Part shown: positions 1 to 64,000 of the stretch, piece after piece | Position numbering within the stretch: position 1 is the first letter of the stretch | How the letters are laid out: each line of letters starts with the position of its first letter | DNA from: a virus | Taxonomy: Duplodnaviria; Caudoviricetes | IMG/VR virus record: IMGVR_UViG_3300009082_000959 | Reading direction: 5' to 3' (one strand) | DNA length: 64,000 nt | Notes under the pieces: model-generated | What the model saw: the letters and a program-made list of their open reading frames with translations, nothing else | Databases searched by the model: none | What the model was told of the DNA's origin: nothing | Translations under genes and position numbers: made by a program

Positions 1-171
1 AAAAATCAACGTCACGGTTTGTGTAAAGAATATTATAAAAATGGTTATTTAAGGTTTGAATATAATTACTTCAAAAATCAACGTCACGGTTTGTGTAAAT
101 TATACTATAAAAATGGTAATTTAAGAAGGGAAAGATATTATATTAATGGAGTTATGACAAATGCAACCTAA
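1..171 (+). CDS. MORN_2/YwqK-like repeat protein, 3' part (runs off window start)
   Basis: Frame 1 reads KNQRHGLCKEYYKNGYLRFEYNYFKNQRHGLCKLYYKNGN...AT*; 72-nt unit repeated at 1 and 73. Confidence 0.8.
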   Translation, partial: KNQRHGLCKEYYKNGYLRFEYNYFKNQRHGLCKLYYKNGNLRRERYYINGVMTNAT

Positions 172-370
172 ACTAAGTGACAAAGACGCGAGCACAATGG
201 TAAAGTCATCTCTTGCCGTAATGTTTTTGGTTGCAAGTTTATTTTATTTTGCTTACACAGCAATGCAAAGTGAAGATTTTATTAGGGCCCTCACACTAAC
301 TATAACTGGTTCTATCGTAAGTATCATTTACTATGTTGGAATGAGGCGTATTGTTTTAAAACAAAAATAA
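161..370 (+). CDS. small membrane protein (2 predicted TM segments)
   Basis: Two hydrophobic stretches; overlaps upstream stop. Confidence 0.6.
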   Translation: MQPKLSDKDASTMVKSSLAVMFLVASLFYFAYTAMQSEDFIRALTLTITGSIVSIIYYVGMRRIVLKQK

Positions 371-382
371 CAGGAGATTAAA

Positions 383-619
383 ATGGAAGATATGATTCTT
401 GATGCAGGGGTTTTGGCGGCAGTGAATTCTATTAAGTTGAACGCGCTTAATAATACTTTGGCAAACGGAGTGCCGCGGAAACTAACTGACCAGCAAGCGT
501 TGAACATTTATGTTCGTTCTTACCAGTTGGCCAGAGATAGTTTTTTGCACCCGACGACTATAAATCAGAATGATTTGCGTCGTCAGATTAATTATTGTTA
601 CGAGCACAAGCGAGCGTAA
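383..619 (+). CDS. hypothetical protein
   Basis: SD AGGAG upstream; 78 aa. Confidence 0.6.
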   Translation: MEDMILDAGVLAAVNSIKLNALNNTLANGVPRKLTDQQALNIYVRSYQLARDSFLHPTTINQNDLRRQINYCYEHKRA

Positions 620-620
620 T

Positions 621-932
621 ATGAAAAAGATATTTGATTTTCTCAATAAATTGTGGAGAAATATCATTAATTTTTTGGGTTTTGGCGAGTGTCATTTTAT
701 TATTAGTGGCGTCAAGTGTGGCGGAAGAGTAAGGCGTGTGGCTATATTCAGTGGCACAATTACAATGCCAATGTGTAAAAAACATTTCAACGAACACAAA
801 AAGATAATGTTATTGCATCATATAGGATTAGATGTCGAAGACGTTCTTAAAATGTCTTCCGAAGAAAAAGAGCGCACTATCGGAGAGAAAAGCAAAGACC
901 TTATAAATAAACCACCAAAAATATATTGGTAA
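621..932 (+). CDS. hypothetical Cys/His protein, paralog of 19459-19725
   Basis: ATG at 621 just after the upstream stop; CGG.V...F...I..P.C..H..EH...LH...D.E.VLK shared with 19459. Confidence 0.65.
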   Translation: MKKIFDFLNKLWRNIINFLGFGECHFIISGVKCGGRVRRVAIFSGTITMPMCKKHFNEHKKIMLLHHIGLDVEDVLKMSSEEKERTIGEKSKDLINKPPKIYW

Positions 933-940
933 GTTTTGCA

Positions 941-1014
941 GCCGCCATATATCAATGGTAGATTGCCTGTTTTGTAATCAGGAGATGTAGGTTCGAGTCC
1001 TACTGGTGGCTCCA
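941..1014 (+). tRNA. trnT: tRNA-Thr (anticodon UGU)
   Basis: Acceptor GCCGCCA/TGGTGGC, anticodon loop TT-TGT-AA (973-975), T-loop GGTTCGAGTCC, encoded 3' CCA. Confidence 0.93.
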
Positions 1015-1031
1015 AACAAAAGGAAATTATT

Positions 1032-1553
1032 ATGCAAGAAAAAATATCTGACTTTGTTCATTATGCTTTGTCGTTCCCCAAAATAATTAAACAAAGGGTT
1101 ACTCATTTTTTTCGGTGGATTATAAAGTCTATTCAGTATTCCATTATACTATCCAACGATTCTGATTGGGATTATTCAAGTGTTTTAATGCTACTACATT
1201 ATAAATTACAGCGCATGAGGAAGGAGTTTTTGTCTGATAGAGCATTTGCCGCATGTAGGTTTGAGTCGGCTGCACAAATTAGACACGCAGAAAAGCTAAT
1301 AGAATATGTGCGTGACGGTCATCCAGAAGCCAATAAATTATCTGACGAGTATCACGAAAAGTGGGGAAATTTAAAACTTTTTGATGATGAAGGAAAATTT
1401 GTAGCGATGCCAGAAAAATCAAAAACCGAAAATCTAAAAGAAAGTAAGGATGAACTAATTGAAATGACCAATAAAGTTCGTGAGATTGAAGAAAAAAACT
1501 GGAACCTTTTGTTCGATCATTTAAAAAAATACTTACGAGATTGGTGGGACTAA
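1032..1553 (+). CDS. hypothetical phage protein
   Basis: 173 aa, SD AAGGA, ends DWWD. Confidence 0.7.
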   Translation: MQEKISDFVHYALSFPKIIKQRVTHFFRWIIKSIQYSIILSNDSDWDYSSVLMLLHYKLQRMRKEFLSDRAFAACRFESAAQIRHAEKLIEYVRDGHPEANKLSDEYHEKWGNLKLFDDEGKFVAMPEKSKTENLKESKDELIEMTNKVREIEEKNWNLLFDHLKKYLRDWWD

Positions 1554-1753
1554 TGGAAAACAAAAAAGAAGATGAGGAATTAGTTAATGATTTGGTTACT
1601 TTAATAAATGATTTCTATGACGATTTGCTTGGAAAATTGCCATCGTTTATTAGTAAGAAGATTCTAATTCCGTCCAAGGTAAAGAATTATGCAGAGAGAA
1701 TTATGAACATATCTCGAAAATATGTTACGGCTATTGTAGCCAACCACAAATAG
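1553..1753 (+). CDS. hypothetical protein
   Basis: TAATG overlap start at 1553. Confidence 0.55.
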   Translation: MENKKEDEELVNDLVTLINDFYDDLLGKLPSFISKKILIPSKVKNYAERIMNISRKYVTAIVANHK

Positions 1754-1760
1754 GAGTTGT

Positions 1761-2258
1761 ATGGCCAAATCAAAAATAAGATACATTAAGCAAGTCGATA
1801 GAACAAGTTGCGGACCAGTTGCCTTAATAAATGTTTTGAAATGGCTTGGGTGCGATGTGTCCTATAATAATTTCATATATATGTCGAAGTGTATATGTGA
1901 TTGGAAAGACCCTCGCTATGAAGAGGATGGCGGAGTAGTAAATGATGGTATGGATAAGGCTCTGAATTACTTTAAAATAAATTTCAAGGCAATAGACAAT
2001 CCCAAACTGTCTGACTTTGACACGCATCTTGAAAACGGCGGGGCAATCTTAATAAGTTATATACCTATATTAAACTCCAAAAAACATGAACAGTGCGGGC
2101 ATATTTCTTTTTGTATAGGTAAAAGTAGTAAAATGTATGTTATGGTTAATGACTGTTTTAATAAGACAATTATAAAAAGGCACGCAAGAACAATCGAAAG
2201 AATATTAAAAAGTAAAATAGACGATGCTGATTTCAAGGTTTGGCTTATATCGAGGTAA
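1761..2258 (+). CDS. peptidase C39-like cysteine protease
   Basis: QVDRTSCGPVALINVL (Q..C), GHISF (H), VND (D) triad pattern. Confidence 0.75.
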   Translation: MAKSKIRYIKQVDRTSCGPVALINVLKWLGCDVSYNNFIYMSKCICDWKDPRYEEDGGVVNDGMDKALNYFKINFKAIDNPKLSDFDTHLENGGAILISYIPILNSKKHEQCGHISFCIGKSSKMYVMVNDCFNKTIIKRHARTIERILKSKIDDADFKVWLISR

Positions 2259-2263
2259 TGTGA

Positions 2264-2599
2264 ATGAGAAAATCAAAAGAGGAAGCCGTAAATAATTTCA
2301 AGGAAAAGTGGGGCCTTACTGGAAAGCACTTTTACAGATTCGGTGACAACTTGTTTATTTTGTCAGTAAAAAAAGTCACAATTGAAAACCCAAGTTATGA
2401 AAACACATATGTAAGTTCTTCAATGATGACAGAACTAAACTCATTGAACTCGATATTAAAAATGATTAAAAAGCCTAAAACTAAATTTATAATAGATAGT
2501 CACAAAATGAATAGTGGTTTCTACAAGTGTGAAGTTTTTGATACATATGAAAAACTAAAAACTTATTTACTAATAAATAAATTAGCGGGATTAAAATGA
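2264..2599 (+). CDS. hypothetical protein (C-terminal LLINKLAGLK)
   Basis: 111 aa ORF in the + operon. Confidence 0.6.
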   Translation: MRKSKEEAVNNFKEKWGLTGKHFYRFGDNLFILSVKKVTIENPSYENTYVSSSMMTELNSLNSILKMIKKPKTKFIIDSHKMNSGFYKCEVFDTYEKLKTYLLINKLAGLK

Positions 2600-3021
2600 C
2601 ACTTTTACGCGATGCAATGACTGCTTACTTATCAGGACTTACCACCAAAAAGACTGATAAGGAAATATGGTGGGAAAACAAACGCGGTGAAAAAATTACC
2701 GTAGAGTTGGTAGATGCAGATTTGGAAAAATATATAGTAAGACACTACCATGAAAATGGTAATTTAATGTTCGAAGATAATTTTATTAAAGATCTTTTAT
2801 GTGGTGTTGGGAAAATGTGTGATATAAATGGCAACACAGAGCTTGAATACGAATGCTACGATGGAAAATTTCACGGTTTTTATAGATGCTATTGGTGTGA
2901 TGGCAATATAAGGACAGAACTTTTATATAAGAATGGTCTCTTGCACGGCTTATGCAAATATTATAACGAAGACGGAATCTTAACAAACACAATCAAATAC
3001 ATAAATGGAGAACGACAATGA
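2596..3021 (+). CDS. MORN_2 repeat protein with conserved leader
   Basis: MTLLRDAMTAYLSGLTTK..KEIWW...KITVELV leader followed by HG.C..Y..NG repeats. Confidence 0.85.
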   Translation: MTLLRDAMTAYLSGLTTKKTDKEIWWENKRGEKITVELVDADLEKYIVRHYHENGNLMFEDNFIKDLLCGVGKMCDINGNTELEYECYDGKFHGFYRCYWCDGNIRTELLYKNGLLHGLCKYYNEDGILTNTIKYINGERQ

Positions 3022-3338
3022 ATGACGCTAATGTGAAGAAACTATTTAGAAAGTTTAAGTTGTTTATGAACAAGAAACGAACTGGTGAAATAAACTGCCG
3101 AGATGAACTATATGATATTATTTTTAATTTGTGTAATGAACTTCAATCGGCCACTCTTCCTGATAATTTCTTTGTAACTCATATTGGCGAAAAGTATGGC
3201 AAACTACAATTTTACACCGTGTCTGGAAATATGAGCACACGATTTATTATTGAGAAATATGTTGAGCAATCGGAAGAACTTATAGAAAGTCTTACTCCTG
3301 AAACCGTTGTTGTTTGCGATGAAACCACCGAACAATGA
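3018..3338 (+). CDS. hypothetical phage protein (EKYGKLQFY motif)
   Basis: Motif resembles QVKEKMGEMKMY in 61332-62012. Confidence 0.55.
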   Translation: MNDANVKKLFRKFKLFMNKKRTGEINCRDELYDIIFNLCNELQSATLPDNFFVTHIGEKYGKLQFYTVSGNMSTRFIIEKYVEQSEELIESLTPETVVVCDETTEQ

Positions 3339-3535
3339 AAATAAAAAAACTACCTGAAAATTGGCCGTTCGTAACAAACCAGCAACAAGAGTTGGGTTTA
3401 ATTAAAATGCACGCGCATAGTAGAATATCAGTATCGATATTTAAATCTTGTTGCAAAAAACTTGTGGATGAAAATTTTGTTTCTATTGGCCAAGCCAAGA
3501 AAGTTGTAAGACGGTTTCTAAAATTAAGGAACTAA
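3335..3535 (+). CDS. hypothetical protein
   Basis: ATGA overlap with upstream gene. Confidence 0.5.
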   Translation: MKIKKLPENWPFVTNQQQELGLIKMHAHSRISVSIFKSCCKKLVDENFVSIGQAKKVVRRFLKLRN

Positions 3536-3536
3536 T

Positions 3537-3968
3537 ATGACACTATTACACGATGCAATGACTGCTTACTTATCTGGCTTGACTACCACAAAGAATGAAA
3601 AAGAAATTTGGTGGCAGGATGGATTTGGCGATAAAATTACCGTAGAGTTGGTGGATGCTGATTTAGAAACATATATTGTGAGAAGATATTCAGAACACAA
3701 CTATACACTACTTTATGAGGTAAATTTTAAGAAAGACCAGCGCCACGGACCAAGTAAATCATATTATGGAGATGGCAATCTGTGGATAGAGAATAATTAT
3801 CTTCGAGATAAACGACACGGACTATGCAAAGAATATTCAAAAAACGGAAGAGTGTTCGCAGAATATAATTATCACAAAGATAAACTGCACGGTTTATGCA
3901 AATATTATAACTCGCGTAGCGGAAAAATTCGCGAAGAAAAATATTGTAAAGGTAAATTATGTCAATAG
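3537..3968 (+). CDS. MORN_2 repeat protein with conserved leader
   Basis: MTLLHDAMTAYLSGLTT leader plus three MORN-type repeats. Confidence 0.85.
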   Translation: MTLLHDAMTAYLSGLTTTKNEKEIWWQDGFGDKITVELVDADLETYIVRRYSEHNYTLLYEVNFKKDQRHGPSKSYYGDGNLWIENNYLRDKRHGLCKEYSKNGRVFAEYNYHKDKLHGLCKYYNSRSGKIREEKYCKGKLCQ

Positions 3969-4627
3969 AAATTGAGTATGAAAAATTACGATCCGCTTTG
4001 AGATATTGGCTTTACGGCAAAGGATATCATAAAGCGGTTAAAGCAATGGAGTATGCCGCCAAGTATCATAAGGGATTGCGTAAGGATGGCGTTACTCCTG
4101 AATTTTATCATCAACTTTGTATTGCTGGATATGTTAGAACCCTTCACTTAATTTATTCAGAAGAGACTATGGCCACTGCTTTTCTTCACGACCTCATAGA
4201 AGACTATGATATATCTGCGTCCGAGTTAGAGCGTCAATTTGGAAAAGAAATAGCGTTCCCCGTATCATTGTTAAGTAAGCGTAGGGATGGTTATACAATA
4301 GAAAACACCCCATACTACCTTAATATTTGCAATGATCCTATTGCATCAGTTGTGAAGGGCGCCGATCGTATTCATAATTTCCAAACCATGATTGGCGTAT
4401 TTGACATCACAAAACAAAAAGAGTATATAGAGGACTGCAAGGTTGGTTTGTTGCCGATGCTAAAAAAGGCCAGACGAAAATTTCCAGAGCAAGAACCAGC
4501 TTACGAAAACATTAAACACGCATTATTAAGTCAAATAGATTTAATAGAATGTTTGCATAAATATTTTGATACAGCAAGTAATCCGAAGAATGATTTAATA
4601 ACCGCGCCGGAGAAAAGAGTTCCGTGA
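3959..4627 (+). CDS. HD-domain (p)ppGpp hydrolase-like protein (SpoT/Mesh1-type small alarmone hydrolase)
   Basis: A.KYH.G.RKDG.TP...H, AFLHDLIED, VKGADRIHN motifs. Confidence 0.8.
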   Translation: MSIEIEYEKLRSALRYWLYGKGYHKAVKAMEYAAKYHKGLRKDGVTPEFYHQLCIAGYVRTLHLIYSEETMATAFLHDLIEDYDISASELERQFGKEIAFPVSLLSKRRDGYTIENTPYYLNICNDPIASVVKGADRIHNFQTMIGVFDITKQKEYIEDCKVGLLPMLKKARRKFPEQEPAYENIKHALLSQIDLIECLHKYFDTASNPKNDLITAPEKRVP

Positions 4628-4851
4628 TGACTGTTTTGCACGATGCAATGACTGCGTATCTGTCGGGTTTAGCTACCAAAAAGAATGACAAAGAGATTTG
4701 GTGGGTAGATAAGTATGGAGAGAAAATTACCGTAGAGTTGGTCAATGCAGATTTGGAAACACACATAATAAGATATTATTGCGAAGATGGTAGTTTGCAG
4801 CGTGACAAATTTGGTTTTGTAAAATCTTATTTCAAATTATTGAATTCATAA
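4627..4851 (+). CDS. truncated MORN-family protein (leader, almost no repeats)
   Basis: MTVLHDAMTAYLSGL leader then diverges after RYYCEDG. Confidence 0.7.
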   Translation: MTVLHDAMTAYLSGLATKKNDKEIWWVDKYGEKITVELVNADLETHIIRYYCEDGSLQRDKFGFVKSYFKLLNS

Positions 4852-4884
4852 TATTTCATTAATCTCTAACAAAAGGAAAAAACA

Positions 4885-5226
4885 ATGACTGATGGAAAGC
4901 CGATGACTACTGACCGAATTGATGTCCTCATGGTTGAGGGCGCGAAAGAAAACTATGACACTGTGGTTGATAAAATCACTCAACTGTATAATCACAACAT
5001 GCATAAGGCTTATGAAAAGTTTAAAGTTTCCATGGTAAAGGATGCCAAACTTGGATGGGCTCTTATTTTTGAGGGCGAGCGTGAGGAAAATAAAACCGAG
5101 ACCGCAGAGAGAGAGGCCAAAGAGTTTGCTACGAGAAAGCGTCTGGAAGACGCCGAGTTGAAGGAATATTTAAAACTTCACAAAAAATATGGGAAAAAGT
5201 GCGATGACGGATGTAAATGTTCATGA
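4885..5226 (+). CDS. hypothetical protein
   Basis: SD AAGGA, 113 aa. Confidence 0.6.
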   Translation: MTDGKPMTTDRIDVLMVEGAKENYDTVVDKITQLYNHNMHKAYEKFKVSMVKDAKLGWALIFEGEREENKTETAEREAKEFATRKRLEDAELKEYLKLHKKYGKKCDDGCKCS

Positions 5227-5521
5227 TGTAATGGCAGCTTACTTGGCGGGTCTTGTCACCAAACTCAACGAAAAAGAAATATGGTGGCAAGACAAGAATG
5301 GATATAAAATTACCGTAGAATTAGTAGATGCTGATTTAGAGACATATGTAGTAAGAGAATATCACAGGCGTGGAAGATTATGGTATGAAGAAAACTATCT
5401 TAATGACCAACTACATGGTTTGCGCAGAATATATGATAGAAGTGGCAAATTATATTTAGAAGAAAACTACTGCGAAGGTCGAGTTATTGATTCAAAGAAA
5501 TACCTTGATGATGGTGATTAA
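5204..5521 (+). CDS. MORN_2 repeat protein with conserved leader
   Basis: HDVMAAYLAGLVTKLNEKEIWWQDKNGYKITVELV; start uncertain. Confidence 0.75.
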   Translation: MTDVNVHDVMAAYLAGLVTKLNEKEIWWQDKNGYKITVELVDADLETYVVREYHRRGRLWYEENYLNDQLHGLRRIYDRSGKLYLEENYCEGRVIDSKKYLDDGD

Positions 5522-5586
5522 TTTCTATTATAATGGTGAAAAGATTTCTCACAAAAATATAATATACAAAATGGAAAAATAATACA

Positions 5587-6621
5587 ATGGTAGATAAAGA
5601 AAAGTTAGATTCAATTTTTAAAAATATCAGTAGTGAATTGCCCGTTGGAATTCTAATACATCCCTCGCCGGACCCAGATTGTTTGGGCGCCGCGGCCGGA
5701 TTTACGATATTTCTACAACATGCTTATGGAATTTCCAGCAAAATATATCACCTTGGAGAGATTAGTCATCCACAAAATAAATCCTTAAAAAATGTTCTTC
5801 ACATAAACCTCGAAGAAGGAAAAAGTTTTGACCACACAAAAGTTTCTGCAACCGTTTTGCTTGACACTGACCTGACAAATTCTGGATTTAAAAATGAAAA
5901 GTTTATTAAATCAACTGTTAGAATCGATCATCATGATACTGATAGGGACGAAGAGTCAGAGTTGGAGGATGTAAGGCAAACTGGCTCAACCTGCGCTATT
6001 ATTTGGGAATATCTTAAAGAGTTTGATATCCCAATGGAAGAGTATCCTGATGTTGCTACTGCTTTGGTTTTAGGGATTAAGACGGATACTGTTGATTTTA
6101 CCAGTAACGCTACGACAGAATTAGATATGCAAGCGTTTAGATTGCTTTTACCGTTTGTTGCCAAAGACAAATTAGCAAAGGTGACTCAATTTCCTTTGCC
6201 CAAAATTGTATTTGAGGCAGAGACCAGAGCGTATAAAAACAAAGAAACTCGTAATGCTACACTCACTGCTTTTGCTGGCGAACTAACCCAGCTTAATAGA
6301 GATGTCATTCCTACAATTGCAGATAGGTTTGCAAGAATGGATGGTATTAATACTGCGGTAATTCTTGGTATCATAGGAAACAATATAGTTGCCAGCGTAA
6401 GAAGTAGTGACCAAAGAGTTGATGTTGCTGACTTTTGTGTGAAAGTTTTTGGAAAGGCACATGCTGGCGGCCGTGAAGGTGCCGGCGGAGCATCTGTTCC
6501 TTTGGGTTTAGCGTTTGAAATTCTTTCTGGAAAAGAGGTTAGAGATGTAATAATAAAGGAAATTATTTCTGCTTTCTCTTTGAAAATATTTACTACACTT
6601 GGAGAGTATGAGGCAAGCTAA
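5587..6621 (+). CDS. DHH/DHHA1 phosphoesterase (NrnA / cyclic-dinucleotide PDE-like)
   Basis: HPSPDPDCLGAA, LLDT, RIDHH, C-terminal GGREGAGG. Confidence 0.85.
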   Translation: MVDKEKLDSIFKNISSELPVGILIHPSPDPDCLGAAAGFTIFLQHAYGISSKIYHLGEISHPQNKSLKNVLHINLEEGKSFDHTKVSATVLLDTDLTNSGFKNEKFIKSTVRIDHHDTDRDEESELEDVRQTGSTCAIIWEYLKEFDIPMEEYPDVATALVLGIKTDTVDFTSNATTELDMQAFRLLLPFVAKDKLAKVTQFPLPKIVFEAETRAYKNKETRNATLTAFAGELTQLNRDVIPTIADRFARMDGINTAVILGIIGNNIVASVRSSDQRVDVADFCVKVFGKAHAGGREGAGGASVPLGLAFEILSGKEVRDVIIKEIISAFSLKIFTTLGEYEAS

Positions 6622-6980
6622 TGGCAAAACCAAAACTGACAGATACGCAAAAGAAAACCCTTGCAAACCTGGAATGGTTTATTAAGAATGAAATTGTTTG
6701 GGATGGAAACAAAGATTTAAGGGACGCAGTATTGGATGGGCACATAGCCGTATTCTCCATTAGGGGCGACGAAAGAGTTTTATACAGAGTAGCTCCTTCA
6801 AGAAATTATTTCGATACACTTGTGATGACCGACACAAAAGAAAACGCAAAATTGATTATGAAATATAATCTTACAACCAAATCTATTATGGTTGATATGT
6901 TAAGACTATATACAATGGAAGAAATGTGTCGTTCTTTTGTTCCTGACTTATTTCGTTACGGGGTTAGAAATGAAATATGA
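6621..6980 (+). CDS. hypothetical protein
   Basis: TAATG-coupled, 119 aa. Confidence 0.6.
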   Translation: MAKPKLTDTQKKTLANLEWFIKNEIVWDGNKDLRDAVLDGHIAVFSIRGDERVLYRVAPSRNYFDTLVMTDTKENAKLIMKYNLTTKSIMVDMLRLYTMEEMCRSFVPDLFRYGVRNEI

Positions 6981-7407
6981 AACATCTATTGGTATAGTCC
7001 CCGTTAGAAAAGACGGGGACGAATACAAATTTTTATTGCTTTGTTCATATAGGTATTGGTGTTTCCCAAAGGGCCGCGTAGATTCAAAAGACCAAAGCGA
7101 ATTGGAAACTGCCTTACGAGAAACTGAAGAGGAAACAACTATTACTCCAAGGGATTTAGATTTTAGGTGGGGAAAAGATTGCTATACTACCGAACAATTT
7201 AAAACAAAAATTGGCCGTAAGACTGATAAATTTTTCATAGCAGAGACCAGTGTTGAAAAAATTTTTTTGCCAATTAGCCTTGAATTAGGAAAACCAGAGC
7301 ACGATAGATACGCTTGGGTTAGTTATGATGACGCTAAAAAAATGGTAAATGAAAGAATTGGAAAAGTTTTAGATTGGGCTAACGACAAAATAAAAGAGAC
7401 AAAATAA
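6970..7407 (+). CDS. Nudix hydrolase (Ap4A hydrolase-like)
   Basis: WCFPKGRV...ETALRETEEET Nudix box; EHDRYAW. Confidence 0.85.
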   Translation: MKYETSIGIVPVRKDGDEYKFLLLCSYRYWCFPKGRVDSKDQSELETALRETEEETTITPRDLDFRWGKDCYTTEQFKTKIGRKTDKFFIAETSVEKIFLPISLELGKPEHDRYAWVSYDDAKKMVNERIGKVLDWANDKIKETK

Positions 7408-7964
7408 TGGAAAAATTAAGCGAAGTAACGGTTTTGGCAATATACTGTTCCTACTACTCTAAAACTGCAAAGCAATATGCTGAAATGTTTTGTAGATTAT
7501 CTGGAATAAACTCCTCACAAAACAAGGAAGAAATTATTAAAGCGGCCTCTATTGGTTTGGAAATTATTGGAGCACCGGAGCAAACAGAATGTGGTGATAT
7601 TTTTACGCCAATTCCAGACGCAATAAAAAAACTTGATTGGTTGATAGAAAAATACAACCATCGTATGTCAAATGGATGGACGCGGTCAGCAAAACAATTA
7701 GAGAATTCCATTGAAAAATTAAAAAATCGTATAGGTAATGCAAAAGTATCCGAAGTCAATCAAAATCAAATAGGATATGTTGGCACAACGGGTGTTGACG
7801 AAAAATATATTAACAAGCTAAATAAAATGTCTGACTTCAAAAGAAAGCTGCGAATGAAAGAAAAAGAATACATAGGGGCACTTGGTAATAAAGAGGAAAG
7901 AAATAGTTTGGAAAAACAAATAGAAGACTTACGAAACGAAATTTATAGCATCAAGGATGAATGA
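7407..7964 (+). CDS. hypothetical protein
   Basis: 185 aa, coiled-coil-like C-terminus. Confidence 0.6.
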   Translation: MEKLSEVTVLAIYCSYYSKTAKQYAEMFCRLSGINSSQNKEEIIKAASIGLEIIGAPEQTECGDIFTPIPDAIKKLDWLIEKYNHRMSNGWTRSAKQLENSIEKLKNRIGNAKVSEVNQNQIGYVGTTGVDEKYINKLNKMSDFKRKLRMKEKEYIGALGNKEERNSLEKQIEDLRNEIYSIKDE

Positions 7965-8298
7965 TATGACAAACGAAGAAATAGAAATGATTGCGGCGAT
8001 AGAGAAAACTCTAATACGACGAAAAGAATGTAATGACTCTTCATTGGAATGTGTTATCCTATGCAATGGAAAAAGAATCTCAATCAAAAACAAGTCTGTG
8101 TGGAAATCAAGGGGTTACGCAATAGCAGCAATAAACAATATGATAAACTATGACCGTAGTTGGAGCTATGCAATACGCCATATGTCCTCTGACACGCAAT
8201 TAAAAGAAAAGGTAGTAGATAATTTTGCTGCATCTTTGGTGGTAATGCCTTTGCGAGATTATATGTATGTCGAGTATATGAGGTCAAACAAAAAATGA
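7957..8298 (+). CDS. hypothetical protein, tandem paralog 1 of 3
   Basis: ILCNGKRISI..KSVW motif. Confidence 0.65.
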   Translation: MNDMTNEEIEMIAAIEKTLIRRKECNDSSLECVILCNGKRISIKNKSVWKSRGYAIAAINNMINYDRSWSYAIRHMSSDTQLKEKVVDNFAASLVVMPLRDYMYVEYMRSNKK

Positions 8299-8696
8299 AA
8301 AACAGCATTGATATTAAAGACTTGATAGTAAATGAAGAAGAACTAAAAAGTAAAATAGCGGTAGAGATGGAGAAAAAATTTGTAGAGTGTGATGACCAAG
8401 ATTCATATGTGATACTATATCATGGCAAAAGAATGTCAATAGATGGAGAATCTGTGTGGCCATCCGAAAGTGCGGCCAAAAGATATATGACCAAGAACAC
8501 AGTAAAATGCGGTGGAAAGTGGCATTTAAAAGATTTTTTCTTTAGGCTTCTTATACCCAAAATAAAAGAAGACGCATATTATTATGGTGTTATTATATCC
8601 GATAATTTAATTAAAATATATCAAGATTTAGGTAAATCTTTTAAAGAGCAATTCGAAATCGTTTCACTAAAAGAATATATAAAGAGAAACCAATGA
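8295..8696 (+). CDS. hypothetical protein, tandem paralog 2 of 3
   Basis: ILYHGKRMSI...SVW; ends FKEQFEIVSLKEYI. Confidence 0.65.
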   Translation: MKNSIDIKDLIVNEEELKSKIAVEMEKKFVECDDQDSYVILYHGKRMSIDGESVWPSESAAKRYMTKNTVKCGGKWHLKDFFFRLLIPKIKEDAYYYGVIISDNLIKIYQDLGKSFKEQFEIVSLKEYIKRNQ

Positions 8697-9076
8697 ACAC
8701 AGAAATAATTGACATAAATAACCTTACAGTTTCGGTTGATGAATTAAAAGCAAAAATAGCCGAAGGCATGGAAGAAAAAATTGTAGAGTGTAAAGATGAT
8801 ATTTTTTATATAATATTACATCACGGAAAAAGAATATCTTTAAATTATACCTCCATATGGGAAACCGAGCGTGGTGCCAAAGCTACAATTGCTCGTATTG
8901 CCAGAAACAAATACAACCTAGACTATATAATGAGAAAAATGGTGCCAGAAAAATATTATTGTAGCACGTATAAATTTTCAAACGACATAATTAAAATACA
9001 AAAAGAGTTGCAAAACGGTTTTAAAGAACAATTTAAAATTATTACTTTTGAGGAATATATAAGGTCCAAGCAATGA
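8693..9076 (+). CDS. hypothetical protein, tandem paralog 3 of 3
   Basis: ILHHGKRISL...SIW; ends FKEQFKIITFEEYI. Confidence 0.65.
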   Translation: MNTEIIDINNLTVSVDELKAKIAEGMEEKIVECKDDIFYIILHHGKRISLNYTSIWETERGAKATIARIARNKYNLDYIMRKMVPEKYYCSTYKFSNDIIKIQKELQNGFKEQFKIITFEEYIRSKQ

Positions 9077-9423
9077 CTAAAAAAGAATTTAAAGAAAAGT
9101 TTATAGAACTAACTAAATATTGGTGGAGAGATATTTCGTTGTATGAAGAAAGAGTAACCAATTTAGCAAACAAAATTTCTTTCACTACTGATACTATCAA
9201 AGAATGGTTCGATGGCATCTCTCTTCCAGTCTCCAAAAAACGAGATGAAGTCATAAGATATCTTTATGAAGAGATTGAGAAAGAAAAAATGAGAAATTTT
9301 GTTAGAGATATCTTGTCAAAAGAATTACGCATAAAATTCATTCACAATAATGTTATTGCATTATATCTTGGTGACGAAGAAATTTCATCCGACCTTATTA
9401 GCCTTTGGGATGATAATGACTAA
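9073..9423 (+). CDS. hypothetical protein, possible HTH
   Basis: TTDTIKEWFDGISLP resembles an XRE recognition helix (weak). Confidence 0.5.
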   Translation: MTKKEFKEKFIELTKYWWRDISLYEERVTNLANKISFTTDTIKEWFDGISLPVSKKRDEVIRYLYEEIEKEKMRNFVRDILSKELRIKFIHNNVIALYLGDEEISSDLISLWDDND

Positions 9424-9802
9424 ACGAAGTAGATATAAAAAGATAGTAGCGAAGATAGATGAAACTCCCGAGACATTGCGTAAAAATTTCCCTTCTAATT
9501 TAATTTCTGCTTTCGTTGCCGCATCCAAATCAAATTGGAATGTAAAAGAGCATAAAAAATATGCTACATTAGCAGAAGAGTTCCTTGGCAAAACAAAATG
9601 GTCCGACAAAATAGAACAGGGTGCTTTGGTAGTCCGACTTACAATTGCTACCTTTGATTTAATAGAAAGTAAAAACAAAACGCTCGTATGTGATAAACAT
9701 AAAAAATATGATGGAACAAAGAAACCAAAAAACAAATGCAAAACTTGCGCGGTGATTTATGAAAAGAAAAACGAAAAAGAAATTGAAACCAAAGAAAGTT
9801 AG
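9416..9802 (+). CDS. hypothetical protein with C-terminal C..H...C..C cluster
   Basis: Track ORF 9350-9802; likely start 9410 or 9416. Confidence 0.55.
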   Translation: MTKRSRYKKIVAKIDETPETLRKNFPSNLISAFVAASKSNWNVKEHKKYATLAEEFLGKTKWSDKIEQGALVVRLTIATFDLIESKNKTLVCDKHKKYDGTKKPKNKCKTCAVIYEKKNEKEIETKES

Positions 9803-9917
9803 AGATTGGATTGCTGCCTCTGCCTGTTTTCGTCATGCTGGTAGCCACAAAGACAAGAAAAAAGAGGAATCTAAAAAGAAATGCCGAAAGAAAATCAGGA
9901 TAGAAAATAATGTATGA
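9759..9917 (+). CDS. small highly basic peptide (52 aa)
   Basis: MKRKTKKKLKPKKVRDWIAASACFRHAGSHKDKKKEESKKKCRKKIRIENNV; below track cutoff. Confidence 0.55.
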   Translation: MKRKTKKKLKPKKVRDWIAASACFRHAGSHKDKKKEESKKKCRKKIRIENNV

Positions 9918-10089
9918 AGAAATTTTATTAAAATATTATTATATTCTTATGCAATCGTATGCCGGAACCGACAAGTGGGAGGAAATTTTTTCAAAGTTTG
10001 TTAGGGCAAAAGAATATAGTAAGATTTCTGATGACTTATGGAAAAATGCTCACGACTTCTATGAAAAATATAAAACGGATAAAACATGA
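9910..10089 (+). CDS. hypothetical protein (59 aa)
   Basis: MYEEILLKYYY...TDKT*; ATGA overlap with next gene. Confidence 0.5.
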   Translation: MYEEILLKYYYILMQSYAGTDKWEEIFSKFVRAKEYSKISDDLWKNAHDFYEKYKTDKT

Positions 10090-10403
10090 CATCGTGGAAA
10101 CAAGATATATCACTTGAAGATTTGAATAATTTTTATTCAATGATAGTTAAATTATCAAGAGAAACGTTCGGAACAGACGACAAAAACAATAGCCCAGTAG
10201 AAATTATGGTGGTAGATAGAACAAAGTTTATGGCACCACCGTATATTTGTCATATTCCAAATCAAGCCAATACTGTTAAAGAACTAAAAGTGTGTGAAAA
10301 GTCTGCGAGAACGAACATGGTGGCCGCAATCAAACAATACGAATTAATTTGTGGATTGCTTGATGAGGCAGAAAAACTCGAACAACAGGAAAACAAACAA
10401 TGA
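10086..10403 (+). CDS. hypothetical protein
   Basis: Coupled ORF. Confidence 0.55.
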   Translation: MTSWKQDISLEDLNNFYSMIVKLSRETFGTDDKNNSPVEIMVVDRTKFMAPPYICHIPNQANTVKELKVCEKSARTNMVAAIKQYELICGLLDEAEKLEQQENKQ

Positions 10404-10855
10404 GTAGCAATGAATTTTTTAAATTAGAGTATAAAGTTATACCAGAATATCAATTAGAAATATCAGCATGGGATGACGAAAATAATAGGTCAATTCTCAA
10501 TCATGTTCGATGTGACAAAAATCCAAAAGCATTAATAGATGATTGTGCCAAAGAACTTACAAAAAGAAACATAGCAATAGAAGAATTGGACAATATATGT
10601 ATGTGTGTTGATAATTTTAGTGTAATTATTTGTTATGAAAAAGAAGAATATAAGGAAGATACAAATTTATCCAATCCACTTTTTATTTCAGGTGACACCG
10701 TAAAGAAACAAATTTTAAAATCAAAGTTTTATAAAGTTAAAAAAGATAAAGAAATAAAACAAAAACAATTAAAAATTGCAAATGGGCAAAAGAAAGAATT
10801 GGAAAAACAATTATCCAATTTAAACAAAAAAATCGAAGAATTAAAAGGAAACTAA
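10400..10855 (+). CDS. hypothetical protein with C-terminal coiled coil
   Basis: Coupled ORF. Confidence 0.55.
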
Positions 10856-10857
10856 CA

Positions 10858-11103
10858 ATGAAATCAACAAAAAAAGATATAGTGGAATTAGATGGCAAAG
10901 TTCTTACGGCATTACCAAACGCAACTTTTATGGTAAAGTTGGAGAATGGTTCAGAAATTATTTGTCATATCTCTGGAAAAATTAGAAAGCACTCAATAAA
11001 TATTTTGCCAGGTGATTCAGTAACCGTTGAGTTGTCGTCATATGATTTAACAAAGGGAAGAATAACTTTCCGCGAAAAAGGAAAAACCACTCATGTCCAA
11101 TAA
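10858..11103 (+). CDS. infA: translation initiation factor IF-1
   Basis: [52 protein letters not shown]. Confidence 0.96.
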
Positions 11104-11440
11104 ATTTAAGTTTGTTTTAGTTGGTAAAAGCAATTCCTGTGAGCGTGTGCTTTCAAAAGAATTCATAATGCAAAGAACCAACAAGGATCGTTTGGATTAT
11201 GTCAAAGACTTGGTAAAATTTCATTTTGGTGGTCGTGCTTTGGCCGTTGTTAATGAGACTACTTTGGTAAAAGATATGTATGTGTATCCGCAATTTTTTG
11301 CTGCCGGGTGGGTTATTGACAACGAAACCAATGAGGAATTCGTTTTGATTGACCATGGCAAATCAATGAAGGATGCGCGATCTTCACTGATGGATGCATT
11401 TAATTCCATCAATTGGCACGAGTATTCTACAAAAATATAG
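11093..11440 (+). CDS. hypothetical protein
   Basis: 115 aa coupled ORF. Confidence 0.55.
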
Positions 11441-11448
11441 GAACACTT

Positions 11449-12057
11449 ATGAATGCTATTGTTGTTGCGTTGATTATTTTTGGTAGCTATAATGTTCAGG
11501 ATACAATTTCTGGCGGTTTGAATGATATTGAAAATGAAAGATGGCAACAAGCCAGCGACAAATTCAATGAAGCAATAAACTCTGGACATTTAAGCGACTA
11601 TGGTTTGTCAGAAATATACTGGAATTTATACATAGCAGAAAAAAATCTATACCACAAAGATGAAAGCGCAACAGCATTGCTTGGGTTTTTAACTTACGCA
11701 AGAATATCCTTACAAGATAAATCATTGGGAATAAAAGAATTAAGAAGCATAAAAGATAGAATTGATTTTTCTGAACCAATGTTGCAAGCGTTGTGGGCAT
11801 CTAATAATTCGCATTCTTGTAGAAGTAAATTATTTGAATGCTATATGGCAAAAGAAGACTTATTGTCAATATTTGTTGTAAGTATTCCATTTTGTTCAGA
11901 GCAAATAATTGGTAGCATTGATACAGTCAAAAACGATAATGGTGTGGAAGTGAAAGTAATATGTTTTGATATAAACAGTTTTAACCTTGACTCAAATGGT
12001 TTTGGGCATCAAGGTCAAATCACTAAAATTGAGAATTATTATTTTGTGATACCATGA
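11449..12057 (+). CDS. N-terminally anchored/secreted hypothetical protein
   Basis: Hydrophobic N-terminus MNAIVVALIIFGSY; ATG 11449 with SD. Confidence 0.55.
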   Translation: MNAIVVALIIFGSYNVQDTISGGLNDIENERWQQASDKFNEAINSGHLSDYGLSEIYWNLYIAEKNLYHKDESATALLGFLTYARISLQDKSLGIKELRSIKDRIDFSEPMLQALWASNNSHSCRSKLFECYMAKEDLLSIFVVSIPFCSEQIIGSIDTVKNDNGVEVKVICFDINSFNLDSNGFGHQGQITKIENYYFVIP

Positions 12058-12401
12058 AATTTTCATTTAAAGATTTGGCAAAAAAACAGTGTGAGAAAAG
12101 TTCTTACAAAAAACGTCTCGGGGCGGTTGTTGTTAATAGGGGTAAAGTTGTAGGCTTGGGCCACAATGTTGTTCAATCTACTGGCATAAAAACTGACGGA
12201 CTACATGCGGAGATATCGGCATTAAGAAATACCTCGGCTAAATTTAGATATGGTTCCACCGTTTATGTTTGCAGAATATTGAAAAATCAAGAAATAGCGT
12301 TATCCAAACCTTGCCATGCGTGTAGTGTCGTAATGAAAAAAATGGGAGTTAAATATGTTTGGTATTCTGTTGGACCAAATTGGGTCAGGATGAAGTTATG
12401 A
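12054..12401 (+). CDS. cytidine/dCMP deaminase-like zinc enzyme
   Basis: LHAEISAL and KPCHACS zinc motifs; LGAVVV...VVGLGHN. Confidence 0.8.
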   Translation: MKFSFKDLAKKQCEKSSYKKRLGAVVVNRGKVVGLGHNVVQSTGIKTDGLHAEISALRNTSAKFRYGSTVYVCRILKNQEIALSKPCHACSVVMKKMGVKYVWYSVGPNWVRMKL

Positions 12402-12928
12402 AAAACTACTACAACACAGTTTGTATAGAAGGAATCGGGTCTGATATTAATTGGTGCGGTCGTCATAGGGGCGGCAAAAGATGTTTATATTGCAGGAGGC
12501 ACGCAAAGTTTGAAGAATGGTCCAAAGATTGGAAATGGAACTATTTGTTAGAGTGGAATGGTAGATGGCCAAATGGATGGAGAGAGCGCTCATATTATAA
12601 GACAGATGGCGTTTATGAGGTTACATCTGGAACTTATAGCAAATATGTTAATATGCCAGTAGTATATTCTGATAGCCCGGATAGATATTGGACAATTGGA
12701 GTAAGTGAATTAAAATTAAAACACTTACTGAAACAAGGATGTAAGAAAAATCGTAAGTGCAAGTGTATAAATTTAATTCAACGAGGTTCTTGGTATTGTC
12801 CAGAATGCTTTAAGTTAATATCTAATTACGCAAACATAAGTGGCATAGAAAAACACGACTTAATAATTGAGGTCCGCAATGAATTAAAAGAAAAGATTTT
12901 AATTGCATTACTGTCCGGCATAATATAA
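12398..12928 (+). CDS. hypothetical Cys/Trp-rich protein (ends ILIALLSGII)
   Basis: ATGA-coupled start 12398. Confidence 0.55.
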   Translation: MKNYYNTVCIEGIGSDINWCGRHRGGKRCLYCRRHAKFEEWSKDWKWNYLLEWNGRWPNGWRERSYYKTDGVYEVTSGTYSKYVNMPVVYSDSPDRYWTIGVSELKLKHLLKQGCKKNRKCKCINLIQRGSWYCPECFKLISNYANISGIEKHDLIIEVRNELKEKILIALLSGII

Positions 12929-13004
12929 TCGATTTCAAAAATTTACAAGGAAGGTGGTGATGTTTTAAGAAGGTGGTGAACTCCTTACATAGTGTTCAAG
13001 GTGC

Positions 13005-13036
13005 GAGGGCCGAAGAAGGATAGGCCCTCTTTTTTT
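13005..13036 (+). terminator. Rho-independent terminator
   Basis: GAGGGCC (13005-11) / GGCCCTC (13023-29) followed by T7. Confidence 0.7.
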
Positions 13037-13047
13037 AGGAGCATTAA

Positions 13048-13758
13048 GTGGATAAATACAAAATAAAAATGGCAAAGGCAATTAGAAAAGCAAAGGTTCC
13101 AGAAAATTTTAAGTTGTCTGCACCAAGTAAAATAAGTTTAAAAAACAATTCGAGTATTAATTTTCCTGCTGGTCCAAGTTTTAGTTGTCCGGGAGCAACA
13201 GAGGCGTGTAGTGATTGTTATGCAAAAAAACACAGACATTTGTTTGGTCCTGTTCAAAAAAATATAGCAGACAATTGGAAATTATTGAGTGCGTTGGAAA
13301 AGTCTAATCAAATGACAAAAGCCATAGATTCGATTTTGTCTGGAATGCAGCAAGACTTGGGAATATTTCGCATAAATAGTTCTGGTGATTTTTCTTCGCA
13401 GTGGGTTGTAGATATGTGGGCCAAACTAATTGGTAGCAAAAAAGATACGCAGTTTTGGGCCTACACGCGAAGCTTTGATTTTAATTTTTCTAAACTTACG
13501 CGCTTGCCAAATTTTTCTTTGTGGGCATCAACCGATGATTTTAATTTCGCGCAAGCAAAAGAGTTCGTTAGAAGATTTAGGAAAAGTGGAACCAAACATG
13601 CATACGGACCCTGGGATCATGACCGGCCGTTTCCAAAAAATAGTTTCTGTTGCCCAGTTACATCGGGTGACATGAAAATGAATGGCGCATGTGAGAAGTG
13701 TATGCTGTGTGTGACAAAAAGAAGAACCAGCAAGCATGTAGTGTTTCTAAAACATTAG
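13048..13758 (+). CDS. Gp88-like phage protein (Cys-rich, Fe-S-like)
   Basis: SCPGAT.AC..CYA, FRINSSGDF, FWAYTRS, C..C.LC. Confidence 0.7.
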   Translation: MDKYKIKMAKAIRKAKVPENFKLSAPSKISLKNNSSINFPAGPSFSCPGATEACSDCYAKKHRHLFGPVQKNIADNWKLLSALEKSNQMTKAIDSILSGMQQDLGIFRINSSGDFSSQWVVDMWAKLIGSKKDTQFWAYTRSFDFNFSKLTRLPNFSLWASTDDFNFAQAKEFVRRFRKSGTKHAYGPWDHDRPFPKNSFCCPVTSGDMKMNGACEKCMLCVTKRRTSKHVVFLKH

Positions 13759-13939
13759 GAGTTAAAGTGGAAAATCAAATAAAAAAAGTAAGCGATTACC
13801 TGTGCAATGGATATAAAATTACCGATTCTTGGATGCTAACAAACGGAATTTATTTAATACTCACTCGCGAAAACTGCTCTATAACAATGCGCATAACCCT
13901 CGGTGGTGTAGTATGACAAAACCAATGAAAGGAAAAACT

Positions 13940-14212
13940 ATGACAAACAATATGTTCGAGATTATTGATCTTAATATAAAAAGCAAAAGGTGGATCGGAG
14001 GTTTGGGTCGCTTAAAGAAGGATGGATCAATCGTAAAACTCAATGGTCAAATTTTTGAAAGGAGAACCACGAAAAGTGGAGAGGTGGTGATCCTGATGGA
14101 TAATCTTCTTGGTAACCCACGAAAAAATCAAAAGAAGCGCTGGCAAATTGTGTTGGTAGATAATCTCGTTTGTCTGAACGAAAATCACTGGAAGCATACA
14201 AAGGCTGCGTAA
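13940..14212 (+). CDS. hypothetical protein
   Basis: SD AAAGGAAA before ATG 13940. Confidence 0.5.
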   Translation: MTNNMFEIIDLNIKSKRWIGGLGRLKKDGSIVKLNGQIFERRTTKSGEVVILMDNLLGNPRKNQKKRWQIVLVDNLVCLNENHWKHTKAA

Positions 14213-14214
14213 TA

Positions 14215-14880
14215 ATGTTTAGACACTACGAAAAAACTTTTAGAATACTTGTTCCACAAATTTCAACAGTTGGAAAACATTATTTGTCCGACTCTGATAC
14301 TCAAAAACTTTTAAATGGCAAGGTAACTTTGACCGAGAAAATGGACGGAGCGAACACTGCTATTATAAGAAACAAAAATGATTTCAGGCTTCAAAAGCGT
14401 GGGTCCTTGGTGGATACAAGCGAACACTATCAGTTTAATTTCTTCAAGGCGTGGAGTCAAGCAAACTATGACAAACTAATGAGTATTCCACAAGATACTA
14501 TTTTGTATGGAGAACTCATGATTTGCCAACACACTATTCATTATGACTCTTTGCCAGATTACTTTTTGGCCTTCGGATTGTTTGACAGGAAAAGTAATCA
14601 ATACAAACATTGGAATGATTTAAAAAAACTCTGTGATGACATTGGGTTGGCTACTGTTCCGCTGCTAGAAAAAGATACAACGGTTGCTAAAACTGAATTA
14701 TTTGATATGGTTCCCAATCCCTCTAATTATGGACATGAACAAGCAGAGGGATTGGTTGTTTGGAATTACAACAAACAAATGCGTGGCAAAGTTGTTTTAA
14801 GAAAATTTCAGGAATCGATAGACGAAGATGGTCATTGGTCCAGAAAAACAATTACTAAAAACTTATTGAAAGCGGTGTAA
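14215..14880 (+). CDS. RNA ligase (Rnl2-like nucleotidyltransferase domain)
   Basis: TEKMDGAN motif I, LYGEL motif III, AEGLVV motif IV. Confidence 0.8.
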   Translation: MFRHYEKTFRILVPQISTVGKHYLSDSDTQKLLNGKVTLTEKMDGANTAIIRNKNDFRLQKRGSLVDTSEHYQFNFFKAWSQANYDKLMSIPQDTILYGELMICQHTIHYDSLPDYFLAFGLFDRKSNQYKHWNDLKKLCDDIGLATVPLLEKDTTVAKTELFDMVPNPSNYGHEQAEGLVVWNYNKQMRGKVVLRKFQESIDEDGHWSRKTITKNLLKAV

Positions 14881-14881
14881 T

Positions 14882-15097
14882 ATGAGTAATAATTTTGTTG
14901 ATAAGTGTGCTATTTGTCCTTACTGTGGTGATTTTGTAGAGTATCCTAATGAAAAACAAATTAAAATATTTGGAAAGCCTACTTGTTGTGAATATGAAAT
15001 GGTCGTAATCGACCGCGAAAAATTGCACAAGATAGCAAGAGCATTGGATACACTTAAACAAAACATAGAGAACGAACTATTAAAGGGAGTTTCGTAG
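14882..15097 (+). CDS. small zinc-finger-like protein
   Basis: CPYC...CC. Confidence 0.5.
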   Translation: MSNNFVDKCAICPYCGDFVEYPNEKQIKIFGKPTCCEYEMVVIDREKLHKIARALDTLKQNIENELLKGVS

Positions 15098-15106
15098 GAG
15101 TTTGTT

Positions 15107-15643
15107 ATGAGAATTCTATTAGATATGGATGGAGTAGTGGTAGATTTTGTTGAGCCACTGTTAAAAATGTATAATGATATGACCAACGAAAATGTTCCAC
15201 TATCGTCTATTAAAAATTATAATATTGGAAAGTTCGTAAAAGACCCAATGACTTTGCGTCGGTTGAAAGAATCTGTTGGTTTTATTAGAAACCTACCGCC
15301 GAAGGGAGACTCGCTTGATGGTGTTAAAGACTTACTAAAAGCAGGACACGAAGTAGTGTTCGTAAGTAATGGAACTAATTGCCCAACAAGCGGCCATGAA
15401 AAAAGAGATTGGCTTTTTTATTACTTTCACAGGGAATGGAAATATCCTCCACTGGTTTTAACTTACCACAAATATTTAGTTTCCGGTGATTGCTTGGTAG
15501 ATGATAATCCTAAAAATTTAGAAAATCTTTCGCCAAATACAAAGCCTTTACTGTGGCATTGTTCATATAATTCAGAGGAGGACGGAAAATATACAAGAAT
15601 ATATGATTGGTCACATTTATTAGATTGGGCTAATAGGAACTGA
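15107..15643 (+). CDS. 5'(3')-deoxyribonucleotidase (HAD)
   Basis: LLDMDGVVVDF, EKRDWL, DCLVDDNPKNL. Confidence 0.85.
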   Translation: MRILLDMDGVVVDFVEPLLKMYNDMTNENVPLSSIKNYNIGKFVKDPMTLRRLKESVGFIRNLPPKGDSLDGVKDLLKAGHEVVFVSNGTNCPTSGHEKRDWLFYYFHREWKYPPLVLTYHKYLVSGDCLVDDNPKNLENLSPNTKPLLWHCSYNSEEDGKYTRIYDWSHLLDWANRN

Positions 15644-15644
15644 T

Positions 15645-15998
15645 ATGACACTATTACATGACGCAATGGCAGCATATTTGTCTGGTTTAACTACCAAAAA
15701 GAATGAAAAAGAGATATGGTGGTGGGATGAATCTGGATATAAAATTACAGTAGAATTGGTAAATGCTCGGTGGGAAAAGTATATAGTAAGATATTATTAT
15801 GACAACGGTAATCTATCGTCTGAATACAATTACTTCAAAGGTCAGTATCATGGTTTGTGCAAAGGTTACTGTGACAATGGTAATTTAAGGTCTGAATACA
15901 ATTACTTCAAAGGCCGGCGCCATGGTTTGTGCAAATATTACTATGACAATGGTAATTTAAGGTCTGAATATAATTACAACCACGGAAGTTTAAGATGA
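15645..15998 (+). CDS. MORN_2 repeat protein with conserved leader
   Basis: MTLLHDAMAAYLSGLTTKKNEKEIWW leader. Confidence 0.85.
   Translation: MTLLHDAMAAYLSGLTTKKNEKEIWWWDESGYKITVELVNARWEKYIVRYYYDNGNLSSEYNYFKGQYHGLCKGYCDNGNLRSEYNYFKGRRHGLCKYYYDNGNLRSEYNYNHGSLR
15798..15977 (+). repeat. 72-nt tandem repeat, 2.5 copies (MORN units)
   Basis: T(A/G)TGACAAYGGTAAT...TCTGAATAYAATTAC at 15798, 15870, 15942. Confidence 0.85.
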
Positions 15999-16144
15999 CA
16001 CACGATATTGAAAACATATACATTGATATATTAAAATATAAAGCAACTGTTTGGTTCTGTAAATACGAAGAAGATGGTGGCGGATTTACTATTATTACAA
16101 CATCTAATCGCCACAAAAATCCATATAGTAGTTATTATTTATAA
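15995..16144 (+). CDS. mini-gene family member (49 aa)
   Basis: MTHDIENIYIDILKYKATVW...; matches the array motif. Confidence 0.7.
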   Translation: MTHDIENIYIDILKYKATVWFCKYEEDGGGFTIITTSNRHKNPYSSYYL

Positions 16145-16178
16145 ACCCCAAAAACAATTACAACCACGGAAAATTAGT

Positions 16179-16604
16179 ATGACACTATTACACGATGCAA
16201 TGACAGCCTATTTGGCTGGGCTTACTACCAACCGCACTGAAAAAGAAATTTGGTGGGAAAACGAACGGGGAGATAAACTTACCGTAGAGTTGGTAAATTC
16301 AAGGTGGGAAAAATACATAGTAAGGCAATACTATGATAATGGTAATTTGTGGTGGGAAGAAAATTATCTTAAAGACAAACTGCATGGTTTAAACAAAACA
16401 TGCTATAAAAATGGTAATTTGGTGCATGAAATAAATTACCGCAAAAATCAACGACATGGCTTATGTAGGTGGTGTTGGGAAAATGGTAACCCACGGTGGA
16501 AACAAAATTATTACAAAGGAAAACTACATGGTTTGTGCAGAGCGTATTATGAAAACGGTAATTTAAAAGCAGAGTATAATTACAACCACGGAAAACAAAT
16601 ATGA
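16179..16604 (+). CDS. MORN_2 repeat protein with conserved leader
   Basis: MTLLHDAMTAYLAGLTT at 16179. Confidence 0.85.
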   Translation: MTLLHDAMTAYLAGLTTNRTEKEIWWENERGDKLTVELVNSRWEKYIVRQYYDNGNLWWEENYLKDKLHGLNKTCYKNGNLVHEINYRKNQRHGLCRWCWENGNPRWKQNYYKGKLHGLCRAYYENGNLKAEYNYNHGKQI

Positions 16605-17158
16605 ATAACAAAAAATTAAACGAATATAAATTAGCCTTCGTCGACACAGAAACAACCGGCCTCGACTATCACCAGCACGAAATTATAGAATTAGCTACAC
16701 TGATTTACAACCAGCAAACAGACGAAATTGAATCAGAATGGGAAACAAAAATCGCACCATCGCATATAGAAACAGCAAGTCCAGAAGCCTTAAAAATTAA
16801 TGGCTACTACAATAACCCAGATACTTACACTGGAAATATTAATTCGGCATTAATTAAGTTTAACTCTCTCGTTGATGGATGTATAATAGTTGGTCAAAAT
16901 ATAAGTTTTGATTTGGGTTTTATATATTACAATATGAAGCCATTAAATATTAAGCCATCATTTGGAAGAAGATATTTGGAGATGATGGGAATGGCCTGGT
17001 TTGCTATTAAAGATTCCGATACAACCAAGATGAGCCTTGAAAGTTTCTGCAACAACTTTGGAATCCCTAATGTTGGAGCCCATAGTGCGTTGGTAGATTG
17101 CAGAAGAACATTCGAAGTATATAGACACTTAAAGGATTTTTATAGGGAGAATAAATGA
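16601..17158 (+). CDS. DEDDh 3'-5' exonuclease (DnaQ-like)
   Basis: FVDTETTGL, GQNISFD, HSALVDC. Confidence 0.88.
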   Translation: MNNKKLNEYKLAFVDTETTGLDYHQHEIIELATLIYNQQTDEIESEWETKIAPSHIETASPEALKINGYYNNPDTYTGNINSALIKFNSLVDGCIIVGQNISFDLGFIYYNMKPLNIKPSFGRRYLEMMGMAWFAIKDSDTTKMSLESFCNNFGIPNVGAHSALVDCRRTFEVYRHLKDFYRENK

Positions 17159-17306
17159 ATATGAGTTTTGAAAAAGTTTTAGAATTATTGAATGATATTA
17201 AAAATGGAGAGATTACAGTAGATGATGCAATTAGAGTTGTTAGTTATCTTAAAGATTATAATAAACAATCTACAAGATAGTTATAAATTGAAACGAGAAA
17301 ATATAA

Positions 17307-18623
17307 ATGAATACAATACTTTATCAGAGAACTAAACTTAATAAAATCCAAAGTTGGGAAATCAGTCTTAAAGAAAAAGGTGATTCTGGATTTCCAGAGG
17401 TATGGATTACTCACGGACAAGTTGGCGGAAAACAACAAACCACTTTCGATATTATAAAAGAAGGCGTGAATATCGGCAAGGCAAATGAAACGACTCCGCT
17501 TCAACAGGCCAAGCTCGAAATGGAACGCAAAGTCACCAAGCAAGTGGATGATGGCTATAAGTATTCGATAGAGGAAGCCAGTGAAATTAAGACAATAGAT
17601 TTTACAAAGCCGATGGATAAGTCATTGTGTTTCTATAAACCAAAAAACAAAATTGAAGATGACAAACTTGCTGCCCTAATTAAAAGCAAGAATGCAGTTT
17701 TGTCTTTGAAGCGCGACGGACAAATGATGGTGGCGCGTTCGTCGTCCGACTTTGGTATAGAAATCTGGTCCCGTAAGATGGATTTAAGCACAGACAAATT
17801 TCCTCATATAGTAGAAGGTTTGTCTGGACTTCCAAATAAAACTATCTTGCTCGGTGAAATGATTTACTTAAACAAAAGTGGCACCGATAATTTTAAATTG
17901 GCATCCAGTATTTGTAGGAGCGACCCAGAGGAAGCGGTAAGAAAGCAAAAGGAAATAGGGTTTGCTACATATTATATATTCGACCTGGCGTTTTACGAAG
18001 GCAAAAATCTTCTTATTACTAAAACCTTTTCGGAGCGCAGGAAAATATTAGAGGATATGTTTTCTAAATTTAACTCCAAACATATTTTGCTCTCGACAAT
18101 ATTTAATATGTCTGTTGATAAGTGTATGAACCATGTTGAGGAAAATGGTTTAGAGGGTCTTGTCGTTTGGGATAATTCTAAACTAATAAAGCCAGAAGAT
18201 GCTTTTTCGTTTAACGGTTCTGCGAATAGGCCAAACTGTGTGTTCAAGCGGAAAAATTTTAAAGAGGATGACTTCATAGTGAGATGGGACCCGGACAACA
18301 AAATAGGAAATTACGGAAACGGGAAACTAAAAGAATGGGTTGGTAATGTTTTTATATACCAATTGTTTGAAGGCAAGGAAGTATTCCTCGGCAAAGTTGG
18401 GGGAGGCTTATCAGAAGAATTGAGAAAATTTTACACAGATGTTTCGTTGTTCCCGCGCGTTTGGTCAATTAAATATGAGTTTGCGCAACCTGGCACTGGA
18501 AAATTAAGGTTCCCGGTGTTCATGAGGGACAGAACTACGCAGGGAGATAAAGATATTTCTGAATGTCTTATGAGCGAAGAAATAATTAGTGCAAGAGAAG
18601 AAGTCGAAGAGGAAGAAGAATAA
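17307..18623 (+). CDS. ATP-dependent DNA ligase with N-terminal extension
   Basis: KRDG motif I, LLGEM, YIFDL, EGLVV, GKVGGG, LRFPVF. Confidence 0.88.
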   Translation: MNTILYQRTKLNKIQSWEISLKEKGDSGFPEVWITHGQVGGKQQTTFDIIKEGVNIGKANETTPLQQAKLEMERKVTKQVDDGYKYSIEEASEIKTIDFTKPMDKSLCFYKPKNKIEDDKLAALIKSKNAVLSLKRDGQMMVARSSSDFGIEIWSRKMDLSTDKFPHIVEGLSGLPNKTILLGEMIYLNKSGTDNFKLASSICRSDPEEAVRKQKEIGFATYYIFDLAFYEGKNLLITKTFSERRKILEDMFSKFNSKHILLSTIFNMSVDKCMNHVEENGLEGLVVWDNSKLIKPEDAFSFNGSANRPNCVFKRKNFKEDDFIVRWDPDNKIGNYGNGKLKEWVGNVFIYQLFEGKEVFLGKVGGGLSEELRKFYTDVSLFPRVWSIKYEFAQPGTGKLRFPVFMRDRTTQGDKDISECLMSEEIISAREEVEEEEE

Positions 18624-18643
18624 ACTCACACAAGGAGATTAGA

Positions 18644-19030
18644 ATGGAAAGAAACGAACTTATGGCCGAATATGCGGTGGAAGAATTCCTTAAACAAGAT
18701 ACACCAAATGTTGGCATAAAATATAATATTAGAGTTAGGTATGGAAAATCACCTGCCGGAGCGCGACAATCTGCGTTGGTCACCGTGAAAGAGGGCGACT
18801 TGATTTTTTTCGGAATCTCAAAATGTCATCCCAAGAAAGACAAGTTCAATAAGGCAATGGCATTAGAGATTGCTTTTGGCCGGGCGCAAAAGGCCATGAA
18901 AGAATATAAGAAAAATTCGGAAACCATAAATGATTATTTGCCCATCTACAAACTAATGGGAGCAGCAGATGTTACTGATGCTGTTAGGATAGTTGAATAT
19001 TTCCGGGCGCTTAATGAGATTATGCAATGA
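18644..19030 (+). CDS. hypothetical phage protein
   Basis: GISKCHP.KDKFNKAMALEIAFGRA; SD AAGGAG. Confidence 0.65.
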   Translation: MERNELMAEYAVEEFLKQDTPNVGIKYNIRVRYGKSPAGARQSALVTVKEGDLIFFGISKCHPKKDKFNKAMALEIAFGRAQKAMKEYKKNSETINDYLPIYKLMGAADVTDAVRIVEYFRALNEIMQ

Positions 19031-19039
19031 AAGGTATCG

Positions 19040-19456
19040 GTGATTGCTATGATAAGATCAGATGAGGAATGGGTTTCTCTTTGTAGGGTTGATGACAACG
19101 GTGCAATTTGTTTTACCGACGAATATCTGGCTTTGACAAACACCGTAAGTGGATGTCCAAGGAAATTGGCATCACACTTGATAGCACATTGGACGCCAGA
19201 GTTTGGAACACTTTTAGATTACTTTGGGCCGCCGGACGAGGAAGAAGATCGATTTTCTGGAATTGACGGTGAGCCCATGGATGTCAAAGAAGATGTGACT
19301 GATTTGTGGGAATACTATGATATCCCATTTAAGGGATTAGATGGAGAATTTTATAGAGATATACTTCGGGCTAAATTAATTTCAATGAAGCTTCCGAAGA
19401 GGCTAATAAATAAATACGTGGCGACGGCCAAAAAGAACCTAAATGGAGATTTATAA
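19040..19456 (+). CDS. hypothetical protein
   Basis: 138 aa acidic ORF. Confidence 0.55.
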   Translation: MIAMIRSDEEWVSLCRVDDNGAICFTDEYLALTNTVSGCPRKLASHLIAHWTPEFGTLLDYFGPPDEEEDRFSGIDGEPMDVKEDVTDLWEYYDIPFKGLDGEFYRDILRAKLISMKLPKRLINKYVATAKKNLNGDL

Positions 19457-19458
19457 AT

Positions 19459-19725
19459 ATGGCAGAAGAAAAGAAAGAACTAAGATGCGTGTGGAATATG
19501 GGAACAGATTGCGGTGGAACAGTTGAAGAACTTGAAATGTTCAATAAGTCTATCAAGATACCTGTGTGCGAGAACCACAAGTCAGAGCACCAAATCTTGG
19601 TAATACTACACAAAAACAAATATGATATTGAAGAAGTTTTGAAGTGGACCGCAGACAAACGAAAGGAAGAAATGTTAATTTTGAAATTGTCAGGGTTACT
19701 TACAGATGAGGACACTGAATTGTGA
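19459..19725 (+). CDS. hypothetical Cys/His protein, paralog of 621-932
   Basis: Shared CGG...P.C..H..EH pattern. Confidence 0.65.
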   Translation: MAEEKKELRCVWNMGTDCGGTVEELEMFNKSIKIPVCENHKSEHQILVILHKNKYDIEEVLKWTADKRKEEMLILKLSGLLTDEDTEL

Positions 19726-19732
19726 TCCAAGT

Positions 19733-20494
19733 ATGCCAAAACAAAATAAACAATATAGTTACGACGAAATTGTAAAATGGTCGGAGGAATATAAAAAAAC
19801 TTATTCGTTTTACAATACTGGAAAAATATTTGGAGTGGATTACAAAATTGTAAGACAGTTATTGATTGAGAACAAGTCATCCTTAAACCTTCAAACAAAG
19901 CAAGACTTAATTGATGCCGGGTTAAGGAAATGTAGTTTGTGCAGTAAAATAAAACCAAATTGTGATTTTGGTTCTTATAAACAAAAGAGCAGGTGCAAAG
20001 AATGCTCAAAAGAAATGAGTAAGAAATATCGAGAGGACAATTTAGAAAAATGTCTTACGGCAGAAAGAAAATGGTATAACACTAATAAGAAATATAAATC
20101 ACAGTATAGAAAAAAATATGTAGAGTTAAAGAAAGATGATCCGGTTTTCAAATTAAAGAAACGATTAAGAAACAGAATTAGAGATGCTATAAAAAACAAC
20201 AAGAAACCCGGGTCATCTATTAAGTGTCTTGGATGCACTTTGCAAGAATTAAAAGAGTATATGGAAAAATTATTTTATGATAATCCAGGGAACGGAGAAA
20301 AAATGACTTGGGAAAATTATTCTCATTCTGGTTGGCACATAGATCATAAAATACCGTTAGTGTCGTTTGATTTGACCGACTTAAAACAATTTGAGAAAGC
20401 CTGTCATTACACTAATTTGCAGCCTTTGTGGTCCAGCGATCACAAGAAAAAGACAGTGTTAGATTTAAAGAAGTTCAGAAACAAAAAACCTTAA
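19733..20494 (+). CDS. free-standing HNH homing endonuclease
   Basis: C..C...K zinc knuckle; WHIDHKIPL...ACHYTNLQPLW. Confidence 0.8.
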   Translation: MPKQNKQYSYDEIVKWSEEYKKTYSFYNTGKIFGVDYKIVRQLLIENKSSLNLQTKQDLIDAGLRKCSLCSKIKPNCDFGSYKQKSRCKECSKEMSKKYREDNLEKCLTAERKWYNTNKKYKSQYRKKYVELKKDDPVFKLKKRLRNRIRDAIKNNKKPGSSIKCLGCTLQELKEYMEKLFYDNPGNGEKMTWENYSHSGWHIDHKIPLVSFDLTDLKQFEKACHYTNLQPLWSSDHKKKTVLDLKKFRNKKP

Positions 20495-20508
20495 AGTAGG
20501 AGTTCAGT

Positions 20509-21588
20509 ATGAAGATATCAGATGCGTATGGAATCGTTAAGAATTGTGTTAAGAACCACACTTGTGCCATGTTATGGGGCGCTCCTGGCATTGGTAAGAG
20601 TTCGCTTATTCACCAGATTGCGGCAGAGCTAAATTGCAAGATGTTGGATTTGCGTTTGGCACAATTGGAACCAACCGATCTTCGTGGTGTTCCTATGCCC
20701 AACAAGACCACCGGAAGGGCTGACTGGTTCTTGCCTGGGTTCTGGCCAGATCGTGCTACCGAGGATTGTGAGCGCGAGGTAGTGGATTCGGAGGGCAAGA
20801 AGCAAATGGTGAAGGTTAAGGCGGGATGTTGCCCCACTGGTCCTGGTATTGTGTTCTTGGATGAGATTGAGAAGGCTCCCGTATCTGTCAAGAATGCGTC
20901 GTTGCAGTTGGTTCTCGATCGCATGATTGGTTCTTACAAGCTTCCTGATGACTGGGCTCTTGTTTGCGCTGGAAACCGTGAGGAAGATGGGTGTTTCTCG
21001 GCTCCGCTGGGAAGTGCTTTGTCTAACCGTATGATTCACTTGGAGGTTGAGCCTGATGTTGAGTCTTGGGGAGCATGGGCCAGGGATAACGGAATTGTGG
21101 ATGACATCATTGGGTTCTTGCACTTTAAGCCAGAGTTGCTATACAAGCAAACCGAAGATCACGCATTCCCCAGTCCGCGTTCTTGGGAAATGGGTTCTCG
21201 GCTTATCGAAACCGTGAGCACCCAAAAGGACCAAAAGGAGTTGCTGAGTGCGTCGGTTGGTCGTGGCAGTGCGAGTGAGTATGTTGTGTGGGCCAACGTG
21301 TATAAGAGCGTTGATCCCGAGGCCGTGTTGTCTGGGCAGTTCCCTGATTTCGGCGGAAAGGACCAAAGTTTTAAGTATGCCGTGACAATGGCTGTTGCTT
21401 TCCACTTGCGTAAGCGTAAGCTGGGAATCAAGAAGGTAGAGGATAACCTCGCGAAATTCTTGGGAAGTTTGTCCCCAGAATTAAGGGTCATATTTTTAAA
21501 GCAGCAGTCCTTGAATATTATGGAGTCTATGGCGAAGGCTCCCGCATTTAAGGGTATGATTAAAGATATCATGAAAATTGCCTGCTAA
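20509..21588 (+). CDS. MoxR-like AAA+ ATPase
   Basis: GAPGIGKS Walker A, VFLDE Walker B, AGNR, SALSNR, FPSPRSW. Confidence 0.9.
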   Translation: MKISDAYGIVKNCVKNHTCAMLWGAPGIGKSSLIHQIAAELNCKMLDLRLAQLEPTDLRGVPMPNKTTGRADWFLPGFWPDRATEDCEREVVDSEGKKQMVKVKAGCCPTGPGIVFLDEIEKAPVSVKNASLQLVLDRMIGSYKLPDDWALVCAGNREEDGCFSAPLGSALSNRMIHLEVEPDVESWGAWARDNGIVDDIIGFLHFKPELLYKQTEDHAFPSPRSWEMGSRLIETVSTQKDQKELLSASVGRGSASEYVVWANVYKSVDPEAVLSGQFPDFGGKDQSFKYAVTMAVAFHLRKRKLGIKKVEDNLAKFLGSLSPELRVIFLKQQSLNIMESMAKAPAFKGMIKDIMKIAC

Positions 21589-21618
21589 CTTATTGAAATC
21601 ATTGAACAATTTCGGTAA

Positions 21619-21682
21619 TTGACATTTTTGCGTAACCCCCTATAAGTAAGTAATGTGAAAATAAATTTACTTATAGGGGGTT
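21619..21682 (+). promoter_or_regulatory. sigma70-like promoter overlapped by a 16-bp perfect inverted repeat
   Basis: TTGACA (21619) -16 nt- TATAAG (21641); AACCCCCTATAAGTAA 21634-49 / TTACTTATAGGGGGTT 21667-82. Confidence 0.6.
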
Positions 21683-21693
21683 GATTAGGATTT

Positions 21694-22719
21694 ATGGAAC
21701 AAAATAACAATGTTTTATATTGCGACCTTCATAAGTTTGAATGGACTTTCAATAAACTAAATAAGAGTAAGTGTAGGTTTTGCAAGTGTAACGAACCAAC
21801 AATTGACCAAATTACAAAGTTTATCTCTGATAAAAATGGAACATTGATTTCTTTTTCTGATAAAAAAGATGGCCGATGGTATAAGATAAAGTGTAATGTT
21901 CATCAAACAATTTGGGATGTGCGGTGGAGGACTTTAACAAAACGCAAGAGTTGGTGTAGGAAATGTTTCTTTGATAGAATTAGAATTTCTTATGACGATA
22001 TTAATAATCTCGTAATATCAAGAAATGGAATACTACTTTCTGAAAATTGTTCAGGAAGTTTAGAAAAATTTCGGATACGATGTTCCGAGTGTTTATATGA
22101 ATGGGAAACAAATTGGACAATATTAAAAATGGGAAGTTGGTGTCCAAAGTGTTCAAAAGTTGCACCTCACACGATTGAAGAAATACAAAATTTAGTTTCA
22201 GAAAAAGGTGGAACATTATTAGATACGCATGTTAATGGTGTCCGTGATAAAATACAAATAAAATGTAGTTGTGAAAATATCTTTACATTGGATCTTGGTA
22301 ATTTTTTAAGAGGCAATTGGTGCAGTAAGTGTAGTGAGAAATATAAAACACAAAAAGAATTATCAAAAATTATAGAAGACTTATTTCCGGATAAAAAGAT
22401 TCACACATGCTATCGTGGTTTCGATTGGTTGCGTTATGTAGATAAGTTAGAAATTGATATATGGGTTCCAGAAATGAAATTGGCCATAGAATATGATGGC
22501 TTACAACATTTCCGTCCAGTAAAGTATTTTGGAGCAAAGACAGATGAAGATGCACAAAAAGCATTTGATATCATTTCTGCTCGCGACGCAAAGAAAAACG
22601 AGTTGATCGCGGCCCATTCAAACGAAATAAAGCATTTTGTCAGATTCAATTATTCAGAAACCATAACCAAAGAATTCGTAGAACAGAAACTTAAACAGGA
22701 ACTAAACAATGAAAGGTAG
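21694..22719 (+). CDS. putative homing endonuclease: zinc-ribbon repeats plus C-terminal Vsr/DUF559-like nuclease
   Basis: Repeated C..H.W...WC.KC units; LEIDIW..EMKLAIEYDGLQH. Confidence 0.75.
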   Translation: MEQNNNVLYCDLHKFEWTFNKLNKSKCRFCKCNEPTIDQITKFISDKNGTLISFSDKKDGRWYKIKCNVHQTIWDVRWRTLTKRKSWCRKCFFDRIRISYDDINNLVISRNGILLSENCSGSLEKFRIRCSECLYEWETNWTILKMGSWCPKCSKVAPHTIEEIQNLVSEKGGTLLDTHVNGVRDKIQIKCSCENIFTLDLGNFLRGNWCSKCSEKYKTQKELSKIIEDLFPDKKIHTCYRGFDWLRYVDKLEIDIWVPEMKLAIEYDGLQHFRPVKYFGAKTDEDAQKAFDIISARDAKKNELIAAHSNEIKHFVRFNYSETITKEFVEQKLKQELNNER

Positions 22720-22722
22720 AGC

Positions 22723-23646
22723 ATGGAAGCAAATGGATATATAAAAGGGTTGTCTGCCGGGGACTTGCAAACATGGCAGTTGGAAAAATTAAACCACGAA
22801 GCACTCATAGACTTAATAACCGAAGATATAAGAATAGAACCTATACTTTGCAAAATAGTTTCCGAATCTACCGACGCTAATTTTTTTAAAATGCTAAATA
22901 CGAGAATGATCAATAGCGCTTTTAATAATTATATTCTATTAAAAAATGCCTATAATGACAAAGTAAAATCTACTCCCGAGCCCTTTATATATGATGCTCG
23001 CTATGGCTATGTGGATTATCCGCAGGAAAGAAAAGAGTTTGTTGTGTGGAGTAGATTAAATGATGAAAACAGAAAAATAGAAATTTGTAGATGGTTAGAC
23101 AATCAATCATCAATTGTGTATGCGTTTTCATTAGACTGGCCTTGGCTTGAAAAAGACGAGTATTTGTCCAATAAAGTGGCAGAAAAAATTGTGCAAAGCA
23201 ACAATGGTTCGATAGGACCTTTCTGTCATAATGTTTCCAGTATTATGTTAGAAAAATATGAGAAACAAATATTAGAGTATTTGTTGTCAAATAAATCATT
23301 TGATGTGGCGAGTGCCTTACTGCAAAATAGTAATTCGATTGATAGTCTTATTATTGCGGCATTTAGAACTTTAAGTAAAACAAGTAATATTAGAGTATTT
23401 CCGCAAACTATACTTGCGCCAATAAAGAAATCGCATTTTTCTGCGCTTCCATCTGTTACTCGCCTCAAATTGTTAGAAAATTTGTGTGAATACAAAGTTA
23501 GGAAAATAAATTTAATAGACATAAAAACTGACGAAGACCTACAACCACTTTTATTTGGCGTATCTTTGAAATACAATTATAGGGCCGCAAGAGTGGTTAG
23601 GGATTTCAATTTAAAATTTTTAAACCAAGGAGTTAGAAATGAGTAA
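22723..23646 (+). CDS. ~300-aa helical protein, family member 1 of 5
   Basis: LPSVTRLKLLENL...EDLQPLLFGVSLKYN. Confidence 0.6.
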   Translation: MEANGYIKGLSAGDLQTWQLEKLNHEALIDLITEDIRIEPILCKIVSESTDANFFKMLNTRMINSAFNNYILLKNAYNDKVKSTPEPFIYDARYGYVDYPQERKEFVVWSRLNDENRKIEICRWLDNQSSIVYAFSLDWPWLEKDEYLSNKVAEKIVQSNNGSIGPFCHNVSSIMLEKYEKQILEYLLSNKSFDVASALLQNSNSIDSLIIAAFRTLSKTSNIRVFPQTILAPIKKSHFSALPSVTRLKLLENLCEYKVRKINLIDIKTDEDLQPLLFGVSLKYNYRAARVVRDFNLKFLNQGVRNE

Positions 23647-24820
23647 GTTTCGCGATCAATCATTGGGTGAAGAGGAAGACATTAGTCCGGAGATAGTTTC
23701 CAAGGCAGCCATGAAAATGGGAAACAGTAGAGCACGTTTGCTACTACAACAACCATTTTACGGTGTGTTGCTGTCTATGGTGGATTTTATTCCAGAGAAA
23801 GCAATTCCAACTATGGCTACTGATGGAGCAAAAATTTATTATAATCCAAGGTATGTGTGTGAAGATTTGACCGACGATGAGGTGTTCGGTGTTATTTTGC
23901 ACGAGATTAGCCACTGCATTTATTTACATTGCACCGCTAAACGAAGGCTTAATAGGGCCCACAAGCGTTGGAACTTTGCAACAGACTATGCCGTAAATCT
24001 TGAAATCAAAGATCTTGGGTATGCGTTGCCACAAAATATTTTGCTTGACCAAAAATACAGAGACATGAATGCCGAGCAAATTTATGATACGCTGCCCGAT
24101 GATGACAAAGTACTTGCAGCTTTGGGCGGAAATTTTGACATTCACATAGACAATAGCGACGAGGCTTCTTGGGATGACATGGAAGACAAAATCATTACTG
24201 CCTATGAGATGACCAAGAACGCGAAGGGAAAGGGCGATATCCCCGCTGGCATTAAGAGGTGGATTGACAAACTACGTAAGGCACGAGTCAAGTGGGAGAG
24301 AGTATTCCATCGCTATGTTGGTCAAGCTTTGGCAAAGGATGACTACTCATTTACCAGAGTGAATAAGAGATTTTTGGGCCAGGACATGTATTTGCCAGAC
24401 ATGAGAAGCCATATTATTGGCAGTGTGGTAGTGGCAATTGATACCAGCGGTTCGATAGGTAAGAATTGTATCGAACAATTTGCCGCCGAAATTGCAAAGA
24501 TAAGTTATTTGATTGAGGATATCACTTGTATTACTTGCGATGCTGAAATTCACGAAGTAGTTAAAGTAAAAAAGTTTGAGAACTTTACCAAGAAACTTCA
24601 CTTCAAGGGCGGCGGCGGAACAAGTCATAAGCCAGTGTTTGAGCATATAAAGAAAATGAAGCAAAATGTAGAGCTCCTTGTGGCGCTCACTGACATGTAT
24701 TCAGACATCCAAGACATAAAGAAACCGGCCTATCCTGTGCTTTGGGTATCAACGAGTGAAATAACAACTGCTCCCTTTGGACAAGTAGTTCAAATTCCAA
24801 ATGACAAGGGAGACTGGTAA
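23639..24820 (+). CDS. metallopeptidase-VWA protein (DUF2201-like), MoxR partner
   Basis: ATDG..IYYNP, LHEISH (HExxH), AIDTSGS MIDAS, GGGGTS. Confidence 0.88.
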   Translation: MSKFRDQSLGEEEDISPEIVSKAAMKMGNSRARLLLQQPFYGVLLSMVDFIPEKAIPTMATDGAKIYYNPRYVCEDLTDDEVFGVILHEISHCIYLHCTAKRRLNRAHKRWNFATDYAVNLEIKDLGYALPQNILLDQKYRDMNAEQIYDTLPDDDKVLAALGGNFDIHIDNSDEASWDDMEDKIITAYEMTKNAKGKGDIPAGIKRWIDKLRKARVKWERVFHRYVGQALAKDDYSFTRVNKRFLGQDMYLPDMRSHIIGSVVVAIDTSGSIGKNCIEQFAAEIAKISYLIEDITCITCDAEIHEVVKVKKFENFTKKLHFKGGGGTSHKPVFEHIKKMKQNVELLVALTDMYSDIQDIKKPAYPVLWVSTSEITTAPFGQVVQIPNDKGDW

Positions 24821-26118
24821 TAGCTAAACACTTAACAATTAAAGATTGTCAGGAAAGTGCCTATGAACACGGAGGAAAATGTTTAAGCACAGAGTATAAA
24901 AATAATAGAACAAAACTTTTATTTGAATGCTCGAAAGGCCATACATTTTCCTCCAATGTGTTTTCAGTTAAAACAATGGGTCATTGGTGCCCAGTGTGTG
25001 CTGGTAGTGGAAAGTTGTCACAAAGTTTTATTGAACAAGAAATAAGTAAAACTGGGAACCTGTTGCTGTCTGACTATGAAAAAAATTCAGCAAAATTAAT
25101 TGTTAAGTGTTTAAAACATAATATTGAATTTAAGACCTCGTGGAAACGATTTTATAGGGGTCATAGGTGCCCAAAATGTTCTACGCGGCCGAGAGTAAAT
25201 TTAAATGATGTGAGCGATTTCGTGTTACTTAAAAATGGGAAAATAATAGATAGCCCTAATTTTAAGGGCAGCAAAAGCAAAATTATTATTAAGTGTTTAG
25301 TTGATGGACATGAATGGAAAACAACTTGGAATAATTTAAAAAAGAATTACTGGTGTCCAATGTGTTCTGGTATAGTAAAAGACCGACAGAACATAGAAAC
25401 AATTATTGATAATAAAAATGGAAAATTATTAGAGTGTCCAGATAGAATAACCGGAAGGTCTATACTAAAAATACAATGTTTAATAGATAATTATATTTGG
25501 AATGTTAATTGTGGTAATCTTTTGAATGGAACTTGGTGTCCTAAATGTGCTAAAAGGGTTATGAAGTCACACAACGAAGTTAAAGAATTCGTAGATAATA
25601 AAAATGGTATTTTGTTGTCGCCGCCAGAAGACTTACAATCTAATTTATCTAAATTAAAAATTCAATGTAGTTGTGGAAATGAGTTTAGTATATCCTATTG
25701 TAATTTATTAAACAACCATCATTGGTGTAGTAATTGTAGCATTAACTCCACACAGTCTAAATTAACAGAGACTTTGGCAGAAATATTACTTAACGAACCT
25801 TATGTTTCTAATTTCCGTGGTTTCGATTGGCTTAAAGATAAAAGGAATTTGGAAATAGATATTTGGTTTCCAGAATTAAAGTTGGCAGTGGAATACGACG
25901 GCCCTCAACACTTCAAGCCGGTTTGTTATGATGGTGACGAGCAAAACGCGGTCGAGCGATTTGAAGACAGGAAAAAGAAAGACCAATTGAAAAACGATTT
26001 AATTGCACAACATACGACAGAAATTAAACACTTCATTAGGTTTAATTTTAAAGAACCTATAACCAAAGAATATATTACGAACAAATTAAAGAAATTTGGA
26101 CTAATTGGAAAGGAATAA
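24820..26118 (+). CDS. putative homing endonuclease (zinc-ribbon + Vsr-like); probable start ATA at 24820
   Basis: Frame is open upstream of track start 24958 and reads IAKHLTIKDC...EHGGKCLS, matching the N-terminus of 40920. Confidence 0.7.
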   Translation: MAKHLTIKDCQESAYEHGGKCLSTEYKNNRTKLLFECSKGHTFSSNVFSVKTMGHWCPVCAGSGKLSQSFIEQEISKTGNLLLSDYEKNSAKLIVKCLKHNIEFKTSWKRFYRGHRCPKCSTRPRVNLNDVSDFVLLKNGKIIDSPNFKGSKSKIIIKCLVDGHEWKTTWNNLKKNYWCPMCSGIVKDRQNIETIIDNKNGKLLECPDRITGRSILKIQCLIDNYIWNVNCGNLLNGTWCPKCAKRVMKSHNEVKEFVDNKNGILLSPPEDLQSNLSKLKIQCSCGNEFSISYCNLLNNHHWCSNCSINSTQSKLTETLAEILLNEPYVSNFRGFDWLKDKRNLEIDIWFPELKLAVEYDGPQHFKPVCYDGDEQNAVERFEDRKKKDQLKNDLIAQHTTEIKHFIRFNFKEPITKEYITNKLKKFGLIGKE

Positions 26119-26120
26119 GT

Positions 26121-27083
26121 ATGACAAATTATCAAGATGAATCCCTATGGCGTTTGTCTTATCACCTACAATCCAGCGCGCCAGAAAAAAACAAAGAGGT
26201 GGATCCATTTTTCGCAAACAAACTCGAATCAATAGATGATTTATATTCTATACAGTATTATATAAGCTATAAGAATGTAGCAGATGATATGCCAGAAACA
26301 AAAGAAAAAATAAATAAATTGTTTGCAGAAGAATTTGCTAAAAATAATTTGGCCAATATATCCAAAATACAATCATTTCGTGCTTGGATTTCAGATGACA
26401 CAAAGAAAAAATTTAGAGATTGGTGGATTACACAAGAAGAGACATCTCAATTATATAAGTCAATGTCAGATTTCAATTGCATGTTTTCTGAACCCAACAC
26501 GAAAATTCTGGAAAAACTATTACTGATATATAAATCTTTTAGGAAAAAAGAAGTTGTAGATTTAATAGAAAAAGCATTTATTAATTTACCAGATGAATCT
26601 GCGGCAGAAGGATGCGAGTTACTATACAGGGCAACCCCGGCCATTTCGGTATTGCTGTTAAAGAAAAATGTTGGTGAAAAATATTCCCTTAAAGGATTAA
26701 AGTCGTTGGCAAAATTATCCAAGCAGCGTGATATAAATGTCAAGATAAACTTTGCTCAACTGGAAAGTTTGGGACCTCGCGGCCGGCTTGATGCAATTAA
26801 ACAGTTGATGGGAATGTATGACGAATACTATAAATACAACAAAAGAATAGAAGAATACAATAGACAAAACCCAGGTTATGCTAATAGAACATGGGTGACT
26901 GGTTATGAGAGAAGACTAAAAGAGAAGGCGATCATTCCCAAGATGCCTTTTGAAACAGTGCCTACAAAAGAAGAAATAGATAGATTTTTGTTCCCGTGTT
27001 CATTGCTTTATAATAGTGAAGTGCTGGAAATATCTGAAAAGTTCAGTGAATTTCTTAAAGCACAGGAACAACCGAAAGTTTAA
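26121..27083 (+). CDS. ~300-aa helical protein, family member 2 of 5
   Basis: LGPRGRLDAIKQL...PTKEEIDRFLFPCSLLYN. Confidence 0.6.
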   Translation: MTNYQDESLWRLSYHLQSSAPEKNKEVDPFFANKLESIDDLYSIQYYISYKNVADDMPETKEKINKLFAEEFAKNNLANISKIQSFRAWISDDTKKKFRDWWITQEETSQLYKSMSDFNCMFSEPNTKILEKLLLIYKSFRKKEVVDLIEKAFINLPDESAAEGCELLYRATPAISVLLLKKNVGEKYSLKGLKSLAKLSKQRDINVKINFAQLESLGPRGRLDAIKQLMGMYDEYYKYNKRIEEYNRQNPGYANRTWVTGYERRLKEKAIIPKMPFETVPTKEEIDRFLFPCSLLYNSEVLEISEKFSEFLKAQEQPKV

Positions 27084-27134
27084 GTTTGTTGGTAGAGTGT
27101 GTGAATAAAAACAATTTAACAAGGAGAGAATAAT

Positions 27135-27422
27135 ATGGCAAGTTTGTTTAAGAAGGAAGTTGTTGCAGTTCAGAAGAAGTCAGAGGTTGATGTAGTTCGT
27201 GATTCATTGGATGTTGATGCCGCTGGTGTTGTTCGTTTTCGCAGCCGCACTGGACGTGGAAGCGGAAAGGCTATCGAGATTCCTGGCGATCAGTTTGACG
27301 AGTTTGTTACGCTGATGGTTAAGGTTCGCGATAATCGTGAGCAACTTGCCAATGAGGAGCGGAGTAAGGTTGCTCCCGTTGCGGAGACCGTTGTTGAAAC
27401 AGACAACACTCCCGTTGATTAA
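27135..27422 (+). CDS. hypothetical protein, codon usage suggests high expression
   Basis: SD AAGGAG; GTT/CGT-rich codons. Confidence 0.65.
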   Translation: MASLFKKEVVAVQKKSEVDVVRDSLDVDAAGVVRFRSRTGRGSGKAIEIPGDQFDEFVTLMVKVRDNREQLANEERSKVAPVAETVVETDNTPVD

Positions 27423-27436
27423 CCACTAACAAGTTT

Positions 27437-27460
27437 TGGGGGCCGGTTTTTCGGCCCCCA
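27437..27460 (+). terminator. strong GC hairpin (terminator or RNA stabiliser)
   Basis: TGGGGGCCG / CGGCCCCCA 9-bp stem; no clear downstream U-tract. Confidence 0.5.
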
Positions 27461-27504
27461 GGATTTCAACCACACACTTAACTATAACAAAAGGATTTTT
27501 AACT

Positions 27505-27831
27505 ATGACAACAGTATATGCAAAGCCGGGTGAAAATATTGATTCTTTGATACGTCGCTTTAAGAAGGCAGTTGATAAGTCTGGTGTTCTTGCGGACCTG
27601 AAACGACACGAGTTTTATGATAAGCCCAGCGTTCAGAAGAAAAAGAAGCAAGCGTTGGCAAAAAAGCGTAATGCAAAGTTGGCCAGAAAAAATGGCAACC
27701 AAGAGGAGCGCAAGGTATCAAATCAAAATTTCAAGTGGAATTACGATCATACTAAAAAGATACAGATGAAGCCACCGCAGAATAGGCAAAATTACAACAA
27801 GAAACCTTTTAATCGAGGGAGTAGCCGATGA
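27505..27831 (+). CDS. rpsU: ribosomal protein bS21 with C-terminal extension
   Basis: [41 protein letters not shown]; SD AAAGGA before ATG 27505. Confidence 0.92.
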
Positions 27832-28682
27832 GTATTTTTGATCAAGCATACGATGAAATGTCCTGGAACGAAGTTTGTTATAGGCTTCCAGGAGAGTTAG
27901 CTGTTAGTGCATTAAAGCGACGGGTAAATAATCTTGAAACCGTTAAGATACTATTAGAGAATGTTGGCAGTTCTCCGGCAGTGTTATCTGTTCTTAAAAA
28001 GACGGTAAATGAAATTCTTGATAATGAAAAGCCAGACGATATACTTGCTCTAAACTCCAACGAACAATTACTTTTTTCCTGGCTAAATGAAAGCAATCGC
28101 AAAAGAGTTAAGGAAAATGATCCTTCAAAGTTGAGTTTAAAGTTTTTGTTCAATACAACTGACTCAAAGGATTTGTCTGGCCTTGAATCAATAATGGATA
28201 AAGTTTTGGGTGACCCAGACTTCAAGCAATCTCATTTGCGTGCTGTTATGGGTAAGGCAGATAATGAATTGTTTGGAACATTGTTGGGAAAAATAATCAA
28301 AGACACACGTCCAGAAGTTAGGGCCTGTGTTTTGAGTGTCGCTGGCCATAATACTGTTAGTGATAATCAGTTGGTCATTGGTTTAAAAGCATTGGCAAAG
28401 TGTCCGAATGAAAGTATAACTTCTGTAAATGTTTTGCCCTTTACTATATTTTCGGAATTAAAGCCAATGGAAAGACTAAATGCTCTTTCTAAATATTTGG
28501 ACTTTTTTCCGCAGTATAGGAAGGTGGAAGCATTTAGCCCAGCGCCAACCAAGGAAGAGTTTGAGACCATTTTGTTTGCCGGTTGCATAGAGCAAAACGA
28601 ATTGGTAAATGAAATTTCTGAAAAGTATAAGTTGATAACGGAAGCAGACCCACCTAAACAAGAAGAGGAAGAAGAAGTATGA
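27828..28682 (+). CDS. ~300-aa helical protein, family member 3 of 5
   Basis: [13 protein letters not shown]...[18 protein letters not shown]. Confidence 0.6.
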
Positions 28683-29104
28683 TTGAAGAACTATATGTTC
28701 CAAACAAATGTAAAATCCCAGATAAAGTTTGTATAGTGGGTAACACAGATTACTTAAAGGATAATACAATTTGGGTGAATTTTAGTTCAAAGATTGATAA
28801 TCCTCCGGCAGAAACATTATTAATAACAGATAATATTTTTGCCGGAGACTTTCACATATCTACGCTACACTGCGGTCGGAGTGGGTTTTTTGCAACCTTG
28901 TTTATGGATAATGTCAAGCAAATGGGAATACAATTAAGGACAAGTTTAAGTAGTTGGGTAATTAATGATTTAATATTTTCTGGATTGCTTCAAGAAAATG
29001 GAGTGGTAAAGTTGGGAACAGAATTTTGCGTAGCGTTTTATTCTGGCCACAACTCGATGGTTTTAAAGGACAAATATGCCTACAATCAAATAAGGGGAAT
29101 TTAA
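28679..29104 (+). CDS. hypothetical protein
   Basis: ATGA-coupled. Confidence 0.55.
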   Translation: MIEELYVPNKCKIPDKVCIVGNTDYLKDNTIWVNFSSKIDNPPAETLLITDNIFAGDFHISTLHCGRSGFFATLFMDNVKQMGIQLRTSLSSWVINDLIFSGLLQENGVVKLGTEFCVAFYSGHNSMVLKDKYAYNQIRGI

Positions 29105-29106
29105 TT

Positions 29107-29472
29107 ATGATAGAGCAAATATCTGGAATGGAACTGTGTGTATTTTTAAATCCATCAAATAGTATAGTTACTGTGCATTTCTTTGACCGCGGAAACAAAG
29201 CAGGTAAGCCAGACATAATGGCTTACCTACAAAGAGATATGTCTTGGGATGTCAGAAGAGTTGTTGGAGAAACATCTGTGCTGGAAGCAAACAGAGAAAT
29301 TGTGTCAATAAATCATGAATCATTGGGAATAGAATTGAGTGGCAATGACTTTGATAAATTTGTAAGAGCAGGAACAAAACAAATTATAGAGTCTCTTGGC
29401 AAAGAAAATGGCATCATAGAAATTAGCGAAGCCGCAGACATATTGGAAAACAATTCTTACGGAGATGATTGA
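29107..29472 (+). CDS. hypothetical protein
   Basis: ATG 29107 with GGGG SD. Confidence 0.55.
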   Translation: MIEQISGMELCVFLNPSNSIVTVHFFDRGNKAGKPDIMAYLQRDMSWDVRRVVGETSVLEANREIVSINHESLGIELSGNDFDKFVRAGTKQIIESLGKENGIIEISEAADILENNSYGDD

Positions 29473-29795
29473 TGTCACTTTTGCATGATGCGATGACAGC
29501 CTGGTTAGCAGGACTTACTACTAAAAAGAATGAAAAAGAAATCTGGTGGCAGGACGAGGATGGTTTTAAAATTACCGTAGAATTGGTAAATTTAAGGTGG
29601 GAAAAGTATATAGTAAGACACTACTTTAAAAATGGTAATCTGTATCGTGAAGATAGTTATATGAAAGACAATCCACACGGTTTGTGTAAAAGTTACTGGG
29701 AAAATGGTAATTTAATGTGTGAATACAATTATCTCAAAGGCAAATTTTGTGGTCCGTGCAAACATTATTTAGAGAATGGAAAATTAATTCCATGA
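29472..29795 (+). CDS. MORN_2 repeat protein with conserved leader
   Basis: MSLLHDAMTAWLAGLTTKKNEKEIWW. Confidence 0.85.
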   Translation: MSLLHDAMTAWLAGLTTKKNEKEIWWQDEDGFKITVELVNLRWEKYIVRHYFKNGNLYREDSYMKDNPHGLCKSYWENGNLMCEYNYLKGKFCGPCKHYLENGKLIP

Positions 29796-30073
29796 CACTT
29801 TTACACGACGCCTACACTGCTTACTTGTCTGGCCTGACCACCAAACTCAACGAAAAAGAAATTTGGTGGCAGGATAAGTATGGTTTTAAAATTACCGTAG
29901 AATTAGTTGGTGTAGATTTGGAGACATATGTGGTAAGGTATTTTTATGAAGATGGAAATCTGAGGTTTGAAATGAATTATTGTAAAGACGAAAGACATAG
30001 TCTTTGTAAATGTTTTTTTGACAACGGAATTTTGGGCTGGACAAAGAACTTTAACGGGAGTGATCAAATTTAG
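29792..30073 (+). CDS. MORN_2 repeat protein with conserved leader (short)
   Basis: MTLLHDAYTAYLSGLTTKLNEKEIWW. Confidence 0.8.
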   Translation: MTLLHDAYTAYLSGLTTKLNEKEIWWQDKYGFKITVELVGVDLETYVVRYFYEDGNLRFEMNYCKDERHSLCKCFFDNGILGWTKNFNGSDQI

Positions 30074-30085
30074 AAAAGGAGATTT

Positions 30086-30373
30086 ATGGCCGATATAATT
30101 GGAAACGCTAATGGGATTAAACTGTGGGAACTTATGTCGAATACACAGGACAAAAGTGAGGCAGAGTATTTTAAAATGCTTTCTGTTGCTGCATCTAAAT
30201 ATGGTAAAGTTTTCTTTGTCGATTCCGTTACAGAAAGAAACACAAAAGAAAACCAAGTTACGTGGAGTATGGTTTGGGACCCAAGCAAGTCCGTTTGGGA
30301 AGTTTCAAAGTTCCATGTTCCTCGTGGCGCAGTAGAAGCAACCGATAGATTACTTAAAGTTTGTCCGACATAG
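30086..30373 (+). CDS. hypothetical protein
   Basis: SD AAGGAG. Confidence 0.6.
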   Translation: MADIIGNANGIKLWELMSNTQDKSEAEYFKMLSVAASKYGKVFFVDSVTERNTKENQVTWSMVWDPSKSVWEVSKFHVPRGAVEATDRLLKVCPT

Positions 30374-30386
30374 GTGGGAGAAACTA

Positions 30387-31238
30387 TTATACATCTTTGT
30401 GTAATTTCCCATTTATTATATCTAAAATAGTAGATTTGTCTACTGAAAACATTTTTCCCAGCTTTCTCGATGGGAATTTTACACCATCATACAGTGTTTT
30501 AATTTGTATTATTTGGTCTGTTGATAATTTGTTATTGTTTGTAATATTTCCATCACTGTCACGTTTACACATATTTTTAATTAAAACAAATTTGTCATAC
30601 TTTCTTTGTAAACCAATTTTATCTAATTCAAATCCATCATAGATATAATCTCCTAATTTTATTATATTGCTATAACTTTGGACACTGATATTTGAGTATG
30701 ATCCCTTTTTTGCTTCTTTTGTGTTTATATAATATTTGTTTATTGTTAGCTCGTTAAATAAATTAATAACAAAATCCCAATTTTGGCCAAATGGACCAGC
30801 AAGTGTAAATGCTTTTCTTTTATTTACGGCGTCAACATAGAAGCATCCATCGCCGCATATTAATCCTCTAAACCAATACTTGTGTAAATCCTTTGGTATA
30901 ACATTCAATATGCTATCAGCAGATATTTTGCTATTTGAGCCGTAACCATGATTTAATAAAAAATTGTATATATCTTTATTGCTTGTTGATAAAGTTACAC
31001 TTTTTTCTTTTGATCTCTCCCTTATGTTTCTAACATATATGTTCCATTTTCCCGTAGCATTACACATATTGATTAAGTTTTCGGAATCTGATTCCTTGGT
31101 GTAAATTTGTATATTATAGTTCCCTAATTTATATTTGACAATATGGCCATCGGCCCATATATATCCCAAAAGGTAAGCTGAATACTTATTCATTTTATCG
31201 CTATATATAAATATATCTTTAAAAACTTTATCTGTCAT
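30387..31238 (-). CDS. free-standing two-motif LAGLIDADG homing endonuclease with C-terminal HTH
   Basis: YLLGYIWADG and WFRGLICGDG; SD AAGGAG on minus strand; C-terminal SRKLGKMFSVDKSTI. Confidence 0.85.
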   Translation of the reverse strand: MTDKVFKDIFIYSDKMNKYSAYLLGYIWADGHIVKYKLGNYNIQIYTKESDSENLINMCNATGKWNIYVRNIRERSKEKSVTLSTSNKDIYNFLLNHGYGSNSKISADSILNVIPKDLHKYWFRGLICGDGCFYVDAVNKRKAFTLAGPFGQNWDFVINLFNELTINKYYINTKEAKKGSYSNISVQSYSNIIKLGDYIYDGFELDKIGLQRKYDKFVLIKNMCKRDSDGNITNNNKLSTDQIIQIKTLYDGVKFPSRKLGKMFSVDKSTILDIINGKLHKDV

Positions 31239-31310
31239 ATTTCTCCTTGGTGGTAGTTATACTAAGGTTCCCACCAATACATAATTTTATTAGTAGAAAA
31301 AGGAATAGTA

Positions 31311-32606
31311 ATGCAAAATGTATCTGATTATACTGAATTAAAAAAAGAACTTCAAAAGTTTAACAACATCCTAATAACAGGGCCTGCTGGCAGCGGGAAA
31401 ACCTATGGTGCAATCCAATTGTTTAAAAATAGCAAAAACTCTGTATTTACTGCAACCACAGGTATCGCGGCACTAAATGTAGGGGGAGAAACATTACATA
31501 GATTTTTAAACTTGGGAACAGCGTCAAGACCAGAGTTGTCGTATATAGTAACCGATAAATGGGATAAAATAAAAAGGTCAAAGAAATCTTTTGACATCGA
31601 TCGGTTGCAGACCATATTGTCGTTAAAAACACTTATAATTGATGAAGCCTCAATGTTGAGGAGGGACACATTTGAACTTGTGGATGTAGTTTTAAGCCAT
31701 GTGCGAGAGAATAGCCTGCCATTTGGTGGGGTCCAGATGGTGCTCGTATCTGACTTTTTTCAGCTACCACCCGTTGTTACTTCTTTTGATATCAGTAGGT
31801 ATCCAGATTTATCGGAGCCTTATTGTTTCCAGTCTCCTTTGTGGTATCAAGCAGGATTCGAATCTTTTAATTTGACAACAAACTATCGACAGGGTGATGG
31901 TGAGTTTCTTGATGCGCTTGGTCAAATTAGAATAGGTAATGTTACGCCAGAGATAGATAAATTATTTTCCAGCAGAGTTGGTGCAAACTTAAATGTTCCA
32001 CTACAACCGCTTAAATTATTTTCTCATAAAGATGATGTAAGTGTAGAGAACATAAATTGTTTAAAGCAATTACCTGGCGACAAAATGTGTTCAACGGCAG
32101 AATTTGAGGGAAAAGAATACGATATTAATATTTTAAAGAAAGAATGCCCGGCCGAAGTAGATTTATATTTCGGCAAAAATGCGCAGGTAATGATGCTAAC
32201 CAATGATCCAAAAGGAAATTGGGTAAATGGAACTATGGGAATAATTAAAGATTTGTCCCCACTCGCAATAAAGTTTTCTTCTGGCGCGACATTTGAAATT
32301 ACTCCTTTTACTTGGGAGAGGTCGGTTCCAAGAGTAAAGTTTGATAAATCAATATACAACGAAGTAGTAGCAAAGATGACACAATATCCATTTAGATTGA
32401 GTTGGTCATCTACACTGCATAAATGTCAAGGTTTAACATTGGATTATGTAGAACTTGATTTATCAAGATCGTTTGCATGTGGCCAGTCATATGTGGGATT
32501 GTCTCGGGTAAAAACAATCGAGGGTCTGACTTTGAGGTCTTGGAATAAAAGTAGTATAAAAACAGATAAAAAGGTTAGGGAATTTTATGGCATCACTAAT
32601 AGTTAA
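31311..32606 (+). CDS. PIF1/RecD-like SF1B helicase
   Basis: GPAGSGKT, TTGIAAL.VGG.TLH, IIDEASM, DFFQLPPV, HKCQGLTLD, GQSYVGLSR. Confidence 0.92.
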   Translation: MQNVSDYTELKKELQKFNNILITGPAGSGKTYGAIQLFKNSKNSVFTATTGIAALNVGGETLHRFLNLGTASRPELSYIVTDKWDKIKRSKKSFDIDRLQTILSLKTLIIDEASMLRRDTFELVDVVLSHVRENSLPFGGVQMVLVSDFFQLPPVVTSFDISRYPDLSEPYCFQSPLWYQAGFESFNLTTNYRQGDGEFLDALGQIRIGNVTPEIDKLFSSRVGANLNVPLQPLKLFSHKDDVSVENINCLKQLPGDKMCSTAEFEGKEYDINILKKECPAEVDLYFGKNAQVMMLTNDPKGNWVNGTMGIIKDLSPLAIKFSSGATFEITPFTWERSVPRVKFDKSIYNEVVAKMTQYPFRLSWSSTLHKCQGLTLDYVELDLSRSFACGQSYVGLSRVKTIEGLTLRSWNKSSIKTDKKVREFYGITNS

Positions 32607-32610
32607 TGGT

Positions 32611-32793
32611 ATGGATAAATTTGATCTTTCATTTGAAAGTATTAGTTTTATATACTTGAAAGTGTTTAAATATAATTTTCCAATAAAAATGAAAGATAAT
32701 AATATTTGTATTGATTACCCAGCACTTGTAAAAGAGAAATATAGTTTATGGCGTAGGATTCGCCAGGAAATATTAGATTTTTTATGTATGTAG
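32611..32793 (+). CDS. mini-gene family member (dispersed)
   Basis: ISFIYLKVFKYNFPI motif. Confidence 0.55.
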   Translation: MDKFDLSFESISFIYLKVFKYNFPIKMKDNNICIDYPALVKEKYSLWRRIRQEILDFLCM

Positions 32794-32925
32794 CAATATT
32801 TATTAAAAATGGAAAGTAATAATATTTGTATTGATAAACCACGGAAACTATATAAGAGTAATAATGAGACTGTATAATACTATTATTACTACCAATGTTT
32901 CCCTTGTCGCATGGTTCATAGTTTT

Positions 32926-32953
32926 ACTATACACGATTTTTGGGTTTTGTCAA
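32926..32953 (-). promoter_or_regulatory. possible leftward sigma70 promoter
   Basis: Minus strand TTGACA -16 nt- TATAGT. Confidence 0.4.
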
Positions 32954-33033
32954 GTTTTTTGGTCGATTTTTTTGAGGCTGTTACTCGGGCCTTTTAGACA
33001 TGCAAAGATTTTTTGCTCAAAGGAGAAGAAAAA

Positions 33034-33186
33034 ATGAATAAATTAGGCGGCAAAGAATTTGTATTAATTAATAGAAGGAAAGTGGATCGAAATATAAATG
33101 GAGCCTTGGATATTTTGTTCAGGGCAGCTGGAAATACATCCTATTTTAATGGTGATGTTCAAAATTGCACTGTTAATAAAAGTTAG
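33034..33186 (+). CDS. hypothetical protein (50 aa)
   Basis: SD AAGGAG; MNKLGGKEFVL... Confidence 0.5.
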   Translation: MNKLGGKEFVLINRRKVDRNINGALDILFRAAGNTSYFNGDVQNCTVNKS

Positions 33187-33208
33187 CAGAAAGGTATCGG
33201 CACGCAAC

Positions 33209-33625
33209 ATGAACCTCGGAAAAGTTATAAAAATATATGAAATCATTAAAAATAGATTACCTAAAACTTATCCTCACCCAAAACTCGCCTTCTTTGAGGA
33301 TGAGGATTGCATGTTAAGCAACACTAATTTAAAAAAAATAGAAAACGAAAATGTATATGCGGTATTTTCCCCAACCACAGAAACGATATGCTTGCCACTT
33401 AAAATGACCTTTGAGTATTATGGGAAAAATGGAAAGTATATAAACACAGTTAATTTAAATAAATTCACTGATGTAGAAATTGCTCATACTTTATTGCATG
33501 AGTGTTGTCATATGTATGCTGGCGAAAAGTATGGATATTTTTCAGAAAAATATCATGATGAAAAATATTGTGATACATTTGCGAGTAGGTGGGTAAAGGT
33601 TTTGGTTAAGGAAAAATTACTATGA
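33209..33625 (+). CDS. HExxH zinc metallopeptidase-like (ImmA/IrrE-like)
   Basis: HTLLHECCH...EKYCDTFA. Confidence 0.65.
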   Translation: MNLGKVIKIYEIIKNRLPKTYPHPKLAFFEDEDCMLSNTNLKKIENENVYAVFSPTTETICLPLKMTFEYYGKNGKYINTVNLNKFTDVEIAHTLLHECCHMYAGEKYGYFSEKYHDEKYCDTFASRWVKVLVKEKLL

Positions 33626-33643
33626 CGCTTTTACATCGATGAC
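33622..33643 (+). pseudogene. remnant of a MORN-family leader
   Basis: GGAAAAATTACTATGACGCTTTTACATCGATGACA vs family ...ATGACACTTTTGCATGATGCGATGACA; 4-nt deletion then truncation. Confidence 0.5.
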
Positions 33644-33661
33644 AAAATAGTGGAATGGGTT

Positions 33662-33696
33662 GTCGCAACACCCAAAAATGTTGCGTGGATTGAAAC
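33662..33696 (+). CRISPR. solitary type I-C-like CRISPR repeat unit (no array)
   Basis: GTCGCAACACCCAAAAATGTTGCGTGGATTGAAAC; GCAACA/TGTTGC stem; GTCGC...GCGTGGATTGAAAC ends typical of I-C repeats. Confidence 0.75.
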
Positions 33697-33758
33697 AACA
33701 GGGCAACAAAAAATAGAGTGAAGAGTAACATTATAATAAATAAAGAAAGGTGGTTTTT

Positions 33759-33923
33759 ATGTCTTTGGCACTTGTAAAATTATCAAAAAAGCGCAATGGA
33801 CGAATATATTATTTTTTGGATTACATTAGTTTAGATGTAGCAAGATTGGGCGTTCAAATACAAGGTGAGGAACACAATAAGAATGAGTGGGCCCTGGCTG
33901 AAATTGTAAGAGAATTTAAGTAA
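33759..33923 (+). CDS. hypothetical protein (54 aa) directly downstream of the solitary repeat
   Basis: SD AAAGGTGG; MSLALVKLSKKRNGRIYYFLDYI... Confidence 0.55.
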   Translation: MSLALVKLSKKRNGRIYYFLDYISLDVARLGVQIQGEEHNKNEWALAEIVREFK

Positions 33924-33934
33924 TATAATTTATG

Positions 33935-33968
33935 GGTTGCATATGCCTGAAAGCATATGCAGCCTTTT
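33935..33968 (+). terminator. 12-bp hairpin plus T4 (terminator or IS left-end hairpin)
   Basis: GGTTGCATATGC-CTGAAA-GCATATGCAGCC-TTTT. Confidence 0.55.
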
Positions 33969-34031
33969 AGGTATCGAATATATTTATGTTTTCCATTGAC
34001 AATTGTTGACAAACGGTATATTATTATAATA

Positions 34032-35198
34032 ATGTTCAAATCCACGAAAACTACTTTACGGTTTGCTAATACTGGTAAACGAAATCACCTTGACAGTTTC
34101 CTCGACGAGTATCGTCGTGTGCTTGCGGTTTTCGTGGATTTGCTTTGGTCGCAAGAAAAGGTCCCAGTGTTGTTACCAGCTTCCGTCACGAAACCAATTC
34201 AAACTACTTCGTGGCTTTCCGCGAGAATACTACAAGCCGCAGGAAAACAGGCCAGCGGAATAGTTCGCGGAACTCGTAAAAAGCAACAACAACGAAAGTG
34301 GGTTTACGACAAACTCCAAACCGAAGGCAAATTTAAACAAGCACGAAAACTAAAACGAATTATAGACAAAGTCATTATAACCAAACCAAATATAAATCAA
34401 GTAGAACCAGAATTAGATTCGCGTTTTGTAAAACAGGACTGGACCAACTCAACTACTTTTGATGGGTTCGTGACTTTGTCTTCGTTGGGTAATCATTTAA
34501 AAATTGTGCTACCAGTAAAGCGTAATAAACATTTCAATAAATTGCTCACCGCTGGAACACTTAAAACCGGTGTCAGGATTTCACGTAATGCTTTGACTTT
34601 TTGTTTTGAATTACCTGACGTCAAACCGCGTTCCACAGGAACTACACTGGGAATAGACTTGGGAGTAAAAAATACTATCTCTACTTCCCAAGGATTTTCC
34701 AGTAAGCCCGACAACCACGGACATACACTGGATTCCATCAATACACGATTGACACGGAAAACAAAAGGTTCTAAAAACTTTAAACAGACACAAACACTAC
34801 GAACTAATTACATAAACTGGTCTGTGAATCAACTTAATTTAGACCAAGTTAAGACCGTAAAACTCGAAAACTTAAAACATTTTCGTAAAGGCGTAAAAAC
34901 TTCACGCAAACTAACCCACTTCACCTACACAGAGATTCAAAGTAAAGTAGTAAATTGTTGTAATTTACTTGGTGTCCAAGTAGAATACGTAAATCCTACT
35001 TATACTTCTCAAAGGTGTAGTTGTTGTGGTTGGGTTCGTAGTAGCAATAGGAAAGGCAAACAGTTTAAGTGCAAAGCCTGCGGCTTCGCTGTGGATGCGG
35101 ATTTAAATGCTGCCTTAAATATTGCCACTAACCTTCGGCCTATTGGCCGTGAGGAACGATTGCTCCACAAAAACCGCAAGGGTTTTTACTGGAAGTAA
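34032..35198 (+). CDS. tnpB: TnpB RNA-guided nuclease
   Basis: RuvC-I GIDLG, RuvC-II LENL, zinc finger CSCCG/CKACG, RuvC-III DADLNAALNI; TTGACA-17-TATTAT promoter at 33996-34024. Confidence 0.9.
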   Translation: MFKSTKTTLRFANTGKRNHLDSFLDEYRRVLAVFVDLLWSQEKVPVLLPASVTKPIQTTSWLSARILQAAGKQASGIVRGTRKKQQQRKWVYDKLQTEGKFKQARKLKRIIDKVIITKPNINQVEPELDSRFVKQDWTNSTTFDGFVTLSSLGNHLKIVLPVKRNKHFNKLLTAGTLKTGVRISRNALTFCFELPDVKPRSTGTTLGIDLGVKNTISTSQGFSSKPDNHGHTLDSINTRLTRKTKGSKNFKQTQTLRTNYINWSVNQLNLDQVKTVKLENLKHFRKGVKTSRKLTHFTYTEIQSKVVNCCNLLGVQVEYVNPTYTSQRCSCCGWVRSSNRKGKQFKCKACGFAVDADLNAALNIATNLRPIGREERLLHKNRKGFYWK

Positions 35199-35280
35199 GG
35201 AAGCAGTTTATAGTAGCTTCTACCCAAAAACTTAAAAGATGTCCATACTTTTAGGAACTATATTCATATATGTTTTCTGT
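35100..35280 (+). ncRNA. putative omegaRNA/reRNA scaffold plus 3' guide; boundaries approximate
   Basis: Serial hairpins AAAAACC/GGTTTTT (35169-87), GAAGC/GCTTC (35200-20), AAAAG/CTTTT (35234-52) over the tnpB 3' end. Confidence 0.4.
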
Positions 35281-35429
35281 CACCGAGAGTAATGGAAAAG
35301 TTCATGAGTTTGCTGGAATTAGAAACCTTTGTGAAACCGAAAAGTCAGCATTAAAACGAGCTTGGTGGCGCGCAAAGTGGATATCTGATGGAACATTTTA
35401 TGATTATTATAAATAAAATTGGTGGTTAA

Positions 35430-35789
35430 ATGATAGTATTGCATGACATGATGGTTGCGTATTTGTCTGGTTTGGCGGAAGAAGTTGATGGAGAAATTTT
35501 TTGGGAGAATGTTTCTATTAAACTTTTGGACGCAGAAACAGAAACATATATTTACAGTGAATATGACAGCAATAAAATCAAACGCAGAGAAATGTTAAGG
35601 GTTGGTGAAACCGTAAGTGGTAAGGCTTGTTGGTGGGACAGTAGAGGTCGTTTAGTTGCAGAGTCACTATACAAAGATGGCCTATTAAACGGAACATCAA
35701 TTAGTTTTAATACCGATGGAACTATTAGAAAAAAATCTATTTATAAAGATGGAAAGTTATTGGATATAATCTATGACAGTTTTGCATGA
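35430..35789 (+). CDS. divergent MORN-family protein
   Basis: MIVLHDMMVAYLSGL leader; G.....W...G....E..YKDG.LNG. Confidence 0.75.
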   Translation: MIVLHDMMVAYLSGLAEEVDGEIFWENVSIKLLDAETETYIYSEYDSNKIKRREMLRVGETVSGKACWWDSRGRLVAESLYKDGLLNGTSISFNTDGTIRKKSIYKDGKLLDIIYDSFA

Positions 35790-36132
35790 TGCGATGACAG
35801 CCTACTTGTCTGGCTTGACTGCCAAAAAGAATAAAAAAGAAATCTGGTGGCAAGACAAAAATGGATATAAAATTACCGTAGAATTAGTAGATGCTGATTT
35901 AGAGACATATATAGTAAGAGAATACTATGACAATGGAAAACTATGGTTTGAAATGAATTATTGCAAAGACCAATTGCATGGTTTGCTTAAATGCTATAAT
36001 GATAATGGTAATTTAGCGTGGGAATACAATTATTTAAAAAGCCAGCGTCATGGTTTGTGCAAACATTACTATGACAATGGTAATTTGCGGACACAATATA
36101 ATTACAATAACGGAAAACGAACACAAATATGA
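35773..36132 (+). CDS. MORN_2 repeat protein with conserved leader
   Basis: MTVLHDAMTAYLSGLTAKKNKKEIWWQDKNGYKITVELV. Confidence 0.85.
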   Translation: MTVLHDAMTAYLSGLTAKKNKKEIWWQDKNGYKITVELVDADLETYIVREYYDNGKLWFEMNYCKDQLHGLLKCYNDNGNLAWEYNYLKSQRHGLCKHYYDNGNLRTQYNYNNGKRTQI

Positions 36133-36560
36133 TACTTTTGTATGATGCACTGACAGCCTATTTGGCAGGACTTACTACTAAACTCAACGAAAAAGAAATT
36201 TGGTGGAAAAATGAATTGGGTAAAAAGATTACTATTGAGTTGGTAAGTTTGCGTTGGAAAAAATACACAGTGAGATATTATTATGACAATGGTAATTTGT
36301 GCTGTGAGTTAAATTATAATAAAGACGACCAACGGCACGGTATGTGTAAATGGTATTACGAAGATGGTAATTTGCACCATGAATTTAATTACTATAAAAA
36401 TCAATTACATGGTTTGTGTAAATCTTATTATGAATACGGTAATATTTCAGAAGAATTTAATTACCATAAAGGCTACCGACATGGATTAAATAAATGGTAT
36501 AATTTAAATAGTAACATAATTTTAGAGGAAAATTACAAACACGGAATACCACATGATTGA
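36129..36560 (+). CDS. MORN_2 repeat protein with conserved leader
   Basis: MILLYDALTAYLAGLTTKLNEKEIWW. Confidence 0.85.
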   Translation: MILLYDALTAYLAGLTTKLNEKEIWWKNELGKKITIELVSLRWKKYTVRYYYDNGNLCCELNYNKDDQRHGMCKWYYEDGNLHHEFNYYKNQLHGLCKSYYEYGNISEEFNYHKGYRHGLNKWYNLNSNIILEENYKHGIPHD

Positions 36561-37353
36561 ATTACTTTTTAGAAACACACTGGCGGAAGAAAACGAATTA
36601 CAAATAGCAAAAAAATATTTTGATATAAAACAGTATCGTTCAGAAATTACTCCGGGAGCGTTGATTATAGGCAGATATTCTGTTCTACCTTACTATAATG
36701 AACTGGAAAAAGATATACTAAAATTAGGCGGCAAACTAATTAACTCCTACGAAGATCATCTTTATATTGCTGACATAAAAAATTGGTATCCTGATTACCG
36801 AGACATAACGCCTATGACTTGGTTCGACCCATCAGAAGCAATACGGTCCGACTTTAACGGTTCCTTTGTTTTAAAAGGCAATGTGAATTCTCGAAAGCAA
36901 TTGTTTAACACACATATGTTTGCTGCGAATAAATCTAATATAATGAAAGTTTATTGCAAATTATTAGACGACACTCTTATTCAATATCAGGGAATTTGTG
37001 TCAGAGAGTTTGTGAATTTAATCAACTACGGCAAAGACCAAGTAACCGGTTGCCCAATATCAAAAGAGTTTAGGCTTTTTATTTTAGACGGCAAAGTTCT
37101 TTCAAAGGGATATTACTGGTCAAATTTTGTTGAAGAAGCAGAAAATCCGGACCCAAACGAAATACCAGAAGACTTCATACAAGACGCAATCAAAAGATGC
37201 CCAGTAAGATTTTTTGCTATTGACTTGGCCCAGAAAACTAACGGTGATTGGATGGTAGTTGAATTAGGAGATGCACAGATGGCTGGTCCATCTTGTAATG
37301 ATTTAGATAGTTTATATAAAAACTTAAAGGAAAATCTATGCAAAAAAGTATGA
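36553..37353 (+). CDS. ATP-grasp domain protein (R2K/DUF4343-like)
   Basis: FVLKG..NSRK, EFRLFILDG, FAIDLA...GDWMVVELGD. Confidence 0.75.
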   Translation: MIELLFRNTLAEENELQIAKKYFDIKQYRSEITPGALIIGRYSVLPYYNELEKDILKLGGKLINSYEDHLYIADIKNWYPDYRDITPMTWFDPSEAIRSDFNGSFVLKGNVNSRKQLFNTHMFAANKSNIMKVYCKLLDDTLIQYQGICVREFVNLINYGKDQVTGCPISKEFRLFILDGKVLSKGYYWSNFVEEAENPDPNEIPEDFIQDAIKRCPVRFFAIDLAQKTNGDWMVVELGDAQMAGPSCNDLDSLYKNLKENLCKKV

Positions 37354-38609
37354 CAGATGTATATTTGAGTGTTTTAAAACACAAATGGCATTTAAGTGTG
37401 GCAAGAATGCAATTGTTACCAGAAGAAGAAATTAGATTATATTTAATGCCAACGATTAATGGCTATTATTGGCGCTCCATAGTTATAGTTAGTGGAAGTC
37501 AATGCAAGTATCAATGACATACATTTATATTTATGCACTCAAACATAAATGGTGTCTTAATTTATGTGGTTCAGTATTTAAGAACGAAATTTGTTTAAGT
37601 ATGAGACCGGCAAGGAGCAGTAATTGTTATATTTTTCGTGTAAAGGAAATCTATGCAAGCAACAATGATGTATGTATATTTAAGTGTCCTAAAATATGAG
37701 TGGGGATTAAGGTTGGGGCAAAAAAATCCAATATTACAAAACAACAACATTTGTGTATGCTTGACTCAACCAACAATGTCTGGCGGTTATGGTTATCGTG
37801 AGTATAATTATTTAATTAAGGCAAAACAATGAGACCGATTATAAAGTATACATATTTATATGTATTTAAACACAATTTTGGTTTATCCGTTGATGTTCTT
37901 ACAAAAAATGAATTAGTGTTACTTGCAACACCTCTAAATAACAATGATTATTGTCCCTTTCGAATATTTATTAAGCAGGTAAGATTATGCAAGCAAATAT
38001 GATGAGTTTGTATTTTTATACATTAAAATATAATTGGCATTTAGAGAATACCCATATATCGGTGAAAATAAAATTTACATCGACATTAGACCAAGCGTAA
38101 ATGGTTTTCATTGCTTCCATATTATAATTGAGGGAAACACATGCAACCTAAAATGAAAACCGTATATATTCTTAATTTGAAGCACAACTATTGTGTGGAC
38201 AGCGCAGAAATAATCGATAGCGAAATTACAATATATTTAAGGTCATCCATTAATAGTTTTAAACGGCATACTATTACGATATACGAGGATCAAGCAGCAT
38301 GCAATTAGATATGGTAGATTTATATGTTTATGTGTTGAAATCTAAATGGAGTTTGGAGCGTGAAACAATTATATACGAAAATATGCTTTGGATATATATG
38401 AGACCAAAACTTAATAGTTTTTACCGTTATCGTATTACAATTAAAGGAAATTTATGCAAGAGTCTATGAAAGCCATATATATTCTTAATTTAAAATATAA
38501 TTACCAAATATTTAAAGATAAGATAGTAATAAACAATAATAAAATTAGATTAACTGTTGGTGGAATTCAAGTTGAGATGCATTTAAAATGGAGGAACAAA
38601 GATGATTAA
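37338..38609 (+). other. mini-gene array A: 8 overlapping ORFs
   Basis: Starts 37338, 37502, 37653, 37829, 37988, 38141, 38299, 38454; e.g. MQKSMTDVYLSVLKHKW, MQPKMKTVYILNLKHNY, MQLDMVDLYVYVLKSKW. Confidence 0.85.
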
Positions 38610-39201
38610 TAAAGAGTTTGCAAATATAATGAACAATGCAAAAGATTTAACAATTGGGCAAGTATTTAAAATAATTACTCATCTTAAATTCAAAACAGTG
38701 GCCGCCGTTGTTGCTTTTTTTGTGGCGATCGTATCAGGTTCTTTTGTGATAGGTAGATATTCCTATCAAGAAAAAACGGCACTTACCCTCGATAGTCCAT
38801 TTGGTATGAGGTTGCTGATAAGTGAAAAACAATACGAATTCAAAAACCTAATCTTAATGGAAGACCCAATTAATTTGGCAGACAATAGTGTAATACTAAC
38901 TATACGAGAAATACAAAATGCCTTTGATATAGTTCCGATAGGAAAAATAGTTGCACGAAAAGAAAAAATTGAGTTGCCAGGAGTTTTTGGGTTGTTCAAT
39001 TTTAAGTCAATCGGAGTGGCCAAAGCATCAGAAGAGTTTAATTGGAACGGCCACGAGAACGATATGAATTTTAAGGAAGTATTTATTGATAGCAACACTA
39101 TAAACAGATACTACGAAGACGGTTGTATTTTAGAGTATAAAGTTTGCGAGGATAGAAAATCTAACAAAGGTTCTTTTAGATGGATACAACAAAATCATTA
39201 A
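38602..39201 (+). CDS. membrane-anchored hypothetical protein interrupting the mini-gene array
   Basis: TM segment TVAAVVAFFVAIVSGSFVIG. Confidence 0.65.
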   Translation: MINKEFANIMNNAKDLTIGQVFKIITHLKFKTVAAVVAFFVAIVSGSFVIGRYSYQEKTALTLDSPFGMRLLISEKQYEFKNLILMEDPINLADNSVILTIREIQNAFDIVPIGKIVARKEKIELPGVFGLFNFKSIGVAKASEEFNWNGHENDMNFKEVFIDSNTINRYYEDGCILEYKVCEDRKSNKGSFRWIQQNH

Positions 39202-40629
39202 TGCAGGGTAGTATGAAAAATTTATACCGCGATGTATTTAAACATAATTTTTATGCAAAGGAAGTATATATTATTGAATGTTATACTTTAATTCGGTGTT
39301 TAAATAACCATCACGAATATGAAGTTTATCACTGTTACTTTAAATAAAGGACATTATTAATGCAATCAGAAATGATGAATGTATTTAAATGTGGAAATAG
39401 AATAAATGCTATTTGGATTATGGAAGGATATGTTGATATTTATTTTAAAGATTCTTTTTGGTATTCTTATTTTTTAGGTGCGCTTATTTTGAATAACGGA
39501 GTCACAAATGCAATCAGATATGATAGCTTTATACTGTGATGTATTTAAATGTAATTGTAAGATATCAAGTTATAAAATATTACCAAAATTTCGCGCAAGT
39601 TATGGAACACACAGAAACCACATTAGAGTAAGTTGCGAGGGATCATCACAACATGATTTTTATATTATTTGGTATAAAAAATGATGCAACCAGAAATGAT
39701 AAGATTATATAAAAATATGTTTAAATGTCATTACAAAATAGTAGAGCATTACTTTATAGAAAACAACAGTGATAATAAAAAATGGGTAGTTGTAAGGGCT
39801 AATGGTGGGTTTCCATATTATACTGCTCACTTTATTGAGTGTGCAAATGAATAATATACAATCATTGATGGGAAATAATATGAAAATGCTGTATGCCGAT
39901 GTATTGAATCGTGGCCTTAAAATTGTGAAAGCGCCCATTTTTCGTGGCAAATTTATGTATATTTTCGTCGAGGTTGGTCCGGGAAGAAATGTATGTAGTA
40001 TATTTCGCTGCACAATTTAGGTGAGAAGACAATGCAATTTTATATGAAACAATTATATTGCGATATTTTTATGAGAAAATATAAAATAATAAGTTATAGT
40101 GATGAATTAAGATATGTTAATTCTAATGAAAAAATTATTGAAATAGTTTGCGGTGAGAATGGGTATATTTATCATTATTCTATCCATCACAAATAAGGAA
40201 ATCTACTAATGCAATTTTATATGAAAGTGTTATATCGGGATTATTTTAAATATGGATATAAAATAAACAATGTATATATCGATGATTTATCTAATGATAT
40301 TTTAAATATTTATTGTCATACATGTGAGTATCAAACATATACCATTAGAATTGGCTTTAATTATATATATGACATATGAAAAGTATATAATTAAAGCCAA
40401 TTGATATTTATAAAAGTTTAAATTTATGTATGTTTGTTTTAAAGATTTAATGTAGCTTACTCATATACTATAAGGTTTAATAAAAATGCAATATAGTATG
40501 AGACAATTATATATAGATATATTTAAATATGGAGAAAAGCCAAAAAGTGCTACTATATCACATAAAAAAATTGTGATATTTAGTTCATATGGTGATTCGC
40601 TACTTAGATATACGATAGATTTAGTTTGA
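39201..40629 (+). other. mini-gene array B: 8 ORFs plus one decayed unit
   Basis: Starts 39201, 39360, 39508, 39684, 39868, 40032, 40209, 40486; e.g. MQSDMIALYCDVFKCNCKI, MQYSMRQLYIDIFKYG. Confidence 0.85.
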
Positions 40630-40653
40630 CACTTGTGTTTTTTTAACTATACT
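40626..40653 (+). promoter_or_regulatory. sigma70-like promoter
   Basis: TTGACA -16 nt- TATACT, then SD AAGGAG. Confidence 0.55.
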
Positions 40654-40670
40654 ACATATCAAGGAGACAA

Positions 40671-40889
40671 ATGAATAGAGAAATTTTAAGAAACAAAGCG
40701 AAGAAAATGTATAAAGAGAACATAAAAAATGTTGCAAAGAATCAAAGGATATCTTTCAATGAGTTTTTTAAACGATACCGCGAGTCTCTCAAAAATAAGA
40801 GTTCAGACATCGTTGAGACAGAAGGCCAAGAAGACTTTGACTTGGAACAAGTAGCGAATGTGAATGAAGTAACGGAAAAGAAAGGTTGA
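40671..40889 (+). CDS. hypothetical protein
   Basis: SD AAGGAG; 72 aa. Confidence 0.6.
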   Translation: MNREILRNKAKKMYKENIKNVAKNQRISFNEFFKRYRESLKNKSSDIVETEGQEDFDLEQVANVNEVTEKKG

Positions 40890-40919
40890 TAAAGTAAATA
40901 TAATACTCTTAACAATTAA

Positions 40920-43639
<2,720 letters not shown>

Positions 43640-43645
43640 ATTTTG

Positions 43646-43677
43646 AATAGTGGGTGGCGTTGGCTGCCCACTATTTA
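43646..43677 (+). terminator. Rho-independent terminator after groEL
   Basis: AATAGTGGG...CCCACTATT stem. Confidence 0.65.
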
Positions 43678-43740
43678 CTCAATTCTAATAATATTTTTAT
43701 TTAAGAAAGGAAACCAAAATCCAATAAAAAGTGAGCACCA

Positions 43741-44835
43741 ATGGCCAGAAGCACTACACTGAAAGTAAAAAATACTACCGGAACAACCATTCCAAGAAAT
43801 TCGGCGGTTTGTCTTTTGGGGTTTGATTCAGTCGATCAAGTCTCTTTGATAGGTCTCGCAAGCAATGAAAGCGAGGACACAATGCCGGCCATTGGTGTTT
43901 TGAGAGAAGATTTACTCAATAATGAAATCGGTGTTGTGAAAATTAGTGGGCCGCTTGCTGGTTTTGATACATTGTCGCAGGCCGTGAATGACTATGTTTT
44001 TGTTGGGGTTGATGGTGCTGTGACTTTTGAAAACCCAGCAACACTAAACTCTACCGCCGTGTCCCAACAAATAGGAACAGTGTCACTGGTTGCAGAATAT
44101 CCCAATGGTCAAATTTACTTTTTTCCTGCGGAGATTAAAAATAGAGTATCTCACGCTGAATTAGTTGATGTTACTTCTGACCAACATCATACTAAAAATC
44201 ATTCAGACCAACACGAAGCAGGAGGAAATGACGAAATAAGCCATAGTCAATTGATTGGTTTAGATGAAGATGTGCATCAGCAATACTCTTTGGTTGATGG
44301 AACTCGTGCTTTCACTGGAACTGTTGGAGGAATATCGCCAACCCACGATGCCGACCTTACCACAAGACTCTATGTAAATTTGGAAGACAATGCTATAAAA
44401 GAAGAATTAGATGGCTATGCCTTGGTTTCAATAGAGAACGTGCGGTGGTCCGAACTAAACGATCAGACACAAAACATAAGAGATGCAATAGACGGATATC
44501 ATACACCAGGAGCCAACAATCTTACTGTCTTAAATACTGGCGGATTTATAGGAAATTACAAATATATCAATGATGCATATACAACAATTACGGTAGATTA
44601 TATAATAGGAGCCTCACATGGCCGATCAGTAACCGTAACATTTGGATCAGATTGCGAGGTAGCAGGCAGAGTATTTTATGTTTTCGATAACGATGGTAGT
44701 GCATCTGCACTAAATAAAATAATATTTGCGTCACAGTCTGGTAAAAGTTTGGTTGGCGCATATTCGGGCGGAATAACAGTTGCTTATTTATCAGTAATGT
44801 GCATTTGTGATGGGACCAAATGGATTATAAATTAA
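43741..44835 (+). CDS. putative virion fibre/decoration protein
   Basis: TMPAIG...G.V.ISG.LAGFDT N-terminal motif; H..L.GLDED.HQQY and GTRAFTG fibre-like motifs; Thr/Gly/Ser-rich. Confidence 0.55.
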   Translation: MARSTTLKVKNTTGTTIPRNSAVCLLGFDSVDQVSLIGLASNESEDTMPAIGVLREDLLNNEIGVVKISGPLAGFDTLSQAVNDYVFVGVDGAVTFENPATLNSTAVSQQIGTVSLVAEYPNGQIYFFPAEIKNRVSHAELVDVTSDQHHTKNHSDQHEAGGNDEISHSQLIGLDEDVHQQYSLVDGTRAFTGTVGGISPTHDADLTTRLYVNLEDNAIKEELDGYALVSIENVRWSELNDQTQNIRDAIDGYHTPGANNLTVLNTGGFIGNYKYINDAYTTITVDYIIGASHGRSVTVTFGSDCEVAGRVFYVFDNDGSASALNKIIFASQSGKSLVGAYSGGITVAYLSVMCICDGTKWIIN

Positions 44836-44842
44836 GGAAATT

Positions 44843-45106
44843 ATGGAAAATTACATTAACGAAATACTCAAAAAATTCAACGAAGATCAAAATCATCCAG
44901 AATTAAACGATACAGAAAAAACTCTTTTAAAAAAAATGTTGGAAGTAAATAGTGTTGTTTTAGAAACAATAGAAAAAATAAATCAATTAAATAAAGAAAT
45001 AGATGAAAGAAAACGGCATGGAGATGAATTAGTTCAACAGGTGATTAAACTTCAAGGGCAAAGCCAGGGTATTTTAGATTCATTGTTGTTGCTAAAATCT
45101 AAATAA
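44843..45106 (+). CDS. coiled-coil hypothetical protein
   Basis: Heptad-rich, 87 aa. Confidence 0.55.
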   Translation: MENYINEILKKFNEDQNHPELNDTEKTLLKKMLEVNSVVLETIEKINQLNKEIDERKRHGDELVQQVIKLQGQSQGILDSLLLLKSK

Positions 45107-45117
45107 CGAGGTTTAAA

Positions 45118-45411
45118 ATGAGCAACGAGAAAATTGCCGAAAGCCAAAAAGACAAAGCAATGCGGTTGATGTTTGCATTGTTTTGTGAAAGGGTAAGGGG
45201 AAAATGGGTTGTATCAGTTGGCCGTGTGTCATGGTGGCTATCATTTATTCCAGCATTATATATATGGCTGTTGTGTCCTGGCGAGGGTGTTGTTTCAGAT
45301 ATAACAGACCACCATATGACGTTGCTTATTACTCTGGCGGCATATAATTTAGGAAAGCATGGTCTCGAAGCAATGTTTAAAAAGAAGGAAGAAAAAGAAG
45401 AAGTAGCATAA
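45118..45411 (+). CDS. small membrane protein (holin-like)
   Basis: Two hydrophobic segments, charged C-terminal tail KKKEEKEEVA. Confidence 0.5.
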   Translation: MSNEKIAESQKDKAMRLMFALFCERVRGKWVVSVGRVSWWLSFIPALYIWLLCPGEGVVSDITDHHMTLLITLAAYNLGKHGLEAMFKKKEEKEEVA

Positions 45412-45434
45412 TAAACATTTATAGCTATAAAATT

Positions 45435-45460
45435 GGCCGACTTTTTGTCGGCCTTTTTAT
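45435..45460 (+). terminator. Rho-independent terminator
   Basis: GGCCGAC-TTTTT-GTCGGCC followed by TTTTTAT. Confidence 0.75.
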
Positions 45461-45472
45461 TTTGGGGCCGAC

Positions 45473-45697
45473 ATGATTTATAATACGATAAGTATAGAAG
45501 TATTTTCAAAACAATTAAAAGAATCATTGAGCGAGAGAGTGGAAAAATTTTCCAAACATATGGAAGAAAAATTTAAAAATAATCCGGAATCATCTACCCT
45601 AAAATCTAAACAAGATTGGATGGTAGAGTATCAAAAATGGATAGTAGCAGAGAGTATAAAGAAAAGTTGCATAGACTACATTGGAGAGACACAATGA
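45473..45697 (+). CDS. hypothetical protein
   Basis: 74 aa. Confidence 0.5.
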   Translation: MIYNTISIEVFSKQLKESLSERVEKFSKHMEEKFKNNPESSTLKSKQDWMVEYQKWIVAESIKKSCIDYIGETQ

Positions 45698-46317
45698 GAA
45701 TAGTTTGTATTTCTGATACACATAGAAATCACAGGAACATTAATGTTCCAGATGGTGACGTTCTGGTTCATGCTGGTGATATAGGATTAGAAAAATGTCA
45801 TCCGGGGTTAGTGTCCGACTTTAATGGTTGGCTTGGTAATTTGCCTCACAAGCATAAAATTATTATTCCAGGCAATCACGATTACTACATAGAAAGATTT
45901 CCAAAAGAAGTTAGAGAACAACTCACTAATTGTAATCTTTTAATAGACCAATCAATAATGGTAAAGGGTATTAAATTTTATGGTTCTCCTTGGCAACCAG
46001 AATTTTTTAATTGGTCTTTTAATCTGCCGCGGGGTGAAAGATTAAAAAAAGTGTGGGATAATATTCCAAGTAGCACTGATATACTAATTACGCATGGACC
46101 TCCTGCTGGAATTTTAGATAAAACTTACGATGGATTATCTGTTGGGTGCAAAGATTTGCTTGAAAGAATTGACGCCTTAAAATTGAAAGCGCATATATCA
46201 GGACATATTCATTTCTCGTATGGCTCTGTGAAAATTGGAGATACTACTTTTGTGAATGCCAGCCTGTGCGATGATAGAAATATTTTAATAAATGAACCAA
46301 TAGTAATAGATATTTAG
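45694..46317 (+). CDS. calcineurin-like metallophosphoesterase (MPPED-like)
   Basis: ISDTH, HAGD, PGNHD, LITHGPP, SGHIH. Confidence 0.88.
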   Translation: MRIVCISDTHRNHRNINVPDGDVLVHAGDIGLEKCHPGLVSDFNGWLGNLPHKHKIIIPGNHDYYIERFPKEVREQLTNCNLLIDQSIMVKGIKFYGSPWQPEFFNWSFNLPRGERLKKVWDNIPSSTDILITHGPPAGILDKTYDGLSVGCKDLLERIDALKLKAHISGHIHFSYGSVKIGDTTFVNASLCDDRNILINEPIVIDI

Positions 46318-46324
46318 GTAAAAA

Positions 46325-46678
46325 ATGATAGTTTTACACGATGTATATACTGCATATTTGTCTGGTTTGACTACCAAACTCAACGAAAAAGAAATTTGGT
46401 GGAAAACTCCTTACGGATTAAGTGTTACAGTAGAATTGGTTAATGTTCGGTGGGAAAAGTATATTGTTAGACGATATTGGAGCAATGGTAATGTATGCTG
46501 GGAAAGAAATTATTATAAAGATAAACAGCACGGTTCAGACAAAAGTTACTATGAAAATGGCAGTATATGGCTTGATGCCAACTGGTGTAAAAACCGTTTA
46601 AACGGTTGGATAAGTGAATATTGTAGCGACGGAACATTAATATACAAACAAAATTACAAACACGGAAAATTACTATGA
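46325..46678 (+). CDS. MORN_2 repeat protein with conserved leader
   Basis: MIVLHDVYTAYLSGLTTKLNEKEIWW. Confidence 0.85.
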   Translation: MIVLHDVYTAYLSGLTTKLNEKEIWWKTPYGLSVTVELVNVRWEKYIVRRYWSNGNVCWERNYYKDKQHGSDKSYYENGSIWLDANWCKNRLNGWISEYCSDGTLIYKQNYKHGKLL

Positions 46679-47163
46679 CAGATTTACATATAATGATGAC
46701 TAATTATCTTGCCTTAGCAGCTAAACAAAAAACTGATATGACACTTTTGCACGATGCCTACGCAGCATATTTGTCTGGCCTTACCACTAAAAAAAATGAA
46801 AACGAAATTTGGTGGAAAACCAAGGATGGATATAAAATTACCGTAGAATTGGTAAATTTAAGATTGGAAAAATATATTGTAAGGGACTACTATGATGACG
46901 GTAGTTTGTGGAGCGAAGAAAATTATCGCAAAGGCCAATTACACGGTCGGCGTGTGAGTTATTTTAAAAATGGCAAGTTAAGATGTGAAGAAAATTATTA
47001 CAACAGTCAATTACACGGTTTGTATAAAGAATATTATGAAGATGGTAGTTTAATGTTCAAAATAAGTTATGACAAAGGTCAATTACATGGGCCAATAATA
47101 GAATACCGTGATGGCAATATATATAGTACAACCACGGACAAAGAATATGACACTTTTACATGA
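46675..47163 (+). CDS. MORN_2 repeat protein with duplicated leader (second start 46738)
   Basis: MTDLHIMMTNYLAL...KTD-MTLLHDAYAAYLSGL. Confidence 0.8.
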   Translation: MTDLHIMMTNYLALAAKQKTDMTLLHDAYAAYLSGLTTKKNENEIWWKTKDGYKITVELVNLRLEKYIVRDYYDDGSLWSEENYRKGQLHGRRVSYFKNGKLRCEENYYNSQLHGLYKEYYEDGSLMFKISYDKGQLHGPIIEYRDGNIYSTTTDKEYDTFT

Positions 47164-47743
47164 CGCCTACACTGCTTATTTGGCTGGTTTGACTACCGAA
47201 ATAAAAGCTGGAATATTATGGAAAGATGAACACGGAATAAATGTGGTCATTAAAATAATTGATGCTAAAAAAGAAACATATAGGGTTCGTTATTACCACA
47301 AAAATGGAACAGTCGTTAATGAAAAACACTACAAAGGTAATTTTTTACACGGGCAATCGATAGAAAGATATACATCGGGAAAAATAAAAAAGATAAGTAA
47401 TTTCAATAAAGGCATTGAATGCAAATTTTCCATAGTATATGATAAATTTGGCCAAAAAATAATAGAAGAAACCTTTAATAATAAGGGTGCGCCTATTGAT
47501 ATAAAAAGATACGCAGATGGTAAAATATATTTTCATATGGTAACTATTTCAAAAAATACTCGTGATGTAGAACATTATGATGAGAATGAAAACAAATGCC
47601 GTGTAGATAGATTTTGTGATGGGAACCTTATCTGCAAAACAGAATACCACATTAATGGCAAAATAAAGAGCATAAGACGTCACGGGGAATTCATTGCATA
47701 TGATACAGAGGGTAATATTATAGAAAGAAAAATTTATGAATGA
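47147..47743 (+). CDS. divergent long MORN-family protein
   Basis: MTLLHDAYTAYLAGLTT at 47147, then degenerate repeats. Confidence 0.75.
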   Translation: MTLLHDAYTAYLAGLTTEIKAGILWKDEHGINVVIKIIDAKKETYRVRYYHKNGTVVNEKHYKGNFLHGQSIERYTSGKIKKISNFNKGIECKFSIVYDKFGQKIIEETFNNKGAPIDIKRYADGKIYFHMVTISKNTRDVEHYDENENKCRVDRFCDGNLICKTEYHINGKIKSIRRHGEFIAYDTEGNIIERKIYE

Positions 47744-48590
47744 TATTATTGTTGATATTTTTTGCAAACTTCGTGGTCATTTTTTTGACACCGCGCTAAA
47801 CCCAATACCGTTTCACTTGCGGCCTAAAATAAATACGCAAGATGACCCGCTTGACGAATACATAACAAAAGAGATATTATCAAAGTTGAGCGGTGGCATA
47901 AAGTGCGAGCGTAGTGGTTCTCTTACTTCACCGGATGCAGTGATTTATAGCCAAGATGCAAGTCAATTACATCCGATACAATTAGATAATAATATTAAAA
48001 AAATGGTTGGATTAGAAATTAAAAAAGTGGGAAGACGCAACAATGGGACACTTGCGAGATTAAATACAATAGATTTTAATTCTACCCCGCCGTGTGGAAC
48101 AATATTAGTTTATAGTAATTTAGATGAATCAATGCCCATCAGATGTTTTTATCTATTTGTTTGTTTAGAGAAATCAAAAAAGAATGTTTTTATTTCTTCA
48201 TTATCTTTGGTGGATGGTGACCTACTAAATGATGACTTTGATTTTTATTTAAGCATTGTTGGTGAGAGAGAAAAAACAATTAGCCTGGGCTCTTATGGTG
48301 ATGGAATTAATAGGTCAAGGCCAATGCTTGTGTTTCCTAATCCCTTGTCAATTTCTGTGTTCGATCGTAATGCTACACTAATACATTACGATACAAACAT
48401 TCACGGTATGTCAAAAATAGCGACAATAAATAGGTTAAATGTATCTGGCACAAACAAACAATTTACTTGTTATTGTGCAAAGGGTGATTCGAAATTAAGC
48501 GAAATCATAAATCTTGGAGACCCATTTACTGTTCCGAAAAATAGAAGCATAAGAACAAATCAACGAGGAAAGTTTAAAATATCATTTTAG
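47736..48590 (+). CDS. PD-(D/E)xK nuclease, type II restriction endonuclease-like
   Basis: SPDAVI...GLEIKK; DFNSTPPCG. Confidence 0.5.
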   Translation: MNDIIVDIFCKLRGHFFDTALNPIPFHLRPKINTQDDPLDEYITKEILSKLSGGIKCERSGSLTSPDAVIYSQDASQLHPIQLDNNIKKMVGLEIKKVGRRNNGTLARLNTIDFNSTPPCGTILVYSNLDESMPIRCFYLFVCLEKSKKNVFISSLSLVDGDLLNDDFDFYLSIVGEREKTISLGSYGDGINRSRPMLVFPNPLSISVFDRNATLIHYDTNIHGMSKIATINRLNVSGTNKQFTCYCAKGDSKLSEIINLGDPFTVPKNRSIRTNQRGKFKISF

Positions 48591-48597
48591 GGAAAAC

Positions 48598-48915
48598 ATG
48601 AAAATTACAAAAAGATGGAATAATTTAATAAATATTAGCAAAATAAATTACGATATGGTTGAGATAGATGAATCGGTATATGCTTGCGCCCCAAGCGTTT
48701 TAGATAATAAAGAAATATTAAACAGTTTGAGCACTGGGAAATTATGTGACTTTTACACAGTAGAAAGTTTAAAAGATAAAAGGTCGAGTCATTTAAATTT
48801 ATCTATTATGTGGGAGGCCGTAGCAAGGTGGGTGTATAGGTGTCAGTGTGGTGCTGAAAAAACTAAAACAACTCATTCATTGTGGTGTCCAAAACATGAC
48901 AGTCACAGAAAATAA
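48598..48915 (+). CDS. hypothetical protein with C-terminal zinc knuckle
   Basis: CQCGAEK...HSLWCPKH. Confidence 0.55.
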   Translation: MKITKRWNNLINISKINYDMVEIDESVYACAPSVLDNKEILNSLSTGKLCDFYTVESLKDKRSSHLNLSIMWEAVARWVYRCQCGAEKTKTTHSLWCPKHDSHRK

Positions 48916-49053
48916 TGCATTATATTTTATAGTTTTTGTGAAGGGTTATAAATTATCAAACGATGAAACAAAGATTTATATTCTTTCAAAAACGGATGGC
49001 CGGCAGTTATGCTGGTATCCAATACATGATTAATTTAGATAGGAGATGATGCT

Positions 49054-49350
49054 ATGTCAAAGTGTTATGATGAATTGGTTAAAGAAAACCAATCATTGAA
49101 AAATTTTATTCACAAAGTAGAAACATCACAAATGAGTTTGGTTATTGCTGATTTAATAGCATCAAAAGAAAATATCCAATTATTAGTTTTAAAGTATAAA
49201 GAACTGTTGGATAAAAATAGCAACCAAGAATTAGAGTTAAAAGATTATAGAAGTCATGTGCTAATGCTAAAAAATAAAATACAATTACTTGAAGAAGAGT
49301 GCGTAGTTTTGCACAACCAAGTTTATAATTACGAAAAATGGAGACAGTAA
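49054..49350 (+). CDS. coiled-coil hypothetical protein
   Basis: SD AGGAG. Confidence 0.55.
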   Translation: MSKCYDELVKENQSLKNFIHKVETSQMSLVIADLIASKENIQLLVLKYKELLDKNSNQELELKDYRSHVLMLKNKIQLLEEECVVLHNQVYNYEKWRQ

Positions 49351-49583
49351 TGAGTTCATATAATGTCGATGAGTCCCTAAAAATAATTGATGATCTGTTG
49401 GGCGTTGCAGGCGAAGTATATGAAGCGACAATGAATGACCTTGTTGAGGTCGAGCAAGGTGTATGCCCCGAAGAAATAGAAATTGCGCAAACAAAATTTA
49501 AAGAAGTGGTAGAAAAACTTCGCAGAAGGGTTTCTGATTTACATTACCACATAGAGTATTTGGAAGAAAAAGATTGTTGGTAA
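49350..49583 (+). CDS. hypothetical protein
   Basis: TAATG-coupled. Confidence 0.5.
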   Translation: MSSYNVDESLKIIDDLLGVAGEVYEATMNDLVEVEQGVCPEEIEIAQTKFKEVVEKLRRRVSDLHYHIEYLEEKDCW

Positions 49584-49936
49584 TCATAAGATTGGAGGAT
49601 AATGTGAGTTATACTGTCGAAGAAGCATTCAAAGAAATAGAAAATGACAAGAAAGTTTCAGAACAAAAAAAGATTAAGGAATTGGAAGAAAATTATAAAT
49701 GTATGATAAAGACTATGTGTGAGTCTTATACTGGTCTTCGTTCTGCGTTATTTGATATTAGTTGTGATGGTTTCAATTACAATGCTAATAGTAATATGGT
49801 GAAAGTCACTACAACGGAAAAATGGGCCAATACTTTAATAGACCAGTGGATAAATAATGATCCCGATTTAGTGTTTATTAGCGGGAATTTCGTTACATTG
49901 TTGTCTGAATTTGTTATCAGAAATAGAGAAACTTAA
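49574..49936 (+). CDS. hypothetical protein
   Basis: 120 aa; start uncertain. Confidence 0.5.
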   Translation: MLVIIRLEDNVSYTVEEAFKEIENDKKVSEQKKIKELEENYKCMIKTMCESYTGLRSALFDISCDGFNYNANSNMVKVTTTEKWANTLIDQWINNDPDLVFISGNFVTLLSEFVIRNRET

Positions 49937-49955
49937 TATTTTTTGCGGAGGCAGT

Positions 49956-50138
49956 ATGCCAATTTACGAATATAAATGCAAACATTGTGGTAAAAAAATA
50001 GAGTTATTTCAAAAATTAGATGAACTTCCCCCGATGTGTGAGTGCGGCGCAGGCGAAATGTCAAAAGAAATTAGCCTTTCGACATTCATATTAAAGGGAA
50101 CTGGGTGGTATAAAACCGACTACAAAAATAAAAAATAG
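49956..50138 (+). CDS. FmdB-family zinc-ribbon protein
   Basis: MPIYEYKCKHCG...C.CG...F.LKG.GWY.TDY; SD GGAGG. Confidence 0.88.
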   Translation: MPIYEYKCKHCGKKIELFQKLDELPPMCECGAGEMSKEISLSTFILKGTGWYKTDYKNKK

Positions 50139-50146
50139 GAAGTGTA

Positions 50147-50542
50147 ATGAAAACAATACTTATGTTTAAAGATTATAACAAATATAAAAATATACTTTTT
50201 GATGTCTCCACAAAAGAACAAGAGAAAAAAATATACGCTTATATTTTGAAAAAATTCTTAAATAAAAAGAAGATGATTAAAACCCAAAAAGAAAATATGG
50301 CGAGAGTTGATTTCAGTTGCAAGGCTTGTAAAAACAAACGCTTTATTATAGCAGACAATGAAAAATATCCGTGCCCAATTTGTAGGGCCGATGATTCGGA
50401 TTTTATGTATCATGCGGGAGTGATTAAAAACATAGATTTTCTTTATGATAAAGCCCTAAACGGTAATAGAAAATCATTTAGATATTTGATGGAATACTAT
50501 TACGACGGCTACATAGAATATTTAAATGTGAAAGAAATATGA
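50147..50542 (+). CDS. hypothetical protein with CxxC...CPxC
   Basis: CKAC...CPIC. Confidence 0.55.
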   Translation: MKTILMFKDYNKYKNILFDVSTKEQEKKIYAYILKKFLNKKKMIKTQKENMARVDFSCKACKNKRFIIADNEKYPCPICRADDSDFMYHAGVIKNIDFLYDKALNGNRKSFRYLMEYYYDGYIEYLNVKEI

Positions 50543-51021
50543 TTATAACAAACGCCGCACAATTAAAAATTCCGTGCAAAAGGATATCAATTTTTGAGGC
50601 ATTTCCAGTAATTGATTTACTTAAAATAGAATTAGAGCGCCATAAGAATGGCGTAGGTCTCGCGGCCAATCAAATAGGTATAGATGCTTGTGTTTGTGTT
50701 GTGCAATCAAATGAACTAATAGCCTTAATTAATCCGGTCATTGTTGGTGCATACGACTTGGTTGAATTTAAAAACGAAGGTTGTTTAAGTTTTCCAAATC
50801 AATATATAACAACCAAACGACATAATGAAATTTTTGTGAAGGATGATTTACACCCATATGGTTTGATATTTTATGGGTTTGAGGCCGTTCAAGTTGAGCA
50901 TGAGGTAGGCCACTTAAACGGAGAAACTATGTTTGATTATGAAATAAAAATACCACAAAGAAACGAGAAATGTTGGTGTGGCAGTGGAATCAAGTATAAA
51001 AATTGCCATGGTAAAAAATAA
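50539..51021 (+). CDS. def: peptide deformylase with C-terminal SEC-C motif
   Basis: GVGLAANQIG, EGCLS, HEVGHLNG; RNEKCWCGSGIKYKNCHG. Confidence 0.9.
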   Translation: MIITNAAQLKIPCKRISIFEAFPVIDLLKIELERHKNGVGLAANQIGIDACVCVVQSNELIALINPVIVGAYDLVEFKNEGCLSFPNQYITTKRHNEIFVKDDLHPYGLIFYGFEAVQVEHEVGHLNGETMFDYEIKIPQRNEKCWCGSGIKYKNCHGKK

Positions 51022-51037
51022 ATGGAGAGTATAGAAT

Positions 51038-51991
51038 ATGAATAGTGAATATTTTTACGACGAAATTTTAAAAAGCGCGGGCAATGAAAAACAATTTAAA
51101 CTATTGATAAGTGTGGTTCCACCAAAAAATATATCTGATTTTTTGTGTATAAAAAGAATGGTGGAAGCAAAAAGCTATAATCCAAAAATATTAAAAACAA
51201 CCATAAATGCTATGTTTGACGCACACATAAAAAAAATAATTAAGACAAAAAATAGCTACTATTATGATGGCGGAAGAGACAATGTTGTTACATTATATGC
51301 AATATTAAAACATATTCAAATTAACAAAAAAGTTATTAAAAGAGTAATAGATATTCTACCATTTATTCCACACAAAATAGACTATGCTCCAATGTTGATA
51401 GCAACTATTCTAAAATACAAAATAAGTTCTGATGAGGCATATAAAATTTTTAATTCACAATGGGAATCTTTATCTCAAAAAAACAGACAACTATTACTAT
51501 CAAAAATTGATGGCGGAATTGACAATAAAAACTTTTGTAAATCTACAAGTAAATCAGTTGCTTTATTTGTGTCTGGCAAAACTGACGAAGAAAAACCTTT
51601 AAAACTTATGAAGAAATACATATTAAAAGATATAAGGTTGTCAAGTTTCTTACCACGGAATAAAAAGATTAATTTTACAAAAAAAGATTTAGAGGAAATG
51701 AATCCTGAAAATAGATTTTATATTCTCGACGAACTTTTGCCACTATCATATAGCTCGACACTTAAAATGTCTGAATTACTTTATATTAAACATTTTTCTT
51801 ATAATTGGGGCAAAACTACCATCGATATATTGCCGGTAGAGTGTATGGAAAAACTATTGTTTTCCGTCGTAATAGACAACGACACAGACGCCGGTGACTG
51901 GTTGAAAAATTATAGAATATTTGTTAAACTTGCTCCAAGGTCACCAATAGCGAAATATTTTAATTTTATGAAAGAGGAAAGCAATGATTGA
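51038..51991 (+). CDS. ~300-aa helical protein, family member 4 of 5
   Basis: INFTKKDLEEMNPENRFYILDEL...ECMEKLLFSVVIDND. Confidence 0.6.
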   Translation: MNSEYFYDEILKSAGNEKQFKLLISVVPPKNISDFLCIKRMVEAKSYNPKILKTTINAMFDAHIKKIIKTKNSYYYDGGRDNVVTLYAILKHIQINKKVIKRVIDILPFIPHKIDYAPMLIATILKYKISSDEAYKIFNSQWESLSQKNRQLLLSKIDGGIDNKNFCKSTSKSVALFVSGKTDEEKPLKLMKKYILKDIRLSSFLPRNKKINFTKKDLEEMNPENRFYILDELLPLSYSSTLKMSELLYIKHFSYNWGKTTIDILPVECMEKLLFSVVIDNDTDAGDWLKNYRIFVKLAPRSPIAKYFNFMKEESND

Positions 51992-52913
51992 TGATAATAC
52001 TTATGCCGAAATTTTAAACAAAATAAAAGACGACATATATTTGTTTGATGGGTTTTGTAAAAAAGTCCCACCAAGTAATCCAGAACAAGAAAAAATTTAT
52101 TCTGATATAAATTGTGCAATACAAGAATCTGAAACGGACAAAAGAATTAACAAACTGCTAAATAATAAAAGCAAATTTTATAAGTTCGGCAATGATTTGA
52201 GTAAGATTATATCTTCCAAAAGAATGCACATAGGCAGTAAAACTATGAATCATGTGATAAAGTTTTTTATTAATAATGGGCATAGGTTTTATCCGTATGC
52301 TTCAAGGGAGTTAATAAAAGAAATATCACCAGATATTACTGACGAAGACACAGCAATAAAAATTTTGACGGCGCACAGCGGACATCTGGATAATAAATCA
52401 TGCGAGTTATTGTTAAATAAAATTAATTTAGGAACAGATAATCCTAATCTCGCAAGTGTATCTAAACTTAAAGTTTTTGCCGGAATAAAGGTTGCTCGCG
52501 CAGATTTAAGTATTCCAGAAGAAAAGATAAAGGTATTGAATATCATAGCACAAAGGCCAACACTCATAAAATATTTAAAGAGCCAGGTTAATTTTACTTT
52601 TGAGGAATTGAAAACTTTGCCACCCGTAAGAAGGTTTAATTTTTTGGAAGCAATGTTTTCAGGAATGCCAAGACACAGTCGTTTTAGGACTGGAACACTT
52701 AAAAGAGTAAATGCTATTACGTCGTATGTAAATGGTTACTGGGGAAATTTTAGAATGGACATAATACCAGAAGAACAAATGAATGAGTTATTGTTTTCAG
52801 TTGTAATACAAAAAAATAATAGGGTTGTAGATTTGTTTGAGAATTATAAGGAATTTTTAGGCTTTGTTCAAGCGCATAAATCACATTTTAATGGAATTTT
52901 AACTATAAAGTGA
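51984..52913 (+). CDS. ~300-aa helical protein, family member 5 of 5
   Basis: VNFTFEELKTLPPVRRFNFLEAM...EEQMNELLFSVVIQKN. Confidence 0.6.
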   Translation: MIDDNTYAEILNKIKDDIYLFDGFCKKVPPSNPEQEKIYSDINCAIQESETDKRINKLLNNKSKFYKFGNDLSKIISSKRMHIGSKTMNHVIKFFINNGHRFYPYASRELIKEISPDITDEDTAIKILTAHSGHLDNKSCELLLNKINLGTDNPNLASVSKLKVFAGIKVARADLSIPEEKIKVLNIIAQRPTLIKYLKSQVNFTFEELKTLPPVRRFNFLEAMFSGMPRHSRFRTGTLKRVNAITSYVNGYWGNFRMDIIPEEQMNELLFSVVIQKNNRVVDLFENYKEFLGFVQAHKSHFNGILTIK

Positions 52914-52978
52914 GTCCAAGTAAATACTAAAATTTATTTAGTTTATTAGGAAACATTAACAGAAAAGTGAGGTAAAAT

Positions 52979-53296
52979 ATGGAAAAGTTTAATAAGGGTG
53001 ATAAAATAATGTTCGAAGGTCATACACTATACTATATGGATAGTTTCACAGATAACGATGGCCAAAATATACTGACTTGCGGCGGTCTTGGCGGGTTTCC
53101 AATTTATGTCCCAGAAGAAATGGCTACAAGAATAGAGTCGAGTTTTGAGGAGAAAGCTTTGGCAATTCTCGCTGATATTTCTTTGTCTATAAAAGATTTG
53201 AATGAAAACTTTGAAGGTATTTTGGGCGCCGGGCAAGAAAATGTATGCCACTGTGGTGACGAAGACGACGAGGATATTCCAGAAGACCTAAATTAA
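52979..53296 (+). CDS. hypothetical protein, acidic tail
   Basis: SD GAGG. Confidence 0.55.
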   Translation: MEKFNKGDKIMFEGHTLYYMDSFTDNDGQNILTCGGLGGFPIYVPEEMATRIESSFEEKALAILADISLSIKDLNENFEGILGAGQENVCHCGDEDDEDIPEDLN

Positions 53297-53311
53297 TTTG
53301 CGGAGTAAAGT

Positions 53312-53830
53312 ATGGTAAAAATTCAACCAAAATTTAAAGTCGGAGACACAGTGTTCGCCACTAAAATTGATGAAGAAGTTAGTGTTATTGCCGTTAATGT
53401 TAATGAAGAAAACATAAATTATACTCTATCAAGACAATATGTAATGCCCGAAATTTACTTAGAAAAATCAAGAGAGAGCGCTTCATATAAAAACAGCATC
53501 GACTGTCTGATAGAGAAAAATAATATATGTTTTAATAATATAGAACAGGCGGAAAACGAAATTAAACGTCAAGAAGAAATATTAGAAAAATGTTCAGCAA
53601 AGTTAAACAATAAACGAGAATCTGTAAAACCCAGAAATATAATTGATGATTGGAGGGTAATCAGTTATATTAATGATTTATATCTCGAAATCTCCCAAGC
53701 AAAACATTATATTAAAAGAGGCAAAGCTCGCATTAAAAGTTTAAAAAATAATTTAAAAACAAACAATGAAAAAATAAAAGAACTAAAAAAAGAAATGTTG
53801 GTGTTAGAATTGTCAGGAATAATGAAATAA
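53312..53830 (+). CDS. hypothetical protein (SH3-like N-terminus, coiled coil; ends MLVLELSGIMK)
   Basis: PKFKVGDTV start motif. Confidence 0.55.
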   Translation: MVKIQPKFKVGDTVFATKIDEEVSVIAVNVNEENINYTLSRQYVMPEIYLEKSRESASYKNSIDCLIEKNNICFNNIEQAENEIKRQEEILEKCSAKLNNKRESVKPRNIIDDWRVISYINDLYLEISQAKHYIKRGKARIKSLKNNLKTNNEKIKELKKEMLVLELSGIMK

Positions 53831-53867
53831 AAGAATATCTGATTACGAAATTGTCTGGGATTGAAAA

Positions 53868-54071
53868 ATGATGAATAAAAGTGATACTGACCAAATTTAT
53901 GTTTCTGTGTTGAAATTTAATAGGTCAATTTGCCACGAAGGCGAACTGATTAAATTATTACTTCCAAATACCCCAGTGATTGTAAAGTTTATAAAAATAA
54001 CCGGCGGCCAAACTGCGTGGCTTCTTGATCGTCACGATAGAGACATATACAACTTTTACGGAGAACAATAA
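53868..54071 (+). CDS. mini-gene family member (dispersed)
   Basis: TDQIYVSVLKFNRSI motif. Confidence 0.55.
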   Translation: MMNKSDTDQIYVSVLKFNRSICHEGELIKLLLPNTPVIVKFIKITGGQTAWLLDRHDRDIYNFYGEQ

Positions 54072-54340
54072 TGATAAAACACACAATAGCCGGACTTAAA
54101 AAAGATATCTGTGAAAAATTTATTATAGAAGATGATGACATTACTTTTCATAATGGTGATTTTATAATAACATTTTCTCTTAAATATTTGGCAGAAGCGG
54201 CAGGTAAGTTTTTTGAAAGAGACATTTGGCATCACAAACAATCCAAATATCAAAAAGAACACTGGGAACTAAAAATTCCGGTAGAGAGGATGCGTTTGAA
54301 AAACTACTCAATTTGTGATAGGAGCCTGAATGAAATATAA
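54071..54340 (+). CDS. hypothetical protein
   Basis: TAATG-coupled. Confidence 0.5.
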   Translation: MIKHTIAGLKKDICEKFIIEDDDITFHNGDFIITFSLKYLAEAAGKFFERDIWHHKQSKYQKEHWELKIPVERMRLKNYSICDRSLNEI

Positions 54341-54650
54341 TTATAATTTGGTTGAAATGACTCCGGAAATATATAAAGAAATAGACTACCGAATACGTGA
54401 CGCAGAATATAAAGAGTATAATTATAATATTGAAAGTAACACAATTACCATAGAAATATGGAATGAATCGCATCATAATGGTAATATATATGACGATTAT
54501 AGATACGACATATTGGTTCCATGGTGGTTTAATGATGCAATTTTTAATATGCTGCGTAACACAGCAGAAAATAATTTAACTCAAATAAACAAAAACATTA
54601 AAAATGTGTTCTACGCTTTATTAGACACAAACAAAAAACTTGGAGTTTAA
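54330..54650 (+). CDS. hypothetical protein
   Basis: 106 aa. Confidence 0.5.
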   Translation: MKYNYNLVEMTPEIYKEIDYRIRDAEYKEYNYNIESNTITIEIWNESHHNGNIYDDYRYDILVPWWFNDAIFNMLRNTAENNLTQINKNIKNVFYALLDTNKKLGV

Positions 54651-54651
54651 A

Positions 54652-54903
54652 ATGAAAAACGAAGAAATGGAAACAATGTATGTGGAGTGCATGTGTGAAG
54701 ACCAATCACACACTTTAAGGTTTTCACAAATAGGTGAAGATGTTTGTGTATCAATGCACCTAACTATGTTTGGATTTTGCGTCCGACTTTGGAATGCTCT
54801 GAAATATATCTTTGGCCATCGATCGAAGTTTGGTGATTTCGAGGAAACCATTTTGGAAAGAAAAGATATAAAAAAGATAGTTGGGTTTCTGAAAAATGTC
54901 TGA
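54652..54903 (+). CDS. hypothetical phage protein
   Basis: ECMC...H.LRF...RLWNALKYIFG..SKFGDF.E. Confidence 0.6.
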   Translation: MKNEEMETMYVECMCEDQSHTLRFSQIGEDVCVSMHLTMFGFCVRLWNALKYIFGHRSKFGDFEETILERKDIKKIVGFLKNV

Positions 54904-57900
54904 ATATATGCAAGATTTTTATAAATCTGTTTTTAAATACGGGACGAAAATTATAAAAAAATACGAATTATGTAGTAATAATTTGTCCATTGATTTAAAA
55001 AACAAGGGTGGGTATTCCGGGATTAGATATTATTTTTATTGCAGGATAAATAAATATGATATTGACTGACGAAGAAAGAATATTGTATATTAAAAGAATA
55101 TATATTTATCTTTTAAAAAAAAAGGAGTGATAGCAAAAAGCCATACACGTGATGCTTTTTATCATAGCGTAGTTACGATTGGTGTTCCGGGAGACATATT
55201 TTGTGCAGACAATTATTTATCTGAATGTAGGTGATTTGTGCAATACGGAATGATGAATGTTTATATTATGTATTTCAAACGCAAACATAGTATTTATGCC
55301 GGCGGTAAAATTAAAGAATTTAATAATATATATTTGCGTGTAGATTTTATAATTAATGGGTATGTTAGGGGCTACACTATACTGCAAAAATAATGTTGGA
55401 GTAAGTTATGCGCGAATCTATGAAAATGGTTTATGTTAAATTTCTAAAACACAAACAAATAATATACAAATATGAAATTTATCAATATTTTGGCAAAGAA
55501 TTTGTAGCGATAGAGTTTAATGGTTTTGGCGTTTGGCCTTACCGAGTTTCAATAGAGGTAATATAGGTGGCAGACTATGCAGCAACATATGAAAATAGTT
55601 TATATTAGATTTATGAAAAAACAACAACAAATATGTGCATATAAAATTAGACTCAATTATCTGACGGTAGATTTTAATATATTCGAAAGTATTTGGCATT
55701 ATTATATCAATTTTTAAGAAAGTTAAATCATGCAATACGAAATGATGCAAATATATACTAAAATTTTAAAACATGGTCGTAAAATTGATTCTTATAGTAT
55801 GTTGTTTGATTCTACTTGTTTAGAGGTTAATATTTTTCCTTCCACTTATTTTATATAATATCGGAGTAGTTTATGTGTGGTCTTATGAGGATAGCGTATA
55901 TATGTGTTTTAAAAAAGAATTGTGATATTTGTATATCCGATCGCATTCCAACTACATCTGGGTATGATAAAATTAAATCAAAACCACCATCGAACGACAT
56001 CTGCTTTTATATTTCGGATAAATTTTAATCATGCAATATGAAATGATTGACCTTTATATTGAAATCCTAAAATATGGTTCCAAAATTAATAAATATTATA
56101 TGGTTGGTAATGATTATTTGGGTTTAGATATTTATATTTTCCATTTTTATATTAAACAGAAAGAACAACAATGACTGATGCGATGAAGAAATTTTATATT
56201 TATGCTTTAAAATATGGATACGGGATTTACATAAATGAGTGGCGGTCAATTAGCCTCGGCGGCGATAGAATTTGTATTGAGCTTTATCCTCCCACGAAAA
56301 ATTCTTAATTTTGTTTTAAGGTAAAATAATGGACTGTATGATGCAAGTATTTTATATTAGTATATTAAAACAAAAATATATACCAGAAATAACAGAAAAG
56401 TTAATAACTTCTGATGGCCGTCATAGGGTTTTTATTAGATTAAAAGGCGTAGATTATTCTGAATTCTTTTTTACAAGCGAGTTTTGATTATGCAACAATC
56501 TATGGTAAATTTATATATTGATGTATTAAAATATAATTACCACATTGTGGGAGCATTTTCAGCAGAATATTATAATTTATATTTCACATTGCGTGAAGAC
56601 TACACACATTATTTTTTTATAGAGAAAACGTGAACACTCACTCAATATACATTGACTTTTTCAAAAACAAATTCCCAATTGTTTGGTATCACGTTTTTGA
56701 GAGCGGCGGAACTTGGTGGGTTGAAATCGAAACAGAATGGAATAAATATTTTATACGACAAGGCAAACAATGAGTATTCCAAATAGTATGCAGTCAATAT
56801 ATATTCAAATTTTAAAATATAAATGGTCAATAACAAAGTCTTATCCAGTAGTGAGATTTTGTGGCATTGATAGTGTGGCCATAGAAATAAATTGCCTGCC
56901 TTATATACTGGTGCAAAGGGCGCAAAATGACAGAATGTGGCATTAATTCTCTATATATTAGTTTATTTAAAAACAAACACACAATAAAAGATTATCGAAT
57001 ATTTAACCTTAATGGTTTTTCATTTATTATCATCTACACAAATGAAAACTTCAACAATAAATATTATGTTCTTTCAGGAGTCTAAATGTATAATTATATT
57101 GCACCAAATGGTTTTTGCAAAAATGCAATTTTTGGCATATATATTCAAATTTTCAAAAACAACTGGTCCGGCAGAGTGGTTGGAAGAGTAAATGAAAAAT
57201 TATGCACAAGTATAACAATAGAATTAACAGACCCAAAAAATAAATATAATTGTGAAACAATTTATAAAGAATTATTTGCCGGAGATTTACGGACACGATA
57301 ACAAAATGACAGAAAATATAAGACAAATTTATAGGCAAGTTTTTAGGAACAAATGCACCTTGTGGCAAAAAACAGACACTGAAATAATAGTGATGCATAA
57401 CACTTTACAATTATATAGACTTTATGTTTGTGAGGAGCCGGTGCCAGGAATTTATTTTTTCTAATGAGGTAAAAATGGATTGGAAAATAGCAAACATTTA
57501 TCGCGGTGTTTTTAAGTTTGGCGAAAAAATCGAAGTTATAAAAGCAAACAAAAACTTTTTAATGGCCAGCACGACAGATTGTGATGGTTATAAGACTTTA
57601 TATTATTTATATAGTCTTGAAAGCAAATAGGTAGAGGTATGACAATGCTACCATATCGAACAATTTATCGCAGAGTTTTAAAATATAACTATACTATGAC
57701 ACAAAGAAATATAAATAATTATGGGATACATAGTGAAATTTCTTTTTGGTTGGGGCAAACACTAGCAAGCTCATTTATTGTTTATGGTAATGGAGTTTAT
57801 TCTTGGAGAACTTAATGGCAATTCCAATAGCGTGTGAAATGACATATATAAAAGTTTTAAAATACGGCTACACGATGGAACAAACGAAAAAATGCTCACC

Positions 57901-60758
57901 GAAGCCAGAAACAGCGTAGAAAAAGCAAAGAGAAATTTTTTGATTATGAAATTAGCGGGGTTAAGTCGCAACACCTAAAATGTTGCGTGGATTGAAACAA
58001 ACAGAATTCTATGGCCCTCACTTTATTTGGACTGGAAACCGATGCAAGTAGAAATGAAATATTTATACATAAACATACTTAAATATAACAACAAAATATA
58101 TAAAATGAAGCTCTCCAATTACTGGCTAATATTACAAGCAAACGATGAAGCACAAAATTATCATAAAGTTTATATTATATACGACAAGGAAATAAATGAC
58201 TAATGGCATGAAAGATTTATATATCTATGTATTTAAAGAAAATTGCAAAATATATAAACCATTTTATTGGGGTGACTACCTTGTGATTAATTGTAAATCA
58301 TCATTTAGTGATCCTGTCTTTGATTGCTGGATTAAAACATGCAAGTAGATATGCAAAATGTTTATATAGATTTCTTTAAGCATAATTACACAATAAAACA
58401 AACATCACATTATAGTAAGTGGTGGAAACTTGTTATTAGAAATAGTAAGGGAACTTATTATTATAACTATTATTATCGAGTGAAACATAAATGACAGAAG
58501 AAATGCAAAGTTTATATACAAAGATAATTAAGTATAATTACAAAATATATGAGGTAGGATATTTGGACGCTTGGTGTATATTATATGTTAAAAGTAAAAG
58601 TGCTAATGGGTTTTACACACAAAATTGTTTTATTGAATGGAAACATGAATGACTACTGGTATGAAAGACATTTATAGATATTTCTATAAGCATAATTATA
58701 CAATAGAAAAAATTCCAACCCATTTAGGCAATACATTAGAGCTTCGCATAAAAGATAAGAACGATTTATCTTGCTCTTATTTTTTCTTTTATGGTGGAAG
58801 ATAAATGATTAAAGATATGCAAAATGTTTATATAAATTTCTTTAAGTATAATCACACAATAAAACAATATGGTAATTGGTGGCAACTTGTTATTGGAAAT
58901 AGTAGTGGAGGCTATTATTACAACTATTGTTGTCGGGTGGAAAAGTAAATGACTAATGGCATGAAAGACATTTATATCTATGTATTTAAGTTTGGTTTCA
59001 AAATATATCAAAATCACACTTACCGCGATTTTTGCGAGTTTTATGTGGTTGGCCCTCTTGAAACTTTGCGTCTTTGTGTAATTGATTAGTGGAGAAATAT
59101 TATGATACCGAGTGCAATGAAATTTGTATATATAAAATCATTTAAGGGTGGTGATAAAATTCATGCATATCACAATCATCACGAACTTGGTTTTCTTGAA
59201 ATTTGTTTTAAGCATTGGTTTGTTGGCAGTATAATAAGGCGTTTTATTCACTATGGAAAACGAAAATGCAAGTAGCAATGAAAGACATTTATATAAGTGT
59301 ATTTAAATACAATCATAAAATATATGATTATTATCCCTATGATGATTTATGCGTAATCTATATTAAAGATAAATACAACATTTTTACGGGGAGATATAAT
59401 GTCAGACATGCAATATGATATGAAAAAACTTTATATATCTATTCTTAAGCATAAAGCGCCCATACGCTCATGCACTAGACATACCAGTGGATTTTATGTG
59501 ATTAAGGCATATGTTAAAACAATTTATGTAGAAAAATTAAAGAGATACTATATTTTTAGATTACCGACGAGCAAAAAATGAAAGAGCACATAAGAGAAAT
59601 TTATATAAGTTTGCTCAAACGTAACTACACAGTATATGCATGTTTTAGGTCACCTGATGATTACGAATATATAATCGATCTTCGAGTAAGCTATTATTTT
59701 GCTTTCGATAGACATTTTCTTCGGCCACGGGAGTTGGAATGCAAAGAGATATGATAAAATTGTATGTTGATTTTTTTAAGTATAATGTTGCAATATATAA
59801 GATGGAAACGCCAGAATATTTGGAAGATACAGTTATGGTGTTTTGTGTGTCAAAATCTAATCTTTATTATTTTAATTATTGCACTATTAGAAAGTAATAT
59901 ATGATGCCACTTAATATAAAAAGCATTTATTTGAAATATTTTAAATTTAACCTTCCGATATTATCATTTTCTGAATCTGGATATGATGAGGGTGGATACA
60001 TAATTGATATTAAATCAACTCTTCCTACATATTTGGAGAGATATATTCTACTGCCAACATTATCTCGCCACACACTTGTTCGATTATAATATTTGGTGCC
60101 AAATGTCTTATGAAATAGCAACAATATATACCGAATTATTTAAGCACAAGGGAAGAATAATTGGTTTTAATCACTTAAACACTTACTATGACATAACAAT
60201 AAGTTTGTATGGTTCCTATGACGCGCATCACTTATATATTACTTAAAGGGAAAAATATGCCAGATAAAATTAGACATCTTTATATGTGTATGTTTGTTTG
60301 GGGCTGGACTATAAATAAAATAATTGAAAGAAATAACCATTATAGTATAGAAATTTTTTCTGATTCAATGAAGTATAAATATAATTATAGATTGGAAAAA
60401 TAATGATATTGCCATATAAAATTAATAATATTTATGTATTATTGTTTAAGCGTAATTGGATTGTGAATGAAGTAATTGAGAGAGATGAATGTTATGATAT
60501 TTATATATCTGCTTCACCTCGCATAATCAGCGCATGGAATTTATATAGATTGGACAAACAATGACTTGGGCAATGAACAGAATTTATTTTAGGTTGCTAA
60601 AACATAAAAATACAGTTGTTTCAGTAGATAAGCAAAATGAAATAAATGCATATGTTGTAAAATTACGCGACCAAACATCCCAGTGTGTTTATACTTACGT
60701 TCTTTATGACGATAATTCACCAGCAATAGTATTTAATAAAGGATCAAATAATGATTGA
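54896..60758 (+). other. mini-gene array C: ~36 head-to-tail ORFs (mostly 42-71 aa)
   Basis: Starts 54896, 55056, 55238, 55408, 55577, 55730, 55873, 56031, 56171, 56329, 56490, 56630, 56770, 56927, 57086, 57306, 57475, 57639, 57815, 58042, 58196, 58339, 58491, 58649, 58805, 58949, 59102, 59266, 59408, 59578, 59739, 59901, 60103, 60257, 60403, 60561. Confidence 0.88.
57965..57998 (+). CRISPR. second solitary type I-C-like CRISPR repeat unit
   Basis: GTCGCAACACCTAAAATGTTGCGTGGATTGAAAC; differs from the 33662 copy only in the loop. Confidence 0.75.
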
Positions 60759-61335
60759 TATAAACATTTACTCTTATGGTTCTCGTGTTTATGGAACGCA
60801 CACAGAAAATTCAGATTTTGATTATATAGTTGTTTCAGATACACAAATTCCCCACCAGCAAATAGACAAAGAAAATACAAACTATACGATTTATAGTATG
60901 GAGGAATTTTATAAGCAAATACGGGAATATGAAATATCAGCCTTGGAGTGTTTGTTTTTGCCAGCCAATCAAATAATTAAAAACTCTCAACCAATTCAAC
61001 CACCGTCCGACTTTGACTTGGGAAAACTTCGGTCTTCCATTTCCGCAAAGGCGTCTAATAGTTTCGTAAAGGCCAAGAAAAAGTTTATAGTTGAAAAAGA
61101 CCGTAATATTTATGTTGGTAAAAAGAGTTTGTTTCATTCTTTGCGAATTCCTATTTTTGGTTGTCAGTTGGCTACCAGCGGAAAAATCACAAATTATGCA
61201 GCAGCTAATCATTACTGGCCGGATATACTAAATAATCCCAGTGAGAATTGGGAGGATTACCACAAAATTTACAAACCCATTCACAATAAAGAAATGACAG
61301 AATTCCGGAAACACTGCCCAAAGGAAAACACATGA
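60751..61335 (+). CDS. Pol-beta-like nucleotidyltransferase
   Basis: YGSRVYGT...SDFDYIVV (GS...DxD). Confidence 0.75.
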   Translation: MIDINIYSYGSRVYGTHTENSDFDYIVVSDTQIPHQQIDKENTNYTIYSMEEFYKQIREYEISALECLFLPANQIIKNSQPIQPPSDFDLGKLRSSISAKASNSFVKAKKKFIVEKDRNIYVGKKSLFHSLRIPIFGCQLATSGKITNYAAANHYWPDILNNPSENWEDYHKIYKPIHNKEMTEFRKHCPKENT

Positions 61336-62012
61336 AAAAAGAATTAGAAGAAAAACTATTTAAAGACTTTCCGCTACTTTATGGCGATCGCAACAGACCA
61401 ATGACCGAAACTTGTATGTGCTGGGGGTGTTCGTGCGGCACAGGCTGGTTTGATTTGATTTATGAGTTGTCGTCTAAATTGGAACCACTCATTGAGGAAA
61501 TAAAATTAGCGAGCGATGGTGGTCCTTGTGAGCGCTGTGGGTGCTCAAAGGATAGTCACCACGGAGAATGTCAAACAATCGTAAATCATCCATTCTTACT
61601 GAAAGTTCCATATTCTTGTGAAGTTCCTAATTTAAGTGTTTCTCTTAAAAGAAATAAATCTTTTTTGAGGGGAATAAAAGATTATGTTCGTGTGTTGTGG
61701 AAAAAGCATAGAACATCAATGAGGAAAGCAATAAATCGTGTGTCGTATTTCCTTTTTAAGAAGTCAATTCTATCTTACAAAAAGAAATGTTTCTGTGATT
61801 GTTATAGCATTTCCCACCCACGCGCCTCGCAGGTAAAAGAAAAAATGGGTGAAATGAAAATGTATCTCACACACGGAACCGACGAAATGTTTGATTTAAT
61901 TGACAAAGCAACTGAAAAGTCTCTTACTATTTGTGAGAACTGCGGCCAACCAGGAAAGCCAAACGAATACGGTTGGATATCTGTTCTGTGCGAGGAATGT
62001 AGGAAAAAGTAA
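61332..62012 (+). CDS. hypothetical phage protein with Cys clusters
   Basis: C..GWFDLIYELS...QVKEKMG.MKMY...CENCG.PG. Confidence 0.65.
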   Translation: MKKELEEKLFKDFPLLYGDRNRPMTETCMCWGCSCGTGWFDLIYELSSKLEPLIEEIKLASDGGPCERCGCSKDSHHGECQTIVNHPFLLKVPYSCEVPNLSVSLKRNKSFLRGIKDYVRVLWKKHRTSMRKAINRVSYFLFKKSILSYKKKCFCDCYSISHPRASQVKEKMGEMKMYLTHGTDEMFDLIDKATEKSLTICENCGQPGKPNEYGWISVLCEECRKK

Positions 62013-62765
62013 ATGGATCGTAATATTAGTAGCCTATACATAAATATATTTAAAAATAACTGTAAAGTTTATGAGTTTGTAAATGAAAAAAACTTGTATA
62101 TTATTAGAGTGGAATTACGCGGTTGGTATAAGCCATGTTTTTTGTGGAAATAATATAGAAAGCGGTTGAAATGTATTACCTTATGAGTGTTGTATATATT
62201 AGTGCATTAAAAGATAAATGTAAGATTAATATTGCAGAAGATGAATTCTCATATATTGTTTGGGTTGTTCCAAAAATTGGGTATAGTGTTCCCTATTATC
62301 TAAAAAGGTAATTGAATGAGATACGAAGTGTTTTATATGTATTTTTGGTTGTTTAAACATAATCTTAAAGTTATTGAGTTTATAGAAGAGGAAAATGAAT
62401 ATATAATTTATCTTGAACCAGGTCGTAGCTTGCGTCCATATGTTTTTAAAAAATAGAAAGAGAATTATAATGATTTATGGTATGCGTTATATTTACAAGA
62501 AGTTCTTTAAATATAATTACAAAATTATAGGATTTGAGTATAAAAATGAAAAATTATTAATTTATGTTAATGATATGTTTCCACGTGCCATATGAAATTC
62601 TTTGTTAAGGCGCCGGGCATGAGTTATTATATGTGTAGTATTTATATACAGTTGCTTAAATATAAATACAAAATTATAAAATTTAAAGAAACAAACGATA
62701 AATTAATATTTTATTTTGATGATAATATTATCGACCTATCTTTTCCCTACGAGGTTAAAAAATGA
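62013..62765 (+). other. mini-gene array D: 5 ORFs
   Basis: Starts 62013, 62171, 62316, 62470, 62619; e.g. MDRNISSLYINIFKNNCKV, MIYGMRYIYKKFFKYNYKI. Confidence 0.82.
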
Positions 62766-63220
62766 ATATATTTGTTTTAGATTTAGAACCATCCAAAGCC
62801 GCTAAATTTCACGCAGACAAGCATGTAATAAAATTAATTCTGGAAACAGCGCAGCTGCTTTCTACGGCCGTTCGGTTAAGTGGTATTGATTTTGGATATC
62901 GCATTACACATCAAAATCATCCGTGTAGCCTTTGGACCAGAAAAACAAGAGCAAATTTTGAGTGGCTTAAAGAATTAGGTATCGCATTGTGCGAAGAATA
63001 TACTTATAGATATGGAAAAATTCACGCAAGCGAAAGTATTATTCGTGGAGCACCCAATCAAATAATTACCGCCGGCCCACTTACTCCTTTTGCACAAGCA
63101 ATGCCAGAAGAATATAAAAATAATGACCCAGTTGCGGCATACAGAAATTATTATTTAGCTGAAAAGAAAAACTTATTACACTACACAAAAAGGGAAAAAC
63201 CAGAATGGATAAAAATTTAG
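62762..63220 (+). CDS. denV: pyrimidine-dimer DNA glycosylase / endonuclease V-like
   Basis: MNIFVLD..P..AA..H.DKHVIKLILETAQLLST, THQNHPCSLW, FAQAMPEEYK..DPV.AYRNYY. Confidence 0.8.
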   Translation: MNIFVLDLEPSKAAKFHADKHVIKLILETAQLLSTAVRLSGIDFGYRITHQNHPCSLWTRKTRANFEWLKELGIALCEEYTYRYGKIHASESIIRGAPNQIITAGPLTPFAQAMPEEYKNNDPVAAYRNYYLAEKKNLLHYTKREKPEWIKI

Positions 63221-63558
63221 CAGACGCTTTTATACAAGAACTATTAAATAAAAAACGTCTTGGCAAAGAGAAACTAAAATTAGTGTTAAATGAACTTTTC
63301 AAAAGAGGAAATTTGGACCAAGAGGACATAAAATACAATGAGTCAAAATTTCCCTTCACCAATAAAGAGTTTGCCGCTGCGTTTGAGCACTTGGTCGATG
63401 GCAAGAAACCATCGAACGCGACGAACGACAACGAAGTGTGGATTTTTGACCACAGGGGCCATATTTTTACGGCAGAAATAATCATGGGCCAAGGGTCATC
63501 ATATATTTTATCAATGGGTTCTCGTTACTCAAAGTTGCCAGTGATAAAATTAAAATGA
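63205..63558 (+). CDS. hypothetical protein
   Basis: 117 aa. Confidence 0.55.
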   Translation: MDKNLADAFIQELLNKKRLGKEKLKLVLNELFKRGNLDQEDIKYNESKFPFTNKEFAAAFEHLVDGKKPSNATNDNEVWIFDHRGHIFTAEIIMGQGSSYILSMGSRYSKLPVIKLK

Positions 63559-64000
63559 GTCCATCGATTTATAGATTATACGTGGATATATTTAAGCACA
63601 AAATAAAGGCAAAGTGGAAGACCCGTAAGGGTGAAAATTATTTTATGATTTATTCGAGCCAGGAAAATGGAATAAACCACTTTTATTTGTTGGTTGAAAC
63701 TAAAAATGGATAAGTCAGTTTATAGATTATATATAGATATTTTTAAAAACAATATTAAGGCCGACTGGACTGTTACCTATATGATTGATTATGTGTGGGT
63801 TGTTGCGGAAGAAGACAATTATGGGTTTCGTAGTTACTTTTACATATTACAGGAAATAAAATAATGGATTATTCTGTTCGTGAAATGTATATAAATATTT
63901 TAAAATCAAGATCAAAAATATACGATTATCATGTTTATTTTGATAATTCTGTCCGAATTTCTGTTATAGGTAATAATTTTAAAAGATATCACGTTATACT
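63555..64000 (+). other. mini-gene array E: 3 ORFs, last one runs off the window
   Basis: Starts 63555, 63706, 63864; MSPSIYRLYVDIFKHKI, MDKSVYRLYIDIFKNNI, MDYSVREMYINILKSRSKI. Confidence 0.8.

Follow-up and report, generated by a model that had tools for sequence, protein, structure and literature searches.

A multi-copy family of phage MORN_2 proteins with a conserved N-terminal leader and a mosaic genealogy

A large share of the DNA of huge phages goes to small genes whose function is unknown, and in the uncultured phage considered here one clear family design can be recognized among such genes. The locus raises the question of what a strongly conserved N-terminal segment (hereafter the leader) contributes when it precedes, copy after copy, a variable series of MORN_2 repeats. 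The window analyzed is the whole stretch of 64,000 nucleotides; the family members it contains, named after their start positions, are given below together with one remnant.

1..171, + strand: 3' end (repeat-only tail) of a fifteenth member, whose leader-bearing ORF starts 264 nt before the window (contig L003, 7142-7576)
2596..3021, + strand: g2596, 141 aa, leader and ~4 MORN_2 units (MORN_2 35.8 bits; leader E 1.9e-34)
3537..3968, + strand: g3537, 143 aa (leader E 4.5e-34)
4627..4851, + strand: g4627, 74 aa, mini member with the leader and one further strand pair only (leader E 4.1e-34)
5204..5521, + strand: g5204, 105 aa, alternative start at 5189 (leader HMM; nt 5297-5347 identical to 35860-35910)
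15645..15998, + strand: g15645, 117 aa (leader HMM; one 72-nt unit recently duplicated in tandem at 15793-15977)
16156..16178, + strand: orphan MORN 3'-end remnant in frame 2 (N-Y-N-H-G-K-L-V-stop), abutting the start of g16179 (from the sequence)
16179..16604, + strand: g16179, 141 aa, the modeled protein (leader HMM; AF2)
29472..29795, + strand: g29472, 107 aa, stop overlapping the start of g29792 (ATGA) (leader HMM)
29792..30073, + strand: g29792, 93 aa (leader HMM)
35430..35789, + strand: g35430, 119 aa, divergent leader with shortened hairpin (leader E 1.3e-21)
35773..36132, + strand: g35773, 119 aa, sharing the 51-nt tract with g5204 (leader HMM)
36129..36560, + strand: g36129, 143 aa, 72-nt periodicity at 36328-36484 (leader HMM)
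46325..46678, + strand: g46325, 117 aa (leader HMM)
46675..47163, + strand: g46738, leader ATG at 46738 (141 aa), ORF opening at 46675 (162 aa, P0002) (leader HMM)
47147..47743, + strand: g47147, 198 aa, divergent leader and longest repeat body (leader E 5.6e-27)

The original prediction listed 14 genes with a shared start and took positions 1-171 for the tail of another. Each of the 14 is a + strand ORF with the leader at its start, their lengths ranging over 74-198 aa, and a leader-only HMM run against the 1,346 six-frame ORFs of the window recovered exactly these 14 (E 1.4e-35 to 1.3e-21), with no match after position 47743. The fifteenth member is likewise real, since the independent JGI contig L003, which is 100% identical to window positions 1-8462 over the overlap, carries at 7142-7576 a full ORF with a leader whose repeat-only tail corresponds to 1-171. 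A family of 15 was nevertheless an underestimate: the same phage has at least six further copies upstream of the window, which gives at least 21 copies over ~82 kb and about 2–3% of a ~223-kb genome. The proposed leader length of ~45 aa was also too short, as the conserved module comprises 49 residues and ends in Y-I-V-R. In the g46738 ORF the leader is preceded by an in-frame, diverged 21-codon copy of the leader helix, seen as a weak second match to HMM positions 1-16, which indicates that the helix has been partly duplicated in tandem.

The leader alignment has a mean column identity of 73%, with M1, D6, A10, L12, G14, L15, I24, and W26 invariant, and profile searches assigned it to no Pfam, PHROG, NCBIfam or PADLOC family. 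Among 10 members tested, MORN_2 (PF07661) scored above the Pfam gathering cut-off of 29.6 bits in six (34.0–51.1 bits) and just below it in three (22.2–28.5 bits), and was absent from the 74-aa g4627. In the 24-residue unit the framework residues (Y, NG, L, E, NY, K, HG) are fixed and the positions between them hypervariable, and the repeat body comprises one to ~7 MORN_2 hairpins per protein. Repeat number is altered by unit-wise tandem duplication, as in g15645, where the tandem repeat (period 72) counts 2.6 copies at 85% identity.

The possibility that the leader is a domain found broadly in cellular YwqK proteins did not survive an HMM search with the leader alone, which together with a pattern scan of species genomes showed it to be rare. 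Out of 1.84 billion protein clusters no more than 71 match at E<=1e-3, a figure that includes several clusters from this phage itself and at least five of repeat-protein noise (P0042, P0050, P0063, P0064, and P0070, long multi-stretch matches rejected as WD40, ankyrin, propeller or Ig-repeat proteins). Every real match comes from a metagenome and is phage-like, with the genes often arranged in arrays, and the clusters looked up are all metagenome-only singletons. Phage-like contigs carry 11 leader copies within 9.4 kb (L002), 12 within 20 kb (L005, a 312-kb contig with genes for GroEL and a tail fibre), five (L007) or two (L001); the protein P0004 is encoded on contig L008. The scan of 185,579 species genomes, made with a narrow pattern and weaker than the cluster HMM search, returned eight pattern matches and confirmed none of them. 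No confirmed relative was found in viral contigs, whether a single member or the leader alignment served as query, no INPHARED match by megablast with window positions 20000-27000, and no usable match in a feature search of the ESM Atlas with the leader, the Atlas's own model of g4627 being poor. The same leader precedes either MORN_2 or WYLNG-HREDGPA repeats, occurs internally after a WGR domain, and recurs in other phages as leader-only mini proteins. These arrangements mark the leader as a distinct module.

Structure prediction places this module within the fold rather than beside it. The AF2 model of g16179 (pLDDT 97.1, pTM 0.87) consists of a helix and a continuous sheet, and that of g4627 (pLDDT 82 overall, 86–93 over residues 1-60) of a helix and four strands, again in a continuous sheet. 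The predicted leader has an amphipathic helix (residues 3-12), a beta-hairpin (23-27, 33-40) and a strand ending in Y-I-V-R, and the g16179 body is predicted as a single-layer antiparallel beta-sheet with strands every ~12 residues, in keeping with the ~23-residue hairpins of MORN_2 proteins. In these models the leader is predicted to open the MORN sheet as an integral portion of it at the N-terminus, not as a separate handle. Its hairpin is not taken as a recognizable degenerate MORN unit, a reading that was dropped because hhalign showed no similarity between the leader and the repeat units (probability 0.3%). Fold matches were MORN or MORN_2 proteins only (atlas TM by query 0.67–0.79), and among solved structures the leader mini-domain has no look-alike above noise, the best Z for the g4627 model being 4.8. 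A g16179 homodimer prediction (two copies, with alignment), run without controls, scored 0.00 and does not speak for or against a dimer.

Silent sites between the paralogs are saturated (pS 0.62–0.75), from which it follows that the paralogs are old; at this level of saturation the variable positions give no measure of positive selection. Purifying selection constrains the leader about twice as strongly as the first repeat (pN 0.18 vs 0.39), and column entropy is 0.71 bits in the leader vs 1.80 bits in the repeat units, so that a constant leader with a variable surface holds as a description; the strong conservation of the leader may stem from folding needs only. The original prediction had also proposed a recombining family, citing leaders in all four combinations of two alternative segments, and a tree-like phylogeny without mosaicism would have spoken against it. 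The combinations occur as described (g5204 KL with DLET, g46325 KL with RWEK, g35773 KK with DLET, g29472 KK with RWEK), and three lines of evidence support recombination in a genealogy that is not tree-like. The PHI test is significant with nucleotides (p=0.0005) and with amino-acid or third-position characters (~0.009); the leader alone at third positions only is not significant (p 0.10–0.48), and the signal comes from the leader and first repeat together, plus specific tracts. An identical 51-nt tract joins g5204 (5297-5347) and g35773 (35860-35910), 30 kb apart (global p 0.0005). Trees of three segments conflict, with a summed likelihood gap of 71.8 vs 18.5 ± 4.5 under a single-tree null (parametric bootstrap, 43 replicates; p bounded at 0.023, z ~12).

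The known copies all lie in the non-structural part of the genome, where their neighbors are DNA ligase, helicase, NUDIX, DHH, HD and RNA-repair genes, with no virion genes. In the Pfam-annotated gene lists of contigs L002, L003, L004, L005, and L008 no toxin family stands beside a member; members are flanked by one another, by small ORFs and by genes for nucleic-acid enzymes. Scans around the clusters for sigma-70 promoters (79 vs 68.5 ± 9.3) and terminators (88 vs 86.9 ± 9.2) were at chance and thus do not inform timing. Among the matches listed, no RNA sequencing run contained this stretch; one freshwater-sediment DNA run has it and may be where it came from.

The reading that we put forward, with confidence evenly divided for and against it, is that of an old family of soluble MORN_2 sheet proteins, gaining and losing copies and exchanging segments, that serves as an intracellular panel of binders with the leader as its constant end. 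Copies would have been gained and lost, and segments exchanged, among the 21 or more members of this phage, the leader module forming the first part of a single-layer sheet that the variable MORN_2 hairpins continue. Inside the infected cell each protein may bind or inhibit, one-to-one, a different host protein, possibly a defence effector or a toxin; the binding and neutralization of the YwqJ deaminase by YwqK offers a precedent. The leader would be the constant working end, from which the sheet nucleates and by which it is capped, and probably a shared contact surface as well.

Alternatively, the leader may be a structural N-cap only, which shields the first edge and face of an otherwise open single-layer sheet; its conservation would then serve folding and solubility, with no common partner. 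The AF2 hairpin in register with the MORN sheet (pLDDT above 90), the many conserved positions that are hydrophobic or glycine (L4, A10, L12, G14, L15, I24, W26, L38) and the failure to find a partner are consistent with such a cap. However, invariant or near-invariant polar residues (D6, E23, T35, E37, R49) are kept across distant phages, several phages retain mini proteins of little beyond the leader, and the leader persists under a changed repeat type and internally after WGR; none of these points is decisive, and a pure cap is considered possible, if somewhat doubtful.

Following the adaptor model of the original prediction, the leader could also dock all paralogs on one phage or host machine (protease, chaperone or ATPase), the repeats bringing differing targets. 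This would suit the combination of a constant module with variable repeats and the existence of leader-only members, and candidate machines are at hand, as the phage's own genes include those for ClpP, GroEL and a MoxR-type ATPase together with a VWA partner, and contig L005 also pairs the family with GroEL. It is nonetheless an unlikely explanation, since neither co-variation nor conserved adjacency with a candidate machine supports it and the leader is predicted to lie within the sheet, leaving no free handle. Quite unlikely, too, is the particular form in which variable MORN binders are plugged by the leader, as a docking handle, into one shared machine of phage or host, such as the phage's own ClpP-type protease or a chaperone/ATPase; if true, the family would be a phage-encoded, recombining substrate-adaptor set for capturing and removing host defence proteins, the bacterial-virus counterpart of the poxvirus ankyrin/F-box adaptors. 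A further idea takes the leader for a capsid-targeting or packaging signal and the proteins for injected cargo. Its logic, with variable bodies that share a conserved N-terminal peptide and are encoded in a hyperplastic region, resembles that of the T4 internal-protein loci. This is very improbable, given genes that sit among replication and RNA-repair genes away from the head genes, a leader predicted to fold into the domain, and its internal occurrence after WGR.

The design of the family is a phage-restricted, strongly conserved N-terminal module with a variable repeat surface whose diversity is kept by exchange between copies. If the proteins do bind host proteins, they would represent a natural, compact and confidently modeled scaffold library, as well as a route to the host factors and defences that huge phages must neutralize. 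The leader itself provides a specific sequence handle for metagenome searches and a defined target for pull-downs.

Several known systems resemble parts of this design. Eukaryotic MORN proteins (the SET7/9 N-domain, 1h3i/1mt6; MORN1, 6t4d/6t68/6t69; radial spoke RSP1) share the single-layer antiparallel sheet of hairpin repeats, with a sequence match to SET7/9 at E 4e-6 and Foldseek TM values of 0.4–0.53 to solved MORN structures; the match covers the repeat body alone, and residues 1-57 of the model have no counterpart. YwqK of Bacillus subtilis, itself a MORN_2 (PF07661) protein, is the immunity protein of the T7SSb LXG deaminase toxin YwqJ, with which it co-purifies and to which it confers immunity. 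The phage proteins are likewise small, soluble and built of MORN_2 units, but they are multi-copy and phage-borne, and their 49-residue leader has no detectable counterpart beyond ~60 metagenomic clusters. Immunity proteins of the YwqK type are encoded next to a cognate toxin gene (LXG or other polymorphic toxin). Because no toxin gene adjoins any copy here, it is the repeat type alone that carries this analogy. One leader-bearing relative has been named 'antitoxin component YwqK' by IMG.

In Fusobacterium, MORN2 proteins form large variable families that arose by local duplication and in which recombination between units alters repeat number (Manson McGuire et al., 2014, PMC4222103), and the phage family is also large and variable, with local duplication and unit recombination. 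The fusobacterial proteins are cellular and carry signal peptides (PMC4222103), for which reason they are regarded as surface or secreted, whereas the phage leader is a conserved folded module that, with its acidic D6 and folded helix, seems unlike a signal peptide. Giant viruses (Orpheovirus, Pithovirus, Hyperionvirus, and pandoraviruses) and poxviruses similarly expand repeat-protein families; MORN, ankyrin and F-box genes are named together in the pandoravirus paper. Many viral MORN models match the fold described here, but these viruses have eukaryotic hosts and no cap sequence in common with the phage leader was found. Poxvirus Ank-PRANC proteins combine a constant end module with variable repeats, the partner of PRANC being Skp1, and the ankyrin-PRANC and F-box adaptors use one common machine to which the variable repeats bring targets. 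The phage proteins match these in architecture, having the same arrangement of constant end and variable repeats. T4 internal proteins are otherwise variable small proteins with a conserved N-terminal capsid-targeting sequence, encoded in a plastic genome region, and the phage family likewise has a conserved N-terminal segment on variable small proteins in such a region. Capsid-targeting leaders of the T4 type are short peptides on proteins that are encoded with or near head genes and packaged in the capsid; the phage leader differs in being 49 residues long, predicted to fold into the domain, encoded outside the head module and able to stand internally.

Each of the 14 genes to which the original prediction had assigned a common leader translates as a plus-strand ORF of 74–198 aa with the leader at its N-terminus, and a leader-only HMM, searched against the 1,346 window ORFs that reach 25 aa in six-frame translation, matches exactly these 14 (E 1.4e-35 to 1.3e-21), with no match past position 47743. 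Over the 49 columns of the leader alignment mean column identity is 73%, and M1, D6, A10, L12, G14, L15, I24 and W26 are invariant. Pfam recognizes MORN_2 alone, confined to the bodies of the proteins; it finds no match in the leader and none of any kind in g4627, a 74-aa member (members are named by their start in the window). In most members the start ATG adjoins or overlaps the preceding gene's stop, as ATGA or TGATG, an arrangement usual in tightly packed phage operons.

A 62,478-bp JGI contig carrying g2596 is identical to window positions 1–8462 (0 mismatches). The ORF that ends at window position 171 starts, on this contig, 264 nt upstream of the window and has a full leader, which confirms it as the fifteenth member suspected from its repeat-only tail. 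Other members occur on the same contig:

JGI contig, farther upstream than the fifteenth member: member of 102 aa
JGI contig, farther upstream than the fifteenth member: member of 207 aa with a divergent leader
L003 (stretch of the contig), 5534-6046: WGR-leader-MORN protein of 170 aa (N-terminal WGR, then a complete internal leader, then MORN units)
L008 (second stretch of the contig): three members of 165, 165 and 296 aa

The WGR protein is this phage's only copy with the leader away from the N-terminus. The L008 members are interleaved with an RNA-repair set (record 10168-31058) including Ro60/TROVE with vWA, RtcB, RNA ligase, tRNA-ligase CPD-like, KTI12/AAA_33 kinase-like and NADAR proteins, and an HD gene is also among their neighbours. 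Since the upstream contig adds members to the window set, the phage, whose contig was sampled in part, bears at least 21 leader genes over ~82 kb.

An AlphaFold2 model of g16179, built with a 40-sequence family alignment (mean pLDDT 97.1, pTM 0.87), comprises a helix (residues 3–12) and strands at 23–27, 33–40, 45–51 and 57–64 onward in one continuous meander; g4627 is modeled with the same helix and four strands (pLDDT 86–93 across residues 1–60) and a disordered tail. The leader is thus predicted to form the first part of the MORN sheet. The only structures retrieved by fold searches are single-layer sheets, of MORN type or other (SET7/9, MORN1, TarM, OspA and many giant-virus and phage MORN proteins). 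The sequence profile matches the PDB from profile position 58 and not earlier, and a PDB fold search with the leader mini-domain gives no solved structure beyond noise (best Z 4.8). At the sequence level the leader stands as a module of its own rather than a degenerate repeat, because a profile-profile comparison with the stacked repeat units finds no similarity (probability 0.3%).

Silent sites among the 14 alignable copies differ at close to saturation (pS 0.62 within the leader and 0.75 immediately downstream of it), and the copies are therefore old. Replacement differences rise from 0.14 in the helix (0.18 over the whole leader) to 0.39 in the first repeat, and mean per-position entropy is 0.71 bits in the leader vs. 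1.80 in 25 stacked repeat units; with silent sites nearly saturated, these low leader values indicate that conservation acts on the protein and not on the DNA. The 25 units share a fixed frame (Y2, N5, G6, L8, E11, N13, Y14, K16, H20, G21) and are highly variable at positions 1, 3, 4, 9, 10, 12 and 15. Cysteine occupies position 23 in 13 of them (H-G-L-C-K) and the window copies are unusually Cys-rich; relatives on two other metagenomic contigs (L002 and L005) have H-G-K-S/Y-I at this place. The His/Cys pair of each unit could be a candidate metal site.

The four combinations of KLNEKE or KKN.KE with DADLET or RW.KY named in the original prediction are confirmed, also at the codon level. In g5204, g29792, g36129 and g46325 the L-type block reads CTC and, linked to it, the silent variant AAC; K-type copies have AAG or AAA with AAT, g16179 and the upstream copy u7142 carry R-T (CGC ACT) instead, and in u3315, also upstream of the window, L is coded CTT with AAT. 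The CTC-AAC block is joined to both of the downstream blocks, D-L-E-T and R-W-E-K, which have several codon differences between them. The PHI test gives p=0.0005 on nucleotides, ~0.009 with one character per codon and 0.009–0.017 with third positions only; it is not significant on third positions of the leader alone. Among long shared tracts assessed by permutation, the sole globally significant case (p 0.0005) is a 51-nt identity across 34 polymorphic sites between g5204 (5297–5347) and g35773 (35860–35910), genes 30 kb apart that differ upstream of the tract. Distance matrices of nt 1–72, 73–147 and 148–216 show no correlation (Mantel r -0.07 to 0.12), and each segment rejects the trees of the others (SH and AU p<0.01). 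The summed likelihood gap is 71.8, against 18.5 ± 4.5 (maximum 29.5) in 43 replicates simulated under a single topology common to the segments, each segment having its own branch lengths. The genealogy of the family is not tree-like, contrary to what would have refuted the original prediction.

Repeat number has been altered by unit-wise tandem duplication with a 72-nt period, exactly one MORN unit, and traces of unequal exchange (the orphan 3' end and the duplicated leader helix) are preserved:

15793-15977, in g15645: tandem duplication, 72-nt period, 2.6 copies, 85% identity
36328-36484, in g36129: older tandem duplication, 72-nt period, 2.2 copies, 72% identity
15995-16144: 49-codon mini-ORF between g15645 and the orphan MORN 3' end
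up to 16178: orphan MORN 3' end (N-Y-N-H-G-K-L-V-stop), abutting g16179
46675-46737: diverged duplicate of the leader helix, 21 codons, in frame, preceding the full g46738 leader

The mini-ORF has the appearance of an insertion within the terminal part of a MORN gene. Public gene calls for g46738 give a longer form of 162 aa (protein cluster hit P0002).

In a HMMER search of 1.84 billion cluster representatives, the leader profile matches 71 proteins at E<=1e-3, of which 25 reach E<=1e-10. Several of the 71 are this phage's own proteins; at least five weak, long, multi-stretch matches to WD40, ankyrin, propeller or Ig-repeat proteins were discarded as noise. The remainder are short proteins that begin with the leader; MORN_2 units come next, replaced in some relatives by a WYxNG...HRxDGPA repeat. 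All 10 clusters looked up are metagenome-only, with 1–3 members and without a named organism, a scan of 185,579 species genomes with a narrow pattern yielded no confirmed relatives, and PHROGs, NCBIfam and PADLOC hold no family for these proteins. Being rare, metagenome-only and without a known family, the leader is not a domain broadly distributed in cellular YwqK proteins. The relatives' contigs are phage-like in every readable case, with packed, co-directional small genes and phage-type enzymes, and their leader genes are grouped in arrays:

L002, 9.4 kb: 11 leader ORFs; PurF-like and LAGLIDADG genes
L001, 5.3 kb: 2 adjacent leader ORFs; RNA ligase and HD genes close by
L005, 312 kb (20 kb read): 12 leader ORFs, 3 with the second repeat type; GroEL, mini-gene array, tail-fibre gene
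L007, 2.6 kb: 5 leader ORFs in a row
L006, 2.2 kb: 1 leader ORF, leader-MORN fused to peptidyl-tRNA hydrolase (751-1794, one 347-aa ORF of leader, MORN units and the full hydrolase domain)

The family is therefore characteristic of a group of uncultured large phages.

The window itself is phage DNA, with nearly all genes on the plus strand, and encodes GroEL (42041–43639), an ATP-dependent DNA ligase, a Dda/PIF1-type helicase, a TnpB-like protein, several HNH/CapR-type homing endonucleases and a MoxR-type ATPase with a VWA/metallopeptidase partner. Megablast of positions 20000–27000 against INPHARED finds no near relative among deposited phages, and the stretch occurs in one public DNA run, a freshwater-sediment metagenome that is possibly its own source. 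Family genes neighbour replication, nucleotide and RNA-repair genes, not virion genes. An HD_4 (RelA/SpoT-type HD hydrolase) gene lies between members at 3959–4627, and such a gene is also close to the family in L001 (4556–5191), an unrelated contig; this could reflect shared synteny or a functional link. The MoxR-type AAA ATPase and DUF2201 VWA/metallopeptidase genes are separated from each other and trailed by paralogous HNH/CapR-type homing-endonuclease genes of phrog_559 (group at 20509–21588, 21694–22719, 23639–24820, 24958–26118 and 40920–42041), the third paralog being directly upstream of GroEL. The phage has two TnpB-like genes with a Cas12f1-like TNB domain (window 33957–35198 and L008:1592-2650), the former shortly before the MORN cluster at 35430–36560. 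Mini-gene arrays, long runs of back-to-back 45–70-codon ORFs, extend over 37300–40400 and 54900–60800, and a similar run adjoins the MORN array of L005.

The family proteins are small and, judged from the sequence and the folded helix, appear devoid of a signal-peptide-like start. YwqK, the only studied bacterial MORN_2 protein, binds and neutralizes a protein toxin, and by this analogy the most economical reading is that the family would supply a varied panel of proteins that bind host proteins inside the cell, the leader being the end of the scaffold that stays constant under strong constraint. The leader may be a cap alone or also a shared contact; four observations lean towards more than a cap, namely its conserved polar residues (D6, E23, T35, E37, R49), the fact that several phages keep mini proteins made of the leader only, its reuse with a second repeat type and its internal position after WGR.

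MORN-repeat genes are a common annotation in giant viruses and uncultured tailed phages, and the literature yielded no description of any phage MORN family whose members share a conserved module at the N-terminus. MORN_2 expansions are known from Fusobacterium, where the proteins are exported and the families grew by local duplication (PMC4222103); the phage proteins, in contrast, seem to lack a signal-peptide-like start. MORN_2 expansions as such and MORN-repeat genes in large viruses and phages were thus already known. The new elements are the leader itself, which is rare and unnamed and occurs exclusively on phage-like metagenomic contigs, its pairing with two types of repeat, and the demonstration that its copies evolved as mosaics.

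Follow-up and report, generated by a model that had tools for sequence, protein, structure and literature searches.

Repeat-like units and their surroundings in a large phage genome

The units described here lie in a 223-kb uncultivated phage. The window, by which we mean the whole stretch of DNA analysed (64,000 nucleotides), corresponds to positions 2-64001 of NCBI contig CACVHS010000001.1 (223,498 bp), and the best DNA holder of this contig is a freshwater-sediment metagenome. The genome has a GC content of 34%. The features that matter for what follows are these:

33098-33625, + strand: SprT-like gene (PF10263, E 2e-4, below the Pfam cut-off), directly upstream of unit 1
33626-33758, + strand: intergenic region of 133 nt separating the SprT-like gene from the 54-aa ORF, holding unit 1
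33662-33696, + strand: solitary repeat unit 1, 35 nt
33662-33663: unit 1, 5' overhang GU
33664-33670 and 33679-33685: unit 1, stem arms
33671-33678: unit 1, loop CCCAAAAA
33686-33696, + strand: unit 1, 11-nt handle TGGATTGAAAC, with the Cas5c cut predicted after 33685
33759-33923, + strand: 54-aa ORF (ORF54), downstream of unit 1
33934-33970, + strand: probable terminator, a strong hairpin followed by UUUU
34032-35198, + strand: TnpB/Cas12f1-like gene (PF07282, E 1.8e-18), starting about 336 nt downstream of unit 1
57965-57998, + strand: solitary repeat unit 2, 34 nt
57967-57973 and 57981-57987: unit 2, stem arms
57974-57980: unit 2, loop CCTAAAA
57988-57998: unit 2, handle

The original prediction had placed a type I-C repeat-like unit at 33662-33696 and a second copy, different only in the loop, 24.3 kb away, and both are present as described, the distance between them being 24,303 nt. 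Shuffled versions of the window contained no match to the pattern of either unit, and none is expected by chance. The two copies are identical at all 27 positions outside the loop; with n=2, the restriction of variation to the loop is weak evidence for selection (roughly p 0.05). In alignments of 260 nt around each copy, the common block consisted of the repeat and two A's, and the flanks are otherwise unrelated (the score of the upstream flanks was reached by 390 of 500 shuffles), so that what the two loci have in common amounts to exactly a single CRISPR repeat.

Neither unit has a partner in an array. A search of the 64-kb window for the 14-nt 3' end GCGTGGATTGAAAC, allowing up to 2 mismatches, revealed no further copy, and when the whole unit and each of its halves were slid along the window no partial copy exceeded shuffle noise. 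Since neither kind of copy was found, the units are truly solitary in these 64 kb, and the claim that no neighbouring repeat or spacer accompanies them holds. A walk through the next 9.5 kb (reaching 73.5 kb) added no unit and no cas family, and type I-C cas genes are absent from the window and up to 73.5 kb of the 223-kb contig. The accompanying claim that there is no cas gene nearby therefore stands for the I-C genes, and has to be amended for the TnpB/Cas12f1-like gene downstream of unit 1, which is unrelated to the unit.

According to the ORF maps both units are intergenic, and both lie on this phage DNA in the orientation of the coding strand; as nearly all genes in the window are on the + strand, the two units are sense-oriented. 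Unit 1 is followed by ORF54 and then by the hairpin at 33934-33970 (-22 kcal/mol, z -4.8; none of 200 shuffles was as strong), which a simple terminator scan did not call because it is followed by four T's, not five. This strong hairpin with its U-run after ORF54 suggests that, as read from the sequence, unit 1 is probably carried on the same transcript as the SprT-like gene and ORF54.

Comparison with related phages indicates how unit 1 came to be placed there. On four related phage contigs (L041, L047, L048 and L050) a PIF1 helicase gene is followed by a homologue of the SprT-like gene and then by a homologue of ORF54, and the 3' end of our SprT-like gene aligns with the gene ahead of ORF54 in these relatives. 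In the alignment, the gap between the two genes measures 10-46 nt on those contigs versus 133 nt in the window, and no repeat unit was present within the 3-8 kb fetched for each of them. Unit 1 is therefore a lineage-specific addition between two conserved genes.

The same comparison bears on ORF54, for which a role as a co-transcribed Acr or Aca had been proposed. The ORF exists, and has 14 homologues at 73-81% identity; in the related phages it is conserved at 70-81%, behind the same upstream gene and with the repeat unit absent, which identifies it as a gene of the clade and not as an accessory Acr. Its structure model is all-beta (pLDDT 82) and has no helix-turn-helix, which makes it unlike an Aca. 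A fold search gave no significant structural match (a row for AcrIC9 at E 4 is noise), and no Pfam or PHROG family was assigned. ORF54 is consequently a poor candidate for an Acr or Aca linked to the unit.

Unit 2 occupies a gap of about 120 nt within an array of mini-protein genes, beside a truncated member, and the mini-protein genes around it are very variable. Gene-like fragments lie immediately upstream of both units: 33622-33650 resembles the 5' end of a MORN paralog (15/16 to 47146-47161), and 57940-57964 resembles the end of the gene at 2264-2599 (15/16). Both units thus sit at rearranged junctions.

Several other observations concern the same DNA. The sequence CACGCAACAT lies within the SprT-like gene (33201-33210), some 460 nt ahead of unit 1. 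Its reverse complement is exactly ATGTTGCGTG, which both units contain, and it has 7 nt in common with the 5' arm of unit 1 itself; this may be chance or a relic. The TnpB-like gene is stand-alone, with no tnpA beside it, and is preceded by a strong promoter-like TTGACA-17-TATTAT site at 33996-34024. MORN-repeat small proteins form a paralog family of about 12 copies across the window (for example at 35430-36560), with the conserved start MTLLHDAMTAYLSGL. The phage encodes a bS21 ribosomal protein (27505-27831, +), whose closest Atlas clusters, from Planctomycetota and Latescibacterota, score low and give no more than a weak hint of the host phylum. Directly ahead of the PIF1 helicase gene, a LAGLIDADG-type homing endonuclease gene (30387-31238, -; weak Pfam match, both motifs visible) is the sole sizeable minus-strand gene of its stretch. 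A search of IMG/VR for relatives yielded a single distant match to the PIF1 helicase and no match to the SprT-like protein. In the contigs of two DNA runs we recovered only the source contig and the second copy of the unit, with no variants of the units, and none of the public runs listed as holding the sequence is an RNA run.

Fold and relationship to type I-C repeats

Type I-C repeats have been described in a study of Cas5c as 2 unpaired nt, a stem of 7 bp, a loop and 11 further nt (PMC8524198). Both units are predicted to fold in this way, with a 2-nt 5' overhang, a 7-bp stem, the loop and the 11-nt tail UGGAUUGAAAC. The stem, given as 6 bp in the original prediction, comprises in the fold a seventh pair and reads CGCAACA/UGUUGCG in both units. 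The predicted energies are -8.4 kcal/mol for unit 1 and -7.9 kcal/mol for unit 2, weaker than the -11.7 kcal/mol of a real repeat, that of contig L024.

The exact-stem pattern had zero matches in the GTDB species genomes or IMG/VR, and neither these two collections nor the JGI metagenomes yielded an array with this stem. The comparison with real repeats relies on a looser pattern, in which the ends and the outer stem were fixed and the rest was free. This pattern finds both arrays and solitary units, with other stems. Among them were real CRISPR arrays with identical ends in Cohnella fermenti, Holdemania filiformis and several metagenome contigs. On contig L024 an array of 36-nt repeats adjoins cas3, cas5d, cas8c and cas7 (the cas8c product is Csd1, E 1e-143), so that the repeat family is genuinely I-C. 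The Cohnella and Holdemania genomes encode Cas8c as well, on contigs other than those of their arrays.

The units share with these real I-C array repeats the 5' GTCGC and the 14-nt 3' end, as had been predicted for both ends and hairpin, and the 19 fixed end positions agree with I-C repeats. The 11-nt 3' overhang, with its U-G-G, is identical in both units and in the arrays of L022 and L024. Over the whole length, unit 1 agrees with the real repeats at 27/35 to 31/36 aligned positions; the closest real repeat that we found is the 36-nt array unit of L022 (31/36), in which one stem pair is G-C and not A-U as in unit 1. The published I-C repeats of B. halodurans and X. citri also have the GTCGC start and the end GCGTGGATTGAAA(C/T) seen in the units. 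In Rfam, matches were below threshold (CRISPR-DR5, 19.8 bits; CRISPR-DR9, 13 bits; cut-offs 40-45).

The units depart from canonical I-C repeats in the loop. In the repeats of B. halodurans, X. citri/oryzae, S. mutans and D. vulgaris (PMC8524198, PMC6519985, PMC9504256) the loop has 4-5 nt, whereas in units 1 and 2 it has 8 and 7 nt, respectively, and is A-rich; their stem is richer in A-U, and they have no array and no adjoining cas genes. Thus the GTCGC start with a 2-nt unpaired overhang, as expected of I-C repeats, is present in both units, but the total lengths, 35 and 34 nt, exceed the expected 31-33 nt, and no repeat-spacer array near I-C cas genes was found within 73.5 kb. Compared by eye, the sequences upstream of the units do not resemble the leaders of the real arrays.

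Altered loops are tolerated by the B. halodurans enzyme (BhaCas5c), as are altered 5' overhangs; what this enzyme reads is the base of the stem, U22-G23-G24 just past the cleavage site, and the 3' overhang (PMC8524198). In sequence and predicted fold, the units retain all the features on which, according to published work, recognition by Cas5c depends, and on these grounds we regard both as genuine mimics of type I-C repeats.

Solitary repeat units in other genomes

Solitary repeat units (SRUs) are a recognised class: 2,103 viral SRUs were reported in 2023 (Camara-Wilpert et al., PMC10651486), with many I-C rows in the available part of the published list. Units 1 and 2 have no entry among the rows of that list that were compared, and at the identities seen in those rows none of the known array repeats is similar enough for the units to have been picked up, while a unit that we found independently, on contig Ga0315284_10001349 (L020), does appear in the part available. 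As in RacrIC1 and the other I-C SRUs (PMC10651486), each unit consists of a single I-C repeat-like sequence on phage DNA, intergenic, with hairpin and handle and with no spacer or second repeat; the presence of several units in one genome also has parallels in the accessible portion of that data set. The differences from RacrIC1 lie in the setting. RacrIC1 belongs to a prophage transcript whose start has been mapped, and follows an acrIC5 homologue at a distance of 11 nt (PMC10651486), whereas the units described here have no known acr gene next to them, the search for a dedicated promoter found none and the carrier is a 223-kb phage.

The looser pattern showed that solitary I-C-like units also occur on other mobile elements, for example on L020 and L030. 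Contig Ga0315284_10033725 (L030) carries two of them, at 5345-5376 and 6309-6339 on the minus strand, 963 nt apart. Each comes after the same stretch of about 55 nt, ending in a TATAAT box just before the unit, and each is directed away from a small gene; the genes beside them belong to no informative families. The pair looks like promoter-driven cassettes of the Racr type. Further solitary I-C-like units, which like those of L030 belong to the stem family of units 1 and 2, were seen in a Desulfovibrionaceae MAG (L010, 161-196, 36 nt; by eye, just upstream of the start of a recombinase-like gene), in a Synergistales MAG (L018, 751-788, 38 nt) and in an IMG/VR contig (L004, about 857-887, 31 nt), all with unusually long or odd loops.

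A different arrangement was seen in Cohnella fermenti, where several arrays at 415-451 kb of contig 1 (L008, L011-L014 and L017), with over 100 I-C-type repeats in all, adjoin large genes of the RAMP family. This is possibly a type III system that shares I-C arrays, with cas8c on another contig.

Proposed action as RNA anti-CRISPRs and alternative readings

The reading we lean towards, with moderate confidence, is that the units are solitary mimics of type I-C CRISPR repeats that act as RNA anti-CRISPRs, by a mechanism of four steps. The units would first be transcribed within polycistronic messages of the phage + strand. Each would then fold, as the sequence predicts, into the I-C hairpin with the base of the stem and the UGG...GAAAC tail intact. 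Host Cas5c, going by its published specificity, would bind and cut them. The products would have a genuine 5' handle or a 3' hairpin but no proper spacer-repeat frame. If they behave like RacrIF1 and RacrIC1, they would trap Cas5c and Cas7 in non-functional complexes, in competition with the real crRNAs, and so weaken I-C interference against the phage. Both halves of this comparison have precedents in one study: RacrIC1 inhibits a I-C system, and titration of Cas proteins away from real crRNAs was shown for RacrIF1 (PMC10651486).

By the definition used there, the units are without other whole or partial repeats, on a mobile element and intergenic, and they are in sense orientation besides; in these respects the original prediction of two Racr candidates stands. 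It falls short in identity, which is about 93-100% to a known repeat for the SRUs in the part of the published list available, but 31/36 to the closest real repeat found for the units. For Racrs, expression is judged from a promoter within 250 bp or from a detected transcript. Here we saw no convincing dedicated promoter for the units, the consensus matches being weak and at or near chance level: promoter-like sites occur around unit 1 as often as in shuffled sequence, and around unit 2 every such site is weak (9/12). The weaker hairpin, the longer loop and the lack, in the collections searched, of an array with this exact stem also count against this reading. The units are nevertheless credible candidate additions to the known class of RNA anti-CRISPRs.

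Alternatively, the units could be neutral relics with no present function, left when the phage recombined with a host I-C array or when a phage mini-array decayed. The junctions at which they sit, each beside a gene-like fragment (15/16), would suit such an origin, as would the absence of unit 1 from related phages and of a dedicated promoter for either unit. A relic, however, would be expected to be accompanied by remnants of spacers or of further repeats, and the search of the window revealed none; all 27 non-loop positions (27/27) have been kept in a genome of 34% GC in which the flanks share nothing, and each unit lies between genes and is sense-oriented. We consider this explanation unlikely.

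The units might also have an active role other than that of a passive decoy. Phage mRNAs would in that case be precursors, from which Cas5c would cut a downstream RNA tagged with the handle, and this RNA would serve as a guide for I-C Cascade or control the downstream gene. We think this improbable. If true, it would mean that a huge phage reprograms or exploits the I-C proteins of its host with nothing other than a repeat, and that a variant of the I-C repeat exists without a known array.

The guide form of this idea has a described counterpart. Viral crRNA-like regulators (Cracrs), I-C ones included, have been reported (bioRxiv 10.1101/2024.10.29.618823), and the units resemble them in being a phage repeat-derived RNA proposed to engage host Cas proteins. 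Here, the handle with the phage RNA downstream of a single repeat would act within host Cascade to repress cas or a CRISPR-guarding toxin gene, and the sequences downstream of the two units do differ, as two guides would. Cracrs, in contrast, are defined by a pseudo-spacer, usually enclosed by degenerate repeats, whose match to a cas or toxin promoter covers at least 9 PAM-proximal positions. Downstream of the units there is no second, degenerate repeat; a handle-like TGGACTGGAAAC does occur 31 nt after unit 2, but by eye its position is one where a junction between mini-genes would be expected. Neither the I-C loci fetched nor the window contained a match to the 50 nt that follow each unit. 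These points make a guide function quite improbable. In the opposite direction, the 140 spacers from the I-C arrays fetched gave only chance-level matches of 10-15 nt to the window.

The form in which host Cas5c serves as an RNA processor for the phage is very improbable. The units would split polycistronic messages and so set the expression or stability of the genes downstream, such as ORF54; both lie inside operon-like runs of + strand genes, just ahead of a gene start, and unit 1 and ORF54 probably share a transcript that would end at the strong hairpin. Yet the phage would then rely on a defence gene that is missing from many hosts, and related phages have the same gene pair without the unit. 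We know of no precedent for a phage that uses host Cas5c as an RNA-processing enzyme.

A non-CRISPR nature of the units, either as the end or guide module of a TnpB element or as a generic hairpin or terminator, is extremely improbable: the TnpB/Cas12f1-like gene near unit 1 invites the idea, but its relatives on five IMG/VR contigs (41-60% identity) have neither the repeat unit nor ORF54 upstream and resemble the window at the DNA level within the coding region only, so that unit 1 is not part of the TnpB element, the ORF map shows no TnpB gene near unit 2, no U-tract follows either unit hairpin and no terminator was called at the units, and the agreement of the 19 fixed end positions with I-C repeats speaks against it. 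The transposon-end and generic-terminator possibilities raised originally are thus abandoned, and a TnpB or IS200-605 end or guide module was rejected since the unit does not travel with tnpB.

An anti-CRISPR role is the favoured reading. The class of SRUs and Racrs is already known; unusual here are the huge phage, the embedding in operons, the long loop and the lack of a known cognate repeat. With 2,103 viral SRUs published and a I-C Racr validated, the gain is incremental. The presence of the unit suggests that the host of this phage has a type I-C system. If the units are active, they would extend RNA anti-CRISPRs to a huge environmental phage, and would indicate that mimics of this kind need no promoter of their own but can form part of ordinary operons, and that they may diverge to 31/36 from any known repeat, past the reach of identity-based searches.

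Follow-up and report, generated by a model that had tools for sequence, protein, structure and literature searches.

What do the dozens of short, closely packed reading frames in one region of a large phage genome encode, and what might they do for the virus? The genome is that of an uncultivated 223-kb phage from freshwater sediment, and the stretch analysed here, referred to as the window, spans 64 kb. It holds approximately 63 units of a single family, which consume ca. 10 kb of it and lie in a same-strand region with replication and nucleotide-metabolism genes. A first-pass annotation had proposed one large, unrecognised family with some 36 mini-genes at 54896-60758 and 60–65 in the window as a whole. 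Both counts hold (37 and ca. 63), and no characterised family matches.

Layout of the arrays

An array-built HMM matched 50 stop-to-stop fragments across the whole window at E<1e-3 and 64 at E<0.05, all on the + strand with the exception of one marginal match. Ten dinucleotide-preserving shuffles gave no match at E<1e-3 and at most one at E<0.05, the best shuffle scoring 10.9 bits where the real sequence reached 63.7 bits. The shared N-terminal motif described earlier is real. Array B (54896..60758, + strand), delimited by HMM matches, gene models and the shuffle control, consists of 37 family units, 34 intact and three decayed. The gene models bear out the pitch of ca. 160 bp, the length of 42–71 aa (intact genes) and the strand first described. 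Packing is tight, neighbouring units being separated or overlapping by no more than 20 nt (−20 to +20 nt), a single 122-nt gap excepted. Two decayed copies lie at 55056..55234 (+), namely a 24-codon fragment (55056-55130) and a fragment without a start codon (55094-55234), while a truncated copy of 34 aa at 57815..57919 (+) comprises the helix and first strand only. The best-scoring member, of 50 aa, is found at 59266..59418 (+) and served as target for the first structural model.

The further arrays announced at 37.3-40.6 and 62-64 kb are also present on the + strand, as shown by HMM matches and gene models. Array A (37338..40629) contains 15 units, one of them truncated (37987-38100), and is interrupted by a non-family gene of 199 aa (38602-39201) with no Pfam match. 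Array C (62013..62765) contains five units and array D (63555..64000) three, the last reaching the window end; in the deposited record this run stops shortly beyond it. The four proposed strays fared unevenly. A full-length member (E 8e-8) occupies 15995..16144 (+), between NT5C-like and RNase T-like genes. Those at 32611..32793 (+, E 1.7e-3, HMM positions 4-24) and 53871..54071 (+, initially placed at 53868, E 2.4e-3, HMM positions 7-20) are weak and match in the N-terminal motif only, and the candidate at 48896 falls away, being a 21-codon relic (DLYSFKNGW) without a start codon. In total, the window holds four decayed copies and ca. 59 of 63 units with an intact frame. The description of the units as mostly invisible to ORF callers was overstated, as 23 of the 36–37 units are annotated in the deposited record, and ca. 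40 window members are present as predicted proteins in a public protein collection.

The only sizeable gap of array B, just downstream of the truncated copy, harbours a solitary 34-nt CRISPR-repeat-like hairpin (57965..57998, + strand, as the genes) with a 7-bp stem and an 11-nt 3' tail. It belongs to the context of the family and lies outside it, with a second copy at 33662-33696. Its Rfam CRISPR-DR matches (E 1.5–8.5) are below the gathering threshold, its exact 18-mer occurs in genomes at the chance rate only, and no host CRISPR array with this repeat was found in the genomes searched by that 18-mer; its likeness to a CRISPR repeat is only suggestive. Solitary repeat units are reported to be over-represented at distances of up to 1 kb from anti-CRISPR genes (PMC10651486). 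The adjacency observed here is weak evidence, because any element within a 6-kb array adjoins a member.

Coding signatures of the units

Several signatures give the units the appearance of genuine protein genes. The three codon positions carry information of 0.48/0.63/0.37, the third being least conserved. Conserved sites are occupied by synonymous codons (TAT and TAC for Tyr, AAA and AAG for Lys), with up to nine codons at a Leu/Phe position across arrays spanning 30–45% GC. Relative synonymous codon usage correlates with that of the phage's large genes at 0.89 in frame, versus 0.75 and 0.78 out of frame. An ATG stands at HMM position 1, followed by a second ATG at +12 nt in most members, and GGAG-like Shine-Dalgarno blocks are located 7–12 nt upstream of the starts; arrays from other phages carry a stronger conserved junction, GGGAGA. 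ATGA overlaps are common among the unit junctions. These individual Shine-Dalgarno blocks, together with overlapping or abutting stop and start codons in long same-strand runs, suggest that the proteins are probably made together, from polycistronic transcripts with coupled translation. Among the 14 closest pairs, whole-length pN is below pS in 13, and N-terminal pN is below C-terminal pN in 11.

Were the units non-coding, the conserved ca. 60 nt would be a recurring signal at the DNA or RNA level, for instance a promoter or structured RNA, and the ORFs would arise incidentally in AT-rich sequence. The regional GC content of 28–30% favours such a reading, as does the occurrence in some members of TATAAT at the Lys-Tyr-Asn codons with TTTATA 16–17 nt upstream; however, promoter-like sites are not enriched (82 versus 74.9 ± 9.8 in shuffles) and the protein-level motif is kept with other codons in arrays of 38–45% GC. 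The weak conservation of third positions, the lack of matches in shuffles and the confident folding of two independent alignments by AlphaFold (see below) point the same way. At the codon level this reading is already contradicted, and it is given next to no weight.

Predicted fold and structural comparisons

For the member at 59266..59418, AlphaFold predicts a helix (residues 3-14) followed by three strands (18-24, 28-34 and 40-47). The underlying alignment was window-only (pLDDT 91.5), and the same helix-strand-strand-strand order is predicted from one composed only of foreign members (pLDDT 88.6), which supports a shared fold; the two profiles match each other with 97% probability (E 5e-11). 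Within the motif, Tyr9 is invariant and Lys14, the sole conserved polar residue, is present in 55 of 59 members. Helix positions 5, 8, 9, 12 and 13 are 93–100% hydrophobic, forming a stripe of i, i+3, i+4, i+7, i+8 periodicity, while columns between the conserved ones accommodate 8–15 effective residues. From this periodicity the stripe is expected to be buried as the face that packs on the sheet. As the same fold is obtained from two independent alignments, the conserved N-terminal motif would mostly represent the hydrophobic core of one compact domain. Two earlier proposals are therefore not sustained as worded: a constant helix with a separate variable beta module, in place of which a single 50-residue domain is predicted, and docking of the helix on one shared partner, which sits poorly with conserved positions expected to face the sheet.

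The contrast drawn between a constant N-terminus and a variable C-terminus is correct as to the ca. 20 conserved N-terminal residues, but the C-terminal half is not free-form: its hydrophobic pattern is kept (24.5 bits versus 13.1 ± 3.0 for shuffled C-termini) while its sequence is almost unrecognisable, an HMM of the C-terminus alone scoring just 3 of the 29 held-out members higher than the 99th percentile of its shuffled controls. Tyr makes up 10.9% of residues in the family versus 3.2% in the phage's large genes. Each predicted gene would thus specify a single-domain protein of ca. 50 residues, in which an amphipathic N-terminal helix packs M5, L/I8, Y9, V/I12 and F/L13 against one side of an antiparallel sheet of three strands, with Tyr-rich loops and outward strand positions that differ in almost every copy.

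No relative of the family was found in Pfam, PHROGs, NCBIfam, PDB sequences or 50,697 phage genomes, and the models only weakly resemble HicA toxins and glyoxalase half-modules. HicA (PF07927), a dsRBD-like mRNA interferase of type II toxin-antitoxin systems, is alike in size and in having a helix then three antiparallel strands from residue 1. Chain 4p78_D matches the two models with Z 5.0 and 5.2 (rmsd 2.4 and 2.0 Å, over 47 and 45 of 66 residues) and is the best structural match of the second; 6g26_E and 1whz_A are further HicA chains that match. HicA chains are the only same-sized, N-terminus-aligned matches and recur with both models, and the members have a median pI of 8.8, all of which could speak for degenerate HicA-like proteins of mRNA-interferase descent that would act on RNA, or would serve as decoys to HicB-type antitoxins or to toxin-antitoxin defence. 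Such descent is nevertheless improbable. The first four HicA elements superpose on the models at Z 4.5–5.2, tied with unrelated folds; a Z of ca. 5 falls where common arrangements also score, and vicinal oxygen chelate (VOC) modules do equally well; and the models are without the C-terminal helix of HicA. Only Tyr9 and Lys14 are conserved, with no His column. Comparison by hhalign of 101 family with 28 genuine HicA sequences gave 0.9% probability and a score of 11.2, column-shuffled controls reaching 11.7, and PF07927 had zero matches among 56 members at E<=5. No HicB-like partner was matched by Pfam in the few non-family neighbours scanned, and the ca. 63 tandem copies differ from the single toxin-antitoxin pair typical of HicA. 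With profile similarity at the level of shuffled controls and no catalytic His conserved, HicA membership is not supported.

VOC half-modules are among the best geometric matches, at Z 4.5–6.1 and with a TM by query of ca. 0.7 and up to 0.72, the helix and three strands of the family superposing on the last four elements of the VOC/glyoxalase (PF00903) module. The unit lacks the first strand, however, and is a free-standing protein of 50 aa rather than a paired domain of ca. 120 aa. Membership is likewise unsupported for this single half-module unit, as Pfam Glyoxalase had no match among 56 members and no residue corresponding to the metal-binding His/Glu is conserved. VOC-superfamily modules function in pairs, and the 50-residue unit leaves one sheet face uncovered, through which members could pair with one another, the array supplying combinatorial homo- or heterodimers or a larger assembly in place of independent binders. 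A natural 104-aa protein consisting of two units fused head to tail (P0033, contig L003) fits such self-association, but it was seen only once, on a contig of 911 bp, and loss of a stop codon could account for it. As there is also no sequence relationship to VOC proteins, and the first VOC strand is missing, self-association is regarded as rather unlikely, ranking somewhat ahead of HicA descent.

Spread, turnover and proposed role

Family arrays are present on no fewer than three unrelated phage contigs from metagenomes, with 30 (L001), 16 (L007) and 13 (L008) matches, counts that are minima because the contigs are partial. Flanking genes of L001 and L007 are 42–63% identical, while the best cross-match of their members averages ca. 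30%, which does not exceed the level among paralogs of a single array, and there are no 1:1 orthologs; judged from these sequences, the family diverges much faster than its flanking genes. The syntenic relative L005 has a single member, at another site than the stray at 15995..16144, and none at the stray's own site. Within the window, neighbouring tandem paralogs are more alike than distant copies (mean pairwise identity 27–28% within 500 bp, ca. 21% beyond). Almost every pair has reached saturation at synonymous sites; 58339/58805, at 67% aa identity, is a fairly recent duplicate pair. With copy number and content differing between related viruses, and pseudogenised copies present, the pattern is that of birth-and-death evolution: arrays would grow as copies duplicate in tandem and then diverge deeply, occasionally decaying, and single cassettes may be gained or lost at other sites.

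The same turnover might reflect largely neutral or selfish proliferation, in which a cassette of ca. 160 bp spreads by unequal recombination under weak selection and most copies have no specific function. The sole DNA-level repeat, the conserved 5' ca. 60 nt and junction, could seed unequal crossing-over. Decayed copies occur, cassettes occupy different sites in related phages, and the two youngest duplicate pairs show dN/dS of ca. 0.75 and ca. 1.1 over very few sites, values that fit relaxed constraint as well as diversifying selection. Yet the reading frame is intact in ca. 59 of the 63 units despite synonymous saturation, fold-defining residues are retained with synonymous changes across phages of 30–45% GC, and ca. 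10 of 64 kb is a considerable outlay under phage packaging limits. Neutral spread is unlikely, although it is the strongest of the competing explanations.

The preferred explanation is a fast-evolving multigene family of single-domain small binders, to which a probability of roughly 45% is assigned with the binder function included; its genetic and structural part alone is held with high confidence. The most likely role would be that of a set of small binders sharing one constant scaffold, in which every copy would recognise, and probably block or redirect, a different host protein, whether a defence component or another takeover target. The diversifying effector, anti-defence or host-takeover idea of the first-pass annotation is plausible, and it gains circumstantial support because turnover exceeds that of flanking genes and a CRISPR-repeat-like hairpin is embedded in the array. 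Among known anti-defence and host-takeover proteins there is none that a member resembles. Homology searches of all members against Pfam, NCBIfam and PHROGs gave no consistent match, a search of PDB sequences gave none, and PADLOC gave no convincing defence-system match on the neighbours tested. A host-directed or anti-defence binder repertoire is, we infer, the best reading.

Viral multigene families or "genomic accordions" are exemplified by poxvirus K3L amplification and the MGF families of ASFV. As in those cases, paralogs of the present family have multiplied in tandem within a large DNA virus, relatives differ in how many copies they have and in which ones, and a link to host-virus conflict is to be expected. 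The host-takeover module of SPO1 and the hyperplastic regions of T4-like phages are dense same-strand clusters of small, functionally uncharacterised genes, near replication genes in large phages as the arrays are; to our knowledge they consist mostly of unrelated genes, whereas here a single family is essentially the whole cluster. Amplification of anti-defence genes has been documented for T4 tifA (PMC9391042) and, driven by SegB, in T6 (PMC13096335). In those cases a segment with a known anti-defence gene was amplified recently into near-identical copies, unlike the ca. 63 tiny copies described here, which are ancient (ca. 21% mean identity, saturated synonymous sites). Anti-CRISPR and anti-defence loci with RNA anti-CRISPRs (PMC10651486) are alike in their small, fast-evolving, same-strand genes and embedded solitary repeat-like hairpin; however, no member matches a known Acr, and both the CRISPR identity of the hairpin and any inhibition by it are only putative.

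A more specific and distinctly more speculative extension is that some large uncultivated phages encode a library of ca. 50-residue scaffolded binders. Dozens would be co-expressed, all built on one unchanging helix-on-sheet core but with variable, Tyr-rich faces, and each would neutralise its own target in host defence or takeover. Duplication in tandem and exchange of cassettes would renew the library, which in this phage would be co-expressed with an RNA anti-CRISPR in the same operon. If true, this would constitute a previously undescribed counter-defence strategy, in which breadth comes from paralogs rather than from a few dedicated inhibitors, and the unit itself would be a natural minimal binding scaffold.

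Mini-protein genes and their coding signal

The segment at 54896–60758 (array B, the main array) is covered by plus-strand open reading frames (ORFs) of 42–71 amino acids when ORFs are listed down to 35 amino acids. A family HMM was built from the motif-bearing ORFs of this segment and searched against six-frame stop-to-stop fragments of the window, giving 50 matching fragments at E<1e-3 and 64 at E<0.05, on the plus strand throughout bar one marginal match, and in most cases end to end (HMM positions 1–50 of 52). Ten block-wise dinucleotide-preserving shuffles yielded 0 matches at the stricter of these thresholds and no more than one at the looser, with a top score of 10.9 bits against 63.7 bits in the real sequence. 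This confirms the gene family described in the first-pass annotation.

Gene models place 37 units in array B (+), of which 34 are intact and three decayed (55056–55130; 55094–55234, without a start; and 57815–57919, all +). Further plus-strand units form array A (15 units, 37338–40629), array C (five, 62013–62765) and array D (three, 63555 to the window end), accompanied by one strong stray at 15995 (+) and two weak ones, at 32611 and 53871 (both +), that carry the N-terminal motif only. The earlier estimates of about 36 copies in array B, about 60–65 in the window and a pitch of about 160 bp were correct, while the weak stray reported at 48896 is a 21-codon relic and nothing more. The description of the array as mostly invisible to ORF callers was overstated, since the deposited record GCA_902730985.1 (223,498 bp) annotates 23 of the 36–37 main-array units; it holds for the 13 left uncalled, by which measure annotation misses a real share of huge-phage coding content. 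About 40 window members exist as predicted proteins in a public protein collection, and the sole sequencing run listed with the window’s record is a freshwater sediment metagenome. A contig of 289,349 bp in the public collection carries the window’s proteins and exceeds the NCBI record in length, so the deposited genome may be incomplete.

Most members have ATG at HMM position 1 and a second ATG 12 nt downstream, with a purine-rich GGAG/AGGA block 7–12 nt upstream of M1. Information content around the starts is 0.48, 0.63 and 0.37 at codon positions 1, 2 and 3, the third being lowest, and neighbouring genes meet at junctions of −20 to +20 nt, commonly as ATGA-type overlaps, with a 122-nt gap as the one exception. 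Codon choice varies at the conserved residues, with TAT as well as TAC for the invariant Tyr, AAA as well as AAG for the conserved Lys and as many as nine codons at the Leu/Phe position, and the same conserved residues are retained in arrays of contigs with 38–45% GC. In frame, RSCU correlates with that of the phage’s large genes at r = 0.89; in the other two frames r falls to 0.75 and 0.78. Taken together, starts, codon-position signal, junctions, synonymous codons and codon usage indicate at sequence level that conservation acts on the protein; the rival view of the arrays as non-coding repeats is contradicted by this codon-level evidence. A promoter and terminator scan found no enrichment of sigma-70-like sites or terminators over shuffles, and no RNA sequencing runs are listed as matching the array or a 1.2-kb part of it, the sole DNA run being the probable source sample. 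We read the arrays as putative translationally coupled operons.

A compact domain and its resemblances

Among the 56 members of alignment A1 (window members only), Tyr9 is invariant and Lys14, the only conserved polar residue of the family, is present in at least 90%. Column statistics over 59 members show helix positions 5, 8, 9, 12 and 13 to be strongly hydrophobic and of low diversity, as are Ile19 and alternate positions of two later segments, while the positions between these hydrophobic columns hold 8–15 effective residues. AlphaFold2 run on A1 gives a model with pLDDT 91.5, comprising a helix (3–14) and strands at 18–24, 28–34 and 40–47; run on alignment A4 (foreign members only) it reaches 88.6 with an identical order of elements, and comparison of the two profiles gives a match probability of 97% (E 5e-11). 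Predicting structures for several members had been suggested as a check for a shared fold, and the same helix-strand-strand-strand order from both alignments supports one. For the most part, then, the “N-terminal motif” is the face that a helix turns towards the core where it packs on a three-stranded sheet, in one compact predicted domain, burial of the conserved residues being inferred from their periodicity.

In cross-validation, an HMM of the C-terminus only lifts no more than three of the 29 members held out past the 99th percentile of shuffles matched in composition, in both folds, yet total column information in the C-terminal half is 24.5 bits against 13.1 ± 3.0 (maximum 19.8) for C-termini shuffled and realigned. 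By these sequence measures the C-terminal half is highly variable while keeping a positional pattern. Of the original picture of a constant helix followed by a variable module, the variability stands (three of 29 recovered) and the separate helix does not, AlphaFold2 giving a single domain. Members contain 10.9% Tyr against 3.2% in large genes, and are mildly basic (median pI 8.8). A rival explanation regards them as self-pairing building blocks; homodimer prediction for two copies, run with A1, scores 0.01, which counts neither way.

The family had not been recognised at first sight, and database searches agree. Over all members no consistent match was found in Pfam, PHROGs or NCBIfam, nor by profile search of PDB sequences; a tblastn search of 50,697 deposited phage genomes with two members gave no match at E≤1, and megablast of the array gave none. 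Foldseek against PDB, BFVD, AFDB clusters and Swiss-Prot returned nothing at E≤0.001, and the top value of an ESM Atlas feature search (0.77, HigB-like) lies within the noise range. Of two degenerate-pattern scans of viral contigs, one gave 0 matches and the other a single contig (L006) that the HMM rejects, while a word-indexed protein search added only two of the window’s own proteins, P0052 being one of them.

Exhaustive structure alignment produced only middling, tied matches, namely glyoxalase/VOC half-modules (Z 4.5–6.1), which an ESM Atlas shape search also returned (TM by query about 0.7), and HicA toxins (Z 4.5–5.2), the best of which, chain 4p78_D, aligns from residue 1 over 45 of 66 residues at an rmsd of 2.0 Å. 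This likeness would allow a degenerate HicA-like activity as a rival reading. Profile comparison of 28 genuine HicA sequences, taken from PF07927-searched genomes, with 101 family sequences is null, however (probability 0.9%, score 11.2, column-shuffled controls up to 11.7), and the family has neither a conserved His nor the C-terminal helix of HicA. Membership of HicA or VOC is rejected on these grounds, and the likeness to both is a simple arrangement held in common.

Divergence within the window and arrays elsewhere

Mean pairwise identity among members is about 21%, rising to 27–28% between neighbours within 500 bp, and synonymous sites are saturated in nearly all pairs. Among the 14 closest pairs, whole-length pN is below pS in 13. 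In the proposed comparison of the two halves, N-terminal pN is below C-terminal pN in 11 of these 14 pairs. The two youngest pairs have dN/dS of about 0.75 and about 1.1, on few sites. Near-neutral proliferation of cassettes is a rival reading. Apart from one fairly recent whole-gene duplicate, repetition in the DNA itself is confined to the 5′ ~60 nt (61–84% identity), and a TRF run left the array undetected. Diversification of the DGR type is rejected as there is no near-identical pair of template and variable repeats; no reverse transcriptase was found among the proteins scanned. The pattern is that of an old family under birth-and-death evolution whose surface diverges fast.

When 1.84 billion representatives were searched with a profile, 50 proteins were recovered at E≤1e-3, about 40 of them the window’s own and ten foreign. 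The contigs of the foreign members are organised as in the window, with family matches on one strand in L001 (30 matches; 30 kb, 40% GC), L007 (16; 16 kb, 38% GC) and L008 (13; 25 kb, 45% GC), all metagenomic phage contigs. Members also occur on two small contigs, one from a marine sediment metagenome. On the marine sediment contig L003, a 104-aa ORF (408–722) joins two family units in a head-to-tail fusion, which may be a natural tandem-domain form or may result from a lost stop codon. Nearly every start in the foreign arrays is preceded by 20 nt approximating ACACCAG-GGGAGA-TAAAAG (L001 8100–11200; L008 3300–4750), which serve as a strong Shine-Dalgarno of the next gene and at the same time code for the recurrent LTPxGxK tail of the preceding one; this conserved junction is a possible substrate for unequal recombination. 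Genes flanking the arrays of L001 and L007 are 42–63% identical, while the best cross-match of array members averages about 30%, the level of paralogs within one array, and therefore no 1:1 orthologs survive between them.

Contig L005, syntenic with the window over 12.3–20.5 kb at 45–71% identity, belongs to a genuine relative of this phage; it carries one family member, at a site empty in the window, and lacks the window’s stray at 15995. A second contig compared (L027) is 100% identical to the window.

Genomic setting and possible function

The window lies almost wholly on the plus strand and encodes a DNA ligase, a PIF1-type helicase, HNH endonucleases, a clamp-loader-like ATPase and a phage-encoded GroEL-type chaperonin (42041–43639). 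An ATP-grasp gene directly precedes array A, a nucleotidyltransferase directly follows array B and a denV-like glycosylase lies between arrays C and D; no convincing PADLOC match was obtained for the neighbours tested. Three HNH or homing-endonuclease-like genes (PHROGs 559 and 1314; 21694–26118, +), two of them paralogous, occupy the replication region; in T6, homing endonucleases have been shown to be the drivers of segmental amplification (PMC13096335). Upstream of array A, the gene at 36129–36560 and further genes in contig L026 match MORN-repeat variants (PF07661) and constitute another locally expanded small-gene family. At 50539–51021 the deposited record’s gene matches peptide deformylase plus SEC-C.

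The only sizeable gap of array B holds, just after a truncated member, a 34-nt hairpin (57965–57998, +, the gene strand) whose stem spans 7 bp and whose 11-nt 3′ tail ends in GTGGATTGAAAC. A near-identical second hairpin lies at 33662–33696 (+), the 34- and 35-nt copies differing only in their loops; both have the form GTCGC-stem-loop-stem-GCGTGGATTGAAAC, and neither has a partner at spacer distance. Their ends look like those of type I-C CRISPR repeats, though Rfam CRISPR-DR scores are sub-threshold. The exact 18-mer of the hairpin has 17 single matches in prokaryote genomes, about the chance expectation for the database size, and no host CRISPR array with the hairpin stem was found. Some phages carry solitary repeat units that can work as RNA anti-CRISPRs, and such units are reported to be enriched within 1 kb of acr genes (PMC10651486). 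The support that the hairpin lends to an anti-defence reading of the array is circumstantial and weak, because anything within a 6-kb array adjoins a member. A 413-aa TnpB/Cas12f1-like protein is encoded at 33957–35198 (+; Cas12f1-like_TNB, E 1.8e-18; weak OrfB_IS605), beginning about 260 nt downstream of the second hairpin; that repeat may be part of this element or else a CRISPR mimic.

The best-supported reading is a repertoire of small proteins in which a constant scaffold carries diversified, Tyr-rich surfaces. Its genetic and structural description is given a probability of about 0.9; a binder or anti-defence function is a tentative proposal, somewhat short of even odds. Coupled operons in the replication-gene region of this large phage would express the members together, the repertoire would be renewed as copies duplicate, diverge and decay and as cassettes are gained or lost, and its products may bind variable host proteins that belong to defence systems or are targets of takeover. 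Such a role fits the turnover, the context, the anti-defence gene amplification documented in T4 and T6 (PMC9391042, PMC13096335) and the accordion model discussed for large phages (PMC13359090).

No described equivalent was found in the literature searched, nor any description of a phage giving about 10 kb to about 60 deeply diverged copies of one 50-residue domain. Paralog expansion is a known adaptation route of large viruses, and we class the present case as a viral multigene-family expansion whose building block is a new protein family with unusual size and copy number. Should the members be binders, they would represent a new phage effector class to be screened against defence systems, a natural experiment on the variation of a minimal fold, in which about six core positions stay constant and all others can vary, and a compact scaffold that might prove useful in protein engineering.

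What the first reader, a model, noticed from the sequence alone, without database searches (positions are those of the whole stretch)
57815..58041. Second solitary repeat embedded in the mini-gene array at a chimeric junction
Seen: array member 57815 starts normally (MTYIKVLKYGYT) then breaks into unrelated sequence and stops at 57919. Another frame (57874-57978) reads as an orphan C-terminus (...EKAKRNFLIMKLAGL), running into the repeat at 57965-57998. About 43 nt of unique sequence follows before the array resumes at 58042. Both repeat copies sit next to broken genes. Inference: the repeat travels as, or marks, an insertion or recombination scar. The downstream ~35 nt (AAACAGAATTCTATGGCCCTCACTTTATTTGGACTG) could serve as a spacer-like guide. 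Co-location with the mini-genes would fit an anti-defence island.
Basis: partly seen in the sequence, partly recalled or inferred. Interest (0 to 1): 0.6.

Follow-up and report, generated by a model that had tools for sequence, protein, structure and literature searches.

The report
Second solitary CRISPR repeat in phage
A giant uncultured phage carries a second stand-alone copy of a type I-C CRISPR repeat, wedged into a patchwork of gene fragments inside its mini-gene array. It is most likely another example of the known RNA decoys that phages use against bacterial CRISPR immunity, not a new kind of element.

Summary
At 57965-57998 lies a 34-nt unit with every feature of a type I-C CRISPR repeat: a 2-nt overhang, a 7-bp stem and an 11-nt tail that starts UGG. 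The only other copy in the window, 33662-33696, differs only in the loop. The same repeat form occurs in real metagenomic arrays beside cas3-cas5c-cas8c-cas7c.

Both copies are solitary and lie in the sense of transcription. None of the 40 window ORFs scanned matched a Cas family other than TnpB.

The surroundings are a mosaic:
- the 5' part of a mini-gene (57815-57886);
- out of frame, a copy of a recurrent C-terminal tail module (to 57964);
- the repeat;
- 43 nt that look like a mini-gene 3' tail rather than a spacer.

'Recombination scar' fits the local anatomy, but nothing shows that the repeat itself moves. The guide idea found no second repeat and no target. The 'anti-defence island' idea has no support.

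Best reading: a second solitary repeat unit of the known Racr (RNA anti-CRISPR) class. Host and function are untested.

This scan had already reported both copies on this same DNA (e1-5378350). Its I-C label corrected my first guess, and I then tested it myself. No DNA of a relative covering this locus could be obtained.

The parts
57815..57919 (+). Truncated mini-gene member (34 aa). Family homology runs to about 57886, then unrelated sequence and a stop.
57887..57892 (+). A6 run where the member frame and the -1 frame meet. Reading through would give a 54-aa chimera. It is a weak slip site, more likely a frameshift or join point.
   Evidence: inference
57892..57978 (+). Orphan 28-codon ORF in the -1 frame. 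It encodes a copy of the recurrent C-terminal tail module LIxKL[AS]G[LI]. Its last 14 nt and its stop codon lie inside the repeat.
57965..57998 (+). Solitary type I-C CRISPR repeat, copy 2. GU 57965-66; stem arms 57967-73 and 57981-87; loop 57974-80; 11-nt handle 57988-98. The predicted Cas5c cut is after 57987.
57999..58041 (+). 43-nt stretch, probably the 3' tail of a disrupted mini-gene. ORF 57980-58051 is in the same frame as 57815. The stretch also holds the start context of the next member. No evidence that it is a spacer.
57879..57885 (+). Left copy of the 7-nt direct repeat AACAAAC. The right copy is at 57996-58002, exactly 117 nt away. Possible microhomology at the join; a chance match is not excluded.
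58042..58203 (+). Next intact mini-gene member; the array resumes here.
33662..33696 (+). Solitary type I-C CRISPR repeat, copy 1 (loop one base longer). It is intergenic, 19 nt after a MORN-family gene-start remnant (33622-33642).

Best explanation
The 34-nt unit at 57965-57998 is a solitary repeat unit (SRU) derived from, or mimicking, a type I-C CRISPR repeat. It is one of two in this part of a huge uncultured phage.

Inferred mechanism:
1. The unit is transcribed as part of the + strand mini-gene transcript.
2. In a host with a type I-C system, its hairpin and UGG-led tail are recognised by Cas5c, which cuts after 57987.
3. Cas5c, and probably Cas7/Cas8c, are drawn onto a useless phage RNA instead of host crRNAs. 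This is the Racr (RNA anti-CRISPR) decoy mechanism.

The surrounding DNA is a mosaic: a mini-gene 5' piece, a foreign C-terminal tail fragment, the SRU, and a mini-gene 3' tail. Illegitimate recombination in a highly paralogous, fast-turnover array probably made it. The mosaic records how the SRU came to lie here. It is not a functional part of the SRU.

Shown: repeat identity, solitariness, orientation and the mosaic anatomy. Inferred: transcription, Cas5c processing, decoy function and the host.
For: - The architecture is that of canonical I-C repeats: 2-nt overhang, 7-bp stem, 11-nt tail starting UGG. For those repeats Cas5c cuts at the 3' stem base and reads the UGG, while the loop and the 5' overhang are tolerant (PMC8524198).
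- A pattern taken from the phage unit retrieves genuine arrays. One of them (L032) lies beside cas3, cas5c, cas8c and cas7c.
- The pattern also retrieves solitary copies. One contig among them (L026) is listed as an I-C SRU in the Racr paper's supplement.
- The two phage copies differ only in the loop. Both changes fall in 8 of 35 positions, p about 0.05 by my own count.
- The hairpin forms in the MFE and the centroid fold of the 161-nt context.
- No partial repeat lies within 120 nt.
- Both copies are sense to the + strand genes around them.
- None of the 40 window ORFs scanned (most of those of 200 aa or more) matched a Cas family apart from TnpB.
- Precedent: RacrIC1 lies 11 nt downstream of acrIC5, is co-transcribed with it and is active.
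Against: - No host is known. No CRISPR array with this exact stem was found in 185,579 species genomes or in JGI metagenomes.
- None of the 153 spacers from the fetched arrays matches the window.
- There is no convincing promoter just upstream and no terminator. The classic SRU architecture has both, for example L037.
- The loops are 7-8 nt, against 5 nt in the model I-C repeats.
- Copy 2 overlaps the end of a small ORF. SRUFinder would mask that ORF if it were called with confidence.
- No expression or activity data exist.
Confidence: 0.6

Rival explanations
1. Inert relic. The two units are leftovers of past recombination with a host I-C array, or of a decayed phage mini-array. They have no present function, and the mosaic around copy 2 is simply a scar.
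For: - Copy 2 sits among gene fragments and overlaps a pseudo-ORF.
- It has no promoter or terminator of its own.
- No matching host array was found.
Against: - The two copies lie 24 kb apart with unrelated flanks, yet keep stem and handle intact and differ only in the loop.
- A decayed array would leave neighbouring partial repeats, and none is present.
Confidence: 0.15
2. Single-repeat guide (Cracr/crlRNA-like). After Cas5c cuts, the 11-nt handle plus the downstream 30-35 nt is loaded into host Cascade. It then directs Cascade to a host promoter, such as the cas promoter, or to a competitor.
For: - Cas5c stays at the 5' handle, so an upstream repeat alone could nucleate Cascade.
- Viral crlRNAs with a single repeat-like unit plus a spacer-like stretch are described for type V-A.
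Against: - The I-C Cracr elements described are two-spacer arrays, so they hold several repeats.
- There is no degenerate repeat or terminator here.
- The downstream flanks of the two copies share only 5 nt.
- There is no protospacer or TTC-plus-seed match in phages, plasmids, IMG/VR or the I-C loci fetched.
- The 43 nt look like a gene tail.
Confidence: 0.1
3. Cis-acting RNA element of the phage's own gene expression. The hairpin stabilises or punctuates the polycistronic mini-gene transcript, or makes expression downstream of 58042 depend on cleavage. It would work by a host nuclease or by none.
For: - It lies inside an operon-like array, 43 nt before the next start codon.
- It forms a stable local hairpin.
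Against: - A plain hairpin would not need an exact 11-nt I-C handle.
- The same unit also occurs in a quite different context at 33662.
- No other array junction carries such a hairpin.
Confidence: 0.1
4. Recombination or integration handle. The homology to host CRISPR repeats lets the phage, or pieces of it, recombine with host arrays, or diverts host Cas1-Cas2 integration.
For: - The Racr paper cites this as an earlier suggestion for SRUs.
- Both copies lie at rearranged sites.
Against: - 34 nt is short for homologous recombination.
- No duplicated repeat or inserted spacer is present.
- No integrase was seen near copy 2 among the neighbours scanned.
Confidence: 0.05

Closest known systems
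RacrIC1 and the type I-C solitary repeat units of Camara-Wilpert et al. 2023 (PMC10651486)
   Same: - It is a single I-C repeat on a virus, with no partner repeat and no cas genes nearby.
- It starts GTCGC and ends GCGTGGATTGAAAC, like the catalogued I-C SRUs.
- It can sit directly behind a small ORF and be co-transcribed with it, as RacrIC1 is behind acrIC5.
   Different: - It has no predicted promoter of its own.
- The stem is AT-richer and the loop is 7-8 nt.
- It overlaps the last 14 nt of a pseudo-ORF.
- There are two copies in one genome.
- The host and the activity are unknown.
- It would not reach SRUFinder's 90% identity rule against any array repeat I found.
Canonical type I-C CRISPR repeats as Cas5c substrates (B. 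halodurans, S. mutans, S. pyogenes, X. oryzae; PMC8524198)
   Same: - It has the 2-nt 5' overhang, the 7-bp stem and the 11-nt 3' overhang beginning UGG.
[quoted passage not shown]
   Different: - It is not arrayed.
- The loop is 7-8 nt instead of 5.
- Its total length is 34-35 nt, against 32 nt (2 + 7 + 5 + 7 + 11) for the model repeats as I add up the parts.
Viral crRNA-like regulatory RNAs (Cracr; bioRxiv 10.1101/2024.10.29.618823)
   Same: A phage-borne repeat-like unit followed by a non-repeat stretch, which could in principle load Cas effectors.
   Different: - The Cracr elements against type I-C are two-spacer arrays whose spacers match cas promoters.
- Here there is one repeat, no terminator and no identified target.
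Promoter-driven twin SRUs on metagenome contig Ga0315284_10033725
   Same: - It belongs to the same repeat sub-family (GTCGCAAC...GTTGCGTGGATTGAAAC).
- Two solitary copies lie on one element and differ by a 1-nt loop indel.
   Different: - Each L037 copy sits 5 nt behind an identical TATAAT-bearing leader of about 60 nt, and one is followed by a terminator-like hairpin.
- The phage copies have unrelated flanks.

Membership tests
Type I-C CRISPR repeat (Cas5c substrate) | 2-nt 5' overhang, 7-bp stem and 11-nt single-stranded 3' tail | tested here: met
   Folds and the model alignment. The architecture is as described in PMC8524198.
Type I-C CRISPR repeat (Cas5c substrate) | The tail begins UGG directly after the cut site and ends AUUGAAAC | tested here: met
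   57988-57998 and 33686-33696 read TGGATTGAAAC. UGG is the recognition trinucleotide named.
Type I-C CRISPR repeat (Cas5c substrate) | The same repeat form is found in arrays next to cas5c/cas8c/cas7c | tested here: met
   The L032 array (36-nt repeat, same first 8 and last 17 nt) lies beside cas3, cas5c, cas8c and cas7.
Type I-C CRISPR repeat (Cas5c substrate) | Cleaved by Cas5c | not testable with these tools
   Needs an RNA cleavage assay or small-RNA sequencing.
CRISPR array or mini-array | At least two repeats, full or partial, spaced by a spacer | tested here: not met
   No partial repeat above the shuffle level within 120 nt of either copy. Only two hits in 64 kb, 24 kb apart.
Solitary repeat unit / Racr | Matches a known CRISPR repeat type, is solitary, and is carried by a virus or plasmid | tested here: met
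   Phage identity of the window comes from GroEL, ligase, Dda helicase and HNH hits in PHROGs.
Solitary repeat unit / Racr | No cas genes associated | tested here: inconclusive
   No Cas family among the 40 window ORFs scanned, most of them 200 aa or longer. Only TnpB (33957-35198) matched. The rest of the 223-kb genome could not be read here.
Solitary repeat unit / Racr | Intergenic position, usually just downstream of a promoter | tested here: not met
   Copy 2 overlaps the end of ORF 57892-57978, and no promoter-like site lies just upstream. Copy 1 is intergenic. The bicistronic RacrIC1 shows that the promoter rule is not absolute.
Solitary repeat unit / Racr | The host carries the matching CRISPR-Cas subtype | not testable with these tools
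   The host is unknown. No array with this stem was found, and no spacer match.
Solitary repeat unit / Racr | Inhibits CRISPR interference when expressed | not testable with these tools
   Needs a plaque or plasmid-clearance assay in a type I-C host.
Cracr / crlRNA | A spacer-like stretch with a PAM-flanked partial match to a cas or defence promoter | tested here: inconclusive
   No match in the phages, plasmids or IMG/VR collections or in 105 kb of I-C loci. The host locus is unknown.

The most novel reading that the evidence does not exclude
A single type I repeat could be enough to make a working guide. Cas5c stays on the 5' handle, so the solitary I-C repeat plus the roughly 34 nt behind it might be loaded into host Cascade. 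That would make it a one-repeat viral crRNA-like RNA that silences a host cas or defence promoter. Alternatively, Cascade assembly on the phage mRNA could cover the start region of the next mini-gene at 58042, so that expression of the array would depend on whether the host has active CRISPR-Cas. Either would be a type I mechanism not described in the papers I read.
Probability: 0.08. Interest if true: 0.6.

Novelty: new member of a known kind. Interest (0 to 1): 0.3.

Why it matters
- It adds a huge freshwater phage, with two copies, to the list of carriers of type I-C repeat decoys.
- It shows such a unit embedded in an operon-like mini-gene array without a promoter of its own. This supports the idea that SRUs can act from within longer transcripts, and that ORF-masking pipelines can miss them.
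- It predicts that the unknown host has a type I-C system with an AT-rich repeat stem, which is a usable clue for host assignment.
- The mosaic around it is a small, readable example of how paralogous phage gene arrays are rearranged.
- None of this changes the current picture of RNA anti-CRISPRs.

Tried and rejected
- **First guess.** I first read the unit as a Cas6-type (I-B/III) repeat with an 8-nt handle. I dropped this once the 11-nt UGG tail, the GTCGC start and the cas5c-linked arrays pointed to I-C.
- **IS200/IS605 or TnpB end hairpin.** Rejected. Copy 2 has no TnpB nearby, and copy 1 lies about 260 nt upstream of the tnpB ORF (33957-35198). No similar hairpin turned up elsewhere in the window.
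- **Handle-like TGGACTGGAAAC at 58028-58039 as a degenerate second repeat.** Rejected. It would leave only a 7-nt spacer. Handle-like 11-mers are not enriched (24 found against 17 +/- 4 expected). The stretch aligns to a paralogous gene tail.
- **Programmed -1 frameshift at the A6 run.** Unlikely. It is not an X XXY YYZ heptamer, and the nearest hairpin is about 73 nt away.
- **Shared flanks or a mobile cassette.** The flanks of the two copies are no more alike than shuffles.
- **Host arrays.**
  - The 19-mer scan of species genomes gave 9 single chance hits.
  - The metagenome scan gave I-C arrays, but none with this stem.
  - Their 153 spacers do not hit the window.
- **Relatives of the locus.**
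  - Megablast against phages found nothing.
  - The nucleotidyltransferase, the helicase and the 226-aa protein gave no close relatives.
  - The 81 loci fetched hold neither the mini-gene motif nor I-C handles.
  - The mini-gene alignment was too variable for the search for related loci.
- **Mini-gene family outside this phage.** The family was found only on this phage's two assemblies, 223,498 and 289,349 nt.
- **Rfam.** No CRISPR-DR hit.
Full report
**1. What the window is**

The 64-kb window is AT-rich (about 33% G+C), and nearly all its long ORFs lie on the + strand. It encodes a phage-type GroEL, an ATP-dependent ligase, a Dda-like helicase, HNH/homing endonucleases and a TnpB. No close relative exists among 50,697 deposited phages. 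No whole genome is held for it. Earlier notes of this scan call it a 223-kb uncultivated freshwater-sediment phage. Exact protein look-ups show the same ORFs on contigs of 223,498 and 289,349 nt.

**2. The observation**

- ORF 57815-57919 encodes 34 aa. Its first two dozen residues carry the motif of the mini-gene family: M, a few residues, Y-I-x-x-L-K-Y (alignment A5).
- After about 57886 the ORF matches no other member. It lacks the two aromatic-rich strands that the others have.
- Intact-looking members of the run 54896-60758 have 42-71 aa. Most abut or overlap their neighbours, with gaps of about -20 to +20 nt. Here the gap to the next member (58042) is 122 nt, the widest between neighbouring ORFs in this run by my reading.
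- The -1 frame is open from 57838 to 57978, with an ATG at 57892. It ends in ...KLAGL, followed by four codons and a TAA that all lie inside the repeat.
- The repeat occupies 57965-57998, and 43 nt follow it.
- A near-identical unit is at 33662-33696.
- The 34-mer never recurs in 100 shuffles.

**3. What the repeat is**

My first guess was a Cas6-type repeat. A note from this scan (e1-5378350) called it type I-C, and I tested that.

- The unit reads: GU, a 7-nt arm, a loop of 7 nt (8 nt in copy 1), the complementary 7-nt arm, then an 11-nt tail TGGATTGAAAC.
- This is the architecture reported for the I-C repeats of B. halodurans, S. mutans, S. pyogenes and X. oryzae: a 2-nt overhang, a 7-nt stem and an 11-nt overhang.
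[quoted passage not shown] The loop and the 5' overhang are tolerant (PMC8524198).
- A pattern built from the phage unit (GTCGC, 8-16 nt, GTTGCGTGGATTGAAAC) found 21 metagenome loci.
  - Many are true arrays with spacers of roughly 33-40 nt.
  - One (L032) lies next to cas3, cas5c, cas8c and cas7.
  - Others are solitary. One of these contigs (L026) is listed as an I-C solitary repeat unit in the supplement of the Racr paper.
- A covariance model of 22 such repeats finds only the two known sites in the window.
- Neither copy has a partial repeat within 120 nt above the shuffle level, so they are truly solitary.
- Both read in the crRNA sense on the + strand, the strand of the surrounding genes.
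- The hairpin of copy 2 forms in both the MFE and the centroid fold of its 161-nt context.
- None of the 40 window ORFs scanned, most of them 200 aa or longer, matched a Cas family other than TnpB.

**4. The two copies compared**

Homology stops within about 5 nt of the repeat on either side. The flanks are no more alike than shuffles. The two differences inside the repeat, one substitution and one extra base, both lie in the loop. The chance of that is about 0.05 (28/595, my count). This is weak but consistent evidence that stem and handle are under constraint. A twin pair on metagenome contig L037 shows the same pattern, a 1-nt loop indel only.

**5. The junction**

- *The orphan frame is not random.* Its tail belongs to a short module, L-I-x-K-L-[A/S]-G-[L/I] preceded by a K/E-rich helix.
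  - The module occurs four times on the + strand of the window, at 2579, 19684, 53848 and 57949.
  - Each copy lies at or near the end of a reading frame, shortly before the next gene or, here, the repeat.
  - Shuffles give 0.9 matches for the 5-residue core alone. By my estimate the 7-position motif would be expected about 0.004 times.
  - The closest copy is the end of ORF 2264-2599, with 15 of 16 nt identical. Against the whole window this match is not significant on its own (E 0.5 for DNA, 0.08 for protein).
- *The 43 nt after the repeat.* They lie in the same reading frame as the 57815 piece, as ORF 57980-51 ends ...CK, stop. They align loosely (18 of 37 positions ungapped, by my count) with the 3' tail of the paralogue 58196-58348, which precedes the same ATGCAAGTAG start.
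- *A possible join point.* A 7-nt direct repeat, AACAAAC, stands at 57879 and at 57996, exactly 117 nt apart. Removing the block between the two copies would leave an in-frame 39-codon gene. That gene would still lack the family's middle strand, so a replacement is as likely as a clean insertion, and a 7-mer repeat can arise by chance.
- *Reading.* The site is a mosaic: a member 5' piece, a tail-module fragment, the SRU, and a member 3' tail. This is a recombination scar in a fast-turnover array.
- *Copy 1.* It sits 19 nt after a remnant of a MORN-family gene start, complete with its ribosome-site region and then broken by a 1-nt insertion.
Two cautions apply.
  - Other members of these arrays are also decayed, for example 37987 and 55056.
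  - A non-coding unit in a packed phage genome can only survive in such places.
  - With no shared flanks and no target-site duplication seen, nothing shows that the repeat is a mobile unit.

**6. The guide idea**

- The downstream stretches of both copies have only chance-level matches (E of 3 or more) in the phage and plasmid collections.
- The first 20 nt after copy 2 have no exact match in IMG/VR.
- No TTC-plus-seed match occurs in 105 kb of I-C loci or in the window itself.
- There is no downstream repeat remnant or terminator.
- The viral crRNA-like RNAs described against type I-C are two-spacer arrays. The single-repeat form is described for type V-A.
- The idea is not excluded, because the host locus is unknown. 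Nothing supports it.

**7. The anti-defence island idea**

- The 28 mini-gene members tested match no Pfam family. Two had marginal single hits (E about 0.007-0.009) to PHROG families of unknown function.
- The family was found only on this phage's own contigs.
- Neighbouring genes are a nucleotidyltransferase, a pyrimidine-dimer glycosylase and MORN-repeat proteins.
- Racr candidates do cluster with acr genes, but here there is no evidence either way.

**8. Mechanism and verdict**

- *Most likely mechanism (0.6).* The unit is a second solitary I-C repeat of the Racr class.
  - It is transcribed within the array transcript and cut by host Cas5c after 57987.
  - It then acts as a decoy that ties up Cas5c and Cascade subunits.
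- *Precedent.* RacrIC1 lies 11 nt behind acrIC5 on one transcript and is active.
- *Against.*
  - There is no known host and no array with this stem.
  - No spacer hits the window.
  - It has no promoter of its own, unlike the twin SRUs of L037.
- *Rivals.* Inert relic (0.15), single-repeat guide (0.10), cis-acting RNA element (0.10), recombination handle (0.05).
- *Novelty.* This is a new member of a known kind.
  - This scan has already reported the pair on this same DNA, and I confirm that class.
  - I add the anatomy of the junction and the negative tests of the guide idea.
  - No DNA of a relative covering this locus could be obtained.

Noticed in passing
window 2579-2593, 19684-19698, 53848-53862, 57949-57963: A recurrent C-terminal peptide module, a K/E-rich helix followed by L-I-x-K-L-[A/S]-G-[L/I]. 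It ends four otherwise unrelated reading frames, each shortly before the next gene (MORN gene, HNH gene, mini-gene) or the repeat. Far more frequent than chance; its meaning is unknown.
   Followed up: partly
window 53764-53868: The frame carrying the ...KLSGIEK tail has no start codon and is out of frame with ORF 53312-53830, which ends just upstream. This could be a frameshifted or recoded gene end.
   Followed up: no
L037 5345-5376 and 6309-6339 (- strand), contig Ga0315284_10033725: Two solitary I-C repeats about 960 bp apart. Each lies 5 nt behind an identical leader of about 60 nt with a perfect TATAAT. They differ by one loop base, and one is followed by a terminator-like hairpin. This is the textbook Racr architecture in the same repeat sub-family.
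   Followed up: partly
L018 1-10448 (JGI24703J35330_11748083): An array with a 31-nt I-C-style repeat (UGGAUUGAAAC tail) lies next to a type III-B Cmr module (cmr1, cas10/cmr2, cmr3) and a SAVED-domain protein. No I-C genes are present on the 10 kb held.
   Followed up: no
window 33201-33210: CACGCAACAT is the exact reverse complement of 10 nt of both solitary repeats. About 3 such 10-mer matches are expected in 64 kb by my estimate, so it may be chance.
   Followed up: partly
window 33622-33642: A truncated MORN-family gene start (6 codons, then a stop) overlaps the stop codon of the SprT-like ORF 33098-33625. It keeps the family's ribosome-site region.
   Followed up: yes
window 3959-4627 and 5587-6621: A RelA/SpoT-like domain protein and a DHH-family phosphoesterase (NrnA/pyrophosphatase-like) are encoded near the MORN-gene clusters. 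They may bear on nucleotide signalling.
   Followed up: no
L013 857-887 / L035 8751-8781: Another solitary I-C repeat (31 nt) on an IMG/VR viral contig and on a metagenome contig. It has the same flanks in both and is followed by an A/T-rich run.
   Followed up: no
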